Shown here one piece after another: positions 1-64,000 of a stretch of 64,000 bases of DNA (positions are counted from its first letter, which is position 1; the number at the start of each line of letters is the position of its first letter). The stretch is from assembly GCA_010015805.1 (NCBI GenBank), contig ML978122.1, positions 1,584,453 through 1,648,452 on the forward strand. Reading direction: 5' to 3'. Under the pieces are notes generated by a model. It saw nothing but the letters and a program-made list of their open reading frames with translations. It was not told where the DNA came from and searched no databases. Origin of the DNA: Rhizodiscina lignyota (taxonomy: Eukaryota). Both the position numbers and the translations under genes were made by a program.

Positions 1-845
1 CAGTGAAACCGAACCATGCAAAACTGCGATAGATGAAGCGTACTAGACGGGACTTTTGCGGGAGTGGCTTCGTGTGGAGAGTGCGCCGAAGGACGAGAGA
101 TTGTGCATTGGGTCGAGCATGTACGGAGCAGGAAAGCTGCGCGAGGATGGAAGGCCGTCGGAGCTGGGATCGAAGGGTATCTTTGGGGAGATGCGAAGTG
201 CTCAACAAGCGCTTGGATGAGATATTGTTAGCGATTGTGTGGACCTGAAAGCTCGCATGCGGTGGTCTGCATCGCGCTGCGCTCCGTCCAAGGTGCCGCA
301 GCAACATGCTGAAGCTGCTCCCTGAACAACTGCTGAAGTGAGAGGAGGTTAAGACAGACGCGATCAACGCATCGGGGAGGCCGAAGGATATAGAGAAAGG
401 CACACAATCATGGAGCTGCAATTGAGTCCTCCGGGAACGCAGGGAAAGGTTGTCAGGTGAAGAAAGTCAAGATCTGGGGACGGAAGAAGAAAAGAAGTCT
501 GCTTGGCGCTCGATGACGCGCTGGTGGTGCACTGGACTGGTGATGTAGCTCCGGCCTTCCGCTCGCTCTTCAAAAATTCCGTTCACGCGCTTTTCTGTTC
601 GGCGCTGCCGGCGGCCCCACGCTCACTAACTCTAGAAAAATCCTGACTGTTCCCAGGGACAACCATCTTCGGGGTTGAGAGGCAAATTTCAACATCTCGC
701 ATGCCGAGTCGCCATCGCCATCCCCTATCGCGTTCGCGACGGTGACAAAGCAGTTTATAAGCGGACCTTCTGCTGCGTCGCATATTCAAGCTCTGCATTT
801 AACTATCTCTGCACAGTTCAGTGAAGTGGAAAAGATCTTTCTAAT

Positions 846-1751
846 ATGTTCTGTCATGGACGGAGAGCTAGTCAGAGCGTTGGTAAGGCCATCCAGTCGT
901 ATCGTCTTCCACTTTGGGGAACCTATCACGATAACCTAGCAGTGAGGCTTATTTCAACAACCACGATCAGTGCGGACGTCCCATTTCTTGATGAGATTGT
1001 AAAAGGCGTTCAGGTTGCGTGGCTTGTAGCTCTTGTTCCCACTGTTCCGTTGCATAAAAAACCTCACCGACGGTCAAAAGCCAGGCTCGATTGTCCTCAG
1101 CCCTTCAACTTCTTGTTGTTCGACCAGCACGAGCTCAAGGACGCCCCATTCCATAGGGTTTCAGCTGCAATTCAGCTGCTGAATCTGCATATTTGACTGT
1201 GACTCCTATGTCCCTAACATGATAGGTGCTACACCTCAATGTTGTAAACTGTCTGCCTTGTCAGAACTGACCGGCAACCAACAGCTGCGAATCATACCAA
1301 TCATTTGCCGAATTATACCCTAAGTTTTTCAGCTTCTCGTTGCATAACTCTCATTGCGAAATTCACAGTGTCTAGTCCTCTGCCGTGGAACATTTCTGTC
1401 AAAACTATTCATATTCAGCCTGCAATGGCCTTATCGTTCAGCCAAGTTGGCATGGCACTGGCCTCTGGCGCTTTTCAGACAGACTACAGTCTCTACCAGC
1501 GACAGCGTCGGCCTGCAACTTTCACCAAGGTAAACATAAACGCCCTTTTGTTCGTCGTCGTTGTCTGCCTGCTCTACGCAGCCCTCGGTGCCGCCATGTT
1601 GATCGCGGCGCTGGTTCTGCGGAGGACGAGAAAGTACGCTCAGGTGCAAGGCGAGCTAAGGGGCGGGGAGAAATGGGACGTCCTGCGCACTCTCAAAGAT
1701 ATCGCGTCGAGTTGCTGGGGGAAGATAAAACAGCTTTGGGATGGCAAGTAA
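846..1751 (+). pseudogene. Fragment of an uncharacterised fungal membrane protein (only the C-terminal part is convincing)
   Basis: ORF 1305-1751 ends in a hydrophobic helix (ALLFVVVVCLLYAALGAAMLIAALVL) after ALSFSQVGMALASGAF...QRQR. Upstream frames are broken and no clean start or exon chain was found. Confidence 0.35.
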
Positions 1752-2334
1752 TAACTCTGGAGCGTCTCCTTTGTATGTATGTCGCTGTATATATAGACTT
1801 CTTTGAGCGGAATACCTCCTTCGCTTTCTTGCATTCTTCTTTCATGTAACGTACGAGTTATAGATAGGCAGAATTCCTGATACTATTTACTTATACTAAT
1901 AGCACAAGCTTCTGTAAGTAATTCATTTCATTAATCAATTACGATGTGTTTGAAAATCGAAGATGATCTTCTGCAAATTCGTCACTGCGCCCTACGACTG
2001 ATTTCTGCCCTCTTCCTTGCACTACCTATTTCTGTTCTCGTCCAACGTCAGAGTCGGCCGACTCACAGCAAAATAGTCATCACTGATCGACGGAACTCCA
2101 GTTTATCCATATATTATATTCGTCATGCTCACTTTGCTCGTTTATATATACAAGCGGTTCCTCGTTTCAAGGTTATGTCCGCATCAACGCCAGAATTCCA
2201 TGCTTTCCAAGCCTATAGGAACAACCGAATGCGACTCGGCGGGGGATCTATTGCCCTACTTTTCATAATGCGACAGCCATAGGGAAAACTAAGCACGAAA
2301 CACGAGTCATTAGAAGTCCGATGCTTTTCTTTTC

Positions 2335-3966
2335 CTATAGGAGGACCATAAGGACCCCAGAGATGCCGGATATAACCACAATACAGACGGTCATGAACGC
2401 GACGAACGAGGTAGAAGGAGGCGACACCACGCCCGCAATACCCTTATGGCTCGAGCTCGCTGCGCCGCCCGTCTTCGTACCCGACAGATCGAACGTCGCG
2501 GTTCCGCCTCCGCCTCCGCCGATATCGCCTGTTGCGGTGGCGCCGCCCAAGTCCGTGGGGTCGTTCGGGTGTCCCGAGAACGTCTGCGTCACCACTGTCC
2601 CGCTGGCCGTGCTAGTCGCGCCTGGCAGCGAACTGCCCGTGATGTCCTTGACGTCGCTTCCCGTCGCGTTGAAGACCGTCTGCGCAAGGCCGATGTTCTT
2701 GTTCTGTAGGTCGTACACGACGTATGCGGAGCGTAGGAACGTGTCGCCAAAGAGATTGGGCGTGTCGCCGGCCGGCAGGATGCCCCACTGACAGATGGGC
2801 GTGCCGTCGTTGAGCGTTGGGTACGAGCCGTCGGAGAAGGGCGGGTACGGCACGACGAACTCGGAGATCTGCACCTGGATTTTGGGGCCGGCGGAGCTGC
2901 CGAAGCCGAAGTTAAAGGTCGCGGGGCTGTTCATCAGATCGCAGGGGACGAAGACGCCGGCTTCTTCGCTGTTGACTGCGCCGACGCCGGTCATGATGTC
3001 GTTGGCCATGTCGTCGGGGAGGTAGGTTAGCGTCGTGCCGGAGTCGAGGATGACCGGCATGGCGAGCGAGTTCTGCGAATACTGCACCTTGCCATTGCCA
3101 GCTTCGACATTCACGTTGTCGAGAACGACCGTGAAGCTAGTCAGTCCGCCAGACTCAGAGTCGGGCTGGATGGGGAGTACGACAAGGTCACCCTTGAATT
3201 TGGAGTTGTCGACACCTCCAAAGAGGATGGAACCAGTGCTCGCCTCTATGTCAAAAGTTAGCTAAATTACATAACGCAGGTTCCGGATTACATTTCGAAA
3301 CGAGTCGATGAAGAGATCTGGAAACGTACCGAGATCGTTGAGCCACAAACTGTACGCCAGCGTCGAAGTATGGCCCTGGTCCTTCAACATATTGATGATG
3401 TTGGGATACACTTGTGAAGGATCTGCGGAAGCAATCGACTCTCCAGAGGGGAATCCGACTCCAATTATGCCTTGGAAAGGGCTTGAATCGTCGGTCAATC
3501 GTGCGTCGTTCGCAAGACCCATGGTCTGATTCTCAATCTTCGCACCGCCAATGCCGAAAGTTTCGGAGATGTAGTCGCCTTGGATCTTGGTACCATCCAC
3601 GTATGATATATCGAACGCACCCTGCGCAAGCTCTCCGAAGGAGCTTGAAGAATTGGGGTCGAATGCGCCATTAGAGCAGCGATTTGACTCCTGGCACACA
3701 TCTGAGTCTGCCGCCGGTATCCAAATATCACTGCTGCCGGTATCGAGTTGTAAGGCAAAGTTCTGAGTGGGTGTGCCGACGGTTACGTTGACGAGGTAGA
3801 GGAGATTGGACTGTGCATTATCGAGGGTAGCCTGGACCGATCCAGCTCGACGCCGAAGGCTGTTCAGAGGAGCAGCTCGCTTCACTTTCGTGAACTCTAG
3901 CTGTACTAATGCCGAGGTAAGGTCAAGGAGAGACAGCAAGCAAACGACTTGCTGGAGAGAAGGCAT
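2335..3966 (-). CDS. Secreted, probably GPI-anchored yapsin/OpsB-like aspartic protease (family A1)
   Basis: Signal peptide; two catalytic motifs LDTGSSD and LDSGTT; LFGDTFLRSAYVVYD; Ser/Thr/Gly-rich tail and hydrophobic C-terminus. One GT-AG intron at 3246-3329 joins SLWLNDL to EASTGSILFGGVD. Confidence 0.93.
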
Positions 3967-6131
3967 CGTGGAGGGAAATCGGACACTGCGCGGCCCTCGC
4001 CTCGAGGTGGGCTTGCTTCTTGCAAGTCAAAACGGTGCCTCGGACGCGGACTTTATACTCGGGGATTTTGTACGATGCTGGAGGGCGTCAGAGAAGTGAG
4101 CACAAAGGTTCGTAAAGAGCTATGAAAGTGTCGGAAATGAGTCCCCCAAAAAGCTTCCTAATATAAGAGCAGGGGGATTTCAGAGAAGTAGTGGTGTCTT
4201 GAATGGTTTCTGCCTACAGAAGACATGAACTTCACCACTTACAGTTCAGTGTTACACTTGTGACAGCTCTCGTGCGCTGTGAAGCGGTGGGTTCTATTCG
4301 GGGTCGTTTGCGGCTTGAACGGGTGGCGACACGGAGGTATGCGCGGGAGGAGAGCAAATAGGACTTTGTTCTCTCGAAAGGAGCGACGAAAGGTGTGAAG
4401 GTGAATGTATCTACAGGAAACGAAGAAGACAGAAGTACAATGAGGCGCAGGCGATCTAGAAACAGCTCACGGGCAGCTGGAGTCGGGCGTTGCGGCGGCG
4501 TAGAGGGCAGGCCGCATTCGCACCCGCGAGAATGCGGTTTTTGGCGCGCGACTTCTTGCACCCACGCAGCTCGAGCCTCTTGAGATGCGCACTACCCGCA
4601 TTTAGGGCTAGCGCCTCATGCTTGGCAGGAGATGATTGGACACGGTTACTTCGGTCTCTTCGTTCGCCAGGAAATTTGCAGGGACTGAAACGTCATCGAC
4701 AACCCAAACTCATTGGCATGACAGCGCATGTGCACGGGGAGGGCAGCCTTCACCTCATTCTCAATCGCTGGATACCGCAAAGGAACAGGCGCATTCTGCC
4801 TCTCCTCTCGTACCACAGCTGAAGTCACAAAAGGCAGCTGGTGTCTCAGGTACCACGAGAAGCTTGGCTTTAAGCTTGCCAAGCCGGGTACCAACGCCAG
4901 GGCAGCCTGGGAAGGCTGAGGGCGTCGACAAATAAGGACGGCTATTCACTTTCGGCGCTCAATGCCTATGAAACATCCATATCGACCTGTCGCAGGCGCA
5001 TCCATCTTCATCTCGACTGCTCGCCAAGCCCTAGGGGGGTATGAGCGTTTCAATGCTCGTTCTGGACTCGCACTCTTCTGGTTAGGCAGCATCATTTATG
5101 CAGCTGACCACACCCTCAGAACGTGCTCCACCACGGATAGGGATGATTGATACGGTTTGTGACAGTTGAGCGACTCCGGCAATGGCTCGCTATCGTACAG
5201 ATTAAGTCTTCTGGGGAAGACCTCGCGAGGATTCCGCTTGCACAGCCTCCTTTGTGGTAAGGCTTGCTGAAGTAATACTCCATCCGGGCAACTATCTTCG
5301 AGCGATGCGCACCATCATTGCAAGCACGGCAAAATACTCTTCCTACCTATGTCTCCGCTTCATGATCCCAGTGAAGAATGAGAAAGACACCCAATTCTGG
5401 CGAGTGTACACTCACAGGGTTACTAATTCCTGGAACAGCTGAACGATACATGTGCAGAGAACTCCTGACCTCTCCTCTTCTGGATTGAGTTGCGAGAGAA
5501 GAATTGCACAACTCCAAGTGCAAAAGTTCGACTGATGAGCGCAGTTCAGGCTGAATGAGTTGGATCTAGAAATTGTTTCCGCTTTCACGTGATGAGAGTA
5601 CCGCTTTGAGAGGAAAACACGCAGAATTCGTTCCGCCTTCGGGCCAATTGCCTTGGGAATTGCAGATCGACTGCCCCGTCGCCACTAACCTCCAGCTTAC
5701 AAACAGAGCTCGAGAAACGACGTCGTGGCTTCGTGTGCTGCACTACGAGGGAGAAACAGCACGTTTCCAGAACCTCCAGGACTTTCCCCACCTTCGCCAT
5801 TTTGTGGGTCCGGCACAAAAGTCCGCTCATCGTCTCGATCCCAATTCGTTCGCGATGGCACACCGTCTGTTCAATCTTATCGTGAGGTGCTGGGCGGGTG
5901 TCATAGCTTCCCAACATCGTGTCCCTCAGGGCCCTTCGACTCATAAAAATCACGCGTCCGCCTGATACAAGGTAAGATTTCCAAGCTTCTCTTTCTCTTT
6001 AATTGTTCCCATCTCGCGCGAGAATTTCTTCTTGTCGAACTTCAAAGAGGGGCACCCGTCTGGATGCGCCCAACGTCTCAGTATCTGGTTTTCTTGTACG
6101 ATTTCGTCTCTTAGTCCACGAAATCTTTACA

Positions 6132-7691
6132 ATGTCTTTTACAACTACAACATTCGGCGCCTTCGTCGACATCGAAAGCCAACCTGAGGAGATCACTCTG
6201 CCATCTCCCGTTGTTCAGAAGGCAGCAGCAACTCCCACAGCTATCGAACTCGACGAATTAACCTGGGGAAAACGCTACAATGGCCCTCATCCACCTTCTG
6301 CGGGCCCCGCCAGCCCCACAGAGGAGCGATCGCAGTTCACCGGACAGCGTACTCCAAAAGTGGCCAGCCAGGCTGCAAACACAGGCGCTCAAACCCCCAA
6401 TCCTCTTATCGCAAGCGAACCGACAACTCCACAAGCTGACACTGCCGCCGAATTAATCCAGAGCTTCTTTCACCCTTCAATGAACAAGTGGAGAGTTTTC
6501 GGAGGATGCCTCGTCTATTGTGTCAACGGCCTCACAGACAGCGCTGCTGGTGCCTTGATCCCGTACATTGAAAAGGATTTCCACATCGGCTACGCCGTCG
6601 TATCAACTATCTTCGTTTCACAAGCCGTTGGATTTATCACCTCGGCCTTCTTTGTGGACACCCTGATCTCCAGATTCGGTCGAGCAAAGACGCTCATAAT
6701 CTCCGAATTGACGCTCATCCTGGCATACGTGTTGCTGGTTTGTACGCCACCATTCGGCGTCGTGGTGCTGTCGTATCTCTTCCTCGGTCTCGGCATGGCC
6801 ATTAATATTGCCTTGTATAACGTCTTCTGCTCCAATCTTGCACAGTCCACCGTCGTTCTCGGCGCATCTCATGGCAGCTACGGCGTGGGCGGCATCTGCG
6901 GCCCCATCATCGCAACAGCCTTGGTCTCCAGAGGCGTCGTCTGGAGCAGATACTGGTTTATCACTCTTGGTCTGCGCGTTTTATGCGTTTTCGCCGTGGC
7001 AATCACCTTCTGGGGCTATGAAAAGGAGGGCCCAGCACGCCTTCAGCTGGCTCTCGAGCGCACTGCGTCTCGCCGCACCGCCATGGAAGCTGGTCAGTCC
7101 TCAAAACGCCAGGTGCTGTGGCAAGCGTTCAAGAACAGGACCACTCTCCTTGGTGCATTGTTCATTTTCGCTTATCAAGGCGCCGAAGTCAGTATCTCGG
7201 GCTGGGTCATCTCGTTCTTGATCAGCTACCGCCATGGCATTCCGAGCCAGGTCGGTTACGTCACAGCTGGCTTTTGGGGCGGTATCACCGCTGGTCGTTT
7301 CCTTCTCACACCGCTCTGCCATCGCGTTGGCGAAAAGAGGAGCGTCTTCTTTCTGACCGTGGGCGCTGCCGCATTCGAGTTTCTCGTGTGGTTCATCCCT
7401 AACGTTATCGGCCCGTCCGTTGCCGTGGCGTTTGTAGGACTGTTACTCGGCCCAGTTTATCCCTGTGGACAGACTATCTTCTCGAGACTGCTGTCGAAGA
7501 GGCTGCAGACGACCAGTGTCGGCTTTATTAGCGGCGCAGGCAGTTCGGGAGGTGCGGTTGCGCCCTTCCTCACCGGTCTGCTGGCTGGCGTCAGTGGCAC
7601 ATGGGTCCTTCACCCTGTGTGTATAGGGCTGTTTGGAGTGATGTTGGGAAGCTGGTTCTTGCTACCGAAGGTCGAGAAGAGGGACGAGTGA
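6132..7691 (+). CDS. MFS transporter (BSC6/fucose-permease-like)
   Basis: Intronless ORF with about 12 hydrophobic segments. Motifs: NGLTDSAAGALIPY, DTLISRFGRAK (motif A-like), HGSYGVGGICGP, YQGAEVSISGW. ATG at 6132. Confidence 0.9.
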   Translation: MSFTTTTFGAFVDIESQPEEITLPSPVVQKAAATPTAIELDELTWGKRYNGPHPPSAGPASPTEERSQFTGQRTPKVASQAANTGAQTPNPLIASEPTTPQADTAAELIQSFFHPSMNKWRVFGGCLVYCVNGLTDSAAGALIPYIEKDFHIGYAVVSTIFVSQAVGFITSAFFVDTLISRFGRAKTLIISELTLILAYVLLVCTPPFGVVVLSYLFLGLGMAINIALYNVFCSNLAQSTVVLGASHGSYGVGGICGPIIATALVSRGVVWSRYWFITLGLRVLCVFAVAITFWGYEKEGPARLQLALERTASRRTAMEAGQSSKRQVLWQAFKNRTTLLGALFIFAYQGAEVSISGWVISFLISYRHGIPSQVGYVTAGFWGGITAGRFLLTPLCHRVGEKRSVFFLTVGAAAFEFLVWFIPNVIGPSVAVAFVGLLLGPVYPCGQTIFSRLLSKRLQTTSVGFISGAGSSGGAVAPFLTGLLAGVSGTWVLHPVCIGLFGVMLGSWFLLPKVEKRDE

Positions 7692-8670
7692 GGAGTGGAC
7701 GAGGAGCGCATGTCGATTGATAGAGCAAGGAGACTTCGAAAGCAGACGGGAACGATCATTTAAAAAGCGGGCGCCTGGACGATGGATGGAGGATATATTG
7801 GACCATATCGCCGGATCCTGTATAGGAGACTTCAGATTGAAAGAACCTCTTGATATATGGCGTCCGCTCTTGGATTAATGGTTCTGATTTTTCAATATTA
7901 GGTTTGATACCAGAAGGTTCCTTGCCGTCCGTAATAACCCCAAATAGGATAATATTAATATTTTTGATATCTTGTTCTCTTAACCCTTCGATCGCTCTCA
8001 GAACGTCCACATCGCAGTGCCGTTAGAGCTCGTTCCAATGCATGAAATCAAATAGGGAAGACTGCTTATTTAAGCGCTCACTTCAAACTCGCCGTGGCTC
8101 TACTAAAGAGGGTATTTCCGAGTTGGAGTGGGGGCCAATTACCGAATCGTGTGAGGTTTTTAAGACCAACGACAGGAACAGGTAATGCTTTCCCGCACAT
8201 CCTCATCACATCCCCTCGAAGATCATTCTCTGTGGGAATATGCTGAGATATCCTTTCACACGACGCCTCATTTGGAGCGTATTCCGTTTCCGAAGCCCGT
8301 AAAAGTCAGCATGTTAATGTGTATTTACAGTCAGCGGAATAGGTTCTAACTTGAAGTACGGAATAGGCTTCGGACCAGCTGGTGGAGCGCGGCCAGGGTA
8401 CCTTTCGCGCGAACTAACCCAAGCACAGCAAGGTAGGGATTGATAAGGCTTTCCGATTCTATATATCATCTCTTCTGCTTCTTCCGCAATCAACCTAATC
8501 TATCATGCATAATCTGAGATTCCAATTGCCGCGAGCCGAGATCGGATTTCGACCCCGCGTTATCGCGTCGTCATCGTAAACATTCGTTTCTCAATCGATT
8601 CAATCCACGAATTGTAGCTTGCATCTTTGATATATTGCCATTGAGTTGCTGCACGTCCCCAATTGGAAGC

Positions 8671-9438
8671 ATGCGCGTCCCAATTTTCGATCAGGATGTC
8701 GCTCCGCCCTCACGCCCTTCCAAGCCTCTCTTCACCACCAAGATCGTGCCCGCCTCCTACGGGTACTCCTGGGCAGTGAAGAAGGGCCAGCGCTTCCGGG
8801 TCATCGATACCCACGGGCAGCAAGTCGTCGACTTCATGGCGTGGACACGGTCCGGCAAGAAGTGTAATCTGCACGAGAAGGTGTCAATGGCGTACACACG
8901 CTACCACCTATCCGGCGCGACGCCCGCCATCGGCGAGTGCCTGTGGACGAACGCGGACGAGCCGCTGCTCAAAATCACGCAGGACACGGTCAAGGTGCAC
9001 GATATGACGTTCATGTCTTGCTTCCCGGAGCTGTACGCCAAGAAGGGAATCAAGGGCCACAGGAGCTGCGCGAGCAACATTGCGGAGGCGATGGAGAAGT
9101 GGGGCATGAAGAGTTATCTCGAGATTGCGGATCCGTTCAATATCTTTCAGAACACGCCTTATTACTCGCTCAAGCCGCTGAATCCGTCGAAGGCGGGCGA
9201 CTATATCGAGTTTGAGGCGTTGGGGGACTGTGTTTGCGCGGTTAGCTGTTGTCCGTATGACATTGAGGGGTTCAATGGGGGAATAATCACCGACATTGCT
9301 GTTGTTATGGAGGGTGATGGGACGCTGGATGACGTTGATAACAGCACCACTGAATGGATAGAGTATGTGGATGGAAGACCAGACTGGAGTGAAGAGACGA
9401 GGAAAGAGTACAGAGCTTTAAGAGATTTTTCGCTATGA
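8671..9438 (+). CDS. DUF1989 / urea-carboxylase-associated family protein
   Basis: Motifs GQRFRVIDTHGQQVVDF, HDMTFMSC, HRSCASN, DPFNIFQN, SKAGDYIEFEAL and CAVSCCPYD (conserved Cys/His set). ATG at 8671. Confidence 0.85.
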   Translation: MRVPIFDQDVAPPSRPSKPLFTTKIVPASYGYSWAVKKGQRFRVIDTHGQQVVDFMAWTRSGKKCNLHEKVSMAYTRYHLSGATPAIGECLWTNADEPLLKITQDTVKVHDMTFMSCFPELYAKKGIKGHRSCASNIAEAMEKWGMKSYLEIADPFNIFQNTPYYSLKPLNPSKAGDYIEFEALGDCVCAVSCCPYDIEGFNGGIITDIAVVMEGDGTLDDVDNSTTEWIEYVDGRPDWSEETRKEYRALRDFSL

Positions 9439-9485
9439 TCAATTTGAGCTCAGGAGACCTTTGAACGCCGTGCATTGTTTGCCAT

Positions 9486-9947
9486 TTATGCTCCCTTCCT
9501 GTCCCTTATAGCATCTTGTGTATCCTCTTCCTCGCCAGGGACTGGGTCTACTTCTGCACCTTCGCCAGCATACCTCTCCAAATCGCTCTCCTTCTGCTTC
9601 AAATGCTTCTCAAGACGGTCATGTCCCTTACTCGCAGGCTCGTTTGCCCCATAATGCAGCCTCTTGCTCTCGAGCTGCGCAGGCAATTGATCGCCAGTGC
9701 CTGTGATGACCTCGCCGGTGGCTCCCATATCTTTGTTGCGTCGCGGTATGTCACTTGCATTGTCTGCTGCTGCTGCGAGATCGGGTGCGCCGAGGTTGCC
9801 GTTTCTGAAATTTGGATCGGACGGGAGTTGATCAGGTCGAGGGACGGAGGGAACGGTGTTCATCTGGCCGGCATCATTGGGGATGGAAGTGCCATTTGCG
9901 GCCATGTCGGAGAGGTCGCCGCCTTTGTGGGCGTCTGTTGATGCCAT
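9486..9947 (-). CDS. Small hydrophilic hypothetical protein
   Basis: 153-aa ATG-initiated ORF with natural hydrophilic, acidic composition and a good start context. No domain recognised. Confidence 0.7.
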   Translation of the reverse strand: MASTDAHKGGDLSDMAANGTSIPNDAGQMNTVPSVPRPDQLPSDPNFRNGNLGAPDLAAAADNASDIPRRNKDMGATGEVITGTGDQLPAQLESKRLHYGANEPASKGHDRLEKHLKQKESDLERYAGEGAEVDPVPGEEEDTQDAIRDRKGA

Positions 9948-10403
9948 CGTGATGGTTTGAATTCTTTTGAATGAAGCAGGTGTTTACAAACAAATTTAGG
10001 CCGTCTAAGAAAGGAATTGAACTTAGCTTGGTACGTTTGAGTGGGACAATATGTTCGATTGACCCCGAATCTCTCTTATAAGCTCCATGATGTGAGCATG
10101 CGAGCAAATGTCAACATGATGTCGTTGATGTCGTTGATGTCGTCATGAAAGTTTCGTGATCGGGAGATCATGATGCCCACCAAGGTAAGAAAACTGGGCA
10201 GGCGGAGCGGAAGTGGCGCATGGGGCGGATTTGGCTTGGCCTTTCCATCCCGCTCACTCGCGTCGCGACCTTGAGCTCGTTTGATGCACATACGCGTTTC
10301 CATGTGTCCAAATGAGCTCTTTTCGTACATAACACACGGCTTGAGGGGACCGTAGTTTTTACTGCGTTCTTATACCGATGTTTTGATCTCCTCAGTCATT
10401 ACA

Positions 10404-11841
10404 ATGGCCTCAGCCATCACTCAATATCTCTCAAGTCCTCGCGTTGTCTTCCCAGCCGCGGTTCTTCTCAGAGCAGCCCTCCTTGTTTATGGAACGTTTC
10501 AAGATGCTCATTCCCCTGTCAAGTATACAGACATTGACTACTTTGTTTTCACGGATGCTGCTCGATACGTGTCTCGTGGACAATCGCCGTATCAGCGGGA
10601 CACCTACCGCTACACTCCCATTTTGGCATGGCTCCTGCTGCCTACTGCCTGGGGAGGCTGGTGGTTCTCTTTCGGCAAAGTCTTGTTCGCCCTAGGTGAC
10701 ATTGTGGCTGGGTGGCTCACTATATTGATTCTCCGTAATCACTATGGGATGCCAATGGCGCGAGCGGTTCGATTCTCCTGCATTTGGCTCCTCAATCCCA
10801 TGGTTGCTACTATTAGCACGCGCGGTAGCTCCGAAGGGTTGCTTGGAGTCATTGTGCTTGCCCTTCTCTGGGCTGTTCTGGAGCAAAGAATCATGCTTGC
10901 GGGGGTTTTGCTGGGCTTTGGTGTCCACTTCAAGATATACCCTTTTATCTATGCGACATCGATAATCTGGTGGCTTGATGCTGCACGCCTTGGATTACCA
11001 ACCACGCACAGCACACAGTCGCCGATCGAGAAGCTCATCAATCACCTCAATCAACGCCGAATTGACTTGGGTGCGATTAGCCTTATCACATTCTTGGTAC
11101 TAAATATCGCAATGCATCATATGTTAGCTCCACAGACTGTGTCCTCACTGAGATCGAGGGACTGACACTGTACTAGTTATGGCTCGGAATACCTGCGGCA
11201 CAGCTGGCTTCATCATTTTACACGGCTTGACCACAGGCACAACTTTTCACCGTACAATATACAGTTGTACCTGAACTCCTCACCTGCTGCTACGTCCTCC
11301 TTGCACCTGGAATCACTTGCATTCATCCCACAACTTTTCTTGAGTGCAATTGCAATTCCACTTGCGTTGGCCAAGAAGGATCTCGGAGCCACGATGCTTG
11401 CCCAGACATTTGCTTTTGTCACTTTCAACAAAGTCTGCACAAGCCAGGTGAGACGCAACATGTCCTTCTTGTGATGTAATAGCTGACTTGCCGTAGTACT
11501 TTCTCTGGTACCTTGTTTTCTTGCCTTTCTACTTGCCCAATTCGAGCCTACTGTCGAAACCATGGCTTGGGATGTCTGCTTTAGTGCTCTGGGTGGCAGG
11601 ACAGGTCAGTCCTTACTCGCTCCCTTTAAAAATTCACATCTAACATGAATAGGCGTTCTGGTTGCAGCAAGGCTATCGTCTGGAGATGCTTGGGCTGTCA
11701 AGCTTTGTTCCATGGCTCTGGCTGTCAAGCATCCTCTTCTTTCTGATCAACTGTTGGATCCTCGGCATCGTCATTTCGGATGTTGCCTCGTCGCACGTAT
11801 CTCCAAGTCAACGCGAGATGAAAGTAGAGGAAGTTGGATGA
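10404..11841 (+). CDS. GPI14: GPI mannosyltransferase 1 (PIG-M)
   Basis: Motifs VKYTDIDY, SPYQRDTYRYTP, NPMVATISTRGSSE, VHFKIYP; after splicing TRLDHRHNFSPY and FNKVCTSQ|YFLWY. Three GT-AG introns (first 11123-11176). Stop TGA ends at 11841. Confidence 0.95.
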
Positions 11842-12392
11842 ATTTCCCTCCTTCTCGAAGAAATTCTACTCCGAACCGACCGAGCACAATTTTCGAGACA
11901 CAGTTATATGTCCTCCCTGCACTAGTGCGCAGAGTGGGTAGGTCTTGCCAAGTATCAACCTGATACACAATAGGCTTAACTTCCGCAGCTTCGGCGAAGC
12001 CTTCTGTGCTACTGCATACTAACCAAGAAGCCAGCATTCATACCCCTTGTGACAAGGAGCTTCAAGCACGAATGACGTCGATTCCACTATAGCCGCTGTA
12101 TTGCGACTCATTTCGGCATATTCGGTCGAGACTTGCCCGATTCGATCCACGCGGAGAAACTGACCTTTAACCCCTGCAGGAACGGACGATCATGCGGGGT
12201 TGGCAATTAAGGTTACATTCTTTATGTCCAATGTGTGCAAGTTGACGTTCTACTTGCCTATTGTATCATGTAGCTGCTGTCGGCCGTCGTATTTCAAAAA
12301 ATATGAATATCTTCACTGCTCGCATGTCACGCCAGCAGTGTCTCTGCTATTTTCCTTTACAGGTGCGGCCTCGTTCAAGAAAATAAGTCGTA

Positions 12393-14948
12393 ATGTTCTG
12401 TCCCAAGGTCATGTATCTTTTCGTATTTCTTGTTCATTATTTAGCATCGGTAACCGCCTTCGAACTATGGTCGTCGAATCCAGCAGATTCCTTCCTGGTC
12501 TTACAACAAGGATACCCGCTCGGCAATGGAAAGCTGGGAGTGATACCGCATGGCCCTCCCGGTAATGAAAAGCTGAACTTCAATGTCGATTCATTGTGGT
12601 CTGGAGGTCCCTTTCTTTGGAGCAACTATACCGGCGGTAACCCAACACACCCAAAGGATCAATATCTTCCCAGCATCCGTGAGTGGATATTTCAGAATGG
12701 TACCGGAAATGTCACCCAACTTCTGTCGACGCCTTATGACGGATATGGATCCTACAGAGTGCTTGCGAACATGACTGTTGCAATTGAAGGCGTCAGTTCC
12801 GCGACTTCGTATCGAAGATCAATTGACCTTGGCACCGGTGTACACACGACCAAGTTCACTGGCAACGACAAGAAGACATACACTAGTACCGTCTATTGCT
12901 CGCATCCTGCTCAGGTCTGCGTCTACGTGCTAGAGTCCGATCAGAGTATGAGCGAAATTACCCTTGGCCTCGAAAACACATTCGTGGGCTCGGACCTACA
13001 AACCATTTCGTGTGGATCTGACTACGTCCGCATGCAAGGTGTGACGCAGAAAGGCCCACCGCTTGGGATGAATTATGAGGCCATTGCCAGTGTCATGTCT
13101 AGCGGCTCGTACATGTCTATGTCCTGCACTAAGGGAGCCAACGCGACTCTGAAAATTAAACCAGGTGCCAGTACTCGATCGCTTACCTTTCTACTCGCTG
13201 GAGGAACGGATTATGACCAGAAGCATGGGAACGCCCGTTACAACTACTCCTTCCGTGGAGCGGAGCCAGGCCCTGCTGTCCAAAAGGCCATCCAGTCAGC
13301 AGGCAAAGATGAATCCGCTATTCGCAAAGCTGCCATCACTGATTACTCGGAACTTGCAAGCCAATTCTCCTTCATGCCAAACGCTGCCAACGACGCCTCG
13401 TACACGCAAACGGAGACTGCGGACCTCATTCTTGGTTACCCGCTCGATACTGGCAATGCATATGTGGACGCGCTTCTTTTCGAATACGGCCGGCATATGC
13501 TGATTTCATCCTCAAGAGATGGCCTCCCCACAAACTTGCTTGGCATGTGGGAAGAGACTCTTTCAGCACCTTGGAGTGCAGATTACCATGCTGACATCAA
13601 GTAAGTCTATCCGCATATCATTTTGTATAACATACTAAAACGAGTAGTATCCAAATGAACTATTGGCCAGCAGACCAGACTGGACTGGGAGGCCTCAACC
13701 AGCCGTTATGGGACTACATACAAGATACGTGGGTGCCACGCGGAACGGAGACCGCGCAACTCTTGTATGGAGCTCCAGGTTGGGTTGTTCATGATGAAGT
13801 CAACATATTTGGACACACTGGTATGAAATATGATGCAACGTGGGCCGACTATCCCGCGGCGGCAGCTTGGCTGATGCAGCATGTATTTGACCATTATGAC
13901 TTCTCGCGCGATTCTGCTTGGCTGCAACGGCAAGGTTATCCATTACTGAAAGGCATCGCCCAATTTTGGCTATCGCAATTGCAGGAGGACGGTTATTTCA
14001 AAGACGGCACTCTCGTCGTCAACCCTTGCAATTCGCCTGAGCATGGAGTAAGTTCTCCATTTGGTGAATACCAAGTTTGAATTTTGCTAATTTGGCCCGC
14101 TCAATATAGCCCACAACTTTCGCATGCGTGCACTATCAGCAATTGATTTATCAGGTCTTCACATCCATCCTTCAGACTGCGCCTGTTGCAAATGACCACG
14201 ACGAGGCCTTCCTTAGCAACGTCTCCAAGACCCTTCCGCGACTCGACAAAGGGCTTCATATCGGAACCTGGGGTGAGATTAAAGAATGGAAACTTCCTGA
14301 TTCTTTCGGCTACGACTTTGAAAACGACACCCATCGCCACCTCTCCCACCTCATTGGCTGGCACCCGGGTTTCGCAATATCTGCTCTCGAGGATGGCTAT
14401 ACTAATGCCACTATTCAGTCAGCTGTCGCTACAAGTCTGTACAGTCGTGGTAATGGGACCGGGCCTGAGTAAGAAATCCCAGAATCACTCTTTGATTTCG
14501 TACTGACACACTGTGTAGTGCTGACGCCGGGTGGGAGAAGGTGTGGCGTGCGGCGTGCTGGGCAAGGCTGAACAACACAGACATGGCGGACTTCGAGCTG
14601 CGATATGCCATCTACGAGAACTATGCCGGCAACGGGTTCAGCATGTACACTGCTCACGACTTGCCTTTCCAAATTGATGCCAACTATGGTATCATCGGCG
14701 CCATGCTGAACATGCTTGTCATCGATTTGCCTGCAATAGGAAGCAGCGCTAGTAAGAAGGTAGTCTTGGGCCCGGCTATTCCAGCGAGGTGGAAGGGAGG
14801 AAAGGTTACGGGGCTACGCATTCGTGGTGGTGGGAGCGTTGATTTCGAATGGAATGATAGTGGGCTTGTGACTTCGGCAAGTGTAAAGGGAGGTGTGAAG
14901 GGTATTGAGTTGGTTGATCGTGACGGGAAGCTGTTGGCTCGGTCGTGA
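12393..14948 (+). CDS. Secreted GH95 alpha-L-fucosidase
   Basis: Signal peptide; motifs [38 protein letters not shown] (across intron 13601-13647), [22 protein letters not shown]. Three introns. Start is 12393 or 12411. Confidence 0.93.
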
Positions 14949-15557
14949 GTTTCGAAAGGTATGCTTGTAATGCGTGTTTTATGCTGTGTGGGGTTCGCTA
15001 ATCATGGTGTAGAGCAATATCTGAAGCTTGTAGTAACAGTGGTGAATGCAACTTGCCAAGAAAGCCCAATTCAAGTATCCCGGAAGTTCGAGATATGCCG
15101 GTTGCTTGTCTTTCAGTGAATCAGAGGCGCCTCATGCCTTGGCTGACCACTCATGCGACTTCACCACGAGAAGGTGCTTCTGTGTTCTCGTGTGGCCAAT
15201 CGTTCAAGATCGCAAGTGTGGTCTCACTCAAGTTCCAAACACCTGTGTAGGATTGCGTGAATAAACTGGTCCCCGGTGTTGCCTCGTTTTTGCTTGCGCG
15301 TACTGGCCAACTTACGCTTCGCCTTTTCGTGAATACACACTTGCACACACTTTGCTGGTGTATATATATCTCACTCGTTTCAAGGCTCCTCTTCATTCTT
15401 CCACCATCGTTCTCACATAACCTCTGGCACCTCGCATCTCAAAGAATTCATACTATTCACACTTCGAAGCTGAGCACGGCAACACCACGCTACTCTTCTC
15501 TCTAAAAAGTCAAGGACCTAGCACAAATCGTTTGCACGGAGTCACACCTTCTACAAC

Positions 15558-16478
15558 ATGAATCCTTCTACGATGAACACACTCACCAAGATGGCCCGGG
15601 ACAGCTCGACCCCTTCCCTTAAGCCACCACTCGTCGCCGGCAATGTCAAGATCATCAACATATCCGCTTCTGGAAAGATCCAGCAGATCGTCATATCACG
15701 GAAGAAGCTCATCGACTTCTCGCGGTGGGCCGAGGAAGAGCTTGAGGGAATACCAATGCGCCCTATGGTGGAATTACGCCTTCCACATCCGGTGGTCCCG
15801 GCAGCTCTTGCAATCGTAGTCAACTGGATGAACAAGGTCTGGGGAAAGCGACCCACGACTCCCATCGCTATCTCCGACATCCAGGATATCAACTACGACA
15901 AGGCACTGCTTGTGTATCAGATCATTCACATGTTCGACATCAAAGCACGGGCCGTGACTACGGATCTCTACCCTTGGTTCACATCATTTTTCAAAGAGGG
16001 CAACAAACTCACAGCATATCAAATATGGAATACGTGGCACACATTCCGGCCTAACATCTCCATTGTCTCAAACATGACCCGCTCAGTGGCCCGTCGTGGC
16101 TGGGATGACTTTCCTGCAGATGAACAAGTCAAATTGGAGGAGCTTGGCGAGAAAGAGCCTGAGTTTCTCGAGCAGGTGCACGAACATGAGCAAAAATACA
16201 TGGAGTACCTTGAGCGCGTGGAGAAGCGTGCTCAACGCGCAGAAGCTAAGGCCAAGCGAGAGGAGCAACAGGCGAAGTGGGCGGCAAAGCAGGCTCGCCA
16301 TCAAGCGTACCAAGGAAAGAAGCAGGCTGTGGTGGGAGACCAGCACGAGCGGAGGGCATTGGCGGCGGATGGACAGCAGCTGCTTTCTGACAAAGATGCA
16401 TTCCACGTAATGCGAGGCGGTGTCGCGTTTGCGACTATTGTAGAGCCGAAGTCGAAGACTGTCGCGGAGGCTGCATAG
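15558..16478 (+). CDS. Hypothetical protein with a charged coiled-coil C-terminus (possibly divergent BTB-like N-terminus)
   Basis: 306-aa intronless ORF with an E/K/R/Q/A-rich helical tail. The BTB-like call is only a loose pattern impression. Confidence 0.7.
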   Translation: MNPSTMNTLTKMARDSSTPSLKPPLVAGNVKIINISASGKIQQIVISRKKLIDFSRWAEEELEGIPMRPMVELRLPHPVVPAALAIVVNWMNKVWGKRPTTPIAISDIQDINYDKALLVYQIIHMFDIKARAVTTDLYPWFTSFFKEGNKLTAYQIWNTWHTFRPNISIVSNMTRSVARRGWDDFPADEQVKLEELGEKEPEFLEQVHEHEQKYMEYLERVEKRAQRAEAKAKREEQQAKWAAKQARHQAYQGKKQAVVGDQHERRALAADGQQLLSDKDAFHVMRGGVAFATIVEPKSKTVAEAA

Positions 16479-17139
16479 AGGACGACTGGATCACTTCGTT
16501 ACTTCCTTTTTTACTTCCTTCTACAAATGACTTCAAATCAGAAGCACTCCGGCGTTGTTTCATGACTGTCTTTTAGGAGAAACAATGAGAGGTCCATAGG
16601 AAAATCAAGATTTTGGAATCATACTAAACCCTTTCTTTGTCACTTCATCGCCATGGTAATGCTCTATTGTGCAGTTCGGGATTCGAATAGCAACTCTGAA
16701 CAAGATGACGATGACGGTCCAAAACACTTCCAAAGCCTTGGAGAGGCTTTAACAAGACAAAAGTCGCGACTTCTAGTAAGGCATGTTCCAGCTGGGCCCG
16801 CCTGAGAGTGACAAAGGTTGCGCAACTTGGACGCATCTAACTGCTAAGATGCACGGTATTTTCGATTATGATTGGTTATGTTCATTCAGACTGTGCGGCT
16901 TTTACAGGTGGCGGCTAAGGCATATTGCATTGAGCTTTCGTTGATGTTCTTCCTTCTGTTGAAGAGCAAAACACATCCATGCTACACGCTTTCCATGGCC
17001 ATAGAGGTCAACAATCTGTTACTCTCGAGGTCGGGTGAAGGTATTGTCCTTGAAGATGAGTGAGCCGTCTCAAAAGAGCGCAAGTTTCACATTGTAGAGA
17101 GCCAAATGCGATCAGTTTTAAAGCAGCTCTGAAATGTGA

Positions 17140-18534
<1,395 letters not shown>

Positions 18535-18990
18535 ATCTAAAAGTTCATTCCGTCCTGCATGTAGATACCTATGGGAATTGTCAAAAAGTTTTTGGGTTCT
18601 GTGGTTGAAGCATTTTGTCTTCGTTTATGTGTTGTTGCGAAACGATACCCCCTGATTGGTCACGTTGAACTGGAGAGACGCTGTCAGGGTTCACGGATCT
18701 TGCCTCGATGTTTGCCGATACTGTAGCTTCACAGCTGATAGAGGAACCAGGTTGCTAACCTCCAAGTACCACAGGATCTGCCTGCCGAGGAGATATATCC
18801 GATATATAGATGCCTTTCGATTGCTAGTTGTCACTACAGCGCTCTCACCACGGCCGCTTACTACATAGATTCTAGATACAGGCAAGTCCCGGCCAGCATA
18901 ACCTTTTTAGGCATCTGCTCGATTCTAGAAAGTTCAGGGGTCCAAGTTAAACGACACGCCGTTTTAACCACTAAGGACACCTAGAATGGC

Positions 18991-19479
18991 TCACAGGAGA
19001 CCGCTAAGGGGTGCCAACAGTCTAGCAGCTAGGCTTGGCCTGCTATATGTCCGCTCTAGCCTGAGGGATTTCAGCTTCCAACTGTTGTTGGTGAATTGCC
19101 ACGTCTCGTAGTAATAGCCCCCTCCTCTGACTTCAAGAGGAATGATTCCAAGGACAGAAGGATAGATAATTTGATCTTCCATGCACCAAATGGCCTCAAC
19201 GTCCCCGTTTGGTATTTCTTCTAGCTCACCACAACCGACGTGATGCAATGTCTGGGCGCTTCGAAATAGACTTTGAAGGTCGTGTACGAAATCCGCGGGG
19301 GAGATGTAGTTGAAGTTAAATGATCCGCTGCTCTGGATTGAACCATCTGGGTTATGAAAGGAGAGTGTGGCATCCGGTAATGCAATAGCTTCCAAGGCGC
19401 TCCATTGTTTAGTATCGATGTATCGGCAATATTTGGCTTTCATGGCTCGAATACCATCAGCGACTTCGTGTGAGACCAT
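18991..19479 (-). CDS. SnoaL-like / NTF2-fold protein (BaiE/scytalone dehydratase-like)
   Basis: Motifs IRAMKAKYCRYIDTKQW, TLHHVG, AIWCMED, GGGYYYETW, WKLKSLRLER. ATG at 19479. Confidence 0.85.
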   Translation of the reverse strand: MVSHEVADGIRAMKAKYCRYIDTKQWSALEAIALPDATLSFHNPDGSIQSSGSFNFNYISPADFVHDLQSLFRSAQTLHHVGCGELEEIPNGDVEAIWCMEDQIIYPSVLGIIPLEVRGGGYYYETWQFTNNSWKLKSLRLERTYSRPSLAARLLAPLSGLL

Positions 19480-19699
19480 TGTTGGGTGCTCTAAAGGCCG
19501 GGGGAATTGATGCAATGGGAATTTGAATTGGAAATTGCAACAACGCCGATTTATCAGGCGCTGTCTCAAGGGTGTCAATGAGTCAATTAAATACCGATTA
19601 TTTATGGGCAAAAGGCATGCCGACGGATGAATTTATTGATCCGCCGGCGTCGCCATGCGCGAAGACTCCGCTGCGATGGATGGGCACAGTGGAGGAAAT

Positions 19700-19709
19700 G
19701 GGGTCTCCG
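19700..19709 (-). promoter_or_regulatory. Putative cluster-TF site CGGAGACCCC upstream of the SnoaL gene
   Basis: Instance of the CGG-N2-3-CCCC motif recurring in cluster promoters. Confidence 0.5.
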
Positions 19710-20106
19710 GTCATGTTGCGGGCCGCGCCAGAGCGCGCTAAACGTGCGAAGTGATATTGTTGTGTCTAACAGAGCCTCATACTTTCTTAGCAAGCAAACT
19801 CAGATAACGAGACCTGCGGAGTAGGCTGTCGTGTATACAGAGCAAAATCCTTCAGCGCTCTATTCGAATCACCTGGCATCTCGGAGGAACCAGGATGTTC
19901 TCGTAATGAAGTTCATCGAAGCACTGAAAAACCGGAGAGCAGATGCGTCCCATTTTCTGAACAGCGATACCAAAGCGGCTTCGCTGGTGCTCATCTTTCA
20001 GCGCCAGAGAAGGGCGTTGAATCTCGTCTACTGGCACAACATGATCCTTACCCTTTTCTAGATCTCTTCTGAGTATATTATTGTTATTATCTAATTTCAA
20101 GATCGT

Positions 20107-22914
20107 CTAATGTAGGATTTGATAGAGACGGAATGCCACACTTGCCCTAAGTCCTGAGAGTAACTGCTGCCCTCGTGTTAGGGAAGATATCGCTTTGTGG
20201 CTGCCCTGGCTCTGTGAAGCATCCTTTGACCATAGGACAAGAGTAGAGAAAAAAATGGCATACGGTATGTAGGGATGCTCTGCCGTGGCTGTTTGGCATG
20301 CGCGTTTGATGCTTGGCCCTTGGTCTGAGTCCAGGTATGACTCGGGACTGCCACTGTGGCTTGCAGAATCAAAAATGGACGATTCACGCCCGTACATCCA
20401 CTCGACGAGAGTTATAAGACAGCAGGCATGCCAAGAAGAAATCATCCCATTACTGTTCGCTGCCCACGCTAGCACCTCACGCTGCTCTTCTTTAAGAGTG
20501 CTCCTCTGATTACTGGTCAGATCATTCTGTCTCGAGCTGTACGAGAAGTGTCGATGGAGCAGCTCGAGATCCGCATGGATAACCAGATTTATGCAATGGT
20601 AGATAATCAGATTTTCAGGAGCCGCTCGACCAGAGCCAAGTTCCATTTGGAGCCATTTTTCGCAGGCCAGAGTCACGTAATCACGCTTTGACAGAGGATC
20701 CCCCGGCGACGGGCCGGCTCTTGTGATGGAAGATGCCGAGTCACGCACGACAAGCCAAACGGAAGGGCCGAGCGCCGCTAAACAGCTAAGCCCACGCGGT
20801 CTCGAGTCTGAGCCCGACATGATTTGTGCAGGCGTAAGCATCCATGTCAGAGTCTCAGTCAGACGAGTTGCATGATCCTTCTGAGGATCCTCACTTCCCG
20901 ACCTGCGGCAGAGCATATCGATATATTTTGATGATAGCGCCGGTGGTCGTCTTGCAAGAAGCACGCGATACAGATCCAAGATGATCAGTGCCTCAAGTAC
21001 GCTGGTGTCAGAGTAAATATCCAACCGTGTTTGACAAGCAGGAAGTGCAGAACCAACCTAATGTCGACTTTGGTGTAAGCAGTCTCCTTTTTCGAGAGAG
21101 CATAATGCTGCGCCGCCTCTAGCAAATGGCCGTGGTATGCCTCCGCAAACTCGTGAGTCCTCCTGTCGCCGCTGCAGTAGCCGTACAGTTCTAGCAGGAT
21201 GAACTACCGATTGTCAGACAAAAAAATGTCCCTTTTTGCCGGAATAGAGTAGCGTGAGGAGTCATACTGTCTTCACAACCACCAGCCACTCCGATGGATC
21301 ATTCGAAAGTTCGTCGACAGATGTGCTGCAATTGAACTAGTGGAGAAAGTCAAAAAGTCAAGCACGAAACTTAGGCGTACGGAGGATTGAACAACTACCT
21401 TCCTCAAAACCAGCCTCCTCGAATCATTATACATGGCCATGGCCATCTTGAGGCTTCCTTCGACAGAACAAAAGAGCCCTCCAACGGCCGCTAGTGCTAG
21501 AACGTAATGCGCGTCAGGATGTCGGCCGAGACATAGATCCTCAAATATGGGAAAGGACGGAGGAATATGCCTCCAAAACAGATTCAGAAAAATTTTCAGA
21601 ACTTGTGCGTCGTAGATGGCTAGATTTGGTGGATCGGAATAGTACAGCTTGCCAGACGTTTCGTCCGCCTCGGATGGACTGGATGTGCGCGAATGATGAT
21701 TAAAGTACCGACGGATCATAGACGAAAGTAGCGGAAAGTCGGGCGGTAGGTCATGGCAGGTATTTACGAGCTCTTGCGGCGGCTGAGGCATTGTCCCTAG
21801 CAGGCCCAAGAATGGCCCTTCTATAAGCTCAAAGGGGTCAGAACGATCCATGAAAGCCCCTGAAATCTAGACATATATCAGCACCGCTACCGGGTCAGGA
21901 GAAACGAGGTTAAGGAATTCTCATCGTACAGAAGTTTGTGAGACAGCAGGACAGTATCCATCTGCGTCGAAGCCAGTGCCGAACCACATGGCCATGGCGT
22001 CTTGGGCGAACAGACCGGAGTCACCGAGGACTCCTCCGACAGAGGGTCTTTCGATGCTCTGGCAAGGCTCACACGGCTGTGTCCTTGGAAGAGCCAGATA
22101 GGCAGGTTGGGTTCCAGCAGGCAGAGCTAGGCTTCGATTCTCGGCCACCCATAGACCACTCTGAGTGCACGGCTCGGTGCTCGTAGACATCTGCTCCACT
22201 TGGAAAACAGAGTTTGAATCTGAGGACGGGGATGGGTCGACAGTGTGTTCTTGAGACCCGCAAAACGCACTTTCGGCGGTCGCGGTGACCGGCCACAGAG
22301 GTGTAGCTTGATGTGCATCTCTTGTCGACTCGGAGAAAAAGCACTGCAGGCCACTCTCTTGACAAGATTGACACGGCTCTCTTCCACTGCAGCGAATCTT
22401 GCGCCTCCGGCAGTGGTCACACGCGACGCGAATCCTCTTTCGACTGGTGCCGCCGCCGTACGCATCTAGGTCGCCTTGTCCCCAGGCATCCTCAGCATGG
22501 CACGTCTCTAGATGCAGCTTCCGCACATCTGCACGGCGAAAGGACCGGTCGCAACACGGACACCGGAACGGCTTTTCGTTAGTATCTATGAGACAGATGT
22601 CAGTGGTGTGCTCGAGCATTGGGTCGGTTCAAATACATACGGGTGCGTCGGTGTCGTAGCAAGTGCTCCGAACGTGCGAAGCGTGCTTGGCATATATCAC
22701 ACTGAAGAGCAGCCAAAGGTCAGCCCAGGTCAGTCATTTTGGCCCCAGACGGTGCAGAGAGGTGAAGGCCAAGGCACATCGCAGATTGGCAGATTGGCGA
22801 AGATGGAGCTGACATTGGGCCCAGCAATTCAGCATTCGAGTCGACAGGAAGACATACTGTTTTGTCCTTCCGCGGCGCAGAGTGCCCTGTCTTTGTCGCC
22901 GTCGCAGACTGCAT
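20107..22914 (-). CDS. Hybrid transcription factor: two C2H2 fingers, Zn(II)2Cys6 domain and fungal TF regulatory domain
   Basis: Spliced reading gives CDICQARFARSEHLLRHRRTH, then TNEKPFRCPCCDRSFRRADVRKLHLETCH, then ACDHCRRRKIRCSGREPCQSCQESGLQC. About six GT-AG introns keep the frame to the stop at 20107. The start at 22914 is inferred from intron 22702-22857. Confidence 0.88.
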
Positions 22915-23255
22915 CCTCTGCCGCGTCCACTGCAGCAGCCCGTCAACTTCTAGGACGAGGAACCCAAAAGTCGTGGTTCGAACACCACAAGAGAAAGGCA
23001 AACAGAGGATGCGGGCGGCATGCGGGGAAGTCCGGGGAAAAGTGGGTTGGTTGGTTTGGGGTTGATTTGGGGGGTGGCGCCGGGTGGTTCGTTTGTCCAA
23101 CAAGTCAGACGTCGCCCTCTCAAAGAGCACCGTTATCCGCGAGACTCCCACACCAACACCTGACGAGCTTTGAGCGTGTGGTCTCACATGCACCAGATAC
23201 CAATCTGGTTCGATGGGGCATTGGAGGCTCCCGGCGCTAAGGATGGGCGTGGGAT

Positions 23256-23285
23256 GGGGTACCGGCACTAGTGACGGGGGTTCCG
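23256..23285 (-). promoter_or_regulatory. Two putative sites (CGGTACCCC, CGGAACCCC) upstream of the hybrid TF
   Basis: GGGGTACCG at 23256-23264 and GGGGTTCCG at 23277-23285. Confidence 0.5.
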
Positions 23286-23378
23286 ACATGACTTGCATTT
23301 GCAGTTACTGTATGTCCATCGACACGCCTTAACAACACCCTTGGTTGAAGAGTCGGCACAATCGCCAGTTGTCTTCCT

Positions 23379-23972
23379 CTAGGCGCTGAGGTGTTTCTGA
23401 CTTGCCGGAATATCGTTGTTTTTGCCGAGGTCCTCCCGCAATGTCACGCCGTTGACGACAACCGGCTGGCAGTCTTGCAACACAAAGATCATCCTGGCCC
23501 ATTCGCTGTCTGATGTGTTCCGCCATGCATGCGATGTACCACGCTGAACACACACATCTCCAGCCTTCATGATCCTCTTCTCCCCGGATTCGAGGATGGC
23601 CTCCACACTGCCGTACACAACAATACCAAAATCAAGACTGCGTGTGCGGTGCATCATGCTCTCCGGCCCTGGGGCAAAGTCGACCGCTCTGCACACGCTC
23701 CCACCAGGGTTCACTAGGCCGATGTCGCCGCTGCTCATGATTGCCTGATGCTTGTGAATATCCTCATCGTTATTCAAGGATGGCGGACTCTCGCAGGTGG
23801 TATAAAGAACGGCAAAACTCATCGTGTTGCCGTGGAAAGCTTTCCAGTGCGCTGGTCTGGATGATACAAAATATTCCTTGCCGGAAGCATCGTGCCCCGT
23901 GATATTGACGTTGACTTCGGGAAGCCCTTGGGACAGTTGATTCGTATTTTCAATCCCGGCTTGCGGTGCCAT
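23379..23972 (-). CDS. Cupin-domain protein (Cupin_2, fungal metabolic-cluster type)
   Basis: Motifs ITGHDASGK, DFAPG...MHRTRSLDFGIV (motif 1) and GDVCVQRGTSHAWRN (motif 2). Intronless. Confidence 0.9.
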   Translation of the reverse strand: MAPQAGIENTNQLSQGLPEVNVNITGHDASGKEYFVSSRPAHWKAFHGNTMSFAVLYTTCESPPSLNNDEDIHKHQAIMSSGDIGLVNPGGSVCRAVDFAPGPESMMHRTRSLDFGIVVYGSVEAILESGEKRIMKAGDVCVQRGTSHAWRNTSDSEWARMIFVLQDCQPVVVNGVTLREDLGKNNDIPASQKHLSA

Positions 23973-24287
23973 CGTTAATGTTGCGCGAGGTAGCTTTGCA
24001 CCGTCTGGATTCTAGATCACAGTTAAACACAAATGACTTTTTTGTTATGAGCAAGGAGCAGAAAACGATGACCCTGGGTGACTTGTCGTCACGGTTATCA
24101 GTCTACTTATGGTGATACGTGATGGAAGATTCAAACCCTCGAATCTCAGGATGGGATCTGGGGCCATCCGGCTTCCCCCCAATCCATCCGTCCACCACCC
24201 CTGGGTTGCTTTACTTACTTTCCCCACGAAGTCACTCATTCTATTATCCGAAGTAGTCCGTCGAATGCCCAGTGGCGTCTTGCCCTT

Positions 24288-24323
24288 CGGTACCCCACGT
24301 TCGAACTTGACTTGCGGTGCCCC
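24288..24323 (+). promoter_or_regulatory. Two putative sites (CGGTACCCC, CGGTGCCCC) in the cupin/monooxygenase divergent promoter
   Basis: At 24288-24296 and 24315-24323. A further CGGCTTCCCC lies at 24169-24178. Confidence 0.5.
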
Positions 24324-24646
24324 ACGGGGTTGTAGTGAACAGATTGATCGAACGACGGCCGAAGCTTCCGAACGGGTTGCCGTGGGACATAGGGGCTGGG
24401 ACTGAGTTTCGCATCACTGGAGGAGCTGACTGGCCTCACAACGGCTGGCTCAGACAGGAGATGGAGGTGAAACCGAAGCGCACCATGCAAGATTATAAGT
24501 CCATCTGTCTGCTGTCCTTGTAATCGGTTTAGGCAGCTGGGCCTGTGTCTTTTTTCTGCCATTTCTTCTTCTTTTTATTACATTTACTTCAAACTGCTGG
24601 AACTTTGAAACACTTATCCCCTGATTTAAGAGAAGGAACTGTGAAG

Positions 24647-27093
24647 ATGTCAAACACCGATCTAACGGGAATCTTGCCAGGGCTTGTTACCTGTAGAGTC
24701 TCGATCGTTGGCGGTGGGATCGGGGGTCTTACGGCTGCCATAGCCCTGCGCCGAGCAGGACATGAAGTACATGTGAGCAAGTCCGATTCCTTCCTGGCAT
24801 CAGCTGGTATATGGACGCGTGTTAACCCCGTTGACTCACAGGTTTACGAGCAGTCAAGCTTCGCAAGTGAAACCGGTGCGGCAATTCATCTTACTCCAAA
24901 CGCAAACAGTGTCCTTCACCAGTTAGGGGTTGATCATGAAGGCAATGGTGGGGATCGACTTGGCATGGTAAGTAGGTTGCTGGTTACTCGGGTCTGCTCC
25001 AAGTGATGTGGCTCATATTGCGCCGCAGGTGCGCTTTTATAACTCTGCTGGAGACCTCCTGAGAACCCTGGACGTGACAGCTCAGGCTCATCGCTGGCAA
25101 ATGGTAAGAAGGAGGCTCTGGAATCTTCGGAAAGTCTTCAAGTCTCTGATTTTTCTCAGAACTGGCTCCAAACATATCGAATTGGCCTGCATCGTCACCT
25201 AAAGGAAACTGCCCTGTCACTGGACGGTACCGGGGCTCCAGTCCAACTCCACACATCAAGTCGGATAATGGCCGTGAATCCACACAAGGCCATAATCACC
25301 TTGGAGGGCGGGGAGACTATTAAAGCAGACGTCGTCGTTGGAGCTGACGGCGTCCGATCCCGGGCTCGGCTTGGAATATCCGAAGAAAGAAAGTTCGTAG
25401 CGGAGAAAGCAATCCAGAATGCCTTTCGGTTCATGATTCCGATCCAAAGAATCAAGGACAATCCACAGACAACCAACTTTCTGGATACCCTGAACTCTAT
25501 GGACATGTACTACGCCGACGACCGCAAAGTTGTCCAGTACCTCTGTGAAGGCGGAACCTCAGTCAATTTTGTCTGTTGCCATCCCGCTCACCTCACCGGT
25601 GAGTATCAGGAGGGCTACAACCATAAGACGTCAATAGGGGCCTTAATCGAGGTATACAAGTCCTTTAAACCGGCTCTGCTGGATGTGATGGCGCTGGTAG
25701 ACGAAGCCGACCTCAAAATCCATCCACTTCTGGACATAGACACGCTTCCAACCTACACGAATGACAGGCTAGTCGTGTTGGGAGACGCAGCACACCCTTT
25801 CACGCCTCATCTGGCCCAAGGTGCAGCCATGGCAATAGAGGATGGCGCCTCACTTGGTGTCATGTTGTCTGGACTGGATACCAAGGATGACATCCCGGAA
25901 CGGCTGCAACTGTACAACAAGGCTCGCCATGGAAGAGCATCACTAATTCAGGACATGTCCCGCATGACGGGCCATGAACCAACTCGATCCAACAGCGGCG
26001 CTCAGATTCAGAAATGGAAAGGTGAGATACATCGGTCCCCTTTCAACTCAGCGAGCTACGAACTTACCTGAACGCTCTCATAGTTCACGAATTTCTTTTT
26101 TATGGGTTTAGCCATGACGAGATCCACTTTTCATCGCAGATACTCCGAGAATATAAATGGTCCAAAGCGCCGAGACTCTATTGGAGACAGCCGATTTGTT
26201 TCGGGCCGCTGGCTGGGCCTCGGCAGGCAGGCTTAGTGTTTCCTCGTCCTGATGGCCTTTCCACCGCGGTTTCTATAACTGCTTCCATCCGCTTTCGCAC
26301 GAGCGCGACTCTACTACGCAATCTGTTCCCTTCTCCCGCGTACCGGTTTTCCGAAACGGACACGGTTGCCGAAGCTAGTTTCACGTTTCAAACGATTGAC
26401 AACTTGAGCTGGCTAGGACACAAAGGATACGAGCTGGTCATGTTCCAGATCCACGGCGTACAGGTCGAGAGCAGAGATGGCCATTTTACCAAGGGGTCCT
26501 ACATTGCTGTGGTCCTGGAGAACCTTGCAGATCCGATTGTTTCTGGTCGTGAGGAACTTGGCTGGCCGAAGCTGTATTCCGAGATCAACTTCAACCATAA
26601 CGCCGGCGTGGGAGGCGATCTGGCCGTCGAGCTATCTTGGAGAGGTGTGAAATGGGCGTCGTTCTCTTGGAAGCAGCTGCGGGAAACCGAGAACTCGCAT
26701 CGGCCGACGCCTGCCCTTGTTCACAGTGACGTGCAGTCGAATGGTACCCATTTCAACAACAACAGCCACTTGAACGGAGCGAGCCGCGAGCAACCCGGGC
26801 AAGAACACATGTTCGTGCATAAGTACATTCCCGCAACTACGGACTCCCCATGCAAGGCGCTTGCTGATGCAGACTACACTGTTCTGATTCCTCCAACCAA
26901 ATCCAAGGCGGAGTGGCAGCAGGTAGCGTCCGATGCCGGCTTTGAGTTCCTGCCGCAGACAGACATGCAGCTCCCCACCTTGTCCCATATAGCTAACCGC
27001 TTGTCGGAGCTGCCCATGTTCGGGCTCGTCGAGGCTACAGTGAAGAAGGTAAATGGGCAGGACGACTTCTCAGCAGCCAAGAGACTCGAGTAA
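24647..27093 (+). CDS. FAD-dependent monooxygenase (salicylate-hydroxylase-like) fused to a C-terminal acetoacetate-decarboxylase-like domain
   Basis: IVGGGIGGL, VGADGVRS, LGDAAHPFTPHLAQGAAMAIEDG. Intron 26022-26083 joins in frame to WRQPICFGPLAGPRQ...ENLADPIVSGREELGWPK. Four introns in total. Confidence 0.88.
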
Positions 27094-27171
27094 GGTTGGC
27101 CGCAATATAGTAGCTTGTCCCTCGTTCAGGCTGTTACGTGGGATAGTCTGTTTCCTACATAGAATTACAAT

Positions 27172-27557
27172 CATAGTGGCCATCAATCAATTGATCGACC
27201 AGTGGCTGATTGAAATCAACTGTTGATCCGACTGATTGGACAGACTCATTATAAGACTATTCAGTTGAGTTGAGTCAGTTGACCGACCAGCGACTGATTG
27301 ATCGATCGAATATTTTAAGCCTTAAAGTCCTGGTTGTTTAGAATAGAGCTATATACTAAATTTTCTTAATCTGATTTTCACACTGGCTTCTATCCGACTC
27401 CTTCATATGTAAGTGCACGGCTATATTTTGTATAGGACACCTCTGCTAAGTCAGTTGCAACTGACGACTGATTAAATTTTACAGTTGAAACAGTCGGTAC
27501 GATTGATTATCTAACCAGGTTGCAATTTGACCGATCGACTGATTGATGGTCACTATA
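27172..27557. mobile_element. Non-autonomous MITE-like DNA transposon (possibly hAT-type)
   Basis: Terminal inverted repeats of about 25 bp: left ATAGTGGCCATCAATCAATTGATCG, right reverse-complement ATAGTGACCATCAATCAGTCGATCG. Flanking direct repeat TTACAAT/TTACAAC. Several subterminal CGACTGATTG copies, AT-rich core, no ORF. Confidence 0.75.
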
Positions 27558-27763
27558 TTACAACATCTGTCGTTGAAATCTCTCATCTCCATTGGTTTCT
27601 CTATCCTCAGACGGAGTACAATAAATTGCACCATGTGCCCACTCCCTAGACGGCTAGTAGCCAGAGCTTCACTGACTGAGCACACACCCTTGTATCACCG
27701 CACGGCTGCTTATATTTCTGCGATCTGCCTAAAACCAGTGGGCCTACTATGGGAACAGCTAGA

Positions 27764-29572
27764 CTATAGGCTTTTCGGAATGATGGGTAACTGGAGATAG
27801 TTCTCAACTCCCTCGCCGAAGTGAATGGTGTTCAATCCACCAAAACGTTCGGTACTTCTGTCTGTAGTGTTTTCATGTCTGAATAGACCGCTACCCCCTG
27901 TGTCCCCTGACGCCACCTCCAGAACTAGGGTGTCGCCCTCGCTCATGATGACGTTCGTTGGCCAGATTTCCACGTCTACGGCGTAGATTATACCGGGTTC
28001 GAGGAGTTCTTCGTCGGTGGAGAAGTATTGGCGATAAGGCAGGTAGCTTCGATGCTGAGAGTGTATCTCATCCGTCTTCCTAAGGCTGCATCGGAGCCAG
28101 CCCTTGGTCACCGGCACAGGATCACCAACCGCCCCAGTGTATAGGATTTCCTTGCCCTTGGCATCAAGGTGTCTCAACGTCACAAAGATATCCATGTCTG
28201 AGGGCACCTGGTCTGGCTGCTCGTCGCAAGGGGAGACAGACACATTGAGATGTGCCGCAATGTGGCCAGTAATCTCGGTCTCCGTCTTGAAAGATGCCAA
28301 AAATGTAACAAACTCGGGCTTTGTGACAGACCCGAGTGCTTTGTACGTGACGGCGGACTTCGGAGATTCTCTCGCTGGCCGATCTGTCGTGAGTCTAGAG
28401 TCCTGCGTGAGGTAAAAGCGCACATACTCTGTGCGAGCAATCGGCCATTCTCGTTCCTCGCGGCGCTGGAAGAGTTTCTCTGCCTCGGCATTATTGTGGC
28501 CAACGTCGCCTTTGCGCAGGAGAACGCTGACAGACGCGATCTTGCCGGGCACTGACCAGCCAACCTCGTCCTTGCCCTTGAGCCATGCATCGAGGAATCC
28601 TCGCTGAAGTTCGACCTCATCTTTGTAATAAAACGGCAGATCATGCCTTCCCGCCATGAAACGCAAAAATTTGAACTCGGAGCTGGCAAACATGTAGCCT
28701 ACTACGTTTCCGCGCAGATGTAGGCCCGAATTTCCTAAGTTGGCAACTGAAAGCAGGGGAACTTTGATGTCTTCGAGCCTGAAGTCCCGAGAAGCGTAAT
28801 ACTCTTGGTCACGGAAACGATATTTCTCGTTGTCAATGTTCTGATCCCGTCGATTGTCCTTGAGTTCCTCCTCTGAGAGATCACCTTCTATAGTGTCATC
28901 GCCTCGGCCAGCGGCAGCGCGGCCGGGTCGGCCGTACTGGTTCGTGATGACCTGTCGATTCCACCAGAAACGTATGAATGCGTCCGATAGAATCCCGCCG
29001 TGGCGGCACCGATCGCGATAGTAGTCGGACATGCCTTCCCATGGGATGATGCATGCAAGGCCGCGCGGTTGCCGGGCTGCGACGCGCCACTGAGTGCCGG
29101 CGAAATAGCTCACGCCCAGCAGACCGACTTTGCCGTTCGACCAGGGCCGCTGCGCAGCCCATTCGATTGCATGGCAGAAAGCGTTGGCAGTGTCGTTGGA
29201 CATGGAGTCGAGATAACCAGGAGACTGACCGAAGCCCCTTTCGTCGCAGCGCACAACTGCATATCCATGGCGGGTCCAGAACACTGGATCAGGCGTTTCC
29301 CAAGCAGAGTACTTGGATTTCTGCTCTGGCTCCACTTCAGAGAACGACTGCGGGTGGAACTTGTTGTACTCGATATCCTTTCCGTACGGTCCATAGGTCA
29401 TAATTACTGGCAGTGCAGTTCCTACGGCAGTCGAGGAGCTCAGGGGTCGATAGATATTGCACCGGATTGGATAATCGGAATTAGGAATAGGAATGCTGAC
29501 ATTTTTGTCAAAAAGAACATTATTCTCTTCATCGTAGAAGGTTTCTTGAATGTCCTTGATTTTGTTCGGCAT
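27764..29572 (-). CDS. CocE/NonD family alpha/beta hydrolase (peptidase S15-like, with C-terminal PepX_C-like domain)
   Basis: Motifs PVIMTYGPYGKD, DERGFGQSPG, WSNGKVGLLGVSYFAG (nucleophile G-x-S-Y-x-G), GRHDLPFY, VTKGWLRCSLRK, VEIWPT. Intronless, 602 aa. Confidence 0.92.
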   Translation of the reverse strand: MPNKIKDIQETFYDEENNVLFDKNVSIPIPNSDYPIRCNIYRPLSSSTAVGTALPVIMTYGPYGKDIEYNKFHPQSFSEVEPEQKSKYSAWETPDPVFWTRHGYAVVRCDERGFGQSPGYLDSMSNDTANAFCHAIEWAAQRPWSNGKVGLLGVSYFAGTQWRVAARQPRGLACIIPWEGMSDYYRDRCRHGGILSDAFIRFWWNRQVITNQYGRPGRAAAGRGDDTIEGDLSEEELKDNRRDQNIDNEKYRFRDQEYYASRDFRLEDIKVPLLSVANLGNSGLHLRGNVVGYMFASSEFKFLRFMAGRHDLPFYYKDEVELQRGFLDAWLKGKDEVGWSVPGKIASVSVLLRKGDVGHNNAEAEKLFQRREEREWPIARTEYVRFYLTQDSRLTTDRPARESPKSAVTYKALGSVTKPEFVTFLASFKTETEITGHIAAHLNVSVSPCDEQPDQVPSDMDIFVTLRHLDAKGKEILYTGAVGDPVPVTKGWLRCSLRKTDEIHSQHRSYLPYRQYFSTDEELLEPGIIYAVDVEIWPTNVIMSEGDTLVLEVASGDTGGSGLFRHENTTDRSTERFGGLNTIHFGEGVENYLQLPIIPKSL

Positions 29573-29779
29573 ACCTAGGTATTGAATGATTGTTGAGCGA
29601 TAAAGACAAAATAATTCTCGTTAGATCGCAGCCGGCTCAGACGTGAAGTGAGAACCACTTTTTGAACCTACATACATACTTGCACCTGCGTTTAGGTGCA
29701 GAGGTTATTCTTCAGCCGACAAACAGATCCATCCTACGAAGTATGGGGAGCTCTCCAGCGCATCCGGAAAGGGGCCAAG

Positions 29780-29789
29780 CGGAAACCCC
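29780..29789 (+). promoter_or_regulatory. Putative site CGGAAACCCC in the CocE/TF2 divergent promoter
   Basis: Motif instance read directly. Confidence 0.5.
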
Positions 29790-29912
29790 AGGGCGCCGAT
29801 CCGGCCGGAGGGATACTCTAAAAGTGGAAACCCCAACGACCTCGCTCCCATCTAATATTGATCTAACTTATGATTCACTGCGGCGCCCGCCCTGGTATGA
29901 AGAGGCACCAGG

Positions 29913-31747
29913 ATGACCAACACAGGGCAGCTCCATAATCCTACCGAGTCGGTCCTCTTGTCACAAGGTCAACCGACCAAATGGGAGACGCGTGAGGCAA
30001 TCATAACGCCGGATGATGATTTTCTCGTCAATTTCAAGGAGCGACTGATTCACAGTGAGGACGGGAAAATTAGCGGTGACCAGCACCTGCAGGGGTTTCA
30101 GGAGCTGCGTTTGCCACTTAGCTCTACGCAGCATCAAGTAAGCTCTGTTCGCGCCTCGTGCTTGGAGCTGTAGTAGCCTGATAGAGACTGACTGGCATCG
30201 AGTAGGATGAATCAAGGCATTTCACATACCCATTATCCGTGCTGGGTAGTAGCCCTGTTGGCTCAAACTTCAACTTGGAAGACGAGTTGGCAAGTCGACG
30301 CCCATCGTTTAATTCAACGCTCGAGTGCCACATCTACCTTGATGGGCTTCAGATTCGAAGTCTTTGGGATCCCGATGCCATTCTACCACCGTATCTTGAT
30401 GCTGCCCTGGCAAGTCTCACATGCCTAATGGGGGAGGACATTGATCATCCCAGAAGTCATTACCTATTCATGACCGGAGTCAGGTTGCTCCTTGTGATGC
30501 TCGAAGTCGACAATAGAGAAGCCCGGAAGGTCGAAGGGGCACTGGCCGTTAGTATGCCCTATGGGTGTCTCTGTGATTATTCGAATACTCACAGTCCACG
30601 TCTAGGCACTCTTATTGTCTTCTTGGGGTCTCTTAACCTCCTGTCGATCGGATTGGAGAATTGCCACGAACACGCTAACATTCTTCATGGCGGTGAGCTT
30701 GGACAGTGAATGTTAGACCCATCCATCATATTCTGACTATCTATCGATACTAGATGATGAGACGGCTGACACCTGCAACTTCCGTCTCTCCTGGCGTGTT
30801 TCCCAGGACTGCAAGGTACAGGATCCCATCGTGGCTTGCAGAACAATCCTTGTTCATTGAAGAAGGCTAGCTGAATTGATATACATAGCCCATATAGTGC
30901 CCTTGTCCGCTTCGGCTTCCTTGTTGACACTTTGGCGGCAATTCATCATAACCAAGCTCCCGGATTTTCGACTAGCGAATTAAGGATATCCATGCTCTCC
31001 TCGGACCATTCTTTCAAAGTAGTGTACTACAGTTTGCTCAGCGGAAGTTCAGTCATACCGGAAGATGTTCGGAACGATGAGGATGGGCTACTTCTGCTCA
31101 CAGCCATATTGTCAGATACACTCTTTCTACAGCGAAATATTTGCTCGATCACTCTTTCTGGCAACAGCAATAGACGGAGTCCTCACCTAGCATTTCAAGA
31201 AGCCAATCCATTTGCCGCTCTGACGCCCAGAGGCGAGTACCATCGCCAGAAACTGATCATGTCAAATGGCCTGGATCGGTGGCTTTCCCATTTTCGGCAC
31301 ACTACATCGACAAACGTCCTAGCATTTCACCACTTCTGCACGCTTTGCTTGCTATGTCCAGACTTGGGGCTCCTCGCCCAGCGCGCAAGCTATCCTCCAC
31401 AGGGAGGACCAGAGCAAGAGCGCCTAAGAGAAGTTGGGTTACCCAGGGATCATGGCCACAAGGTGATGATTACCGAGGAAGCTTTGCACGCGGCGTGGAG
31501 AGTAGTGGATCAGGTGAACGTGAAAACGCAGCGAGACAAATACTCTATCTGGCTTCCGATCGTGATTTTCTTCTCGGCTCTGGTGGTTTGGTGTAAAGCG
31601 AAAGAGACTGAGGATGAAACAACAGGCCACCGGTACACATCTAGGAAGACTCTAGCAGCTTTTGCCAGGGAGCTGGATGAACTGCCTTGGCCATGTTGCA
31701 GGGTCATGTCAGCCACTCTAGCTGATCTCATGCGGGAGGAGAAGTAG
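29913..31747 (+). CDS. Fungal transcription-factor-like protein apparently lacking a DNA-binding domain
   Basis: Five exons link through GT-AG introns (donors gtaagc, gttagt, gtgagc, gtacag). The C-terminus HAAWRVVD...WLPIVIFFSALVVW resembles the end of the 20107-22914 TF (SWHACCLI...YIPYAIFFSTLVLW). No Cys/His finger found. Start uncertain. Confidence 0.65.
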
Positions 31748-32377
31748 TTTTAATGAGAGATGTGACCTACTCTCAGTAAAATGAGGACACTGTATTTCAG
31801 ACTCGGTAGAGTAGCTCATGCATCTGAGATGATCTTGTTTGTTACCGATCCTATTCCATCAATTTCGAGCCGCACCACGTCACCTATCTCTAGTCTGAAT
31901 CTTGCAAACTCAACTCTAGCCCCCAAAAGAAAGGTCTGTTATGGACCTAATTGAGCCTCGTAAGCGCACGTCCCCGATCGGCGTCGACGGTGGTTGTAGA
32001 AGGCCGAGGCTGCGCAATCGGTATCAACCCCACGAACCGGTTCCTGGAGAAATCCGACGATAATCTTGGGGTCAGCCGTGCTGATTGTGCCGCTTACCAC
32101 ATCTGGAGCCTGGTTAAGTCTGCCCGTTCATTTCGATATACCCGGAAACCTCGATGAGACAAGCTGTGCTTTGAATCGGGCTTTCTTTATGATTTCGGTA
32201 TCATCGGTCTTTGGGACGGGCCGTTTTATAAACCCAGCACAATGGCCTTGAGCTCACCGTCTATTTCTGCCATCTTATATGCTTTGAACACATCCGCCAA
32301 GAGAAACAAGAGAAAGGAACAACGCCGAGTTGGCTGCGCGAACTTCGATCAAATACTTTGGCTTTTTTTCATTAACC

Positions 32378-33448
32378 ATGGCCGGCCCTAATAAGATCAA
32401 TTTGCAACGGCTATCGTATGTCATCTATGAGCACCCCGACATGGAGAGCTTTGAACGCTTCGCTGAAGACTTCGGCTTCGAGTCCGTGGGTAAGGCGGGA
32501 GGTAGAGATGTCTTCTTCCGTGGCTACGGGCCAGACCCATTCGTCTACGTTGCGCGGCTATCACCGAATGGAAGCCCTAAGAGGTTTTATGGTGCTGGTT
32601 TTGTTGCGCGCACAGCTCAAGACTTTGATAGAGCATGCCAGATGCAGGGAGCAGAGGTGAAAGATGTCTCTCACCGCCCAGGGTCTGGCAAGATGGTCAG
32701 TGTGCCCGACCCTAATGGCTTCGTTATCGAGATTGTCTACGGCCAGGAAGAAAAGATTGTGCCGAGACAAGGGATTTCCGTTGTCGAGGGTGGACGTCCA
32801 ATTGTGAATGGGGCTGTCCAGAAATCTCGCAAAGGTAGGTGCATCAGTCCATATTTCCTACACGCCACTCGGCTGTTAAACCTCCCCAACCAAGACATCT
32901 CGGAGAACTCACTTCATTTTAAAGGTGTTTTCAACCGTATGAGCAGCAACCCTGCAAAGGTTCATAAGATAGGACACTTCGGATACATGACGGACAACTA
33001 CAAGGACACTTGCGCTTGGTATGGCGGACATTTCAACCTCAAAGCCTCAGATATCGTGCATCGCCCGGGCGATGAGTCTGCCGAACTGATGTGTTTCTTC
33101 CACTTGGACCTTGGGGCTGAGTACTCGGACCATCACTGTCTCCTCGTGGCGGGCCACCACGGCAATGGGAGTGGAACACGCATCCATCATTCGTCGTTCG
33201 AGGTTGAAGATCTGGACACCCAGATGATGGGCCACCAGTGGCTGGCGGAGAAGGGATATAAACCCATGTGGGGTGTTGGCAGGCACGTCATGGGCTCGCA
33301 GATCTTTGACTACTGGTACGACACCACAGGGTTTATCATTGAGCACTACGCGGACGGCGACGTGGTCAACCAAGACACGCCAACTTGTCGGTCTGCTGGT
33401 ACTCCAGCAGCAATCTGGGGCCCACCCTTGCCTGTCAAATGGGATTAA
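32378..33448 (+). CDS. VOC-family extradiol ring-cleavage dioxygenase (trihydroxytoluene oxygenase/DntD-like)
   Basis: Two VOC domains with HKIGHFG, DHHC, IHHSSFEV, WGVGRHVMGSQIFDYWYD, FIIEHYADGD. In-frame 90-nt intron at 32835-32924. Confidence 0.9.
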   Translation: MAGPNKINLQRLSYVIYEHPDMESFERFAEDFGFESVGKAGGRDVFFRGYGPDPFVYVARLSPNGSPKRFYGAGFVARTAQDFDRACQMQGAEVKDVSHRPGSGKMVSVPDPNGFVIEIVYGQEEKIVPRQGISVVEGGRPIVNGAVQKSRKGRCISPYFLHATRLLNLPNQDISENSLHFKGVFNRMSSNPAKVHKIGHFGYMTDNYKDTCAWYGGHFNLKASDIVHRPGDESAELMCFFHLDLGAEYSDHHCLLVAGHHGNGSGTRIHHSSFEVEDLDTQMMGHQWLAEKGYKPMWGVGRHVMGSQIFDYWYDTTGFIIEHYADGDVVNQDTPTCRSAGTPAAIWGPPLPVKWD

Positions 33449-33731
33449 TTGTATCTTGAATAATATATAGAAAAGGGTGTAAAAGATGGGCCTGCCCTGG
33501 ATGCTTCCAAATCCGGTGCGTTTCACGTGACTCCAAGAGTCTACCTAGAAATAAGTGCTCCTGATGCAAATGCAGGTGGTCCCTTAGCCGGTTAGAGGTT
33601 ACTCCGGGTCGGAGCCGAGCTGAACGTAGGGAAAAATAGAAAAAGCGATGTCGAAGCTGATGAGGCGGAACTAACGTCATACCCCACAACGGGGTATGTA
33701 ATGGGGTCCCACGGTCCTTAGGGCTCAACAT

Positions 33732-33741
33732 GGGGTTACCG
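33732..33741 (-). promoter_or_regulatory. Putative site CGGTAACCCC upstream of the GST-like gene
   Basis: GGGGTTACCG on the + strand. Confidence 0.45.
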
Positions 33742-34034
33742 AGCCTGCGTCAACGGCGTTCCCACAGTCCCATCTGCCCTTGGACCGGAAACATTAGAAG
33801 CAATAGCAGGTAGCTTCTATAATACAGTATCTCACGTCATGAATTTACGTTCTAGGATCAACATGGAGTGCAGCGTGGGCTTGCTTACGTCCATCTCTCC
33901 GGTTCGAATATTGAACATCCTTAGTCTTATTGTTATCCTCCGCGGCTCTATACCATAGTTGATTTCTGCCTCAGCCTTCATCACGCAGACCTGTTGCAAT
34001 ATCATATCCAACTTTATCACTGACCATTGTCAAG

Positions 34035-34958
34035 ATGGAGGCAGCATCCTACACTCTCCATCATCACAGATATTCCATCTGCTCTATTATGGTGAGATAC
34101 TGCATCGCTATTCGAGGGGAGCCCAAAAGCGGCATGTCCGAAGCGACATTCTTCGAAAAGGAGATAGACATCTTCGCAAACGAGCAGCTGTCCGAAGACT
34201 TCCTCTGCCATGTGAACCCAAAAGGCCAGGTATTGCTTAGTTTCCCCGGTCGCTCACCACTCTTCTGTTTCAATGACCACCTGACCATGCAATCAGGTCC
34301 CAGCGATTACCACTTCGAGTCTTGATCAGCCACTCTACGACAGTGTAACAATCACACATTATCTTGCCAGCTTATACCCAAGTCTGATGCCGCCATCTCA
34401 TCGTCAGCTGATTTCCAGCCTGATTGATCTCTTGCATAGCATCAATTTCTTTTCCTTGAGCTTCGCAGGGTCGAAGAACGGCGACCCTGCCGGACATATC
34501 AAGCAAGAAATTCAACGCCGACTGAGGAAAGATGTATCACCTAGGTACCGGGAAGCCTTAGAATATAAACTAGCAGTGTAGGTTCTGCATGGAGTCTCGC
34601 ACCTCAAGACTCTTAATCCCAGAACAATCATATCATGGCTGACTCTCTCCCAATTCACAGTCATGAAGCCGAGAAAGTCTACGGCCTGGGATCCGATTTT
34701 GTTACGAAAATGATCAGTCGCACCGAGAGTCTGCTCTTCATATGTCAACAGAATCTGCCAGAAGGGGCTAGGTGGATGCTTGGTTTACCACAACCCAGCG
34801 CTCTTGACGCACACCTGGTGACTTTTATAGCGAGACTGGAGGATGCGGGCAGAACGAATCTCGTGCCACCACGACTCTCAACATATTGTGCAGATGCGCG
34901 CGAGACTGAAGAGTGGAGGCGCATCATGCAAGGAAGAAAGACTGCCCCTGGCAGGTAG
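34035..34958 (+). CDS. Glutathione S-transferase-like protein
   Basis: YSICSIMVRY, EQLSEDFLCHVNPKGQ|VPAI, DSVTITHYL (GST N-terminal) and PSALDAHLVTFIARL (GST C-terminal). Two introns. Confidence 0.8.
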
Positions 34959-36030
34959 TAGGGTGACAACGTGGGCGTGAAAGTGGAGCATGTGAACTGC
35001 AGTCTATAGCATTCGCCCGCATCAACTTCCTCTGTCCCATGACATGGAGCACTTTCCAAGACAAGATCCTCACCCCTCCGACCTTTTGAGCGCACCATGA
35101 AGAGCTGCAGCCACCCCAACAATCCAGGCAGAGCAGTGGTCAAGTGGTGAGTTTCTGGCATGAGCAACAATACAGCGGCAAGCGGCCGGGTACGTATGTT
35201 AGCTAGAGCAACGTAAAACATGATAACATAGCAAACCTTCTCCACTTTCATGAATAACTTCACTACGTCGCCCCTGAGCTCCTCTTTCGAGGACGTCCTT
35301 TCCTGCCTACGTCAGAATCCTGACTTGGGTGATCTTGACATGGAGATTAACAGCGAATGGTAGTCGCTACAGGAACCGGAGGCATAGGACAGTCAGGCGC
35401 CCCATATTAAAGTCACTTTGACCTGGAAGTTGCTGCTGCTAGGAGCTGCTAGGTATTTCCGGCACCACCACCAATGACGACGAAGGGTTCGATCTACCCT
35501 CCAGAAGTGTTCTTACATGTATAAGACGAATCTCTCTCCTAACTGATTGCCTGTGAGCATCTAATGCTTAGTGACGGGAAACTGAATTGACCCCAAGTCG
35601 GGGCGACTGTCTGAGACTTGTTGGGCCGTTTGTGCGAGGTTGGTACAGCCAACTAAGCCCTCTTGCACGAGAGCACTTCTTCCCACTCCTACTTCCGGCA
35701 GACCCCACTCGGGGTCACCCGCATTCCGGGTGGAGTAGAAGTAAGTGTCGGAAGTGTCGGAACATCGGACACGGCTCGCGTCGCGAATGTGCCGATTGAG
35801 GCTGAAGGAGCCAATACTACAACTCCTCTCGTGCTGAACCGATATGGAAAAGGCCCTTCCCTTATCCTACTCCGCAATTTCTCCGCAAAGCTTCTTCCCC
35901 CAGTAAACCTCTTACCCCGCAAATGCGCCTTAACCAACGGCCTCTGCAGTACAAGCTTAATGCCCACCCAATTAACCCACAACTGCGAACTACTTTTGGC
36001 TTTCAAACACCAAAACACAGGGAGATCGAT

Positions 36031-36054
36031 GGGGTTCCGCCGCGGGGGACTCCG
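36031..36054 (-). promoter_or_regulatory. Two putative sites (CGGAACCCC, CGGAGTCCCC) upstream of the P450
   Basis: GGGGTTCCG at 36031-36039 and GGGGACTCCG at 36045-36054. Confidence 0.5.
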
Positions 36055-36404
36055 ACATGAAGAGGAGACACTACACGAACACGACGCTATTTCAGGGAAA
36101 AAAGTGTTTTTTTATCGGCTACTCCTTCACAGGGATTGTGTGGAGAGAATGTCGTTACGGGTCATAGCAGGTATGCATGTCTACGAGACAATAGTCACGG
36201 CACATATATAGAGGCAGGAAGCCTGTCCACCTCGAAAATACGATGTTTCTATTCCTTCTTAACTTTTATTTTCCGCTCTCTTATTTAGCTGCTCTATTTT
36301 CACGCTATTATCATCAATATAAACCTTAAGTTGCGCGAATTCCTTCCCCTTGTACGAAGTCCTTGGTCCTCTACATTGTTGCCTCCCTGGCCCGTCAGGA
36401 CATC

Positions 36405-38125
36405 ATGTTTCTCGCATTATCCTTGGCAACAATTTTCAAAACCTCTATTGCTATTGTTAGCATCTCCATGTTGACATGAATTGGGCTAAATGGTCTTTAA
36501 CACATAAATACAGGCAATCGGATATTTCCTGTGCCAATGTGGCTACAATGTCTTGTTCCATCCTCTACGACACTACCCTGGCCCCAAGCTATGGGCAATG
36601 ACCCGCATCCCTTACACGTGCATGTTCCTGTCGGGAAAGGCGCACATTCGGATTCTCGAGTTCCACAAGCAGTACGGTCCTGTGGTTCGAATTGCGCCGG
36701 AATTCTTGTCGATGAGTCACGAGGATGCCATGAAAGAGACCCGTGATCACCGCAAGGACGGCAAGGCTCTGCTGATGAAAGAACCTATTCATCATGCTGA
36801 TCTGCAGAAAACTCTTTTTGGCGCCACTCGCGACGACCATACGCGATATCGGCGGGCAGTGGCTCACGGTTTCTCTGCCAAGTCCATGCAGGATCAGCAG
36901 CCACTCATACAGACCTATATCAGTATGCTGATGAGACGTCTTCGTGAGCAGTGCGATGGAGGTTCAACGGCGTTGGACATGGTTAAATGGTTCAATTACG
37001 CAACCTTCGATGTCATTGGTGATCTATCGTTCGGTGAATCATTTGGATGTCTCGAAAACTCAGATTATCATCCGTGGGTCGCACTCATCTTCGATGTGGT
37101 CAAAGACTTGACGTGGAGGCTGAGTATGAAGCGTTATACGCTTCTTGCACCTCTCTTAAAGTACCTTATCCCGAAGCAATTGTCACGCAGGTTTGAGGAG
37201 CATAGCGAGCTGTCTCGAGCTAAATTGCAGAAGAGACTTGCTACTCTAACTGACCGGCCCGATTTCATTGGCTCGATGATTAAAGCTCGCTCGAAATCTG
37301 AAAATGTAAGCAAAACCGACGAAAACAAGTAATGGCACACTAAGGGGATTCGAAACAGAGTATTTCGCTCAGTGAAATCGAGACAGTCGCAGCCCAGCTC
37401 ATCATCGCCGGTTCCGAAACGACCGCCACGACTCTGTCCGCGACAACTTACTATCTAACTAGACATCCTCACGTGCTGGCAACGCTGTGTGCTGAAGTCC
37501 GCTCATCCTTCAGCAGCGAGAAGGAAATAAACCTGTTTAATGTGCAGAACCTACGTTACATGATGGCTGTCATTAACGAGTCGATGAGAATGTATCCCGC
37601 GACACCTGGCGGGCAGCCTCGTCAGGTTGATGAGAGCGGGGCTATGATTCTAGGGCAATATGTTCCTGGCGGTGTAAGTAAACCGGAATTCCACTACTTC
37701 GAATTTGATTCATTGACAAGCTTTGTGATGCAGACCAAGATTGAAATCTGGCAATGGGCGCTGTACCATAATCCACGCTGTTTCACAAGGCCCGACGATT
37801 TCATACCAGAGCGATGGCTAGATGACCCACATTTTGCAGCAGATAAGAAGGATGCTTTTCAGCCTTTTTCAGTTGGCCCGCGCAGCTGTATTGGCAGAAA
37901 GTGAGTTATAACAAGTCCCTAGACTTGGTGTTGTTGCTAACGATTATTTTGCTCATCAGCTTGGCATATGCTGAAATGCATCTGATTATAGCACGACTGG
38001 TGTGGAATTTTGATATTCGCTTGGCACAGGGATCAGACGATTGGGATCAAAGAAGCAATGTCCTTCTACTTTGGGAAAAGCCAGGTTTGTATATTTCTTT
38101 GGAGCCGAGGGAAATATCCTCATAG
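36405..38125 (+). CDS. Cytochrome P450 (CYP65/Tri11-like)
   Basis: FHPLRHYPGP, FDVIGDLSFGESFGCL, AGSETT, ESMR (ExxR), FIPERW, FSVGPRSCIG (haem Cys). Four introns. Confidence 0.93.
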
Positions 38126-38280
38126 TGCCATTCGGGGCTTGATTTGCAATGAATAATGATGGACTGTAAAGTAACCGATGCAAGAATGTTACCGGAGACA
38201 AATCCTCGAAGATCCTCTTTCGGCAAAACACAGGGAACGGGAGCCAATGCAGCGCCACAGCGTACAGCGGAGACATTAAT

Positions 38281-40628
38281 ATGCCCTCAACTGTGAGACG
38301 CCTTGGAGTGCACTGTGCGATCTGGTTTGGCCACTCGTCAATAGTCGAGGTAAGCACTAATCAAAAGTTAATGAAGACCGATTTCTTCTAGAGACACGAT
38401 AGTCCGAGCAATAATGGAGAGTATATAATTTGCTAGCTTGCCCTCGATCGCGATAACGATGCTCAGCTCCTTGAGGTTAGGATTCGGACATTATGGTGCA
38501 TTGTCTCTCCGCCGTGAGTGATATTACTGACATTTTCTTTAGCCCCTCAACACAAGCGATCTGTGGGGACGATCATTTGGGGTTGTTGGAGAAGAGCGTG
38601 CCTTTGACTACATCGTCTGCGGGGGCGGTAATGCCGGGCTCACAATAGCATCACGACTCTCCGAGAAACCTACCATCAGCGTTGCAGTTGTCGAGGCTGG
38701 TGGATTCTATGAGCTCGACAACGGCTACTACTCCGAGATCCCTGGATGTTGCAGGAAATATTGTACTCCTGTGCTCGTTGGTGGCAATATCATTGATCCT
38801 CAACCGCTCGTTGATTGGGGTGTGGTCATCGAGCCACAGAAGGTAAACTTGATATATCACAATTATACCCTGTCTGATATATTCAGCACCTCAACAATCA
38901 ATCATTTCGGTACCCTGCCGGGAAAACATTGGGAGGAGGGTCGGTATTCCAGTTACGTCCCTGAATTAGAGTCGGAAATCTGACTGCGAGTAGCTCAGCT
39001 CGGAACTTCACCTCGTACCTTAGAGTAAGTTATCTGGTTAGCTAAGGATAATGCGAAACTATGCTAACCTGCTCCATGGGGGATAGCCCACGAAAGGGGC
39101 CTTTGACAAGTGGGCGGCCGAGGTTCGAGACGACTCTTATCAATTCAGGGAGTTCACCCGCTATTTCAGGAAAACTATTAGCTTCACCTCTCCTCCAGAA
39201 TCTCGACTAGCCAAGGATCACTACGACGAAGACGCATTTTGGAAGGCGGGCGGGCCAGTCAAGGTCTCTTTTCCACAATATAGACAGCCTCTGACCGACA
39301 AAATTCCCGATGCTCTTCAAAAGGCTGGCCTATCTGCACTGAGAGGCCTGAGTAGCGGCAAACTGATTGGCTTTGGTCAATCTCCATTTACTGTTGATCC
39401 TTCCACCGGCACGCGAAGCTCTTCTGAAAGCTCTTTCCTGCAGACTGCTCTTGGCCGAGAGAATCTGACAGTCTATATCAAAACGACCGCAGAGAAGATT
39501 GTGTTCGATGGGAAGAAGGCGACCGGGGTCAATGTCGAGACCGGCGGTCTGAGATACACCTTGAAGGCTAAAAATGAAGTCATTGTCTCCTCGGGTGCAT
39601 TCCGTTCCCCTCATCTACTATTGCTCTCTGGAGTTGGACCAAAGAACGATCTGGAGAAACTCGGAATCGAGGTTTTGGCTGACCGGCCCGGCGTTGGCCA
39701 GAATTACCACGTAAGTGCTAAGAACGGATTACCAGACCATTGTGTGATACTCATGTTTACCAGGATCATATGGCCGCGGAAACAATCTATCCAGTTGACT
39801 GTTACACACTCTCTGCCCTCCAAGACTCAGCATCCATGGAAGAGGCTACGAAGCAATTCATCAATACTCGAGATGGCCCACTGACAGGCATTGGTGTTGA
39901 CATTCTTGGTAAGTGATATCCTGTCAATGGATCCCAGCTGGAGAGAAATTCAGGACACTGAGACATTTGCAGCATTCGAGAAGATCCCTCCGCATCATCG
40001 TACCAAGCTCTTCCCGGAAGCAGAAAATGACCTGGCTACTACTTATCCTTCAGATTGGCCTGAAATTGAAATCATACCGCTTTCTTTTACCAACCTGCCA
40101 ACTCCAGAGCCGGAGAAGCAGCACTATATGTCGCTGATGTTCGTCAACCAAGCACCCCTGTCACGTGGAACGATCACTCTCAAGTCAGCCTCGCCCTCGG
40201 ATCCACCTGTTGTCGATCCGAATTACTTCTCCCATCCCACGGACAAGGAACTAATGATCGCAGCTTTCAGACGCGTTCGTGAGATCGCTTCTCATATGGA
40301 CTTCATCAATGGAGTGGAATTCTCACCTGGTGCCTCCGTTCAAACCGACAACGATGAGCATATTATGGAATTCCTAAAAGCAGCCGGAGTTCCCTTTTTC
40401 CATGCTGCAGGGACGTGCAAGATGGGCAAGCGTGATGACCCAATGGCTGTAGTTGACTCGACTGCAAGGCTCATCGGAGTGGAAGGTGTCCGTGTGGTCG
40501 ACGCAAGCGCCTTCCCGTTCTGCTTACCAGGACATCCTCAGAGTGTAGTGTATGCTCTGGCAGAGAAGATCGCGGAGGATATCCTGTCCATGTTGAAGAA
40601 CAGAGAGAGATTGTTACACATAAGATGA
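38281..40628 (+). CDS. GMC oxidoreductase (PatE/versicolorin B synthase-like)
   Basis: FDYIVCGGGNAGL, VAVVEAGG, SSGAFRSPHLLLLSGVGP, FHAAGTCKMG, RVVDAS, GHPQSVVYALAEKIA. Multiple introns. The first two small exons and the start at 38281 are inferred. Confidence 0.88.
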
Positions 40629-41269
40629 CCTGAACTGAAAGCGATTTGTATCACAGTATGGAGACAAGCACATAGTTCGAAGAGTGAAAATTTGCTACTG
40701 GAATGTGAACATTGAATGAAGGTCGCGTGCCCACTTGCCATTTTAGATATATACGGTGCAAGAAAATGCTTATGTTGTCGACGGTTCATAAGCGAACAGT
40801 TGACTCAATGCGTATCATGTTCGATTTCAAGCCCAAGGGCGATTGTGTCGATACTTTCCAGCGTGTTTGACGGCCAACTGGATCCACCCAAGGCGTCGAT
40901 TTGTAGTATTTTGCTGTGTGCGGCAAACTCTCTCTCCGTGTAATGCTCCTGACAGTGCAATTTTATTCGGATAAACCAGGTTTGATTATTGCTATCAGCA
41001 GAGCATTTCAAATTGAAATAACGTGTAATTTCATGCAAAGGGACACAGCAAGTCCTCTTGCTGGGTGGAGGAGCGATCGAATTGTTCGCCTTCGAAAACG
41101 TCATTGTGCGGAAATTCCATGTCTCACACGCACGAAAACTTCACCAGCTCAAGACCAGCCACACTCCCTTCCCACAACGACTACCGCGCACAACCTCTCT
41201 TGCTTCAACCTCAGCCCTATCTCTCAACATTTTCGGAACGAATCTCCAGCTTGCTATACACCGTGAGCG

Positions 41270-42319
41270 ATGGTTGATCATAATAAATTTATCCTCCGAG
41301 TCACTGCAGGAAGCTCCTACGACGTGTCAACACACCAAGAAGTCAAAGTCAACACTTCAGATGCTGTAAATATATCCTCAGATGACATTGACGCGACAAT
41401 ACGCGTCCGAGTTAAAAACTACAGAGGTTAGAGAGACATCTACACACCGCAAACGTTTTACTGACATTGAGACAAGGCCTTCCTAAGGACTCCCCTTCCG
41501 ACGCCGAATACTTCTCCCATCCTTCACATACGCGCGACCTTTACAGTATAGATTTCTCCTTCAAGCCGAAGCAGACATGGTCAGGCGACGAGATTGTCTT
41601 TGGTAACGATTTCGACCACCCGATCCGCGACCGGTTACCTCCGGGATTTGGATACGCGCTCAAATTGGTCAAGTGGATGATCGATCCAGGACTTGATGGA
41701 GACCCATATGCGGACATACCATGGCTGTACGGCCCGTTGCTGAGTAGCGTAAATATACTGCGGATTGGAGACAAGGATGCGCCTGCAAACGACGAGGAGA
41801 AGATCGTGGAAGAGGGCGCAGAAGGCGAAGGAGAAGAAATAAGACAGGATAAGAGCATACCTGAGAATCCCTCAGCGCGGATGAAACACTTCCTTACCGA
41901 ATCAAACCGCACCGATTTCGAGTTCGAGGCTGGTCGAGAGTACAAATGCGACTTCTTCAATCCGTATCTTGACTTCAACGAGTTTGCGCTCAAGCTGCCA
42001 GGCTTTACATTAAGCATAATAAGTTCTTGGGACGGTCAACCTCTGCGGTGAGTATTCCAGCCGATTTTGATGTTCTTTCTGTAGCCTAACTGAGCTAAGA
42101 GCACACACTCTCAGATATGTTCTGAAACGGCGATACAAAGACAAGGATATCAAAGACAGCACGTTGCTCTTTGTTGTCTGCTTCACTTTACTCCCTGTTG
42201 ATCAGGAGGCTGCAAATTCTATCCAGACAAGCGTCCCGCTTGTCCCGGTGGAAGGAGGTGAGGAGACGAAGGACGCGAGCAAGGACGACACAGGCTACGT
42301 CGATGATGACATCGACTGA
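41270..42319 (+). CDS. DUF1769 (UPF0590) family conserved fungal protein
   Basis: ILRVTAGSSYD, VRVKNYR|GLP, IVFGNDFDHPIRDRLPPG, IDPGLDGDPYAD, DFFNPYLDFN. Two introns. Acidic tail ends DDDID. Confidence 0.85.
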
Positions 42320-42408
42320 AACCCTCCCTCCTAGTATGAACGAGATTCGAAGCGCCTGGCAGATATGTGTGCTGAGGAGCAGACCCTCCATCCTGTGCCC
42401 AACATATC

Positions 42409-42441
42409 AGTGCACCGCCGCCGAGTGCACCGCCGCCGAGT
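42409..42441. repeat. 15-bp tandem duplication AGTGCACCGCCGCCG x2
   Basis: Read directly in the 3' flank of the DUF1769 gene. Confidence 0.8.
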
Positions 42442-42944
42442 CCGTATAGCCACAAAGGGATAGACTGGGAAAGGCCAAAGCCTGTAACTCCCATGAACAT
42501 TTTTGGCTGACTACACACCGATGTCAAAGAGTGTGGCCGTTGAGCACCAATACAGGTCCTTGCATTGAGCGGCTGCTGAAATTAGTCAGAGAATGTTTCG
42601 ATGTTAAGCAAAATCAGAAAAGCATTCATACTTCAATCCGATCCCAACTTTCAATTTGACCATTTATCGCGAGGAGCGGTTTCTACATTACGATACCACG
42701 TTATTGTAATCGAAGAAACGGTCGAAGAAACGGAAGTATCTGTTGTTTTCTTACTCGTCCGGGCTGCACAACTGGTTGTAAATCAGTACATTGGCAATAG
42801 CGGTTATCTGCATCAAGCTAACTCATGGTAGTTGGACACTCTTCGCCATTATCGGGTACATTGATTTCAACATAATAAGACTTCTGAGACTGTGCGCTCC
42901 TGCATGCTGAGTTATAAGAACGTCTTATGATACTTGTCAATTAA

Positions 42945-43688
42945 TTAATCTAATCTATTGTTTATGACGAAAGTAGCGAGCCCAAACATGAATGACACGA
43001 GCCAGAACCCCCTCGGGGATATCGTTGTCGCTCCTCCGTCAAATGTCTGCCCGGAAGAGCATGTTGATGAAGGGCCGCCGCTCGCTGTAGGGAACGCGCC
43101 GCAATCTTCACCGTTATGAGTTGCTGGTGTCGCGGTAGAATTCCAGAATGGGCCCCAAGTCAATGAGACTGTCGAACTTGTAGTACTCGTCGTTATCGCG
43201 CTGGTTGTCGGAGGGTCCGCGGGCTTCGATGTAGAAGCGCTCGATTTCGATGTTGTCGGTGGGTCCGTTGCCTTCGCTAATGGAGCAGTAGTTGATGTGA
43301 ATGTCGCACAGGCTCGAGAGAGCATGTCGTAAGTCGTCGAGCAGGAGGATTGGATGCAAGAGTCTAAGGAAGGAGAGAAACTGCTACACTTGCAGCCACC
43401 TTTTTATGTCAGTCGGCGACTCGCAAAAGCAATTCCAGGAACATTCCCATACACTTAAAATCTCCCATAGCACAGGAGCATCCAGCAAACGCTGAGGCTA
43501 AGCATGCTTGCTAACCCATAATCAGTCACGTGCCAACATATTGGAAGTTAGATACCAACAGCGCAAAGCGGGAGATTCCCGAGGTCTGACAACTGAGCAT
43601 GTACGTCGATATCTGCAACGAGTGCGAGGATAAATATTATCGAAAAGAGCGATCGCAAGGAACTCAGCGAGGACAGAATGAGAGCCAT
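42945..43688 (-). CDS. CFEM-domain, Ser/Thr-rich, probably GPI-anchored surface protein
   Basis: Spliced reading: signal peptide MALILSSLSSLRSLFSIIFILALVA, then LPLCA|QACLASAFAGCSCAMGDFK|CGCKCSSFSPSLDSCIQSSC...RAC (CFEM-like Cys spacing), S/T stalk with a DPPTTS repeat, and a hydrophobic C-terminus. Two introns. Confidence 0.8.
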
Positions 43689-44417
43689 TAGATGAGAGAG
43701 AAGGAAGGACGATGAGAGATAGGGAAGTCAGAATAGCGATGGCTTCACCATCTGGAGATCACAATGAATGTTAGGCTACAACCTGCACAGCCAGCTCGAG
43801 CTGTTGCTGCGCCTATATCTCTTGAAAGCCAAGCAAGCGACCCAATTCCGCTGTCCACATGGAGTTGGCGACAGCCTCCTTCCTTCGACATGACACATCA
43901 GGCAATCAGCTTCCCAACCGCCCCATGCACGCGAGGTCTCGTCGGGCGTCGATGGAGGCAATGCCAGAGCTCCAAGCCGCTCTCTCCGCAGTCCGCTTGC
44001 GTTTCTCCATGACGAGGCTGCAGAATGAAGACGTGGCTCTGGGGAGGTGGTGGCTGTTATTTATCGCGTTTTCAAAGAAGGCAGCAGCAAAACCACGGTT
44101 GAATGCCACACACGATTCATTCACCATCTTGGCATAAGGGGGCACATCTTCCAAAACCAGCAGAGTTAATCGAAGTGGCGTCGCCCCATTGGTCTCGAAG
44201 AGGCTCTGCTCTCATCGCTTGCAACTTTGGTGACCACGCCCGATCATGCCTTTTGTCAGTATGAGCCTCGGCGATACAGCGACGAGGCTGGGAGGGTGCT
44301 GGACAGAGCAAAGCGCGTTCCTTGATAGAGTATCTCTGGTCGACATTTCATGCGCAAGTTGTTGCTCTGATATCTCTCATTTTCAAACTGCAGAAATTTG
44401 TTGTTCCGTAGCCTGTC

Positions 44418-46800
44418 ATGGCGTCCCATGACCTGTCTAGATTTTCCTCACTCTGCTCACTGATTTTGTTGACCTCTCTCTATGCTATCAGAGCTGCGCA
44501 TGCATCATGTGGCTCTTTAATAACCTACAATCAGTACACTGAGATCCTCAAAGAGGCACCTCGATGCTTTCTGGACGCATGCAGCTCAGAGCCGCTGTCT
44601 TTGATGTCAACATCTTGCTCCTCCACGTCTCCTTGCTTCCCACTCTGAAACATACTCAACCAACAACATCAACAAACTTTAACCACGTGTGACTCCTGTC
44701 CCAAAGATGTTGCTTGTCGCATTTCCGGATGGCCTATTTTGAACGCTACTGCTGCGTGCAATATCTCGCCCAAGACTTGGATCTTCGGCACCGGTGGAGG
44801 ATGCTGTACAACAGGACAAAATCCAAGCCTTCTGGCTAACTGGATTGAGATAATTTGTAACGACACAAAATGGCGGCATCCATATGCGGATTTCAACGGC
44901 ATGGCGAAAGAAGATTGGTGGCAGTGGGAATTGCCATGGAATGAAACAGTCCGGCCGGAGAATACTTCCTCAGTCCAAGTCTCACAGCCATCATGCCCGA
45001 GTTCCGTACACTATCTTAGTCTCTTTGCCATTGAGAACTTCTGTTCTTGGTCTATTCACCGCTATTGGCTGCACTCTTTCTGTGGTGGATTCGAGCGAAG
45101 AAGTCACGGCCATCCGAGAACCCTCTTGCATGGTCCATCGCAAAATGTCTTCGACCGCTAGTATGGATGAAGAAAGGCATCGCTAAGTGTTTTGGACGCT
45201 CTGGAGGCGGCTTAGGCACTGGTGATGTTGTCACTACAATTCTACTGGCAATATTCACATCCTCGCTACAATTGGGGATCAATTTCGCAACCGCATACTT
45301 CATAAAAGGCAAACCTGGCTACAATCATGTCTCCGCTCCTCTTCTGGCTTTGTTGTTCTGTGCTCGGCCGCGACTTTCATGGCTGGCTTGCCTCTTGTCG
45401 AGCTTTCCGGACACCTTACTTATGCGATGGTTCCATCTTGAGGAGCATGAGGATCTCGTGCGCGGCCAGATGCAAGTAGCCAAAGTCGCTGTATCCGCCG
45501 CCATGAGCGAGATTGTTATGCAGCTACTTGGTAGCTATTTCCTCGGAAGAACGGCGAACGTGGCTGTCAACCGTCAGTTCTATCTGATCCACCACTTGCG
45601 GCCCTATTGGAGAGGCAAAGACGCTCGCCTGATGTACCTTGGTGCCTTGTTCTGGCTAATCGCTTGTGCCGTCATGGTCTTTTTCTGGAGCGTGGTAGTC
45701 ATCTTCCACGTAGCGATTTTCCGTTTCTTCGCTAGAACGAAGGTCTGGTTGAAACAAAATGCAGCCTCAAGTGGTCGAGCAGAAAATCGCCCACGATGGA
45801 GGAGCTGGGGATTTCGAAACGGAGCCGGAGAACGCACCGTCAGTCATAAGCCATCTTACGAACTCACTGACATTGATGACTATCAAAATGGTGGTCAGAT
45901 CCATCGACCGGAAGCGTTCCGTCGTGATGGCCAACGCTACAACAGCGTACCAGCTGAGGATCAAAATATGAGAGCAGATCAACATGGCCAGTTTTCAAGC
46001 CTGCATACTCACTCAGAGTCAAGTGGACTCAACTCCCAAACCATGAGGCCAGAAGACTTCAACAGGGACGATGGAGCCAGATATGAACCTAATCGTTCCA
46101 CGTCTACAGAATTTGATTCTCAGAATATGCGGCCTGAAGATTTCCAGCAGAGGGATGATCGTATTAGACCAGCAGCAAGAAATGGATACGGCAGTCTTCC
46201 AACGGAGCCAGAGGTCATTCAGATGAGACCTTCGGTCGTTGTGCGCAACAGAGCACATAATACACCTGTTTCAACAACAGCGCGAGAAGGTCGTGGCTAT
46301 GTGTATTCGTCATTGCCAACAGATGGAAATCAGGAAGAGCATCACACTCCTGTTAATCGGCCCCGAAGTCGAGTAATGGGTCAAGGTTACGAGGCTACAA
46401 GACACGCAAGCTACGATGGCGGTCGTGGAGAGGATCTCAATCAGCCTGAAGAAGATAGCAATCATGCACATCGTTATGACATACGACAGCACGTTCCCAG
46501 TTTCAGAGACTCGCAGCCATGGATCCTCGCTCTTGGTACAGCTCTTGGCTTAGTATGCTACGTTGCTCAGTGGCTCTTTTGGGCTGGATTTGTGAGGGCT
46601 TATGGTCCGAGGTTTGTAGTTTGCAGACTTGCGCGTATCGGCGTGGTACTAATCAAACTTTGGCAGATTTTGTCCGCCTAGTTTGGCGTCGATGGGCACA
46701 TTATGGGTCATTGCTTCATTCTTCGGTGAGAGATTACTTTCAATTCACTGTGCAAAGCTTATATTACTCAGGCCTATCAGTACCATTTGCTGTACAGTAG
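44418..46800 (+). pseudogene. Disrupted gene for a protein with signal peptide, Cys-rich ectodomain and about seven TM segments
   Basis: One frame runs from 44418 to about 45045 but contains TGA at 44646-44648. It shifts frame near 45045 into ORF 45047-46681 with no intron signals. Two 3' introns give RFCPPSLASMGTLWVIASFF and a TAG ending at 46800. Confidence 0.65.
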
Positions 46801-46964
46801 ACGCTCACTTGAAACTTCTGGTTCAGATCTCCGGATAGCATGTCCCAACGCCAAGTAAACAGTTCTAGAGCTTATAAAACTTCCCTCTTTCTGAGGATGC
46901 TGATTTACTGTTTTAATGTGGTATACAAATGTTATTAGATCTAGCAACGACATCTCAATTTGAA

Positions 46965-48818
46965 TCAAGGCTTCCCGTTGCTTCTTGAAGTGCCTGTTTT
47001 TCGACCCTTTGAAGAGCGCTGTTCCAGTAGAACACGGCTCTTCTCTAGCACGACTCGGGTCTCGTAATTCTCGCCGTTTGGGTTCCCTTCTCTGACGAGA
47101 GTGGGAGAGAGAACAAGACCGATAATATCCCCATCTTGAATCTGAGCCTGACCGTCTACAGGCGCCATTGAGCGACTATCGAACGGAAATCCGAATCGCC
47201 TCTCCCATAGTCCTTGCGTTCGCGCAATTTCGACATGATACATTGCCCACTGCTCATTCATATGCGAGTCAAGCTCTATACCCGAATGAATGATCTCTTG
47301 AAGAGTCTTTGTACAGAGAATCTCATCTCCGGAGCTCATCCACGGCTTGAGAGGTGCGATTGCAGAGTTGACAAGATCTGCAAGGATGACCTGATGTATT
47401 GGAATTCGACGACCGTATAGATCCATCTGATGTTGAGAGACGAGGAGCTGCGCCGTCAGAGCTTTCCATTTCTTGGCCAAGCGGAGCTCGTTGTCTGTTG
47501 CGCTGATTTCTTCAATGGTGTTAGTCCGACTACAGCTACAACTGCGGAACTCATTATGAATATGAGTATACTCACGAGGTCTCACAAATTTCTCTAAACG
47601 TATTAATTCCGAGCGCACGGTGGTTGCCCAGTAGAGGCCTTTGCTGTACAAATTTGGCCGGCTGTCAAATATTTCACTTTCCATAAATTTCCAGATATGA
47701 GCTTCAGCGATCAGTGGTGCCTTGTTCTCAAGTCGTAAGATGCTTTCGCATTCATCCGAGAGTTCAAGTAGAGCAATGTCTGTGTGCGGGTGCTCATGCG
47801 CTTTAAAGGTCGCCCAATCCTTCTTGACCTGCCCTGCAAAGTGTCGGTGAGCCCAGGTACGGACGCTGGATTGCAAGTGCTTCCATTGCCGTCTGAAGAA
47901 CTCATCGTCCAGCATGGACCCACGTTCGGACTTCAGGCGGGCCAATTCGTCACAGGACTGGTGGTATAACCCCTGGACCTCCTCGTAGGCGTCACGAGCT
48001 GTCAGAAGATCGCGCTCCATATCAGTAATGCGCAGGAGTCTGTCCAAGAGTTCTTGGTCCTGCGCACTAGCTAATGAACGAGCTTTCTGAACTTCTTCGT
48101 TCAAGTTGAAGTTCTCACTCATCACCTCCTCCATTCGCTCGACTTTTCCGTTCGCTGCAGAGAGCTGCTTGTCCAGATGGTCCGCACGGTCTTTCCACTG
48201 TCTTGCTAATGTTGGGTCTGGTCGCTTTCTTCTTTCTGATCCCAGCTCCATCCTCTTTTGTTCCAGCTCGACTTTCGTTTCCCGGAGCCGTTCCGACATT
48301 CTCGTGACATCTCCTTTCAACGCTGTCAAATCTCTGTTCGCCCTGTCTGCCTCATTTCGGTACTCTCTGCATTCTCTTTCTAATTGCTCAATGTCAGGGA
48401 TGCCATCTTCCCGATCATCAATAGTGTTAGTAGTTGCCTCTTGCCTTGTTCGACTTTCCACTTTCTTGATCTGCTCCCCATTGTCGGCTGGAGTATGCCC
48501 TTGCATCTCTTCTATCTCAGAGATTTTGTCATTGGACTCAGATTGGTGGGTTCCCAAAACAGAGGGTGCTCGATTACGATTCCAACCAAGTCTTGTGCCC
48601 TTCGGTCTCCGAAAAGTCCTGCTAGTCATTGGAATCTGTCTAGCCTCTGCATCTGCACCATCGGTCGAGCCATCAAACTCTTCTTCCTCATGGCCCCAGA
48701 ACTTAAATCTGTCCTTCACGGAAGTGTGGAGAGGCCTCTGATTCTCCTTATACGGACTGAGGACAGTCGAAGATTTTGCTTCATTGTTTTGATGTGCATC
48801 CAACGACATTCTCCCCAT
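46965..48818 (-). CDS. Uncharacterised protein: disordered N-terminus, long coiled coil and conserved-looking C-terminal domain
   Basis: About 600 aa with an E/R/L heptad-rich middle and C-terminus IGLVLSPTLVREGNPNGENYETRVVLEKSRV. Probable in-frame 66-nt intron at 47510-47575. Confidence 0.8.
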   Translation of the reverse strand: MGRMSLDAHQNNEAKSSTVLSPYKENQRPLHTSVKDRFKFWGHEEEEFDGSTDGADAEARQIPMTSRTFRRPKGTRLGWNRNRAPSVLGTHQSESNDKISEIEEMQGHTPADNGEQIKKVESRTRQEATTNTIDDREDGIPDIEQLERECREYRNEADRANRDLTALKGDVTRMSERLRETKVELEQKRMELGSERRKRPDPTLARQWKDRADHLDKQLSAANGKVERMEEVMSENFNLNEEVQKARSLASAQDQELLDRLLRITDMERDLLTARDAYEEVQGLYHQSCDELARLKSERGSMLDDEFFRRQWKHLQSSVRTWAHRHFAGQVKKDWATFKAHEHPHTDIALLELSDECESILRLENKAPLIAEAHIWKFMESEIFDSRPNLYSKGLYWATTVRSELIRLEKFVRPREYTHIHNEFRSCSCSRTNTIEEISATDNELRLAKKWKALTAQLLVSQHQMDLYGRRIPIHQVILADLVNSAIAPLKPWMSSGDEILCTKTLQEIIHSGIELDSHMNEQWAMYHVEIARTQGLWERRFGFPFDSRSMAPVDGQAQIQDGDIIGLVLSPTLVREGNPNGENYETRVVLEKSRVLLEQRSSKGRKTGTSRSNGKP

Positions 48819-49610
48819 CGTGTACAAAAGCCTTGGCTTGAATTATTGGTACTGAGATGATTTTAGTAATGGGATTGACACGACAGTAAAGTTAAAGATT
48901 GGCTCTGATCCCGATGAAAAGGTGATTGCGTGTACAAGGCTGAAAATCGCTTGACACAAACCCAGGTTGTCAAGGGAAGCAAAATGAGCGCGGACCACGC
49001 CTGACTGAAAAGGCGAAAGGCAATGTGTGAACGGGAGTAGCAAGGTAGAGAGTCGAGGCTGTGACAGCTAAGAGTTACGCCCGGCATGATGCATACGCGA
49101 GCTGGGAGTATTGAATATTAGAGAGGTTCCGCAGTTCCCAGCCTCAACAGCGAACCAATCCCCGCGAACAAAATGCTTTCGGGTCGAAAGAAGAAATTGT
49201 GTGTTCTTCAAATATCACATCCTAGTGCTGTATGAGTATTTGTAGTGACCGTGGCTTTGCGACGGTGGGGGAGTAGCCTGATACGTGATGAGTAGATAGA
49301 AGTGGCTGCCGTCGTGCTTGCGCCTGCGAACCACCAACAATTTTTTGCGGCTGGGTTCTTGTTGAGAATTTTTTAAGGCTTCATGTAAATACCAAGTGGC
49401 TGTGTATATCTCCTGGCGATTGAGGTGCTGGGTGCGCCACGTTAAGAGTGCGAACTTACCCCGGCGCAGCCTCGTTGAGCTCCAAACTCGTTCTCTGAAG
49501 CTGCGCTGTCCTTTCCAGAGTTCGCTGAGACATGCTGGAGATGGGGAAACTATTCAACTCGCGGAATCGAGACTGATTTAGGCGTGTGTGAGTCTGAATC
49601 ATTCCCATAT

Positions 49611-51984
49611 ATGTCTAGAATGGAGAGACCACGCCCATATCGCTTAATCGGAATTGACCTTGGAACAACGTACGTTTATCAACTCGGAAATAAGCGGAAT
49701 AGGCATCTCACTGGACTCTAGGTTTTCTGGAGCTGCTTGGGCGTGGTCAGAACGAATCAAAGACAAACATGAACTGGTTATGAAATGGGAAGGCCTTCAA
49801 GGCCAAAGAACTAGTGCGAAAGTACCAACGCAGATATTGTATAAAGATGGGGAGATACGGTGGGGTTTCAATATCCCACCAGATGAAAAGCCTCTCCGAT
49901 TTTTCAAGCTACTGTTGCTTGAGAAGCAAGACATGAAAAAAGAAGTGCGAGAGTCACACTATGTCAAAGAGGCAGAAGAAATGATCCGAAAGCTGAACAA
50001 AACTCCTGTCGACGTCGTTGCAGATTATCTCAAGATGCTATGGGAGCATACCAAACAAGAGATGATCAACTCAGAGGGGCGCCACCAAGTGGAAGGGCAA
50101 CCGTTTCTCGTCGTCATAACATTCCCCGCTATTTGGCCATACTATGCGCAAGATCGGATGAAACAAGCAGCGACCGCTGCCGGCATTTTGGACCGTCGCC
50201 ATGGCGGGATGACAAGACTTGAACTTTGCCCAGAGCCTGAAGCTGCTGCGCTAGCTGTCATGGATGATAGCAAAGGACATTTAGTGGATGTAAGTCATTA
50301 CCTTGGACTCGCCGACAGGCCGACTGACTCTCCCAGGAAGGAGAAGCTTTTGTTGTATGCGATGTTGGGGGCGGAACTGCAGTACGTACTCGATCTAGTC
50401 TAATGACTTGAAGATATTGCTGATGCTGGAGGTAGGATCTCATTACGTATCAAATGGAAGATACGACAGAGTGGAGAATAGCGGAATGTGTCTCCGGGGA
50501 TGGTGAGACTTTATGAGACCACAGCAGTCAATGCAACGACTGACCATATGCCAGGAGAGCTCTGTGCAGGCGTCGCCTTGGATGAGATATTTCGCAGGAA
50601 GATACTCGAGTGGGTGCCGGAGAAAAAGTTGAAGCGCCTGACGGATACACAAAGATCGCAATGGTTGGAAGACTATTGGGAACTTGGCCTCAAACGAAGT
50701 TTCAATGGCGATGATAAGGAGTGGGAACTCCTTCTCCCGATACAGGCCATGGTTAACACGCGGATAAAGCTGCCTCGACTGAAAAATGGGTTTGGAAGTG
50801 CAACGCCACGTATCCACAGCAATACGCTTGTGCTTTGGAGGTACGTAGTCGAGCTTCCATTTCCGGGATCGTCAACTGCTGACCAATGAAAAGGTCGGAC
50901 GTCGTGACAGTATTCGATCCAGTCATCGAGCAAATACTCCACCTGATCAAGAAGCAGATCGAGCAAACATATAAGAAGATACGTCGGTTACCAAAGGTAG
51001 GGCCAACTTTTAGTACAGCTCAGCTGCCAGGATCTAACATGAAACAGGCAATTTTACTCGTAGGCGGATTCGGACAAAGCCCGTACCTCTTGCGGCGTGT
51101 TCAAGATCTTGTACGCGGTCGAGATATTGAAATTCGGCAGCCAACAGAACATCTAGCGTAAGTAGAGCTAGCTCCTTTTACGGGCTAATAGATTCCAAGC
51201 TGAAAGTTATGAATCAGATGGTCGGCAATATGTCGTGGAGCTCTCCAACGAGCATCAATCCTGAATGACTATGGTGGAGGAGGCATCATGCGTGCTAACA
51301 TCGCTTCGAGGGTTTCAAGATTGAGCTATGGCATCGTCATCCAAGAACCTTTCGACGAGAACAGACATATGGAGCAGGATAGAAGGTATCAGCACGCCCT
51401 CGACATAGACTGTGCCATGAATCAAATGCAATGGTACCTTCGAAAGGTCAGCATGTTGCCTGCCAAAATTGTGCAAATCATTGACTGACCTTCCACAGGG
51501 TGAAGATATCAGCGACAAAGAATCATTACGATTCCCTTGGAAACGAGTCATTGGAGCAGCTCCAAGGAAAAATCAGATCACCATTCTGCTCATGAAGTGT
51601 GCTGATGACGACCCTCCGACTCGGTGCGATGACAGCGTACAACACGAATGCAATATCACATGCACCGTCAGATCATTCGAGGATTTGCCATCATATAACA
51701 ACGAAGAGGGCGAATGGAGAGAAATTTACTTCGATCTCGAAATGAAAGTCAACGGGCCGCAGCTAGAGTTCACCGCGTACCACGACGGACGACGTCAGAT
51801 ATCCGTTCGAGTAAATCCACCATTCGGAATGCGCACTCAGGAGAGAGCCGTAGAGCTCTGGAGGGAGAATGGCGGTCCTTCTGAACTAAGTTCGCAAAGC
51901 CCTTCAGCGGCAGCATCGGACAGACAACTTGTAGAAGCGGTGAAACGACGGCTAAACTTTGGTAAGGCTCGGGAGAGCTCTTAG
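49611..51984 (+). CDS. Atypical Hsp70 / HSPA12-like actin-fold ATPase
   Basis: Spliced IGIDLGTT|FSGAAWA, VVADYLKMLW, VITFPAIW, PEPEAAA, DVGGGTA|DLITY, LVGGFGQSPYL, WSAICRGA, SRLSYG. About eight introns. Confidence 0.88.
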
Positions 51985-53200
51985 GAAACGTTTGAAGCCA
52001 ACAATCCTCCGAACCGCTTTTGAAAGGTATCTCATCTAATAAGAGAGCTTTGTACGACCATCACACGCCCAAGGCAACGTGTTCGCAGCCTCTTTCCTAC
52101 AGTAGCCACACTGCGAAGCTGGTAAGGCTTTCAAAGAGGCTGGCTCTATCGCCGCTTAGCAACACGCCGCCGACAAGTCGCGCTCGATAAAAGACCAGTC
52201 CAGCGCTGGATTCATATACAACTTTGGGCTTATCGAAATTAATATATAGATGAATAGCAGACATAGTGCGCAATTGAAAAGATTAGACCGATCTCGAAGT
52301 TTGTGTTGCATATCTATAAGAGGCTCATAATCTCCCGATTTAACGCTATTTCAATATGTGTTACTATATTTTAGGACCCAAAATGATAGAGAAGCCCTGG
52401 ATCTCATCCGGTTGGTCGCTTTACCGAGCTTGGCAGCGTCTCTCCACCTTAGGGGAAGACGCGACGAGATCCATTATCAAGTCTGTTATAACCAAGCACC
52501 CGGGAAGAATTTGTGTGCAAATCGGAATGTATATTCGATTCTATCTAGATTCAGCACCTGGTAGTCAAGCCGCAATTGAAGGTTGAGCCTGCCTTGCGCA
52601 TGGCCGAGAACTTCAAACCCAATGACTTCGCGAAGAGGATCGGTTTAAGGCCGAAGACCGGTTGCGAAAATATATGCTGAGCATGTGTCTAGAGTGCATG
52701 TTCGCTGCCCTGAATAGATCGTGTGCCTTATATATATAATAGTATAATCCATCTTCGGGATTGAAGACAATTCGAGAGTTAGCCAAGTCGAGAGATTCGT
52801 GAACTCGACGCCCTCCCAGACGCGACACCAGGATAAGTAAACTTCAGTTCGGCTTATATTGTAAGGAACAACAAAATCATCCAAGTTACAGATTTCTCCT
52901 TCAGAAGAAGCGAAAGGCATTCGCAGTCTTTGAGCGTCGCCTCCTCGCATTCAACCAAGAGGGACGCGCACATGCACGATGTCGAGGTACAAGAACGATA
53001 GCACAGTTGTGACTATAATAATGTCTTGATAATACATGGAACTATATAACTGGGAAAGACGATGCGACACAGCAAAAGAAGCAAAAGTGTTCAGATACCG
53101 CCACGTAATTGCCAGCCAGACCCTCGGCGCACCATTCGAAGCAATGTTACAAGCTACAAGATACCATGTCTCTTTGCACTGCTAACCCTCACGTAGCATC

Positions 53201-55742
53201 TCAGACAGGCATACCGAAATCATCCCCTTGTCCATCCCTTCCAGAAGTGAGGCCCGTAACTCGCACGATTTCGTGCCACTGATCGTCGATTTTGGGGTCT
53301 TTCTTGCCCGTCAAGTCTCCAGGGGTGTAAACAACATCTCCATTCTTGTTTGTCAACTTCACCCGGCGTGTTTCTGCTGCGTTCTCATCCTCTTTCAGGA
53401 CACCTTTGTTCCTTAGGTATTGGTCACACCACTCTGCGGCATTGGCAATGTAGCTGTATCGCACAGCGCCAATATTAGTTTCTTGGGCCTTCTTTCTGCT
53501 TTCAGGCAGGCCCCTCTCTTCCCACTCTTTGTCTTCCCACAGAATCTGCCCGACCAGAAGCAAGGCTGTGGCATCGATCGAGACATCTTCCTTTTGGGTT
53601 CTTTGCTTGCCCCTTTGCCTGGGCGAGTAGCTGGACTTCGGATTCAGGGGCGATGGTGGAAGATCTATTTTCTGACTGTCGACGAGGCTTTGGAGGAGCC
53701 CGCGGCAGGTGAAAGCCAAGCCGAAATAGTCGATTGAGAGGCGTTCTATGTCTTTCGTCATGTGCTCCACAAAACTTGGGAGAAACTTCAGTGGATCGAG
53801 AGGCTTGAGATGCTTAAGCTTTCTGCAGCAGATTGTCAGCGCCATTGCATAGATCAGAGAGGTGTGTAACAATGAAAGAGTTTCGTTCGTCACAAAGCAG
53901 ATTGCCATTTGAGCTGTGGGTAAGTAGAGATGCTCAAACTTACATTCCCATATTCTTCTGCATGATGTGATGGATCCCCTGGAGCATACGAGCCAGGTTT
54001 TCGCTCCCTCCGAAATATTTGCAAAGCGCGAGGGCGGTTTCAGAGACTGAAAGGCAAGATGGCCCTGGACCTTTCGTGGAGCCATATCCGCCCTTTGCCT
54101 CTATGCGAATGAAATATCCTGGATTGTCGGGCCTCCATAGCTTCTTTTACGACGGCTTTACGCCATAGCGAAGCGTGTGGCGGTTATAGATGTCCGCTGG
54201 CGTCTGTGGTAAAGACCCGAAGAAGAGGCTGTCCAAGTGCAAGTGACCCGCGGAGTTCCTTGAAAGGTCGTGAGGCCATTGCACCAAGCTCTTCATTGAT
54301 ACGCATCACCATGGTGGCCGCGAAAACCATGTGAGTCGTAAGACTGCATTCTCCGAGTTTCATCATTGTCCTGGTAAATTCATCCTTGATCATTACCCTG
54401 TGCGACTGCCCGAATCGTTTGTGCTTAAAGTTTGTTTCGATCAGGTCTCTGGCCAGAAACGTCTCCATCAATAGCTGCGTGAGGAACACATCTGCCTTTA
54501 CGATTTTGCGGAATCTTTCACTATTGCCAATCTTCTCGATTTCGTCTTCTTCCATGTCGCGAGTGGCGCACATTTGAACAAATTCGACCAATAGCAGTGG
54601 TACGCGAGGATATGGTTTCATTGACGGTCCCATTGCTGCCAAGTTTCCACGATCTTGTCGTAAAACAGTGGACAAATTCTTTCTTCCCGTGCCCTTTTCA
54701 TTTTCGAATGCGCGGCAGAATTTCGTGAGTATAACGGACGTATCGAAGAAAAAGAACTCTCCAGCTTTAGTAGGCACCAACTTTGGATGAGGCTCTTCGC
54801 AGCCAGTGATGATCGCAAGAAGAATGCCAATCAGCCGCGAGTATGGAAAGTCGGCTTCGAAAAAGGTGATAGGCGCCAATTTCTTGAGACGTTTCTCCGA
54901 TGGTAGAGAATCTATCACTTGCCGCTCCAGGCGCTCCACGAGCACAATTGCAGCGTTGGTGGCGGCACTTGCGACAACAATATCCACAGTGCCGGCCTTG
55001 TACTTGCGCCAGATCTCCATGACTTGGCGTTCGAGTTTATGCACGTCCATGAGGAAGCATATTATCCGCATGAAGAGATCCTCACGCATGTTACGGTCAT
55101 CGTTGACCTGAGTCGAAGTGTGATGGGTCGAGTCGGCGTCATCTTTACCGTTTCGAAGATTTGTTCGAGGGCCAACTGCGAGATGTGCAGCGACTGCACT
55201 GTAGTCTTCGCAATCCTCCACTTCGAGCAGGGAGAACCGATTAGTTAGGTCTTGGAGAGGACTCTGCTCTTGCGTGACGGGGGGACGAGGTAGAGCATTT
55301 GAGCGGCTGGAGGCAAGCATTAGCATCAATTACAACAATGGAAGAACTATAGCAAGCGGGAAGAGTTCAAAGTCCTTAAACTACCGGGAAGGACTCACTG
55401 TTGGAGGAGCAAATCAAGCGCTTCTTCAAGAACGCCTGTAAAATGCTCGTGCTTTTCATTCGCTTCCCCCTTAGCGTCGAACTTCCTGTATTGGGAAGTG
55501 ACCAGTTTCCGTAGCCTTATTGCGCGAGAGGCCAGTCGAGAGACAGAATTTGGTAGATGAAGCGTTGGCGAGATTGAGCTCACGATGCATTTCGCTTGAA
55601 CGATCATCTCCTTGATAGGATTGGTGTTTGGAGGAGCGAAGTAACCACATGCTTGAGCAGCATGAGATAGCCACGTCATGAAGATAGACGTGTCATTTTT
55701 GTACTGCTCGTAGCTGCCTTTAGCCAACCCAATCTCAGCCAT
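53201..55742 (-). pseudogene. DUF6604-family protein, disrupted
   Basis: N-terminus SYEQYKNDT..FMTWL, RAIRLRK, HEHFTGVLE and later NRFSLLEVED. Premature TAA at 54184-54186, followed by inconsistent frames before the C-terminal exon. Confidence 0.65.
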
Positions 55743-56654
55743 GTCTGTGAGGGGGCGCTAAGGCGAGCGCGACGCGGTTGTACTTGGCAGTCAAGGTTGA
55801 GTTGGCCGTTGAAGTAGTGTTCTTCGTGCTTTCTGATATGGGAATGTAGGAAAGTGGTGATGATGGAAGGGAGTGTAACGGAAATGAGCGACGTTGTGAG
55901 TCTGAAGTGCGACTGAAGTGCAGTCGCGTGCGGGAAGGGAAGGCGCGCTTGAGAAGGCAGCTACGTTGGAAGGCTTGACAGACGCCAACAACACTCTGAA
56001 CATGCAAAATAGATATTAAAGTATACTCTACCGTACTCACCTATTGATGAGAAGAGGAATGAGCGTTCTTTCAAATGCACTGGCAAGTTGCCCGCTCAGC
56101 ATTTTCCTGGCTGGCGCTCTCCCATCACGTTACTCTTCTCCTTCTTTTTGGAGTACAGTCTCACATTTACCCCTGCTATTGAGAATTTTCCCATAGGAAC
56201 CATTGCTCTTAGTGGACCTGTTGACAGGTGAGGAAAAGTGTCTTTCTACTTCCTTTCGGCGCGGACCCCAATTTTTTCGCAACTCTCAAAACGCTTCTGC
56301 GTTTCAATCAAGTCGATTTCGAACACAGAGTTCCGAACACATATCGATGTCGGTCTGTTGGGAACATTGTTTGTACATGCCATTGAAGTTGAATGGGACC
56401 AGATCATTGCAATCAACGTGCTTGTGATGACGTTGAGTTGAGCGAAAACCGGCCCGCGATGTATGATGCCGATGCCCCTTTTTCCGACACCAGGGTTAGG
56501 GTTGTATGCGGAGCTTTCCACTCCGGATAACCGTACGATTCAGTGATGCTTCTGTGATTTTGAAAAGAAACGGGAGGAACTCCTTAGCCATATCTTTGAA
56601 CGTTTCTTTTCCCCGTTATCATTCGCCTTGATTGATCATCTATAGAAACCCATT

Positions 56655-57617
56655 ATGGCGAACTTTCCGCCTCTCCAGCAGCCTCAAGTCCTCGTTGGAG
56701 AGGTCTTCAGCCGTGTTCCAGAAGAGCATCGACGATCTCAATCGACATATGCTTTTGTGCGGCATGGAAACAAAGGAGGCGTCCACTCATTTTTGGAGGG
56801 ACCTGTCATCGTTGAAGGCAAGCTCTACATGGTCGATATAGCACACGGTCGTATTTTCGCCGTTGACTTGTCAAATAACTCCTGGGACGTTGTCATTGAT
56901 TATGGCGGCCAGCCCAACGGCCTGGCGTGGCATCCTGTGCGGAAAGAAATCCTCATTGCAGACAGGAAAAATGGAATTATGGGGCTGGACCCCAAGACCA
57001 AAGAGCTGAAGACAGTATTGGTGACCATCAATGGGGAGTGGTTCAAAGGGCCGAATGACTTGGTAGTAGCTGGGGACGGGAGTATACTTTTCACAGACCA
57101 AGGCACAACAGGATTACATGATCCGACCGGCCGCGTGTACAGGCACTGGCCAGACACTGGAAGGACCGACATCATCATTAGCAATGGCCCGAGCCCCAAT
57201 GGGCTGCTACTGAATAAGGAGGAGAATCTTCTCTTCGTTGGAATGACGCGCGACAATTCCGTTTGGCACGTCCCATTGAACGCGGACGGCAACGTAACTC
57301 GCGCTGGTAGATTCTCCAGCTACTACGGACTCGGTGGCCCGGACGGAATGACTTTAGACTCAGAGGGTAACTTGTTCGTTTGCATCGTCCGGTTAGGTCA
57401 CATCTTCGTTCACGCGCCTGATGGATCGCCGCTTGCAAGAATCATCATGCCCGAAGGACTTGGAAAATCTGTGACAAATCTAACTTGGAGTGTGAACGAG
57501 GAAGGCGGCGAAGGGGAGGGGAAGACGCTCTATATCACGGAAAGCGACTCAGGAACTGTCGTGAAGGTTGACTGGAACGTTAAGGGATGGTTGGGCAAGA
57601 TATACTATGGGAGCTAG
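56655..57617 (+). CDS. SMP-30/gluconolactonase/LRE family lactonase
   Basis: FLEGP, PNGL, GPNDL, FTDQG, PSPNGL, GPDGM (metal-ligand motifs of the six-bladed propeller). Intronless. Confidence 0.9.
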   Translation: MANFPPLQQPQVLVGEVFSRVPEEHRRSQSTYAFVRHGNKGGVHSFLEGPVIVEGKLYMVDIAHGRIFAVDLSNNSWDVVIDYGGQPNGLAWHPVRKEILIADRKNGIMGLDPKTKELKTVLVTINGEWFKGPNDLVVAGDGSILFTDQGTTGLHDPTGRVYRHWPDTGRTDIIISNGPSPNGLLLNKEENLLFVGMTRDNSVWHVPLNADGNVTRAGRFSSYYGLGGPDGMTLDSEGNLFVCIVRLGHIFVHAPDGSPLARIIMPEGLGKSVTNLTWSVNEEGGEGEGKTLYITESDSGTVVKVDWNVKGWLGKIYYGS

Positions 57618-58047
57618 TCGAGATGCAACATTGCTCTCACAAAAGCCAAAAAGCAATATGTTACCTTCGACTCTTGCCACCTTCCTTTGAATTTCAACCA
57701 CCTGCTTCTTGTCATGCATTGCAACAATATCCTTGGCTGTCTTTACTTTCAACACTCGAATTATCGAATCCGAGCGATCTAATCTCACCCCTGTCCTGCT
57801 AGCTGGCTCCTTCATAAAAGACATGCCAATGCTGTGAAGCACACCCCAATGCGGGATTGTCAATCCACGTAGAGCTGTACGCACATGGAAGATATAATAA
57901 GGGAGGTGACTTCCGAATGGGAGCCCGGAGTCTAAAGCCTTACTGAGGGGATTTGAAGCTTCACTTAAAGGTTCCAATGTCGTTCAGTCGAGCGAAGTGG
58001 ATGGAATGGCAATGTGATGGTGTCATGGATTTTTGTCTAATGACGAT

Positions 58048-59820
58048 CTAAACTTTCACATCTGATGCATCTACTGTTTCCACCATCTCCTTTTCACCCT
58101 TCATTTCGTAGGAGCCTCGACCTCTAAGTTTTGCTTCTAAAACGTGTTTGTAGTCATCCTTTGCAAATAGTAAGTCGATCTCCTCAAGACTGAGACCTTT
58201 TGTCTCTTTGACCGCAAACCAAACAAAGATGGCGGCAAGCACATTAAAGACGCAGAAGAGAAGGTAGAACTTCCAATGGATATTGGCGATCCCCATGGGA
58301 CCAAATTTGACGACCTGTAGCTGTCAGAGAGAGATCACATCGCGGTTTTAGAATCAACTCACAATGAATGTGATGATCCATTGCCCAAATATGCCCATTG
58401 ACGCGCCGATATGTCGATATTGAAGCGGAGCAATCTCCGGCACATAGACCCATGGCGCCGAACACCAGGAGGCACCAAAGAAGAACTCGAACAGAAATAT
58501 CGATGCCACTGCTAGCTTGTTACTGCTTGGGGTATTGACGGCAAGTCCAATGGTGAACAAGATCATCCACAGGGAGCACAAGACAGCTCCCCAGAACATG
58601 ACAGGTCGACGGCCCCAACGCTCGATCGTCCAGATTGTCGTTGCAGTACCCCCGAGGAAAACAAGTGTGACACCTCCAGAGGTGATCGACGCAGTGTCTT
58701 GCGACATGCCACAGCTGTTGATAAAGAGGTAGGTTGCGTAGTAAGAGACAATATTATTGCTAGCAGCAAATGTCAGCATGAGAAAAGCTTGAACTGGAGG
58801 CTGCTTGGGGACTGTGATGAGGACATAATTCAGACATAGTACTGTTGTCAATCCCAAGGAACTGGGCCCCTCATATTCTGCTCTGATGAAAAGACTCACC
58901 CATCCATCTGTTGAAAGAACTGAACCAAGAAACATAGCCACAGGCGCCATGTTGTGCGAATGGATGAATCGTCGTAGAATAGATTCTTGATGCCGAACTT
59001 TTGCTCTTTCTCGGCCTCGATAGCAGTGAATACGTCCTGCCTATGGTTTGCTACCACTGCACTGTCTGGGGATACACTGTAGATGCGAGCCATAACATCA
59101 TCTGCATCTGCGGTATGTCCCATCGCGTAGAGGTAGCGCGGTGACTCGGGCAAGAAGAAGATCATTGCCCAGGTCAGAATGATGTAAACAGTCTGGAACG
59201 CGATCGGAAACCGCCAGACGGCTGTAGTATTGGGGTGGTTGTGGATCATGCCATAGTCTGTCCAGTAAGCAATGGTGACACCCAGGATGACAATCGTGAG
59301 CTGTGTGGCCACAAGGGCTCCTCTAAAATTTGCCTTCGCCATTTCTGCGACCCAAATTGGCACAATTGTGCTGGTGATACCCATGCCGATGCCACCAACG
59401 ACACGACCACCAATCAGGTACGCAGTGCCGTGAGAACCCGCTTGGCAGCCCGCACCGACACAAAGCAATACACCTCCGACGGCGATAAAGATACGACGGC
59501 CGAATTTCTGGCCCACAAAACCCATGGAGATGCATCCTATCAAGCAGCCAATGTCGTATATTGCGACTATCGTGCCTTGCAGGTTTGTATTGTTCGGATC
59601 AATATGATTCTCTTCGAGAAATACTGGCAAAGCAATTAATCCGCCTAAAACTCCTTGGTCATAGCCTGTTTGACTCTGTTAGCAAAGAAGTTTAAAAAGG
59701 TTGGAATTGACCAAAGCACATACCGAATAGAGTAAATGCAAAAGCTGCGCAGAGCGTCACGCATCCTTGTAGCCAGAAGCCTCGCAACGAAGTGGCATAG
59801 CCTCTGTTGAACGCGCCCAT
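58048..59820 (-). CDS. Sugar porter family MFS transporter (STL1-like)
   Basis: LF|GYDQGVLGG, FGRR, GRVVGGIG, WRFPIAFQ, LPESPRYL, QFFQQMDG, ERWGRR, PWVYVPEIAP, ETKGLSLEEID. Three introns. Confidence 0.92.
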
Positions 59821-61067
59821 GATGAAAGTACCACTCCCAATGGCTTCGGGCGAGCTTGGCAATTAAATGTTGGTTATCTGAACGGATTCGGAAATGCTGG
59901 GAGCGATCTTGGCGGAAGTGGAGCCTCCGTCTGCGGGGACGCTTGAAAGTCTGGGGAAGTCTGGGGGAGTTTCTCCAGGGCGAGCCTGGGACGACATTTG
60001 TACTTACGACAAAGGCGTCTCAACACCTCGACGGGTATTTGACAAGAGAATATAGCCTTTGGTGAAATGTGGAGGATCATTATTAGCTTGCAGAAGACCC
60101 TGTTTTCACCGAAACATCCTGGCTCATGCCATAGAGAAATTGCTCCAAGTCCATGTCCAGGAATGAAGAGTGGCTGCTCCTCTCGGAACATAGATACCGA
60201 TCGCGCCATTGTCGTGCCGTCCCCATGATGATCGTTTTTTCATCGTGATATGCAATGCTAGGTAAAATTGAGAGTTCCCAGCTGATCCCTCAAGAAGACT
60301 GATCATTGCGAAACAAGGGGAAAGATGAAGATAGCGGAAAGTTAAATGTCACTGTAATACTATAACGATACAATGCAGAGTTGTGAGTGAAGAATCGCCT
60401 CTTGGAGACCAATGCTCCAGGAGCTTGATGGCTCGTCGCATAAGACGGTAAGATCGGTGACTTGAGGGAGGTATGAATAAGGTAAAGCAGTCCAATAGAC
60501 GTGAGGCTCGGAAAATGGGACCGAGAAAGACTGGAGAGCTATGTAGGCTACTTCGAGCCTCAGAGGCAGGGTAGAGAAAGAGGGGAGATGGCGAGGAGTG
60601 AAGATGTATACCGAACCGAAGGGGACCTGCACGCCCTGCCGCCGCCCAGGTAGAGGCTAAGCCGAAGTGGGGCTGGTAAAGCACTCAAGGGGATAAAATA
60701 GCTGGATGTCGAAAGGGCGAAAATATACAAGTTTTGACTTTAGAATATCGATGAAAGCACAGTCTCGCATATGTTAGCTGGGGTTTATTAAAACTAAGCA
60801 GTGACATTGAGCGAAACAAATTTTTCACTGAAGAACTGATTCACCTTAATATGTTGGTAATTTGTATTTTAGGCGCAACTTTTTTGTCATCCTCTAGCAA
60901 AGGCAGTTCTTTAAAGGGGCACACCAATTAGGCATCAGTCTGCCAAGCTCGAGAGGTTTCAGCTTTCTTGTGGCGTAGATCTCTTCATTATTGGCATCAC
61001 TTATTACAAGAGTGAAGAATTTTACTCAATCCTCATCCGGTTGCCGATATGCGGGCGTGATATCAGC

Positions 61068-62698
61068 ATGGCTCTAGCCTCAGAGAGGTTTGACGGGAAT
61101 GAGCCATACTTTGTCCCTTACAAATATGACGAAGTGGTAAACGACGGGTATCAATCTTGGGATGTCCTCATCTGTGATGACAATGAGAAGAGAGTAGCCC
61201 AACGCCGGTCTCTGAGCCACGACAAGATAATTCCTTGGATCCACGAGGTTTCTATCCGGATACTGGTTAACGTATGCCTGGCTAATCGATCGCTAGACAA
61301 ATCCCGCTCATGATGTGTCAGACGAAAGTCAGGTTCAAGTTCGAGTTCTGTACGCAGACTGCTCAAAATGATCGTGGCACGCTCTGATGTCCTGAAGGTT
61401 CTGCCCTGCACCAGAGCATGGATGGAAGCTCAGGGGCTTGCCTTTTTCGCAGGAGACCTACGATGACATGGCGAAAGCCTGGTCGTTGCCTTGGCGGTTT
61501 GAACGTCTGGCTTTCCAAAACATCCCGGTATCGATCCGGCATACAAACTTCCACCCAGACGGTTCTCAAACACGAAGTACATTCTCCGATGCACTTAAGA
61601 TTCAGAGGCCATAGACTAATCAAAGAGAAGCACTTTTACTCAAGAATGAGCCCAACTGGCCGTTTCAATTTGCACTTGCTGTCGTACACAATACAGCGAA
61701 TAGAACAATTCACTGCATCTGTATTGGTTTGGGCGAAGACGAGACGGAGAATACCATCAAGACTATGGACAGCGCGCTTCAGCGTAACCTACATGTGGTG
61801 GCGAATGAGCTCTTCGTCCCTGTGACATTGATGGATATCTGCCTCATTTTGATGTCAGAGAAGACTCTTTATTCGTACCAGAACCTTCTTTGGGAAATTC
61901 AGTCATCGACAGGCCTGCATGGTGGACGTGCCTGGGATATCTCGCAAAACCCGAAAAATGAGAGCTTAGATGACGCTATTATTCAGCTTACTGCGCTCTC
62001 AGACTCCTGCACAAGAGCAAATTCGCGGGTCCAGACTTTGAAGCGAATGTTGGTACCAATTGAAGAGATTCTCTCGGAACAAATGAAGAGAGACGTGGAA
62101 AATGCCGAAGAAATCCGACACGCGGTCTCTTTACTCGATCAAGCTATCGCCGGATCGAAACAGCATTTGGAATGGTTCCAGGCAAGCATCCAAAGTCAAG
62201 TACAGACTGTAAGGGAACCGGAAGGATACTGAGAGTGCCTTACCTTGCCATTGCTGACAACGAGCAGATTTACAGCCTTACGAGCCAAGTAGATAGTCGG
62301 ACGAACATCAATATGGCTGCGAGCGGCCAAGGACAGTATGTACATGCGCATCATCGGATTCGTCACCTTTGATTCCTCCCTGGGACATTTGTTGCTGTGA
62401 GTCTGCTCCTGTCTTCCGGCCAGGTACGAGAAAGGCATTCTCTCAACTGATTTGGCATCGGCAGACGCTGTTTAGCACAAGCTTCTTCGATTTTCAACCG
62501 GGTGACACACACAAGGTTGTCTCTGGCTGGATTTGGCTATATTGGACTGTTACTGCGGGCCTTACGCTGCTCGTTTACGTTGCATGGTGTTGGATGTCCG
62601 GGTCGTGGCCATCGTGGACGCGCTGGAGCCAGAGCCAAGGTCGCCATTGGCACAAACGGACCGCATTCCCTGAGAAAGAAGATCGAGCTAAGATGTGA
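61068..62698 (+). pseudogene. Fungal CorA-like membrane protein, apparently disrupted
   Basis: C-terminal signature AKDSMYMRIIGFVT / FLPGTFVA|TLFSTSFFDF...WIWLYWTVTAGLTLLV. The AKDS segment is out of frame with its flanks and TGA is in frame at 62370-62372. Confidence 0.65.
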
Positions 62699-62922
62699 AT
62701 ATATTAAGCTTGGGGCGGGGACTATTCGAACCGATTCATGATGGGCGCAGGCGCCGACTCAGACTTGCAAGACGATGGCGACTTCACTGCTGTCAGGTCT
62801 GAACCCCGAGCTCAGCAGATCCGACAGCGCAGAGAGACTTTGGACAGTTATAGCATTGACAGTTCTAAGGAATAACCATAAATACAGCTGACTAGGGAAT
62901 CAAAAAGCCCGTTGCGAATTGA

Positions 62923-64000
62923 TTATACGATCGTCGACTTCTTCAACTTCAAGAACCGTATCGAGCCAGTCTCCGGCTGACAGTTCACATAATCAAAGTG
63001 TGCCTCACCCTTCTTCAGAATCGAGACTTCGTGCCAAGTTCTCAGTTTCCTTGTCGTGCCGAACTTCTTCTGATGTTTCATGAGCCCGGTGTAGATGGCC
63101 TTGTGTGTGGGGTGATGTTTGCTCCAATTCTCTGTCTCGCAGTTAGCGGCGTTGTGCAATCTCACGCTGCTCCACAAGACACTTACCTAAGTCCTCTAGA
63201 CAGCGGAAGAATCTATTATGGCACGGTACGATTAGCACAGTGCCCCATTCCGGTTTACGCTAAAGAGTACTGACCCAGCACCGCACGTCTCTCGCAGTTC
63301 ATGTCCGTCAGGCGCAAGATTTCGCAGGAACCTCAACCCGCAGTTCCCAGACTCAACCGGAGTATCCCACAAATAACCTGTTGGCGCGCGAACTAAGTTA
63401 GCAATGCTACGATAACGAATTGCGATGCAGAATCTTACCTAATCCCTTGAGCAGCGTCGGTTCCAAAAGAGTTTCGTAGGCCTCACGCTCCTCTTCATTA
63501 GTGTTCTCCCAAAACTGACCCGAGCGGATGTGTGCCATGTTGTCGTAGTTGATTCCGACAAGACGCTCGCCCAGACCTGCAGGCACTGGGTCTGGCGGGG
63601 CAGAGACACTATCGTCGACGCGCTCAAAAGCATCCCAGCCAGATCCGGGCAGACGATCACGCGCAGCGCCCCAATATGCCGACAGCTTATGTCGCTGTCT
63701 GTCGGCGCCTGGGATTTTGCCCAAGCCAGGAAGGTAGTCCAGCCCAGAGTAGTTGGTTTCAAGACGGCCTGCCGGAGTCTCGAAAGCCTCGCTCCATAAG
63801 CCGACGGAAGACCGGGCATCGCCGAGCTGAGCATAGAGTTGAGGTAGATTGAGGGCATCGAGACTCGCTTTCCATGTCTCTGCGTCGACCCAATACGCGA
63901 CCCAGGTGATGCTGCCTTTGACGTCGCCTCTGACGACTGAGAAGTCCTCTGAGAGTACTGGGCTGTGAGAGGGGTTCTTTACCCAGTGATTGACGGCAGA
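62923..64000 (-). CDS. oxd: Haem-containing aldoxime (phenylacetaldoxime) dehydratase; 5' end lies outside the window
   Basis: RLETNYSG, AYWGAARDRLP, HIRSGQFW, HPTHKAIY, LRTWHEVSIL, FDYVNC. The frame is open to the window edge. Two introns. Confidence 0.88.

Follow-up and report, generated by a model that had tools for sequence, protein, structure and literature searches.

A candidate catabolic gene cluster for hydroxylated aromatic acids in Rhizodiscina lignyota, centred on a flavin monooxygenase–ADC fusion

Genes of the block

The DNA analysed here (the window, 64,000 nt) comes from Rhizodiscina lignyota, a wood-dwelling fungus, and contains a block of ten genes extending from a SnoaL to a GMC oxidoreductase gene (18991..40628; Table 1). 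All ten lie where a first-pass annotation of the sequence had put them, and Pfam, run on stop-to-stop ORFs, bore out its claim that the interval between the flanking Iso_dh (LYS12-like) and Duc1 genes is free of PKS, NRPS, terpene synthase and transporter genes. In the block, 25 of the 98 ORFs of at least 80 aa were scanned (the remainder being mostly overlapping or antisense frames) and none contained such a domain; nor did 84 ORFs scanned across the rest of the window reveal a backbone synthase.

Table 1. Genes of the block and its two flanks, with the ORFs in which Pfam domains were found
Feature	Position	Strand	Basis	ORF and Pfam match
Iso_dh (LYS12-like) flank gene	17140-18531		Pfam	
SnoaL_4 (NTF2-like) protein, single exon	18991..19479	-	Pfam	18991-19632(-): SnoaL_4 1.1e-07, 32.3 bits vs cut-off 24
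Regulator, C2H2-like finger then Zn2Cys6, at least 3 exons	20107..22628	-	Pfam, direct reading	21921-22628(-): Zn_clus 9.9e-12
Small monocupin	23379..23972	-	Pfam, PDB	23379-24011(-): Cupin_2 1.1e-07, 31.9 vs cut-off 27.2
Group A flavin monooxygenase + complete ADC-superfamily domain	24647..27093	+	Pfam, intron, homologues, model	24533-26071(+): FAD-binding motifs, FAD_binding_3; 26026-27093(+): ADC PF06314, 43 vs cut-off 29.8
S15 / CocE-NonD family serine hydrolase, 602 aa, single exon	27764..29572	-	Pfam, PDB	27764-29620(-): Peptidase_S15 6e-39, PepX_C 8e-37
'TF-like' ascomycete-specific protein, at least 2 exons	30206..31747	+	ESM-Atlas features	
Two-domain VOC-type (type I) extradiol dioxygenase	32375..33448	+	Pfam, profile	32288-33448(+): Glyoxalase/VOC, Glyoxalase 1e-09
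GST-like protein, 3 exons	34035..34958	+	ESM-Atlas features	
Cytochrome P450	36508..37904	+	Pfam	p450 7e-18, 8.5e-38
GMC oxidoreductase, 3 ORF segments	38543..40628	+	Pfam	39087-40628(+): GMC_oxred_N 3e-23, GMC_oxred_C 6e-39
Duc1 (DUF1769) flank gene	41416-42048		Pfam	

The gene on which we anchored the comparison encodes the monooxygenase–ADC protein. A 62-nt GT..AG intron (26022-26083) connects the two frames in phase, the annotated protein P0004 (708 aa) bears both domains, 48 of 50 long relatives contain both PF01494 and PF06314, and in one related locus (L007) a single uninterrupted, intron-free ORF of 774 aa spans the two. Judged from these gene models, the fusion is real and widespread. 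The nearest solved relatives of its flavin domain are decarboxylating hydroxylases of aromatic acids, the best being decarboxylative vanillate 1-hydroxylase (5e-33); 4-hydroxybenzoate 1-hydroxylase, 6-hydroxynicotinate 3-monooxygenase and salicylate hydroxylases are also near. The ADC part aligns over its full length with an entire protein that stands alone in bacteria, and it contains a lysine shared by all 22 of the compared sequences (codon at about 26569-26571), in the conserved motif ...DPI.SGREELG.PK. By sequence, 3cmb (2e-08, unknown function) was its sole detectable structure; the predicted model of the domain (pLDDT 77.7) gave 24 significant structure matches, all of them to the ADC superfamily (TM 0.59-0.80, normalised to target). 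The domain thus shares its predicted fold and lysine motif with acetoacetate decarboxylase (3bh2/3bgt), the aldolase-dehydratases Sbi00515 and Swit_4259, and MppR, but unlike these it is fused to a flavin monooxygenase; it may act as a decarboxylase or an aldolase-dehydratase.

The hydrolase matched PDB 3ib3 (8e-53) and, more remotely, cocaine esterase (about 1e-15). The best structure matches of the cupin (8x0u, 1.6e-35; 3es1, 1.1e-32) bear no functional title. We found no published characterisation, and the fusion, hydrolase and cupin subfamilies have no member of known activity. The dioxygenase, whose public model has one annotated intron, was matched through its family profile to 3b59 (7.9e-15, without functional title) and to BphC (1han, 2e-08), with the metal ligands and the catalytic His and Tyr of which its residues align. 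The nearest solved relatives of the SnoaL protein were BaiE bile-acid dehydratases (8.5e-05), and the P450 probably has its first exon or exons further upstream.

The regulator had been described as a hybrid transcription factor. Pfam backs its Zn_clus part, and the C2H2-like finger immediately preceding the Zn2Cys6 cluster was recognised by direct reading only; the gene may reach further upstream, to about 23300. Evidence is weaker for the labels 'TF-like' and 'GST-like', which Pfam does not back and which find some support in ESM-Atlas clusters. Pfam gave no domain for the TF-like protein, which scored 0.96 to ascomycete hypothetical-protein clusters and had 13 of 30 feature matches in clusters with Fungal_trans on 53% of members. 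The GST-like exons had no Pfam match even at E 10, and exon 2 no PDB match; the named ESM-Atlas matches of the last exon were all GST_C or Glutaredoxin2_C (0.91-0.94).

Conservation of the core in other fungi

Co-location was assessed in 41 metagenomic loci of fungal type, each flanked by 4 kb or more. Many of these are near-duplicates (L001/L003/L012/L002, L035/L037, L020/L021, L024/L025, L067/L068), so that independent cases are fewer than the locus counts imply. The hydrolase was present in 20 of the 41 loci (46-71% identity), an aldehyde dehydrogenase in 19, the cupin and an MFS transporter in 14 each, a LigB dioxygenase in 11, a fumarylacetoacetase in 5 and a VOC dioxygenase in 1 (L032), against none for the flanking control genes (LYS12, 0/41; Duc1, 0/41). 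Regulators of the window type (25-44% identity) were found in 4 loci (L001, L003, L012, L032), where they are adjoined by homologues of the TF-like protein (4/41). An aldehyde dehydrogenase and an MFS transporter are usual additions in relatives, and a fumarylacetoacetase-family (FAH) hydrolase a frequent one; Pfam detected none of these in the block.

Among named species, 10 Trichoderma assemblies and Aspergillus hancockii (BBP40_003251, VOC; 003252, hydrolase; 003253, fusion) share one gene order, with the fusion followed by the hydrolase, 1–3 further genes and the VOC dioxygenase. In these Trichoderma assemblies the three genes lie within 6 consecutive accession numbers (T. harzianum record N5P37_011434), and 5 more assemblies have two of the three. 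As in these fungi, the fusion adjoins the hydrolase in E. xenobiotica (LTR67_003518/003519), and it lies near the VOC gene in a Teratosphaeriaceae sp. (LTR53_001129/001130) and F. endolithicus (LTR74_014644/014645). The expectation that homologues would be co-located elsewhere therefore held, for the core only. On this comparative evidence, the conserved unit is only part of the ten-gene block: it comprises the fusion, the S15/CocE hydrolase and the cupin as its core partners, an extradiol dioxygenase (VOC here, LigB in most relatives), the C2H2+Zn2Cys6 factor and the TF-like protein. The distribution of the cluster is patchy and transfer-like, and the trees of the hydrolase and of the fusion suggest that Hypocreales took part in horizontal transfer.

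Further evidence for an extradiol step came from the fusion tree. Every one of the 5 VOC-linked fusions belongs to a single clade of 13 rows (SH-aLRT 97), while LigB-linked fusions are scattered over the tree; in one subclade of the family the VOC dioxygenase thus occupies the position that the unrelated LigB fold has in relatives. This shared position speaks for ring opening of the extradiol type as a conserved step, which, with the BphC-type residues, gives good indirect support to this part of the first-pass annotation. Its remark that such cleavage is uncommon in studied fungi agrees with what is stated in reviews (PMC12388069).

Competing readings

On balance, we think it probable that the block holds a conserved ascomycete cluster of catabolic genes, directed at a hydroxylated aromatic acid or an ester of one. 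It had been proposed that the entire block, from SnoaL to GMC, is a single pathway of ten genes under common regulation, in which P450 and GMC would activate and SnoaL, GST and cupin would process. The genes are indeed contiguous, with no unrelated gene in between; P450 genes lie near the fusion in 4 of the 41 loci (L002, L003, L012, L032); a GMC or BBE-type oxidase could channel a benzylic alcohol into the pathway, and BBE/FAD_binding_4 oxidases occur in 4 of the 41 relatives; and the A. niger tanX regulon is reported to co-induce a SnoaL-like decarboxylase, a flavin monooxygenase, an extradiol dioxygenase and an esterase (PMC10512348). However, these P450s share merely 27-36% identity with that of the block, SnoaL and GMC were each found in 0/41 loci, and GST-like homologues in 2/41 (L067, L068), where they adjoin a different monooxygenase, without ADC domain. 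Because of these counts, membership of SnoaL, GMC and the GST-like gene is unproven and that of the P450 uncertain, so that the ten-gene extent was not borne out and a single pathway is unlikely. The four genes are best explained as lineage-specific additions or mere neighbours, and for SnoaL, GST-like and GMC a chance neighbourhood is possible.

A different substrate for the core, namely an N-heterocycle, xenobiotic or phytoanticipin (pyridine-carboxylate, benzoxazolinone-like) rather than a lignin or tannin monomer, appears quite unlikely. The flavin domain is close to 6-hydroxynicotinate 3-monooxygenase (6.6e-28) and matches the ring-opening 2-methyl-3-hydroxypyridine-5-carboxylate oxygenase (3e-20), and 2-benzoxazolinone is reported to induce a Fusarium verticillioides cluster, alike by gene types alone, with FAH, FAD-binding, cupin, aldehyde dehydrogenase and transporter genes (PMC10512309). 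Yet hydroxybenzoates are the substrates of the enzymes that the flavin domain matches best, and neither an amidase nor a deformylase is a recurrent neighbour in the related loci.

We regard as very unlikely that the block is a secondary-metabolite biosynthetic or tailoring cluster, or a remnant of one with its backbone enzyme lost or elsewhere. SnoaL, GST-like, P450, GMC, cupin and flavin monooxygenase genes are frequent tailoring genes, and the transfer-like distribution would fit. The C-terminal part of the GMC enzyme is by far nearest to patulin synthase (8bxl, 4e-44, vs 4.5e-23 for the next, choline oxidase), a biosynthetic enzyme, which we counted against the degradative reading. On the other hand, backbone synthases, which in related clusters would have pointed to a remnant, were absent from the window and from its relatives alike: around 73 related fungal loci, 150 of the 167 long ORFs were scanned and yielded no PKS, NRPS or terpene domain (the other 17 were duplicates or were scanned separately). 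Moreover, the recurring neighbours (aldehyde dehydrogenase, LigB dioxygenase, FAH-family hydrolase, MFS) are catabolic in type, and members of the hydrolase family from different ascomycete classes are still about 60% identical (6910 proteins at E<=1e-30). Finally, chance neighbours without any functional cluster are exceedingly improbable for the core, being contradicted by partners recurring in 20, 14 and 12 (LigB or VOC) of 41 loci vs 0/41 for the controls, and by a gene order kept in Trichoderma and A. hancockii, of classes differing from that of R. lignyota.

Proposed route and closest known systems

For the catabolic cluster, family membership, co-location and residue conservation are what the analysis shows, and every chemical step is inferred. 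The hydrolase would set the aromatic acid free from an ester or, as an alternative, cleave a methyl ester remaining after ring fission, like OmeA in the vanillate route of Aspergillus niger. Hydroxylation of the ring by the flavin domain, in which CO2 is probably lost, would give a catechol-, hydroquinone- or hydroxyquinol-type product, which the Fe(II) dioxygenase would open next to the hydroxyls. Through a Schiff base on its invariant lysine, the ADC domain would decarboxylate a beta-keto-acid intermediate or else split a 2-oxo-enoate ring-fission product into pyruvate and an aldehyde. The bacterial ADC-like gene is partnered by an SDR in 61 of 88 loci, not by aromatic-pathway genes, so that the chemistry of the domain need not concern ring-fission products. 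The cupin adjoins this bacterial gene in 5 of the 88 loci; it weakly matches 5-nitrosalicylate 1,2-dioxygenase (0.0037) and may itself cleave the ring, in which case the order of steps would change. In relatives, the aldehyde dehydrogenase and the FAH-family hydrolase would complete the route.

The fungal degradative clusters surveyed by Gluck-Thaler and Slot, anchored on genes for salicylate-hydroxylase-like enzymes (SAH) or LigB-type aromatic ring-opening dioxygenases (ARD) (bioRxiv 10.1101/184242; PMC10735191), similarly combine a group A flavin monooxygenase and a ring-opening dioxygenase with transporter, regulator and FAH-type genes, and are patchy and transfer-prone in Pezizomycotina, without backbone synthase. 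In contrast, the ADC fusion, S15 hydrolase and cupin are absent from the main texts of the surveys, and R. lignyota has a VOC-type in place of a LigB dioxygenase. In the A. niger vanillate route, as described in PMC8336404, a decarboxylating salicylate-hydroxylase-like flavin hydroxylase (VhyA) is likewise followed by a ring-cleaving dioxygenase (MhdA) and an ester hydrolase (OmeA), in keeping with the best solved relative of our flavin domain. However, MhdA is of the homogentisate-dioxygenase type, OmeA is a carboxylesterase rather than an S15 enzyme, VhyA (expected mass 48.1 kDa) is well smaller than the roughly 700-residue fusions, and only mhdA and omeA are neighbours. The VOC enzyme recalls bacterial BphC/XylE meta-cleavage and DntD (2,4,5-trihydroxytoluene oxygenase), relatives at about 40% identity being named 'trihydroxytoluene oxygenase' or 'metapyrocatechase' in several public records, but its similarity to BphC is remote, and the ADC-fold domain, cupin and S15 hydrolase take the place of the tautomerase, hydratase and aldolase of the classical lower pathway, none of which Pfam revealed in the block.

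Of the initial meta-cleavage reading, the core cluster is thus supported, and the extradiol step indirectly so. Its order of steps and its phytoalexin substrate are guesses, and the flavin domain has its nearest solved relatives among decarboxylating hydroxylases of aromatic acids. Our best guess for the substrate is a hydroxy- or methoxy-benzoate from lignin or tannin, such as vanillate, syringate, protocatechuate or gallate, or an ester of such an acid.

Gene content of the block

The window has a G+C content of about 50% and is fungal in character, its genes having short introns. Annotated introns aside, the public 708-aa protein P0004 (named Rhizodiscina lignyota), which is the annotated product of the fusion gene, matched the translation of the window letter for letter. 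Searches with Pfam on stop-to-stop ORFs identified the genes listed in the table and bore out, in content and order, the ten genes that a first-pass annotation had read from the sequence alone. Two of its labels fitted weakly, as neither the TF-like nor the GST-like gene had a Pfam hit and each showed only a resemblance to language-model clusters. For the TF-like gene these were ascomycete clusters, part of them with Fungal_trans; for the last exon of the GST-like gene they were GST_C or Glutaredoxin2_C clusters. A VP...DS..I..YL-type stretch was also read by eye in the latter gene, in which neither GST_N nor GST_C was recognized (no Pfam hit up to E 10, no PDB hit with exon 2). Direct reading of the first exon of the regulator revealed a C2H2-like finger immediately ahead of the Zn2Cys6 cluster. 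The sole solved relatives of the SnoaL_4 protein were BaiE dehydratases. The C-terminal part of the GMC oxidoreductase matched patulin synthase at 4e-44, compared with 4.5e-23 for the next solved GMC enzyme. Upstream, the window also contains an aspartyl protease, an MFS transporter, a DUF1989 gene, a PIG-M gene and a GH95 fucosidase-like gene.

Features of the block and its surroundings in the window
Feature	Position	Strand	Remark
Iso_dh gene (LYS12-like)			flanks the block
SnoaL_4 gene	18991-19632	-	Pfam
Zn2Cys6 regulator	20107-22628	-	Pfam
Cupin_2 gene	23379-24011	-	Pfam
Group A flavin monooxygenase, then ADC domain (fusion)	24533-27093	+	Pfam
In-frame stretch of the ADC exon (24 residues)	26695-26766		spliced out in P0004
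S15 + PepX_C hydrolase	27764-29620	-	Pfam
TF-like gene	30206-31747	+	no Pfam domain
VOC protein gene	32288-33448	+	Pfam
GST-like gene	~34035-34958	+	no Pfam domain
P450	36508-37904	+	Pfam
GMC oxidoreductase	38543-40628	+	Pfam
Duc1 gene (DUF1769)			flanks the block
DUF6604 gene	54187-55757	-	outside block
SMP-30/gluconolactonase-like gene	56646-57614	+	outside block
Haem-containing (aldoxime-type) dehydratase gene, truncated by the window end	63410-64000	-	outside block

The monooxygenase–ADC fusion is real. A 62-nt intron links the flavin and ADC frames in phase, and a search with the ADC exon among longer proteins returned 50 fungal proteins of 595-1136 residues, 48 of which have both PF01494 and PF06314. 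At one metagenomic locus, both domains are found in a single uninterrupted ORF of 774 aa. The flavin domain has the features of group A enzymes, i.e., a FAD_binding_3 domain and, in the fusion alignment, the conserved motifs VGGGIGGL, GADGV.S and GDAAHPF (GxGxxG, DG and GD). All of its 53 solved relatives are flavin monooxygenases or oxidases, and its nearest relatives are hydroxylases that decarboxylate aromatic acids, namely vanillate 1-hydroxylase (5e-33), 4-hydroxybenzoate 1-hydroxylase, 6-hydroxynicotinate 3-monooxygenase and salicylate hydroxylases.

The second domain belongs to the ADC superfamily by both Pfam score and fold. Its PF06314 score was 43 bits with the exon and 50.4 bits with P0004, for a gathering threshold of 29.8, and it could be aligned over its full length with free-standing proteins of ~280 residues from bacteria, with the common motif ENL.DPI.SGREELG..K. 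All 24 Foldseek hits obtained at E<=0.001 with its AlphaFold (AF2) model (pLDDT 77.7) were ADC-superfamily entries; they comprised 3cmb, the aldolase-dehydratases Sbi00515 and Swit_4259, MppR and true decarboxylases, and the search gave no distinction between decarboxylase and aldolase-dehydratase relatives. One lysine was invariant across alignments (19/19 fusions, as K559; 8/8 in a second alignment; 22/22 sequences in a third, as K162 of the exon). It lies within a motif shared with 3cmb and is a candidate Schiff-base lysine which, judging from the ...GRE..G.PKK motif, may be equivalent to the catalytic lysine of true ADC. The ADC-like family is of modest size, with 478 representative clusters at E<=0.001 among 1.84 billion. 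The stretch spliced out in P0004 corresponds to a variable, low-confidence loop (pLDDT <50 for residues 204-236), where the Trichoderma proteins have an insertion; it may represent an intron or, alternatively, a disordered loop.

The VOC protein is distant from textbook enzymes, yet its profile, built on 26 relatives, aligned to BphC (1han). In this profile alignment, the invariant H170, H241, E292, HH 222/223 and Y282 of P0056, the public VOC protein of the window, face H, H, E, HH and Y of BphC, among which are the metal ligands of that enzyme. Having two VOC modules, the C-terminal one of which contains the His/His/Glu metal triad as well as the His and Tyr of catalysis, the protein is predicted to be a type I (VOC-fold) extradiol dioxygenase. 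It does not correspond to the fungal methoxyhydroquinone dioxygenase MhdA, which the available part of its description presents as a homogentisate-dioxygenase homologue (PMC8336404). The hydrolase is assigned to the CocE/NonD (S15) family from its Peptidase_S15 and PepX_C domains, its match to 3ib3 (8e-53) and the GVSY motif of its translation, which carries the nucleophile serine. The cupin scored above threshold for Cupin_2 and has an intact motif 2 (G..(5)..G..H...N), while in motif 1 HxH is HRT and the Glu is Asp. The same motif 1 pattern is present in the cupins 8x0u and 3es1, which it matched at 1.6e-35 and 1.1e-32 and neither of which has a functional title. A literature search for the PDB entries 8X0U, 8X0V, 3ES1 and 3B59 gave unrelated matches only.

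Co-location of the core genes in other fungi

Scanning metagenomic contigs with the fusion alignment gave 80 loci, of which 7 of bacterial type were set aside; 41 of the remaining 73 had at least 4 kb of flank, and several of these 41 are near-copies of one another, so that the independent count is lower. An S15 hydrolase was found at 20 of the 41 loci, with 46-71% identity, which is above the identity of the fusion itself. Aldehyde dehydrogenase was present at 19 loci, a cupin and an MFS transporter at 14 loci each, and a LigB-type ring-opening dioxygenase at 11. Lower numbers were observed for the window-type regulator (4/41), the TF-like gene (4/41), P450 (4/41, 27-36% identity), the GST-like gene (2/41) and VOC (1/41). 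SnoaL, GMC and the two control genes flanking the block, the LYS12-like gene and Duc1, were each found at 0/41. In the usual layout, aldehyde dehydrogenase, cupin and hydrolase are on one strand, facing the fusion, with LigB, a regulator, MFS and a fumarylacetoacetase-family (FAH) gene close by. SDR and histidinol-dehydrogenase-like genes were also recurrent.

Named genomes showed the same association. The VOC, hydrolase and fusion genes of A. hancockii are consecutive (BBP40_003251, 003252 and 003253). In 10 Trichoderma assemblies, the three genes fall within six consecutive accession numbers and in the order of the window (fusion, hydrolase, one to three genes, VOC); five more Trichoderma assemblies have two of the three. 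The T. harzianum tag N5P37_011434 belongs to this Trichoderma set. Adjacent pairs were found in E. xenobiotica, a Teratosphaeriaceae species and F. endolithicus. Two public models, P0271 from A. oryzae (795 aa) and P0295 from V. dahliae (845 aa), merge the S15 hydrolase with Cupin_2 and with fumarylacetoacetase domains, respectively; whether these are true fusions or merged neighbours, they indicate adjacency. The cluster proposed in the first-pass annotation implied that homologues would be co-located elsewhere, and this holds for the core, whose families stand together in unrelated species. The core genes, and these only, constitute by co-location a conserved metabolic gene cluster. At the two loci that have the GST-like gene, L067 and L068, the GST-like homologue shares 39-45% identity with that of the window and stands beside a related flavin monooxygenase devoid of ADC domain; a regulator fragment and a P450 are there as well. 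These two loci may represent a second cluster type sharing the GST-like gene.

No PKS, NRPS or terpene synthase was found among the 25 ORFs scanned within the block or the 84 scanned elsewhere in the 64-kb window. The flanks of the 73 fungal loci contained 167 non-core ORFs of at least 230 aa, of which 150 were scanned, the other 17 being exact duplicates or already scanned, and none had a domain typical of a PKS, NRPS or terpene synthase. By these scanned ORFs, the block does not fit a backbone-defined biosynthetic gene cluster, and the possibility raised at first that syntenic clusters would contain a PKS found no support in these flanks.

Probable dioxygenase exchange and cluster transfer

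A quick tree was built from the ADC part of 69 rows. A single 13-row clade (SH-aLRT 97) contained every one of the five VOC-linked fusions (window, A. hancockii, Teratosphaeriaceae, Friedmanniomyces and the metagenomic locus L032), and LigB-linked fusions were dispersed over the entire tree, including this clade. Most simply, this would mean that VOC took the place of an older partner, LigB, in one lineage. The two folds are unrelated, share their chemistry and occur in the same conserved neighbourhood, which argues for extradiol cleavage as a fixed step of the pathway.

For the hydrolase, a quick tree with 36 sequences made the window copy sister to Trichoderma (100). Both were nested in a Hypocreales group (97), as was the A. 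hancockii copy that is linked to the cluster (100); 11 other Dothideomycete copies were elsewhere in the tree. A Hypocreales-only clade was rejected by AU test (p 0.010), and so was a single clade of Dothideomycetes (p 5e-57). The fusion tree also placed the window beside Trichoderma (100), and one Dothideomycete clade was rejected (p 2e-08). The hydrolase encoded at 27764-29572 and the fusion encoded at 24647-27093 both had their highest similarity to Trichoderma, with identities of 79% and 63-66%, versus ~61% and ~40% to other Dothideomycetes. The trees are consistent with the cluster having passed horizontally between Hypocreales and the lineage of Rhizodiscina; old paralogy with losses is the alternative. 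Because the groups were named after the trees had been seen and sampling comprised the listed hits only, we grade the transfer suggested by these trees as likely, and no higher.

Proposed pathway and significance

We infer a mechanism in which the hydrolase would possibly release an aromatic acid from an ester, the flavin domain would hydroxylate this acid, probably with decarboxylation, and the Fe(II) dioxygenase would open the hydroxylated product. Through its lysine, the ADC domain might act on a beta-keto-acid intermediate that arises in the hydroxylation. Alternatively, it might split a 2-oxo-enoate fission product into pyruvate and an aldehyde, and this would account for the frequent aldehyde dehydrogenase. 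Alternatively, the hydrolase may remove a methyl ester formed by cleavage beside a methoxy group, by analogy with OmeA, which in A. niger is described, in the portion of the article available, as acting on a methyl ester made in this way (PMC8336404). The most plausible substrates are lignin- or tannin-derived hydroxy- or methoxy-benzoates.

The gene set of a classical xyl/dmp meta-cleavage lower pathway was not found: no Pfam family of 4-oxalocrotonate tautomerase or decarboxylase, 2-oxopent-4-enoate hydratase or HOA aldolase was present among the scanned window ORFs. The fold of the lower-pathway decarboxylase and hydratase is that of the FAH family, which was found at only 5 of the 41 related loci.

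Several observations speak against a ring-cleavage catabolic role. No characterized close relative was found, the cupin may itself cleave rings, and the block of the window has neither an aldehyde dehydrogenase nor a transporter. Furthermore, the bacterial ADC-like gene chiefly pairs with an SDR, which was within the examined flanks at 61 of 88 loci, compared with 5/88 for cupin adjacency and 2/88 for VOC. Many of these ADC-like/SDR loci are from Caldilineaceae MAGs, with housekeeping synteny around them; two loci of proteobacterial type only (L073 and L074) showed the arrangement TRAP transporter–cupin–ADC–VOC–Amidohydro_2. The bacterial context is mostly uninformative as a guide to ADC function. 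As a stand-alone protein, the domain has many homologues in bacteria (502 loci).

It is a tentative proposal, about which we have more doubt than confidence, that the fusion is a new bifunctional enzyme central to an unrecognized, widespread ascomycete extradiol pathway. Hydroxylation would be physically coupled to lysine-Schiff-base chemistry (decarboxylation of a dearomatized beta-keto acid, or an aldol-type reaction that splits the ring-fission product), the unrelated LigB and VOC folds would be interchangeable in the cleavage step, and the VOC version would have been transferred horizontally between Hypocreales (Trichoderma harzianum group) and the Dothideomycete Rhizodiscina.

The fungal aromatic routes known so far are mostly intradiol. 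According to the accessible part of a recent review, extradiol dioxygenases are the less common type in fungi (PMC12388069). Surveys have defined SAH- and ARD-anchored degradative clusters in fungi, under which the cluster of the window would fall; in the portions of their main texts available, the fusion, the S15 hydrolase and the cupin are not mentioned (bioRxiv 10.1101/184242; PMC10735191). The 1,2,3,5-tetrahydroxybenzene (gallate) cluster was rejected as a counterpart, as it contains a DUF3500 protein, a FAH-like gene and a short protein, with no cupin, ADC or CocE mentioned in the accessible text (PMC10832562). According to the available part of its description, the 2-benzoxazolinone-induced FVEG_03394-03405 cluster of Fusarium verticillioides contains FAH-family, FAD-binding, cupin, aldehyde dehydrogenase and transporter genes (PMC10512309), a make-up similar, by gene listing alone, to that of the relatives of the window cluster. 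Literature searches retrieved no paper on this gene combination, none naming ATEG_06323, FVEG_06737, MYCFIDRAFT_178899, A1O9_03369, PFICI_03217 or FPSE_04866, and nothing on fungal fusions in the ADC-superfamily literature.

Three uncharacterized enzymes define the cluster, namely the flavin hydroxylase–ADC fusion, the highly conserved S15 hydrolase and the small cupin, and the LigB/VOC swap offers a clean natural case of non-homologous replacement inside a conserved cluster. The cluster family, which is present in tractable Trichoderma strains, gives concrete access to a proposed extradiol route by which fungi would degrade aromatics derived from lignin or tannin, of relevance to carbon turnover in wood and soil and to lignin valorisation, and the ADC-fold domain would receive its first physiological context in eukaryotes.

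Follow-up and report, generated by a model that had tools for sequence, protein, structure and literature searches.

Transcription factors that combine C2H2 zinc fingers and a Zn2Cys6 zinc cluster in one protein (dual factors) are common among fungi; the regulators of melanin in plant-pathogenic species are examples. Lambert et al. 2019 (Nat Genet) may already provide motifs of these proteins, determined in vitro. The sites of AflR, Tri6 and AlcR are short words located 100–400 bases 5′ of most genes of a cluster, including the gene of the regulator itself, and the consensus for CreA and Mig1 is SYGGRG. Canonical Zn2Cys6 sites comprise CGG half-sites with spacers (extracts of PMC3334620), whereas the DNA recognition of dual factors was called obscure in a 2017 review (extracts of PMC5415576). 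In extracts of that review and of PMC10789848 there is no binding site for Cmr1-type factors, and a search of the openly accessible literature, without supplements such as the motif files of PMC8637145, found no paper that describes the present cluster or a composite site read by dual factors.

The gene cluster and its promoter word

The window analysed here is a stretch of 64,000 nucleotides of Rhizodiscina lignyota (contig ML978122.1). It contains a gene cluster likely to be involved in the breakdown of aromatic compounds, comprising a SnoaL-like gene (18991..19479, minus strand; PF13577); the dual factor (20107..22914, minus), with two C2H2 fingers, a linker, Zn2Cys6 and a middle-homology region; a cupin gene (23379..23972, minus; PF07883); an FAD monooxygenase (FMO) followed by an acetoacetate-decarboxylase-like domain (24647..27093, plus), which is like 3-hydroxybenzoate/salicylate hydroxylases at scores below cut-offs; a CocE/NonD hydrolase (27764..29572, minus; TIGR00976 above cut-off); TF2, a fungal_trans-like protein (29913..31747, plus) in which no DNA-binding domain was found; a VOC-fold, extradiol-dioxygenase-like gene (32378..33448, plus; PF00903, with TIGR03213 below cut-off); a gene that from its sequence we take to be GST-like (34035..34959, plus), a Pfam search of 33963–34322 in its region giving no match; and a cytochrome P450 (36405..38126, plus; ATG assumed), whose closest relative (84%) is in Oidiodendron maius.

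The word CGG-N2-4-CCCC occurs at 15 sites within seven of the nine intergenic stretches of the cluster, compared with 0.74 expected from the genomic non-coding background. Every promoter from SnoaL to P450 carries it, and each of these genes has a site 110–375 bases from its ATG; among the nine stretches, there is none in the one convergent gap and, as the first-pass annotation had observed, none before the GMC gene. The SnoaL promoter has one site (19700..19709, minus, spacer 3), 221–230 bases 5′ of the ATG. The promoter of the dual factor has three: 23024..23034 (minus, spacer 4; 110–120 bases 5′ of the ATG), 23256..23264 (minus, spacer 2) and, 21 bases from the latter as a direct repeat, 23277..23285 (minus, spacer 2/3). 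The divergent cupin/FMO promoter holds 24160..24170 (minus, spacer 4) and 24169..24178 (plus, spacer 3–5 owing to a six-C run), which have a central CCGG in common, together with 24288..24296 and 24315..24323 (both plus, spacer 2; 359 and 332 bases 5′ of the FMO ATG, respectively). Single sites lie in the divergent CocE/TF2 promoter (29780..29789, plus, spacer 3), about 300 bases 5′ of the dioxygenase ATG (32068..32078, minus, spacer 4) and about 294 bases 5′ of the GST-like ATG (33732..33741, minus, spacer 3). Between the GST-like gene and the P450, 35696..35706 (plus, spacer 4) and 35711..35721 (minus, spacer 4) are the left and right arms of CGG-N4-CCCC-N4-GGGG-N4-CCG, followed in the P450 promoter by 36031..36039 (minus, spacer 2) and 36045..36054 (minus, spacer 3/4; 351–360 bases 5′ of the assumed ATG). 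Sites are found singly, as direct pairs and as inverted pairs (35696–35721 and 24160–24178).

The first-pass annotation had described the narrower pattern CGG-N2-3-CCCC, and all ten of its exact sites exist where it placed them; the pattern is real but too narrow, spacer 4 giving five further sites (23024, 24160, 32068, 35696 and 35711) that its list lacked. Across the whole window, 7/7 spacer-4 matches are inside cluster promoters. The one-mismatch word that it reported at 32143 is present, but the dioxygenase promoter has the exact site at 32068–32078, so the mismatch copy is not needed. Its observation that intergenic DNA outside the cluster has no copy does not hold: positions 1–18990 contain four copies of CGG-N2-3-CCCC, three of which look non-coding (383, 609 and 6058) and one of which lies within an aspartyl protease ORF (3457). 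There are none in 38127–64000, and one coding copy inside the cluster, in the FMO gene at 26840. The extension TCCGACATGA is indeed identical at 23282 and 36051, i.e., in the sites at 23277 and 36045. The extended word CATGTCGGA-N1-2-CCCC is present at three places in the genome, two in the cluster and the third inside an ORF; thus, no unlinked target for the extended word was found in the genome. Sites begin with CGGA or CGGT in 11/15 cases in the cluster and in 18/53 in the background.

Enrichment and orientation of the word

CGG-N2-4-CCCC is a cluster-specific promoter word, enriched in promoters and scarce in coding DNA and flanks. It ranks first among 180,224 gapped patterns, its score is matched in 0/300 null sets, and its density in the cluster is 15 matches per 5,805 intergenic bases against 1 per 13,696 genic bases. 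For the N2-3 pattern, 10 matches were observed, all of them intergenic, compared with 1.18 in 2000 dinucleotide shuffles (none of which reached 10) and with 0.51 expected in cluster intergenic DNA from the genomic non-coding background.

That the CGG and CCCC halves are coupled in one orientation is supported by the C-runs themselves: CGG lies 2–4 bases 5′ of 15/43 C-runs in cluster intergenic DNA but of 20/522 in the background (Fisher p=1.5e-9), whereas CCG occupies this position in 3/43 and 26/522, respectively (p=0.48). Among the observations that count against reading the word as a composite site, one is a mild enrichment of CGG 3′ of the C-run (6/43 versus 21/522; p=0.012); another is that CCCCR is enriched by itself in cluster intergenic DNA (37 versus 13.1), together with the 28/43 C-runs that have no CGG 2–4 bases 5′. 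CGG-Nk-CTCCR was not enriched in cluster promoters, and a genome-wide search for paired sites, using a poorly designed pattern, gave 0 matches. Promoter duplication was considered as the origin of the common words and rejected, as blastn of the dual factor's promoter against the other eight stretches gave short matches only (best E=0.084).

The dual factor and how it may read the word

The hybrid regulator recognised in the first-pass annotation is borne out by fitting domains and helices: finger 1 (RSEHLLRH) and finger 2 (RADVRKLH) are followed by a 25-residue linker and then, C-terminal to the fingers, by a Zn2Cys6 pattern that occurs nowhere else in the window (PF00172, E=1e-11). Both N-terminal fingers are present in full-length orthologues and in the spliced model, whose first introns (22857–22702 and 22640–22586, in our gene model) agree with the full-length orthologue P0123. 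A fungal_trans region is suggested by PF04082 on P0123 and by the alignment of that region to the dual factor, whereas the window's single exons gave no Pfam match for it. The predicted protein has the Cmr1-type architecture for fingers and Zn2Cys6. It is not the Cmr1 orthologue: the neighbourhood of a PKS and a naphthol reductase belongs to L014, on another contig, one of two hybrids (L014 and L015) among 20 candidate loci screened in the genome.

The finger helices are the same in 9/9 Trichoderma proteins parsed, and RSEHL and RxDV helices occur in relatives from Xylogone, A. hancockii and Beauveria. The distance between the accessions of the dual factor and CocE (3 in Trichoderma species, 3–6 in B. 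bassiana and 4 in A. hancockii) shows, at the level of accession numbers, that in other fungi, too, the dual factor is linked with the core of the cluster. A metagenome scan for orthologous promoters returned 11 loci, 0 of them orthologous, and a search of genome contigs returned no orthologous DNA. The regulon proposed previously, SnoaL through P450, is covered by sites over its whole span; the P450 has no close relative among the Trichoderma matches (best 51%), so for this gene membership is argued from the sites only. The 15 sites outline the likely regulon of this cluster, which is undescribed and common to three fungal classes.

Because of the enrichment, the one-way order of the halves, the domains of the dual factor and its linkage to the cluster in other fungi, CGG-N2-4-CCCC is likely to be the composite site of the cluster's own regulator. 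That this one protein reads CGG and GGGG together, and regulates its own gene, is the reading that we favour, with moderate confidence. The zinc cluster would read CGG and the two fingers the GGGG strand; under the finger code of Adr1 and Mig1, RSEHL would contact GGG, and RADV the triplet that follows. The purine 3′ of CCCC predicted for finger 2 is found in 14/15 cluster and 42/53 background sites, which is uninformative. A linker of 22–37 residues would be flexible enough for spacers of 2–4, and the A/T-rich bases that precede CGG (the common extension has CATG) may be a contact for a basic arm N-terminal to the zinc cluster. Since sites occur single, direct-paired and inverted-paired, each would be bound as a unit. 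In the presence of an aromatic substrate, the dual factor would activate the cluster genes, and it would boost its own level through the three sites in its promoter; any role of TF2, which lacks a DNA-binding domain, would be that of a co-regulator. The 15 natural sites and a DNA-binding region of 115 residues make recognition by dual factors directly testable.

Against this composite-site reading count the 7/15 sites that also fit the CreA consensus, the absence of CGG-N2-4-CCCC from the 10 kb around L015, and geometry. Under the rules from Zif268 and Gal4/Hap1, finger 2, which bears the linker, should be the finger farther from CGG; CGG adjoins finger 1 rather than the colinear side, and the linker would have to fold back over about 11–13 base pairs, or binding would occur in trans in a dimer. 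A dimer in trans, in which the zinc cluster of one subunit sits next to its partner's fingers, or a dominant domain helped by the second, is an unlikely alternative. In its favour are the position of CGG, the inverted pairs, the excess of CGG-N13-CCG and Cmr1 deletion data, where the zinc cluster is essential and the fingers contribute (extracts of PMC5415576). No canonical dimer site (two CGG at fixed spacing and orientation) emerged in cluster promoters; the best candidate, CGG-N13-CCG, occurs at six intergenic places (about 1 expected) and overlaps 3/15 sites, but has no inner sequence in common and covers four promoters against seven for CGG-N2-4-CCCC. Moreover, four promoters have a single site, and pair spacings differ (14, 21 and 27 bases, and inverted).

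Similarly unlikely is the occupation of adjoining half-sites by two proteins, a global C2H2 factor (of CreA/Mig1 or Adr1/AmdX type) on GGGG and the zinc cluster of the dual factor, or of another zinc-cluster factor, on CGG, with the spacing reflecting competition or cooperation, for which AlcR and CreA are a precedent. The excess of CCCCR, the loose spacer, the non-colinear geometry and SYGGRG (37 matches versus 21.5, and 7/15 sites by our count) fit this explanation; however, 8/15 sites do not match CreA, the STRE (CCCCT) is at background (7 versus 6.3), the dual factor's own fingers are conserved across classes, and two proteins held 2–4 bases apart in fixed orientation in seven promoters would be harder to evolve than one protein with two domains. 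Chance or local composition, i.e., post hoc selection of promoters rich in G/C runs, is very improbable. The genome does hold 3067 copies of the N2-3 word in 33.4 Mb (background 1.3 per 10 kb, the level of the copies outside the cluster), and null sets, built by re-using background stretches that we chose at round coordinates, peak at a -log10 p of 12.2 against 14.1 for the cluster word. The shuffles, the null sets and the C-run test nevertheless speak against it, as do the held-out spacer-4-only sites, outside the pattern first described (5 versus 0.22 expected), and the richest 10 kb of the cluster, with 10 sites compared with 5 in the richest of 40 background stretches.

The sites also suggest a candidate Cmr1 site. 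CGG-N5-CCCC occurs four times in five 1-kb promoters of the melanin pathway, targets of the Cmr1 orthologue, compared with 0.6 expected (3/1000 shuffles); in 2-kb promoters, allowing for 13 spacers, the figure is 87/1000, and reverse-order controls give 8 and 6 versus 9. This set omits L080 (a second dehydratase-like gene) and L084 (FrsA-like), and T4HNR was not identified among L081 and L086 (L087 and L088 left out). The weaker melanin signal, which is not a clean one, hints that the Cmr1 orthologue may read a similar site. Possibly, though this is doubtful, CGG-Nx-CCCC is the word of the whole family of dual factors; the zinc cluster would then fold back next to finger 1, and the paralogue would set the spacer (2–4 in the catabolic cluster, about 5 for Cmr1); if so, this word would be the missing binding site of Cmr1, Pig1 and Amr1 and a sequence rule for finding targets.

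Comparison with known systems

The dual factor resembles Cmr1, Pig1, Amr1 and BcSMR1 in having two N-terminal C2H2 fingers, a similar linker (25 residues here, 27 in L014), Zn2Cys6 and, probably, a fungal_trans region, and in being embedded in its target cluster, here a predicted one (extracts of PMC10789848 and PMC5415576); it differs in finger 2 and in a cluster that is likely catabolic. Like canonical Zn2Cys6 sites, the word has a CGG triplet, often as CGGA or CGGT, but its partner half is CCCC, instead of another CGG at a set distance. With the sites of CreA/Mig1 and Adr1 it has in common the GGGG core, and the finger 1 helix is of the same RxEHL type, whereas fewer than half of the sites fit SYGGRG and theirs have no oriented CGG 2–4 bases away. 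As for AflR, Tri6 and AlcR, a word is repeated 5′ of the cluster genes and of the regulator gene; those regulators each use one domain type, whereas here a zinc-cluster half-site is joined to a C2H2-type tract by a loose spacer.

The nine-gene cluster and its shared promoter word

The cluster occupies window positions 18991-38126 of a 33.4-Mb genome and comprises nine genes: SnoaL-like, a dual C2H2+Zn2Cys6 transcription factor (dual TF), cupin, an FAD monooxygenase (FMO) with a decarboxylase-like domain, a CocE/NonD hydrolase (CocE), a second transcription factor-like protein (TF2), extradiol-dioxygenase-like, one that is presumably GST-like, and a P450; a GMC oxidoreductase (GMC) gene follows. 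This enzyme set suggests a role in the breakdown or detoxification of aromatic esters or amides. With gene ends as in our own models, the cluster has 13,696 genic bases and nine intergenic stretches totalling 5,805 bases.

The word CGG-N2-4-CCCC is a real and strong cis-element of the cluster. There are 15 sites (distinct CGG positions) in seven of the nine stretches, compared with 0.74 expected from the non-coding background, i.e., the 157,873 bases that fall outside long open reading frames in 40 ten-kb stretches at round coordinates in the same genome. For every cluster gene, a site lies 110-375 bases from the assumed ATG. Two stretches have no site: the gap between the convergent FMO and CocE genes, and the one preceding GMC, from which the first-pass annotation had already reported the narrower word CGG-N2-3-CCCC to be absent. 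All ten sites which that annotation listed for the narrower word were found in place, all intergenic, and the enrichment holds (10 in the nine stretches versus 1.18 in shuffles, with none of 2000 shuffles reaching 10). Its statement that no intergenic copy lies outside the cluster has to be withdrawn: there are four copies in window 1-18990, three of which look non-coding, and none in 38127-64000. Copies outside the cluster promoters are about as frequent as in the genome at large, which has 3067 N2-3 matches. Within the cluster, the genic bases hold one copy.

The spacer profile of the intergenic DNA, in which one C run can score more than once, has 5 matches at spacer 2, 6 at spacer 3 and 7 at spacer 4 (about 0.7 expected at each), then 3 at spacer 5, 2 at spacer 6 and 0-1 elsewhere; five sites are seen only at spacer 4, outside the earlier pattern, versus 0.22 expected. 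Among 180,224 patterns (a 3-mer, a three-wide spacer window and a 4-mer), CGG-N2-4-CCCC ranks first with a -log10 p of 14.1, whereas 300 pseudo-clusters, assembled from 116 background segments, have best patterns with a median of 6.3 and a maximum of 12.2. As CCCCR is enriched by itself (37 versus 13.1), the test was conditioned on C-runs: CGG lies 2-4 bases 5′ of 15/43 C-runs in the cluster versus 20/522 in the background, CCG at the same place in 3/43 versus 26/522, and CGG 3′ of the run in 6/43 versus 21/522 (p=0.012), several of the last being inverted CCCC/GGGG pairs.

Other words were also seen. CGG-N13-CCG occurs six times in cluster intergenic DNA versus about one expected, and three of these are in the dioxygenase promoter (window 31988, 32038 and 32205). 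Upstream of the P450 (window 35743-35770) there are repeated (G/T)TCGGA words, GTGTCGGAA twice and CATCGGA, possibly extra zinc-cluster half-sites. The extended word common to 23277 and 36045 occurs at three places genome-wide, the third inside an ORF; comparison of the promoters revealed that they are not duplicates. The convergent gap (window 27130-27560) is A/T-rich, with many degenerate GATTGA/CGAC words, and is possibly a decayed repeat.

The dual TF as candidate reader

The spliced dual TF has finger 1 (RSEHLLRH), finger 2 (RADVRKLH), 25 residues and then a Zn2Cys6 domain, a pattern that occurs nowhere else in the window. The public model (P0121) lacks finger 1 and the C-terminal third, both of which the DNA encodes (window 22640-22914), and a full-length orthologue (P0123) agrees with our spliced model. 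Both finger helices are identical in 9/9 Trichoderma proteins parsed by pattern, and relatives in Xylogone, A. hancockii and Beauveria keep RSEHL and RxDV, with linkers of 22-37. The accession numbers of TF and CocE differ by 3 in the listed Trichoderma species, by 3-6 in B. bassiana and by 4 in A. hancockii; thus, judging synteny from accession numbers, the regulator travels with the cluster core across three classes.

RxEHL fingers (Adr1/Mig1) target G(G/A)G, and, going by known structures, CGG would adjoin finger 1, whereas the linker exits finger 2. Hence, either the linker would have to double back across 11-13 base pairs, a distance of about 40 angstrom that 25 residues can span by arithmetic, or the factor would act in trans. 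Zinc clusters recognise CGG (available text of PMC3334620). A single protein with both domains, reading the one-way CGG + GGGG word, is the best explanation, and we consider it fairly probable that the dual TF recognises CGG-N2-4-CCCC as its composite site, with the caveats that CreA also fits 7/15 sites and that CGG-N13-CCG, too, exceeds its expected count. The purine predicted by finger 2 after CCCC is uninformative (14/15 sites versus 42/53 in the background).

TF2 (window 29913-31747), which shares a 340-base divergent promoter with CocE, resembles fungal_trans proteins; no Zn2Cys6 pattern and no upstream DNA-binding domain were found. Proteins of this family that lack a DNA-binding domain are mostly annotation errors according to the available text of PMC10141177, but TF2 appears to be a genuine fungal_trans-like protein lacking such a domain. 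The P450 (window 36405-38126) has its nearest relative in Oidiodendron maius (84% identical). Its Trichoderma matches are at most 51% identical, and the ones that carry locus tags map well away from the cluster; the P450 may thus have joined at a later stage and acquired four sites. For CocE (79%) and the TF, the closest relatives are from Trichoderma, and such patchy cross-class affinities would suggest horizontal transfer or mosaic assembly.

Dual factors elsewhere and the melanin promoters

A literature search found neither a composite site for dual factors nor an account of the cluster. In vitro motifs of dual factors may reportedly be contained in Lambert et al. 2019, which would reduce novelty. 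In their available parts, a 2021 resource has separate matrices per domain (PMC8637145), a 2025 melanin review gives no binding site (PMC12426039) and PMC8396895 holds nothing further on the question.

Two of 20 candidate loci screened in the same genome are hybrids. L015 has a different finger 2, a 10-residue linker and no sites in its 10 kb, with four at spacers 3-5 in 20 kb of flanking DNA. Elsewhere, two CCGGAA-N3-CCCCG words lie 47 bases apart at L090:4955-5013 (G000:C2:2601955-2602013), in the divergent promoter of an adenylation-domain gene and a P450, beside an O-methyltransferase-like gene (labels from our ORF reading); no hybrid TF was identified nearby.

The other hybrid, L014, is the Cmr1 orthologue and lies between PKS and reductase. 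CGG-N5-CCCC is a candidate Cmr1 site on statistics that are suggestive only: four melanin promoters (gene names are our own assignments) hold 5 versus a genomic expectation of 0.2 and a shuffle mean of 1.2 (87/1000 when 13 spacers are allowed). AYG1, the only held-out promoter, has three sites within 300 bases, of which one has spacer 5. Five 1-kb melanin promoters hold 4 versus 0.6 at spacer 5 (3/1000) and 9 versus 2.4 at spacers 2-6 (2/1000), with reverse-order controls of 8 and 6; the PKS1 promoter (1 kb) has no spacer-5 site. The spacer-5 words, mostly CGGA, lie 150-240 bases upstream of CMR1 (L014:4812), SCD1 (L079, -201 and -237) and AYG1 (L085:5642). In the available text of Shelest 2017 (PMC5415576), DNA recognition by this combination of domains is obscure, yet both domains of Cmr1 work in vivo, and the domain positions of L014 match those in the accessible part of PMC10789848.
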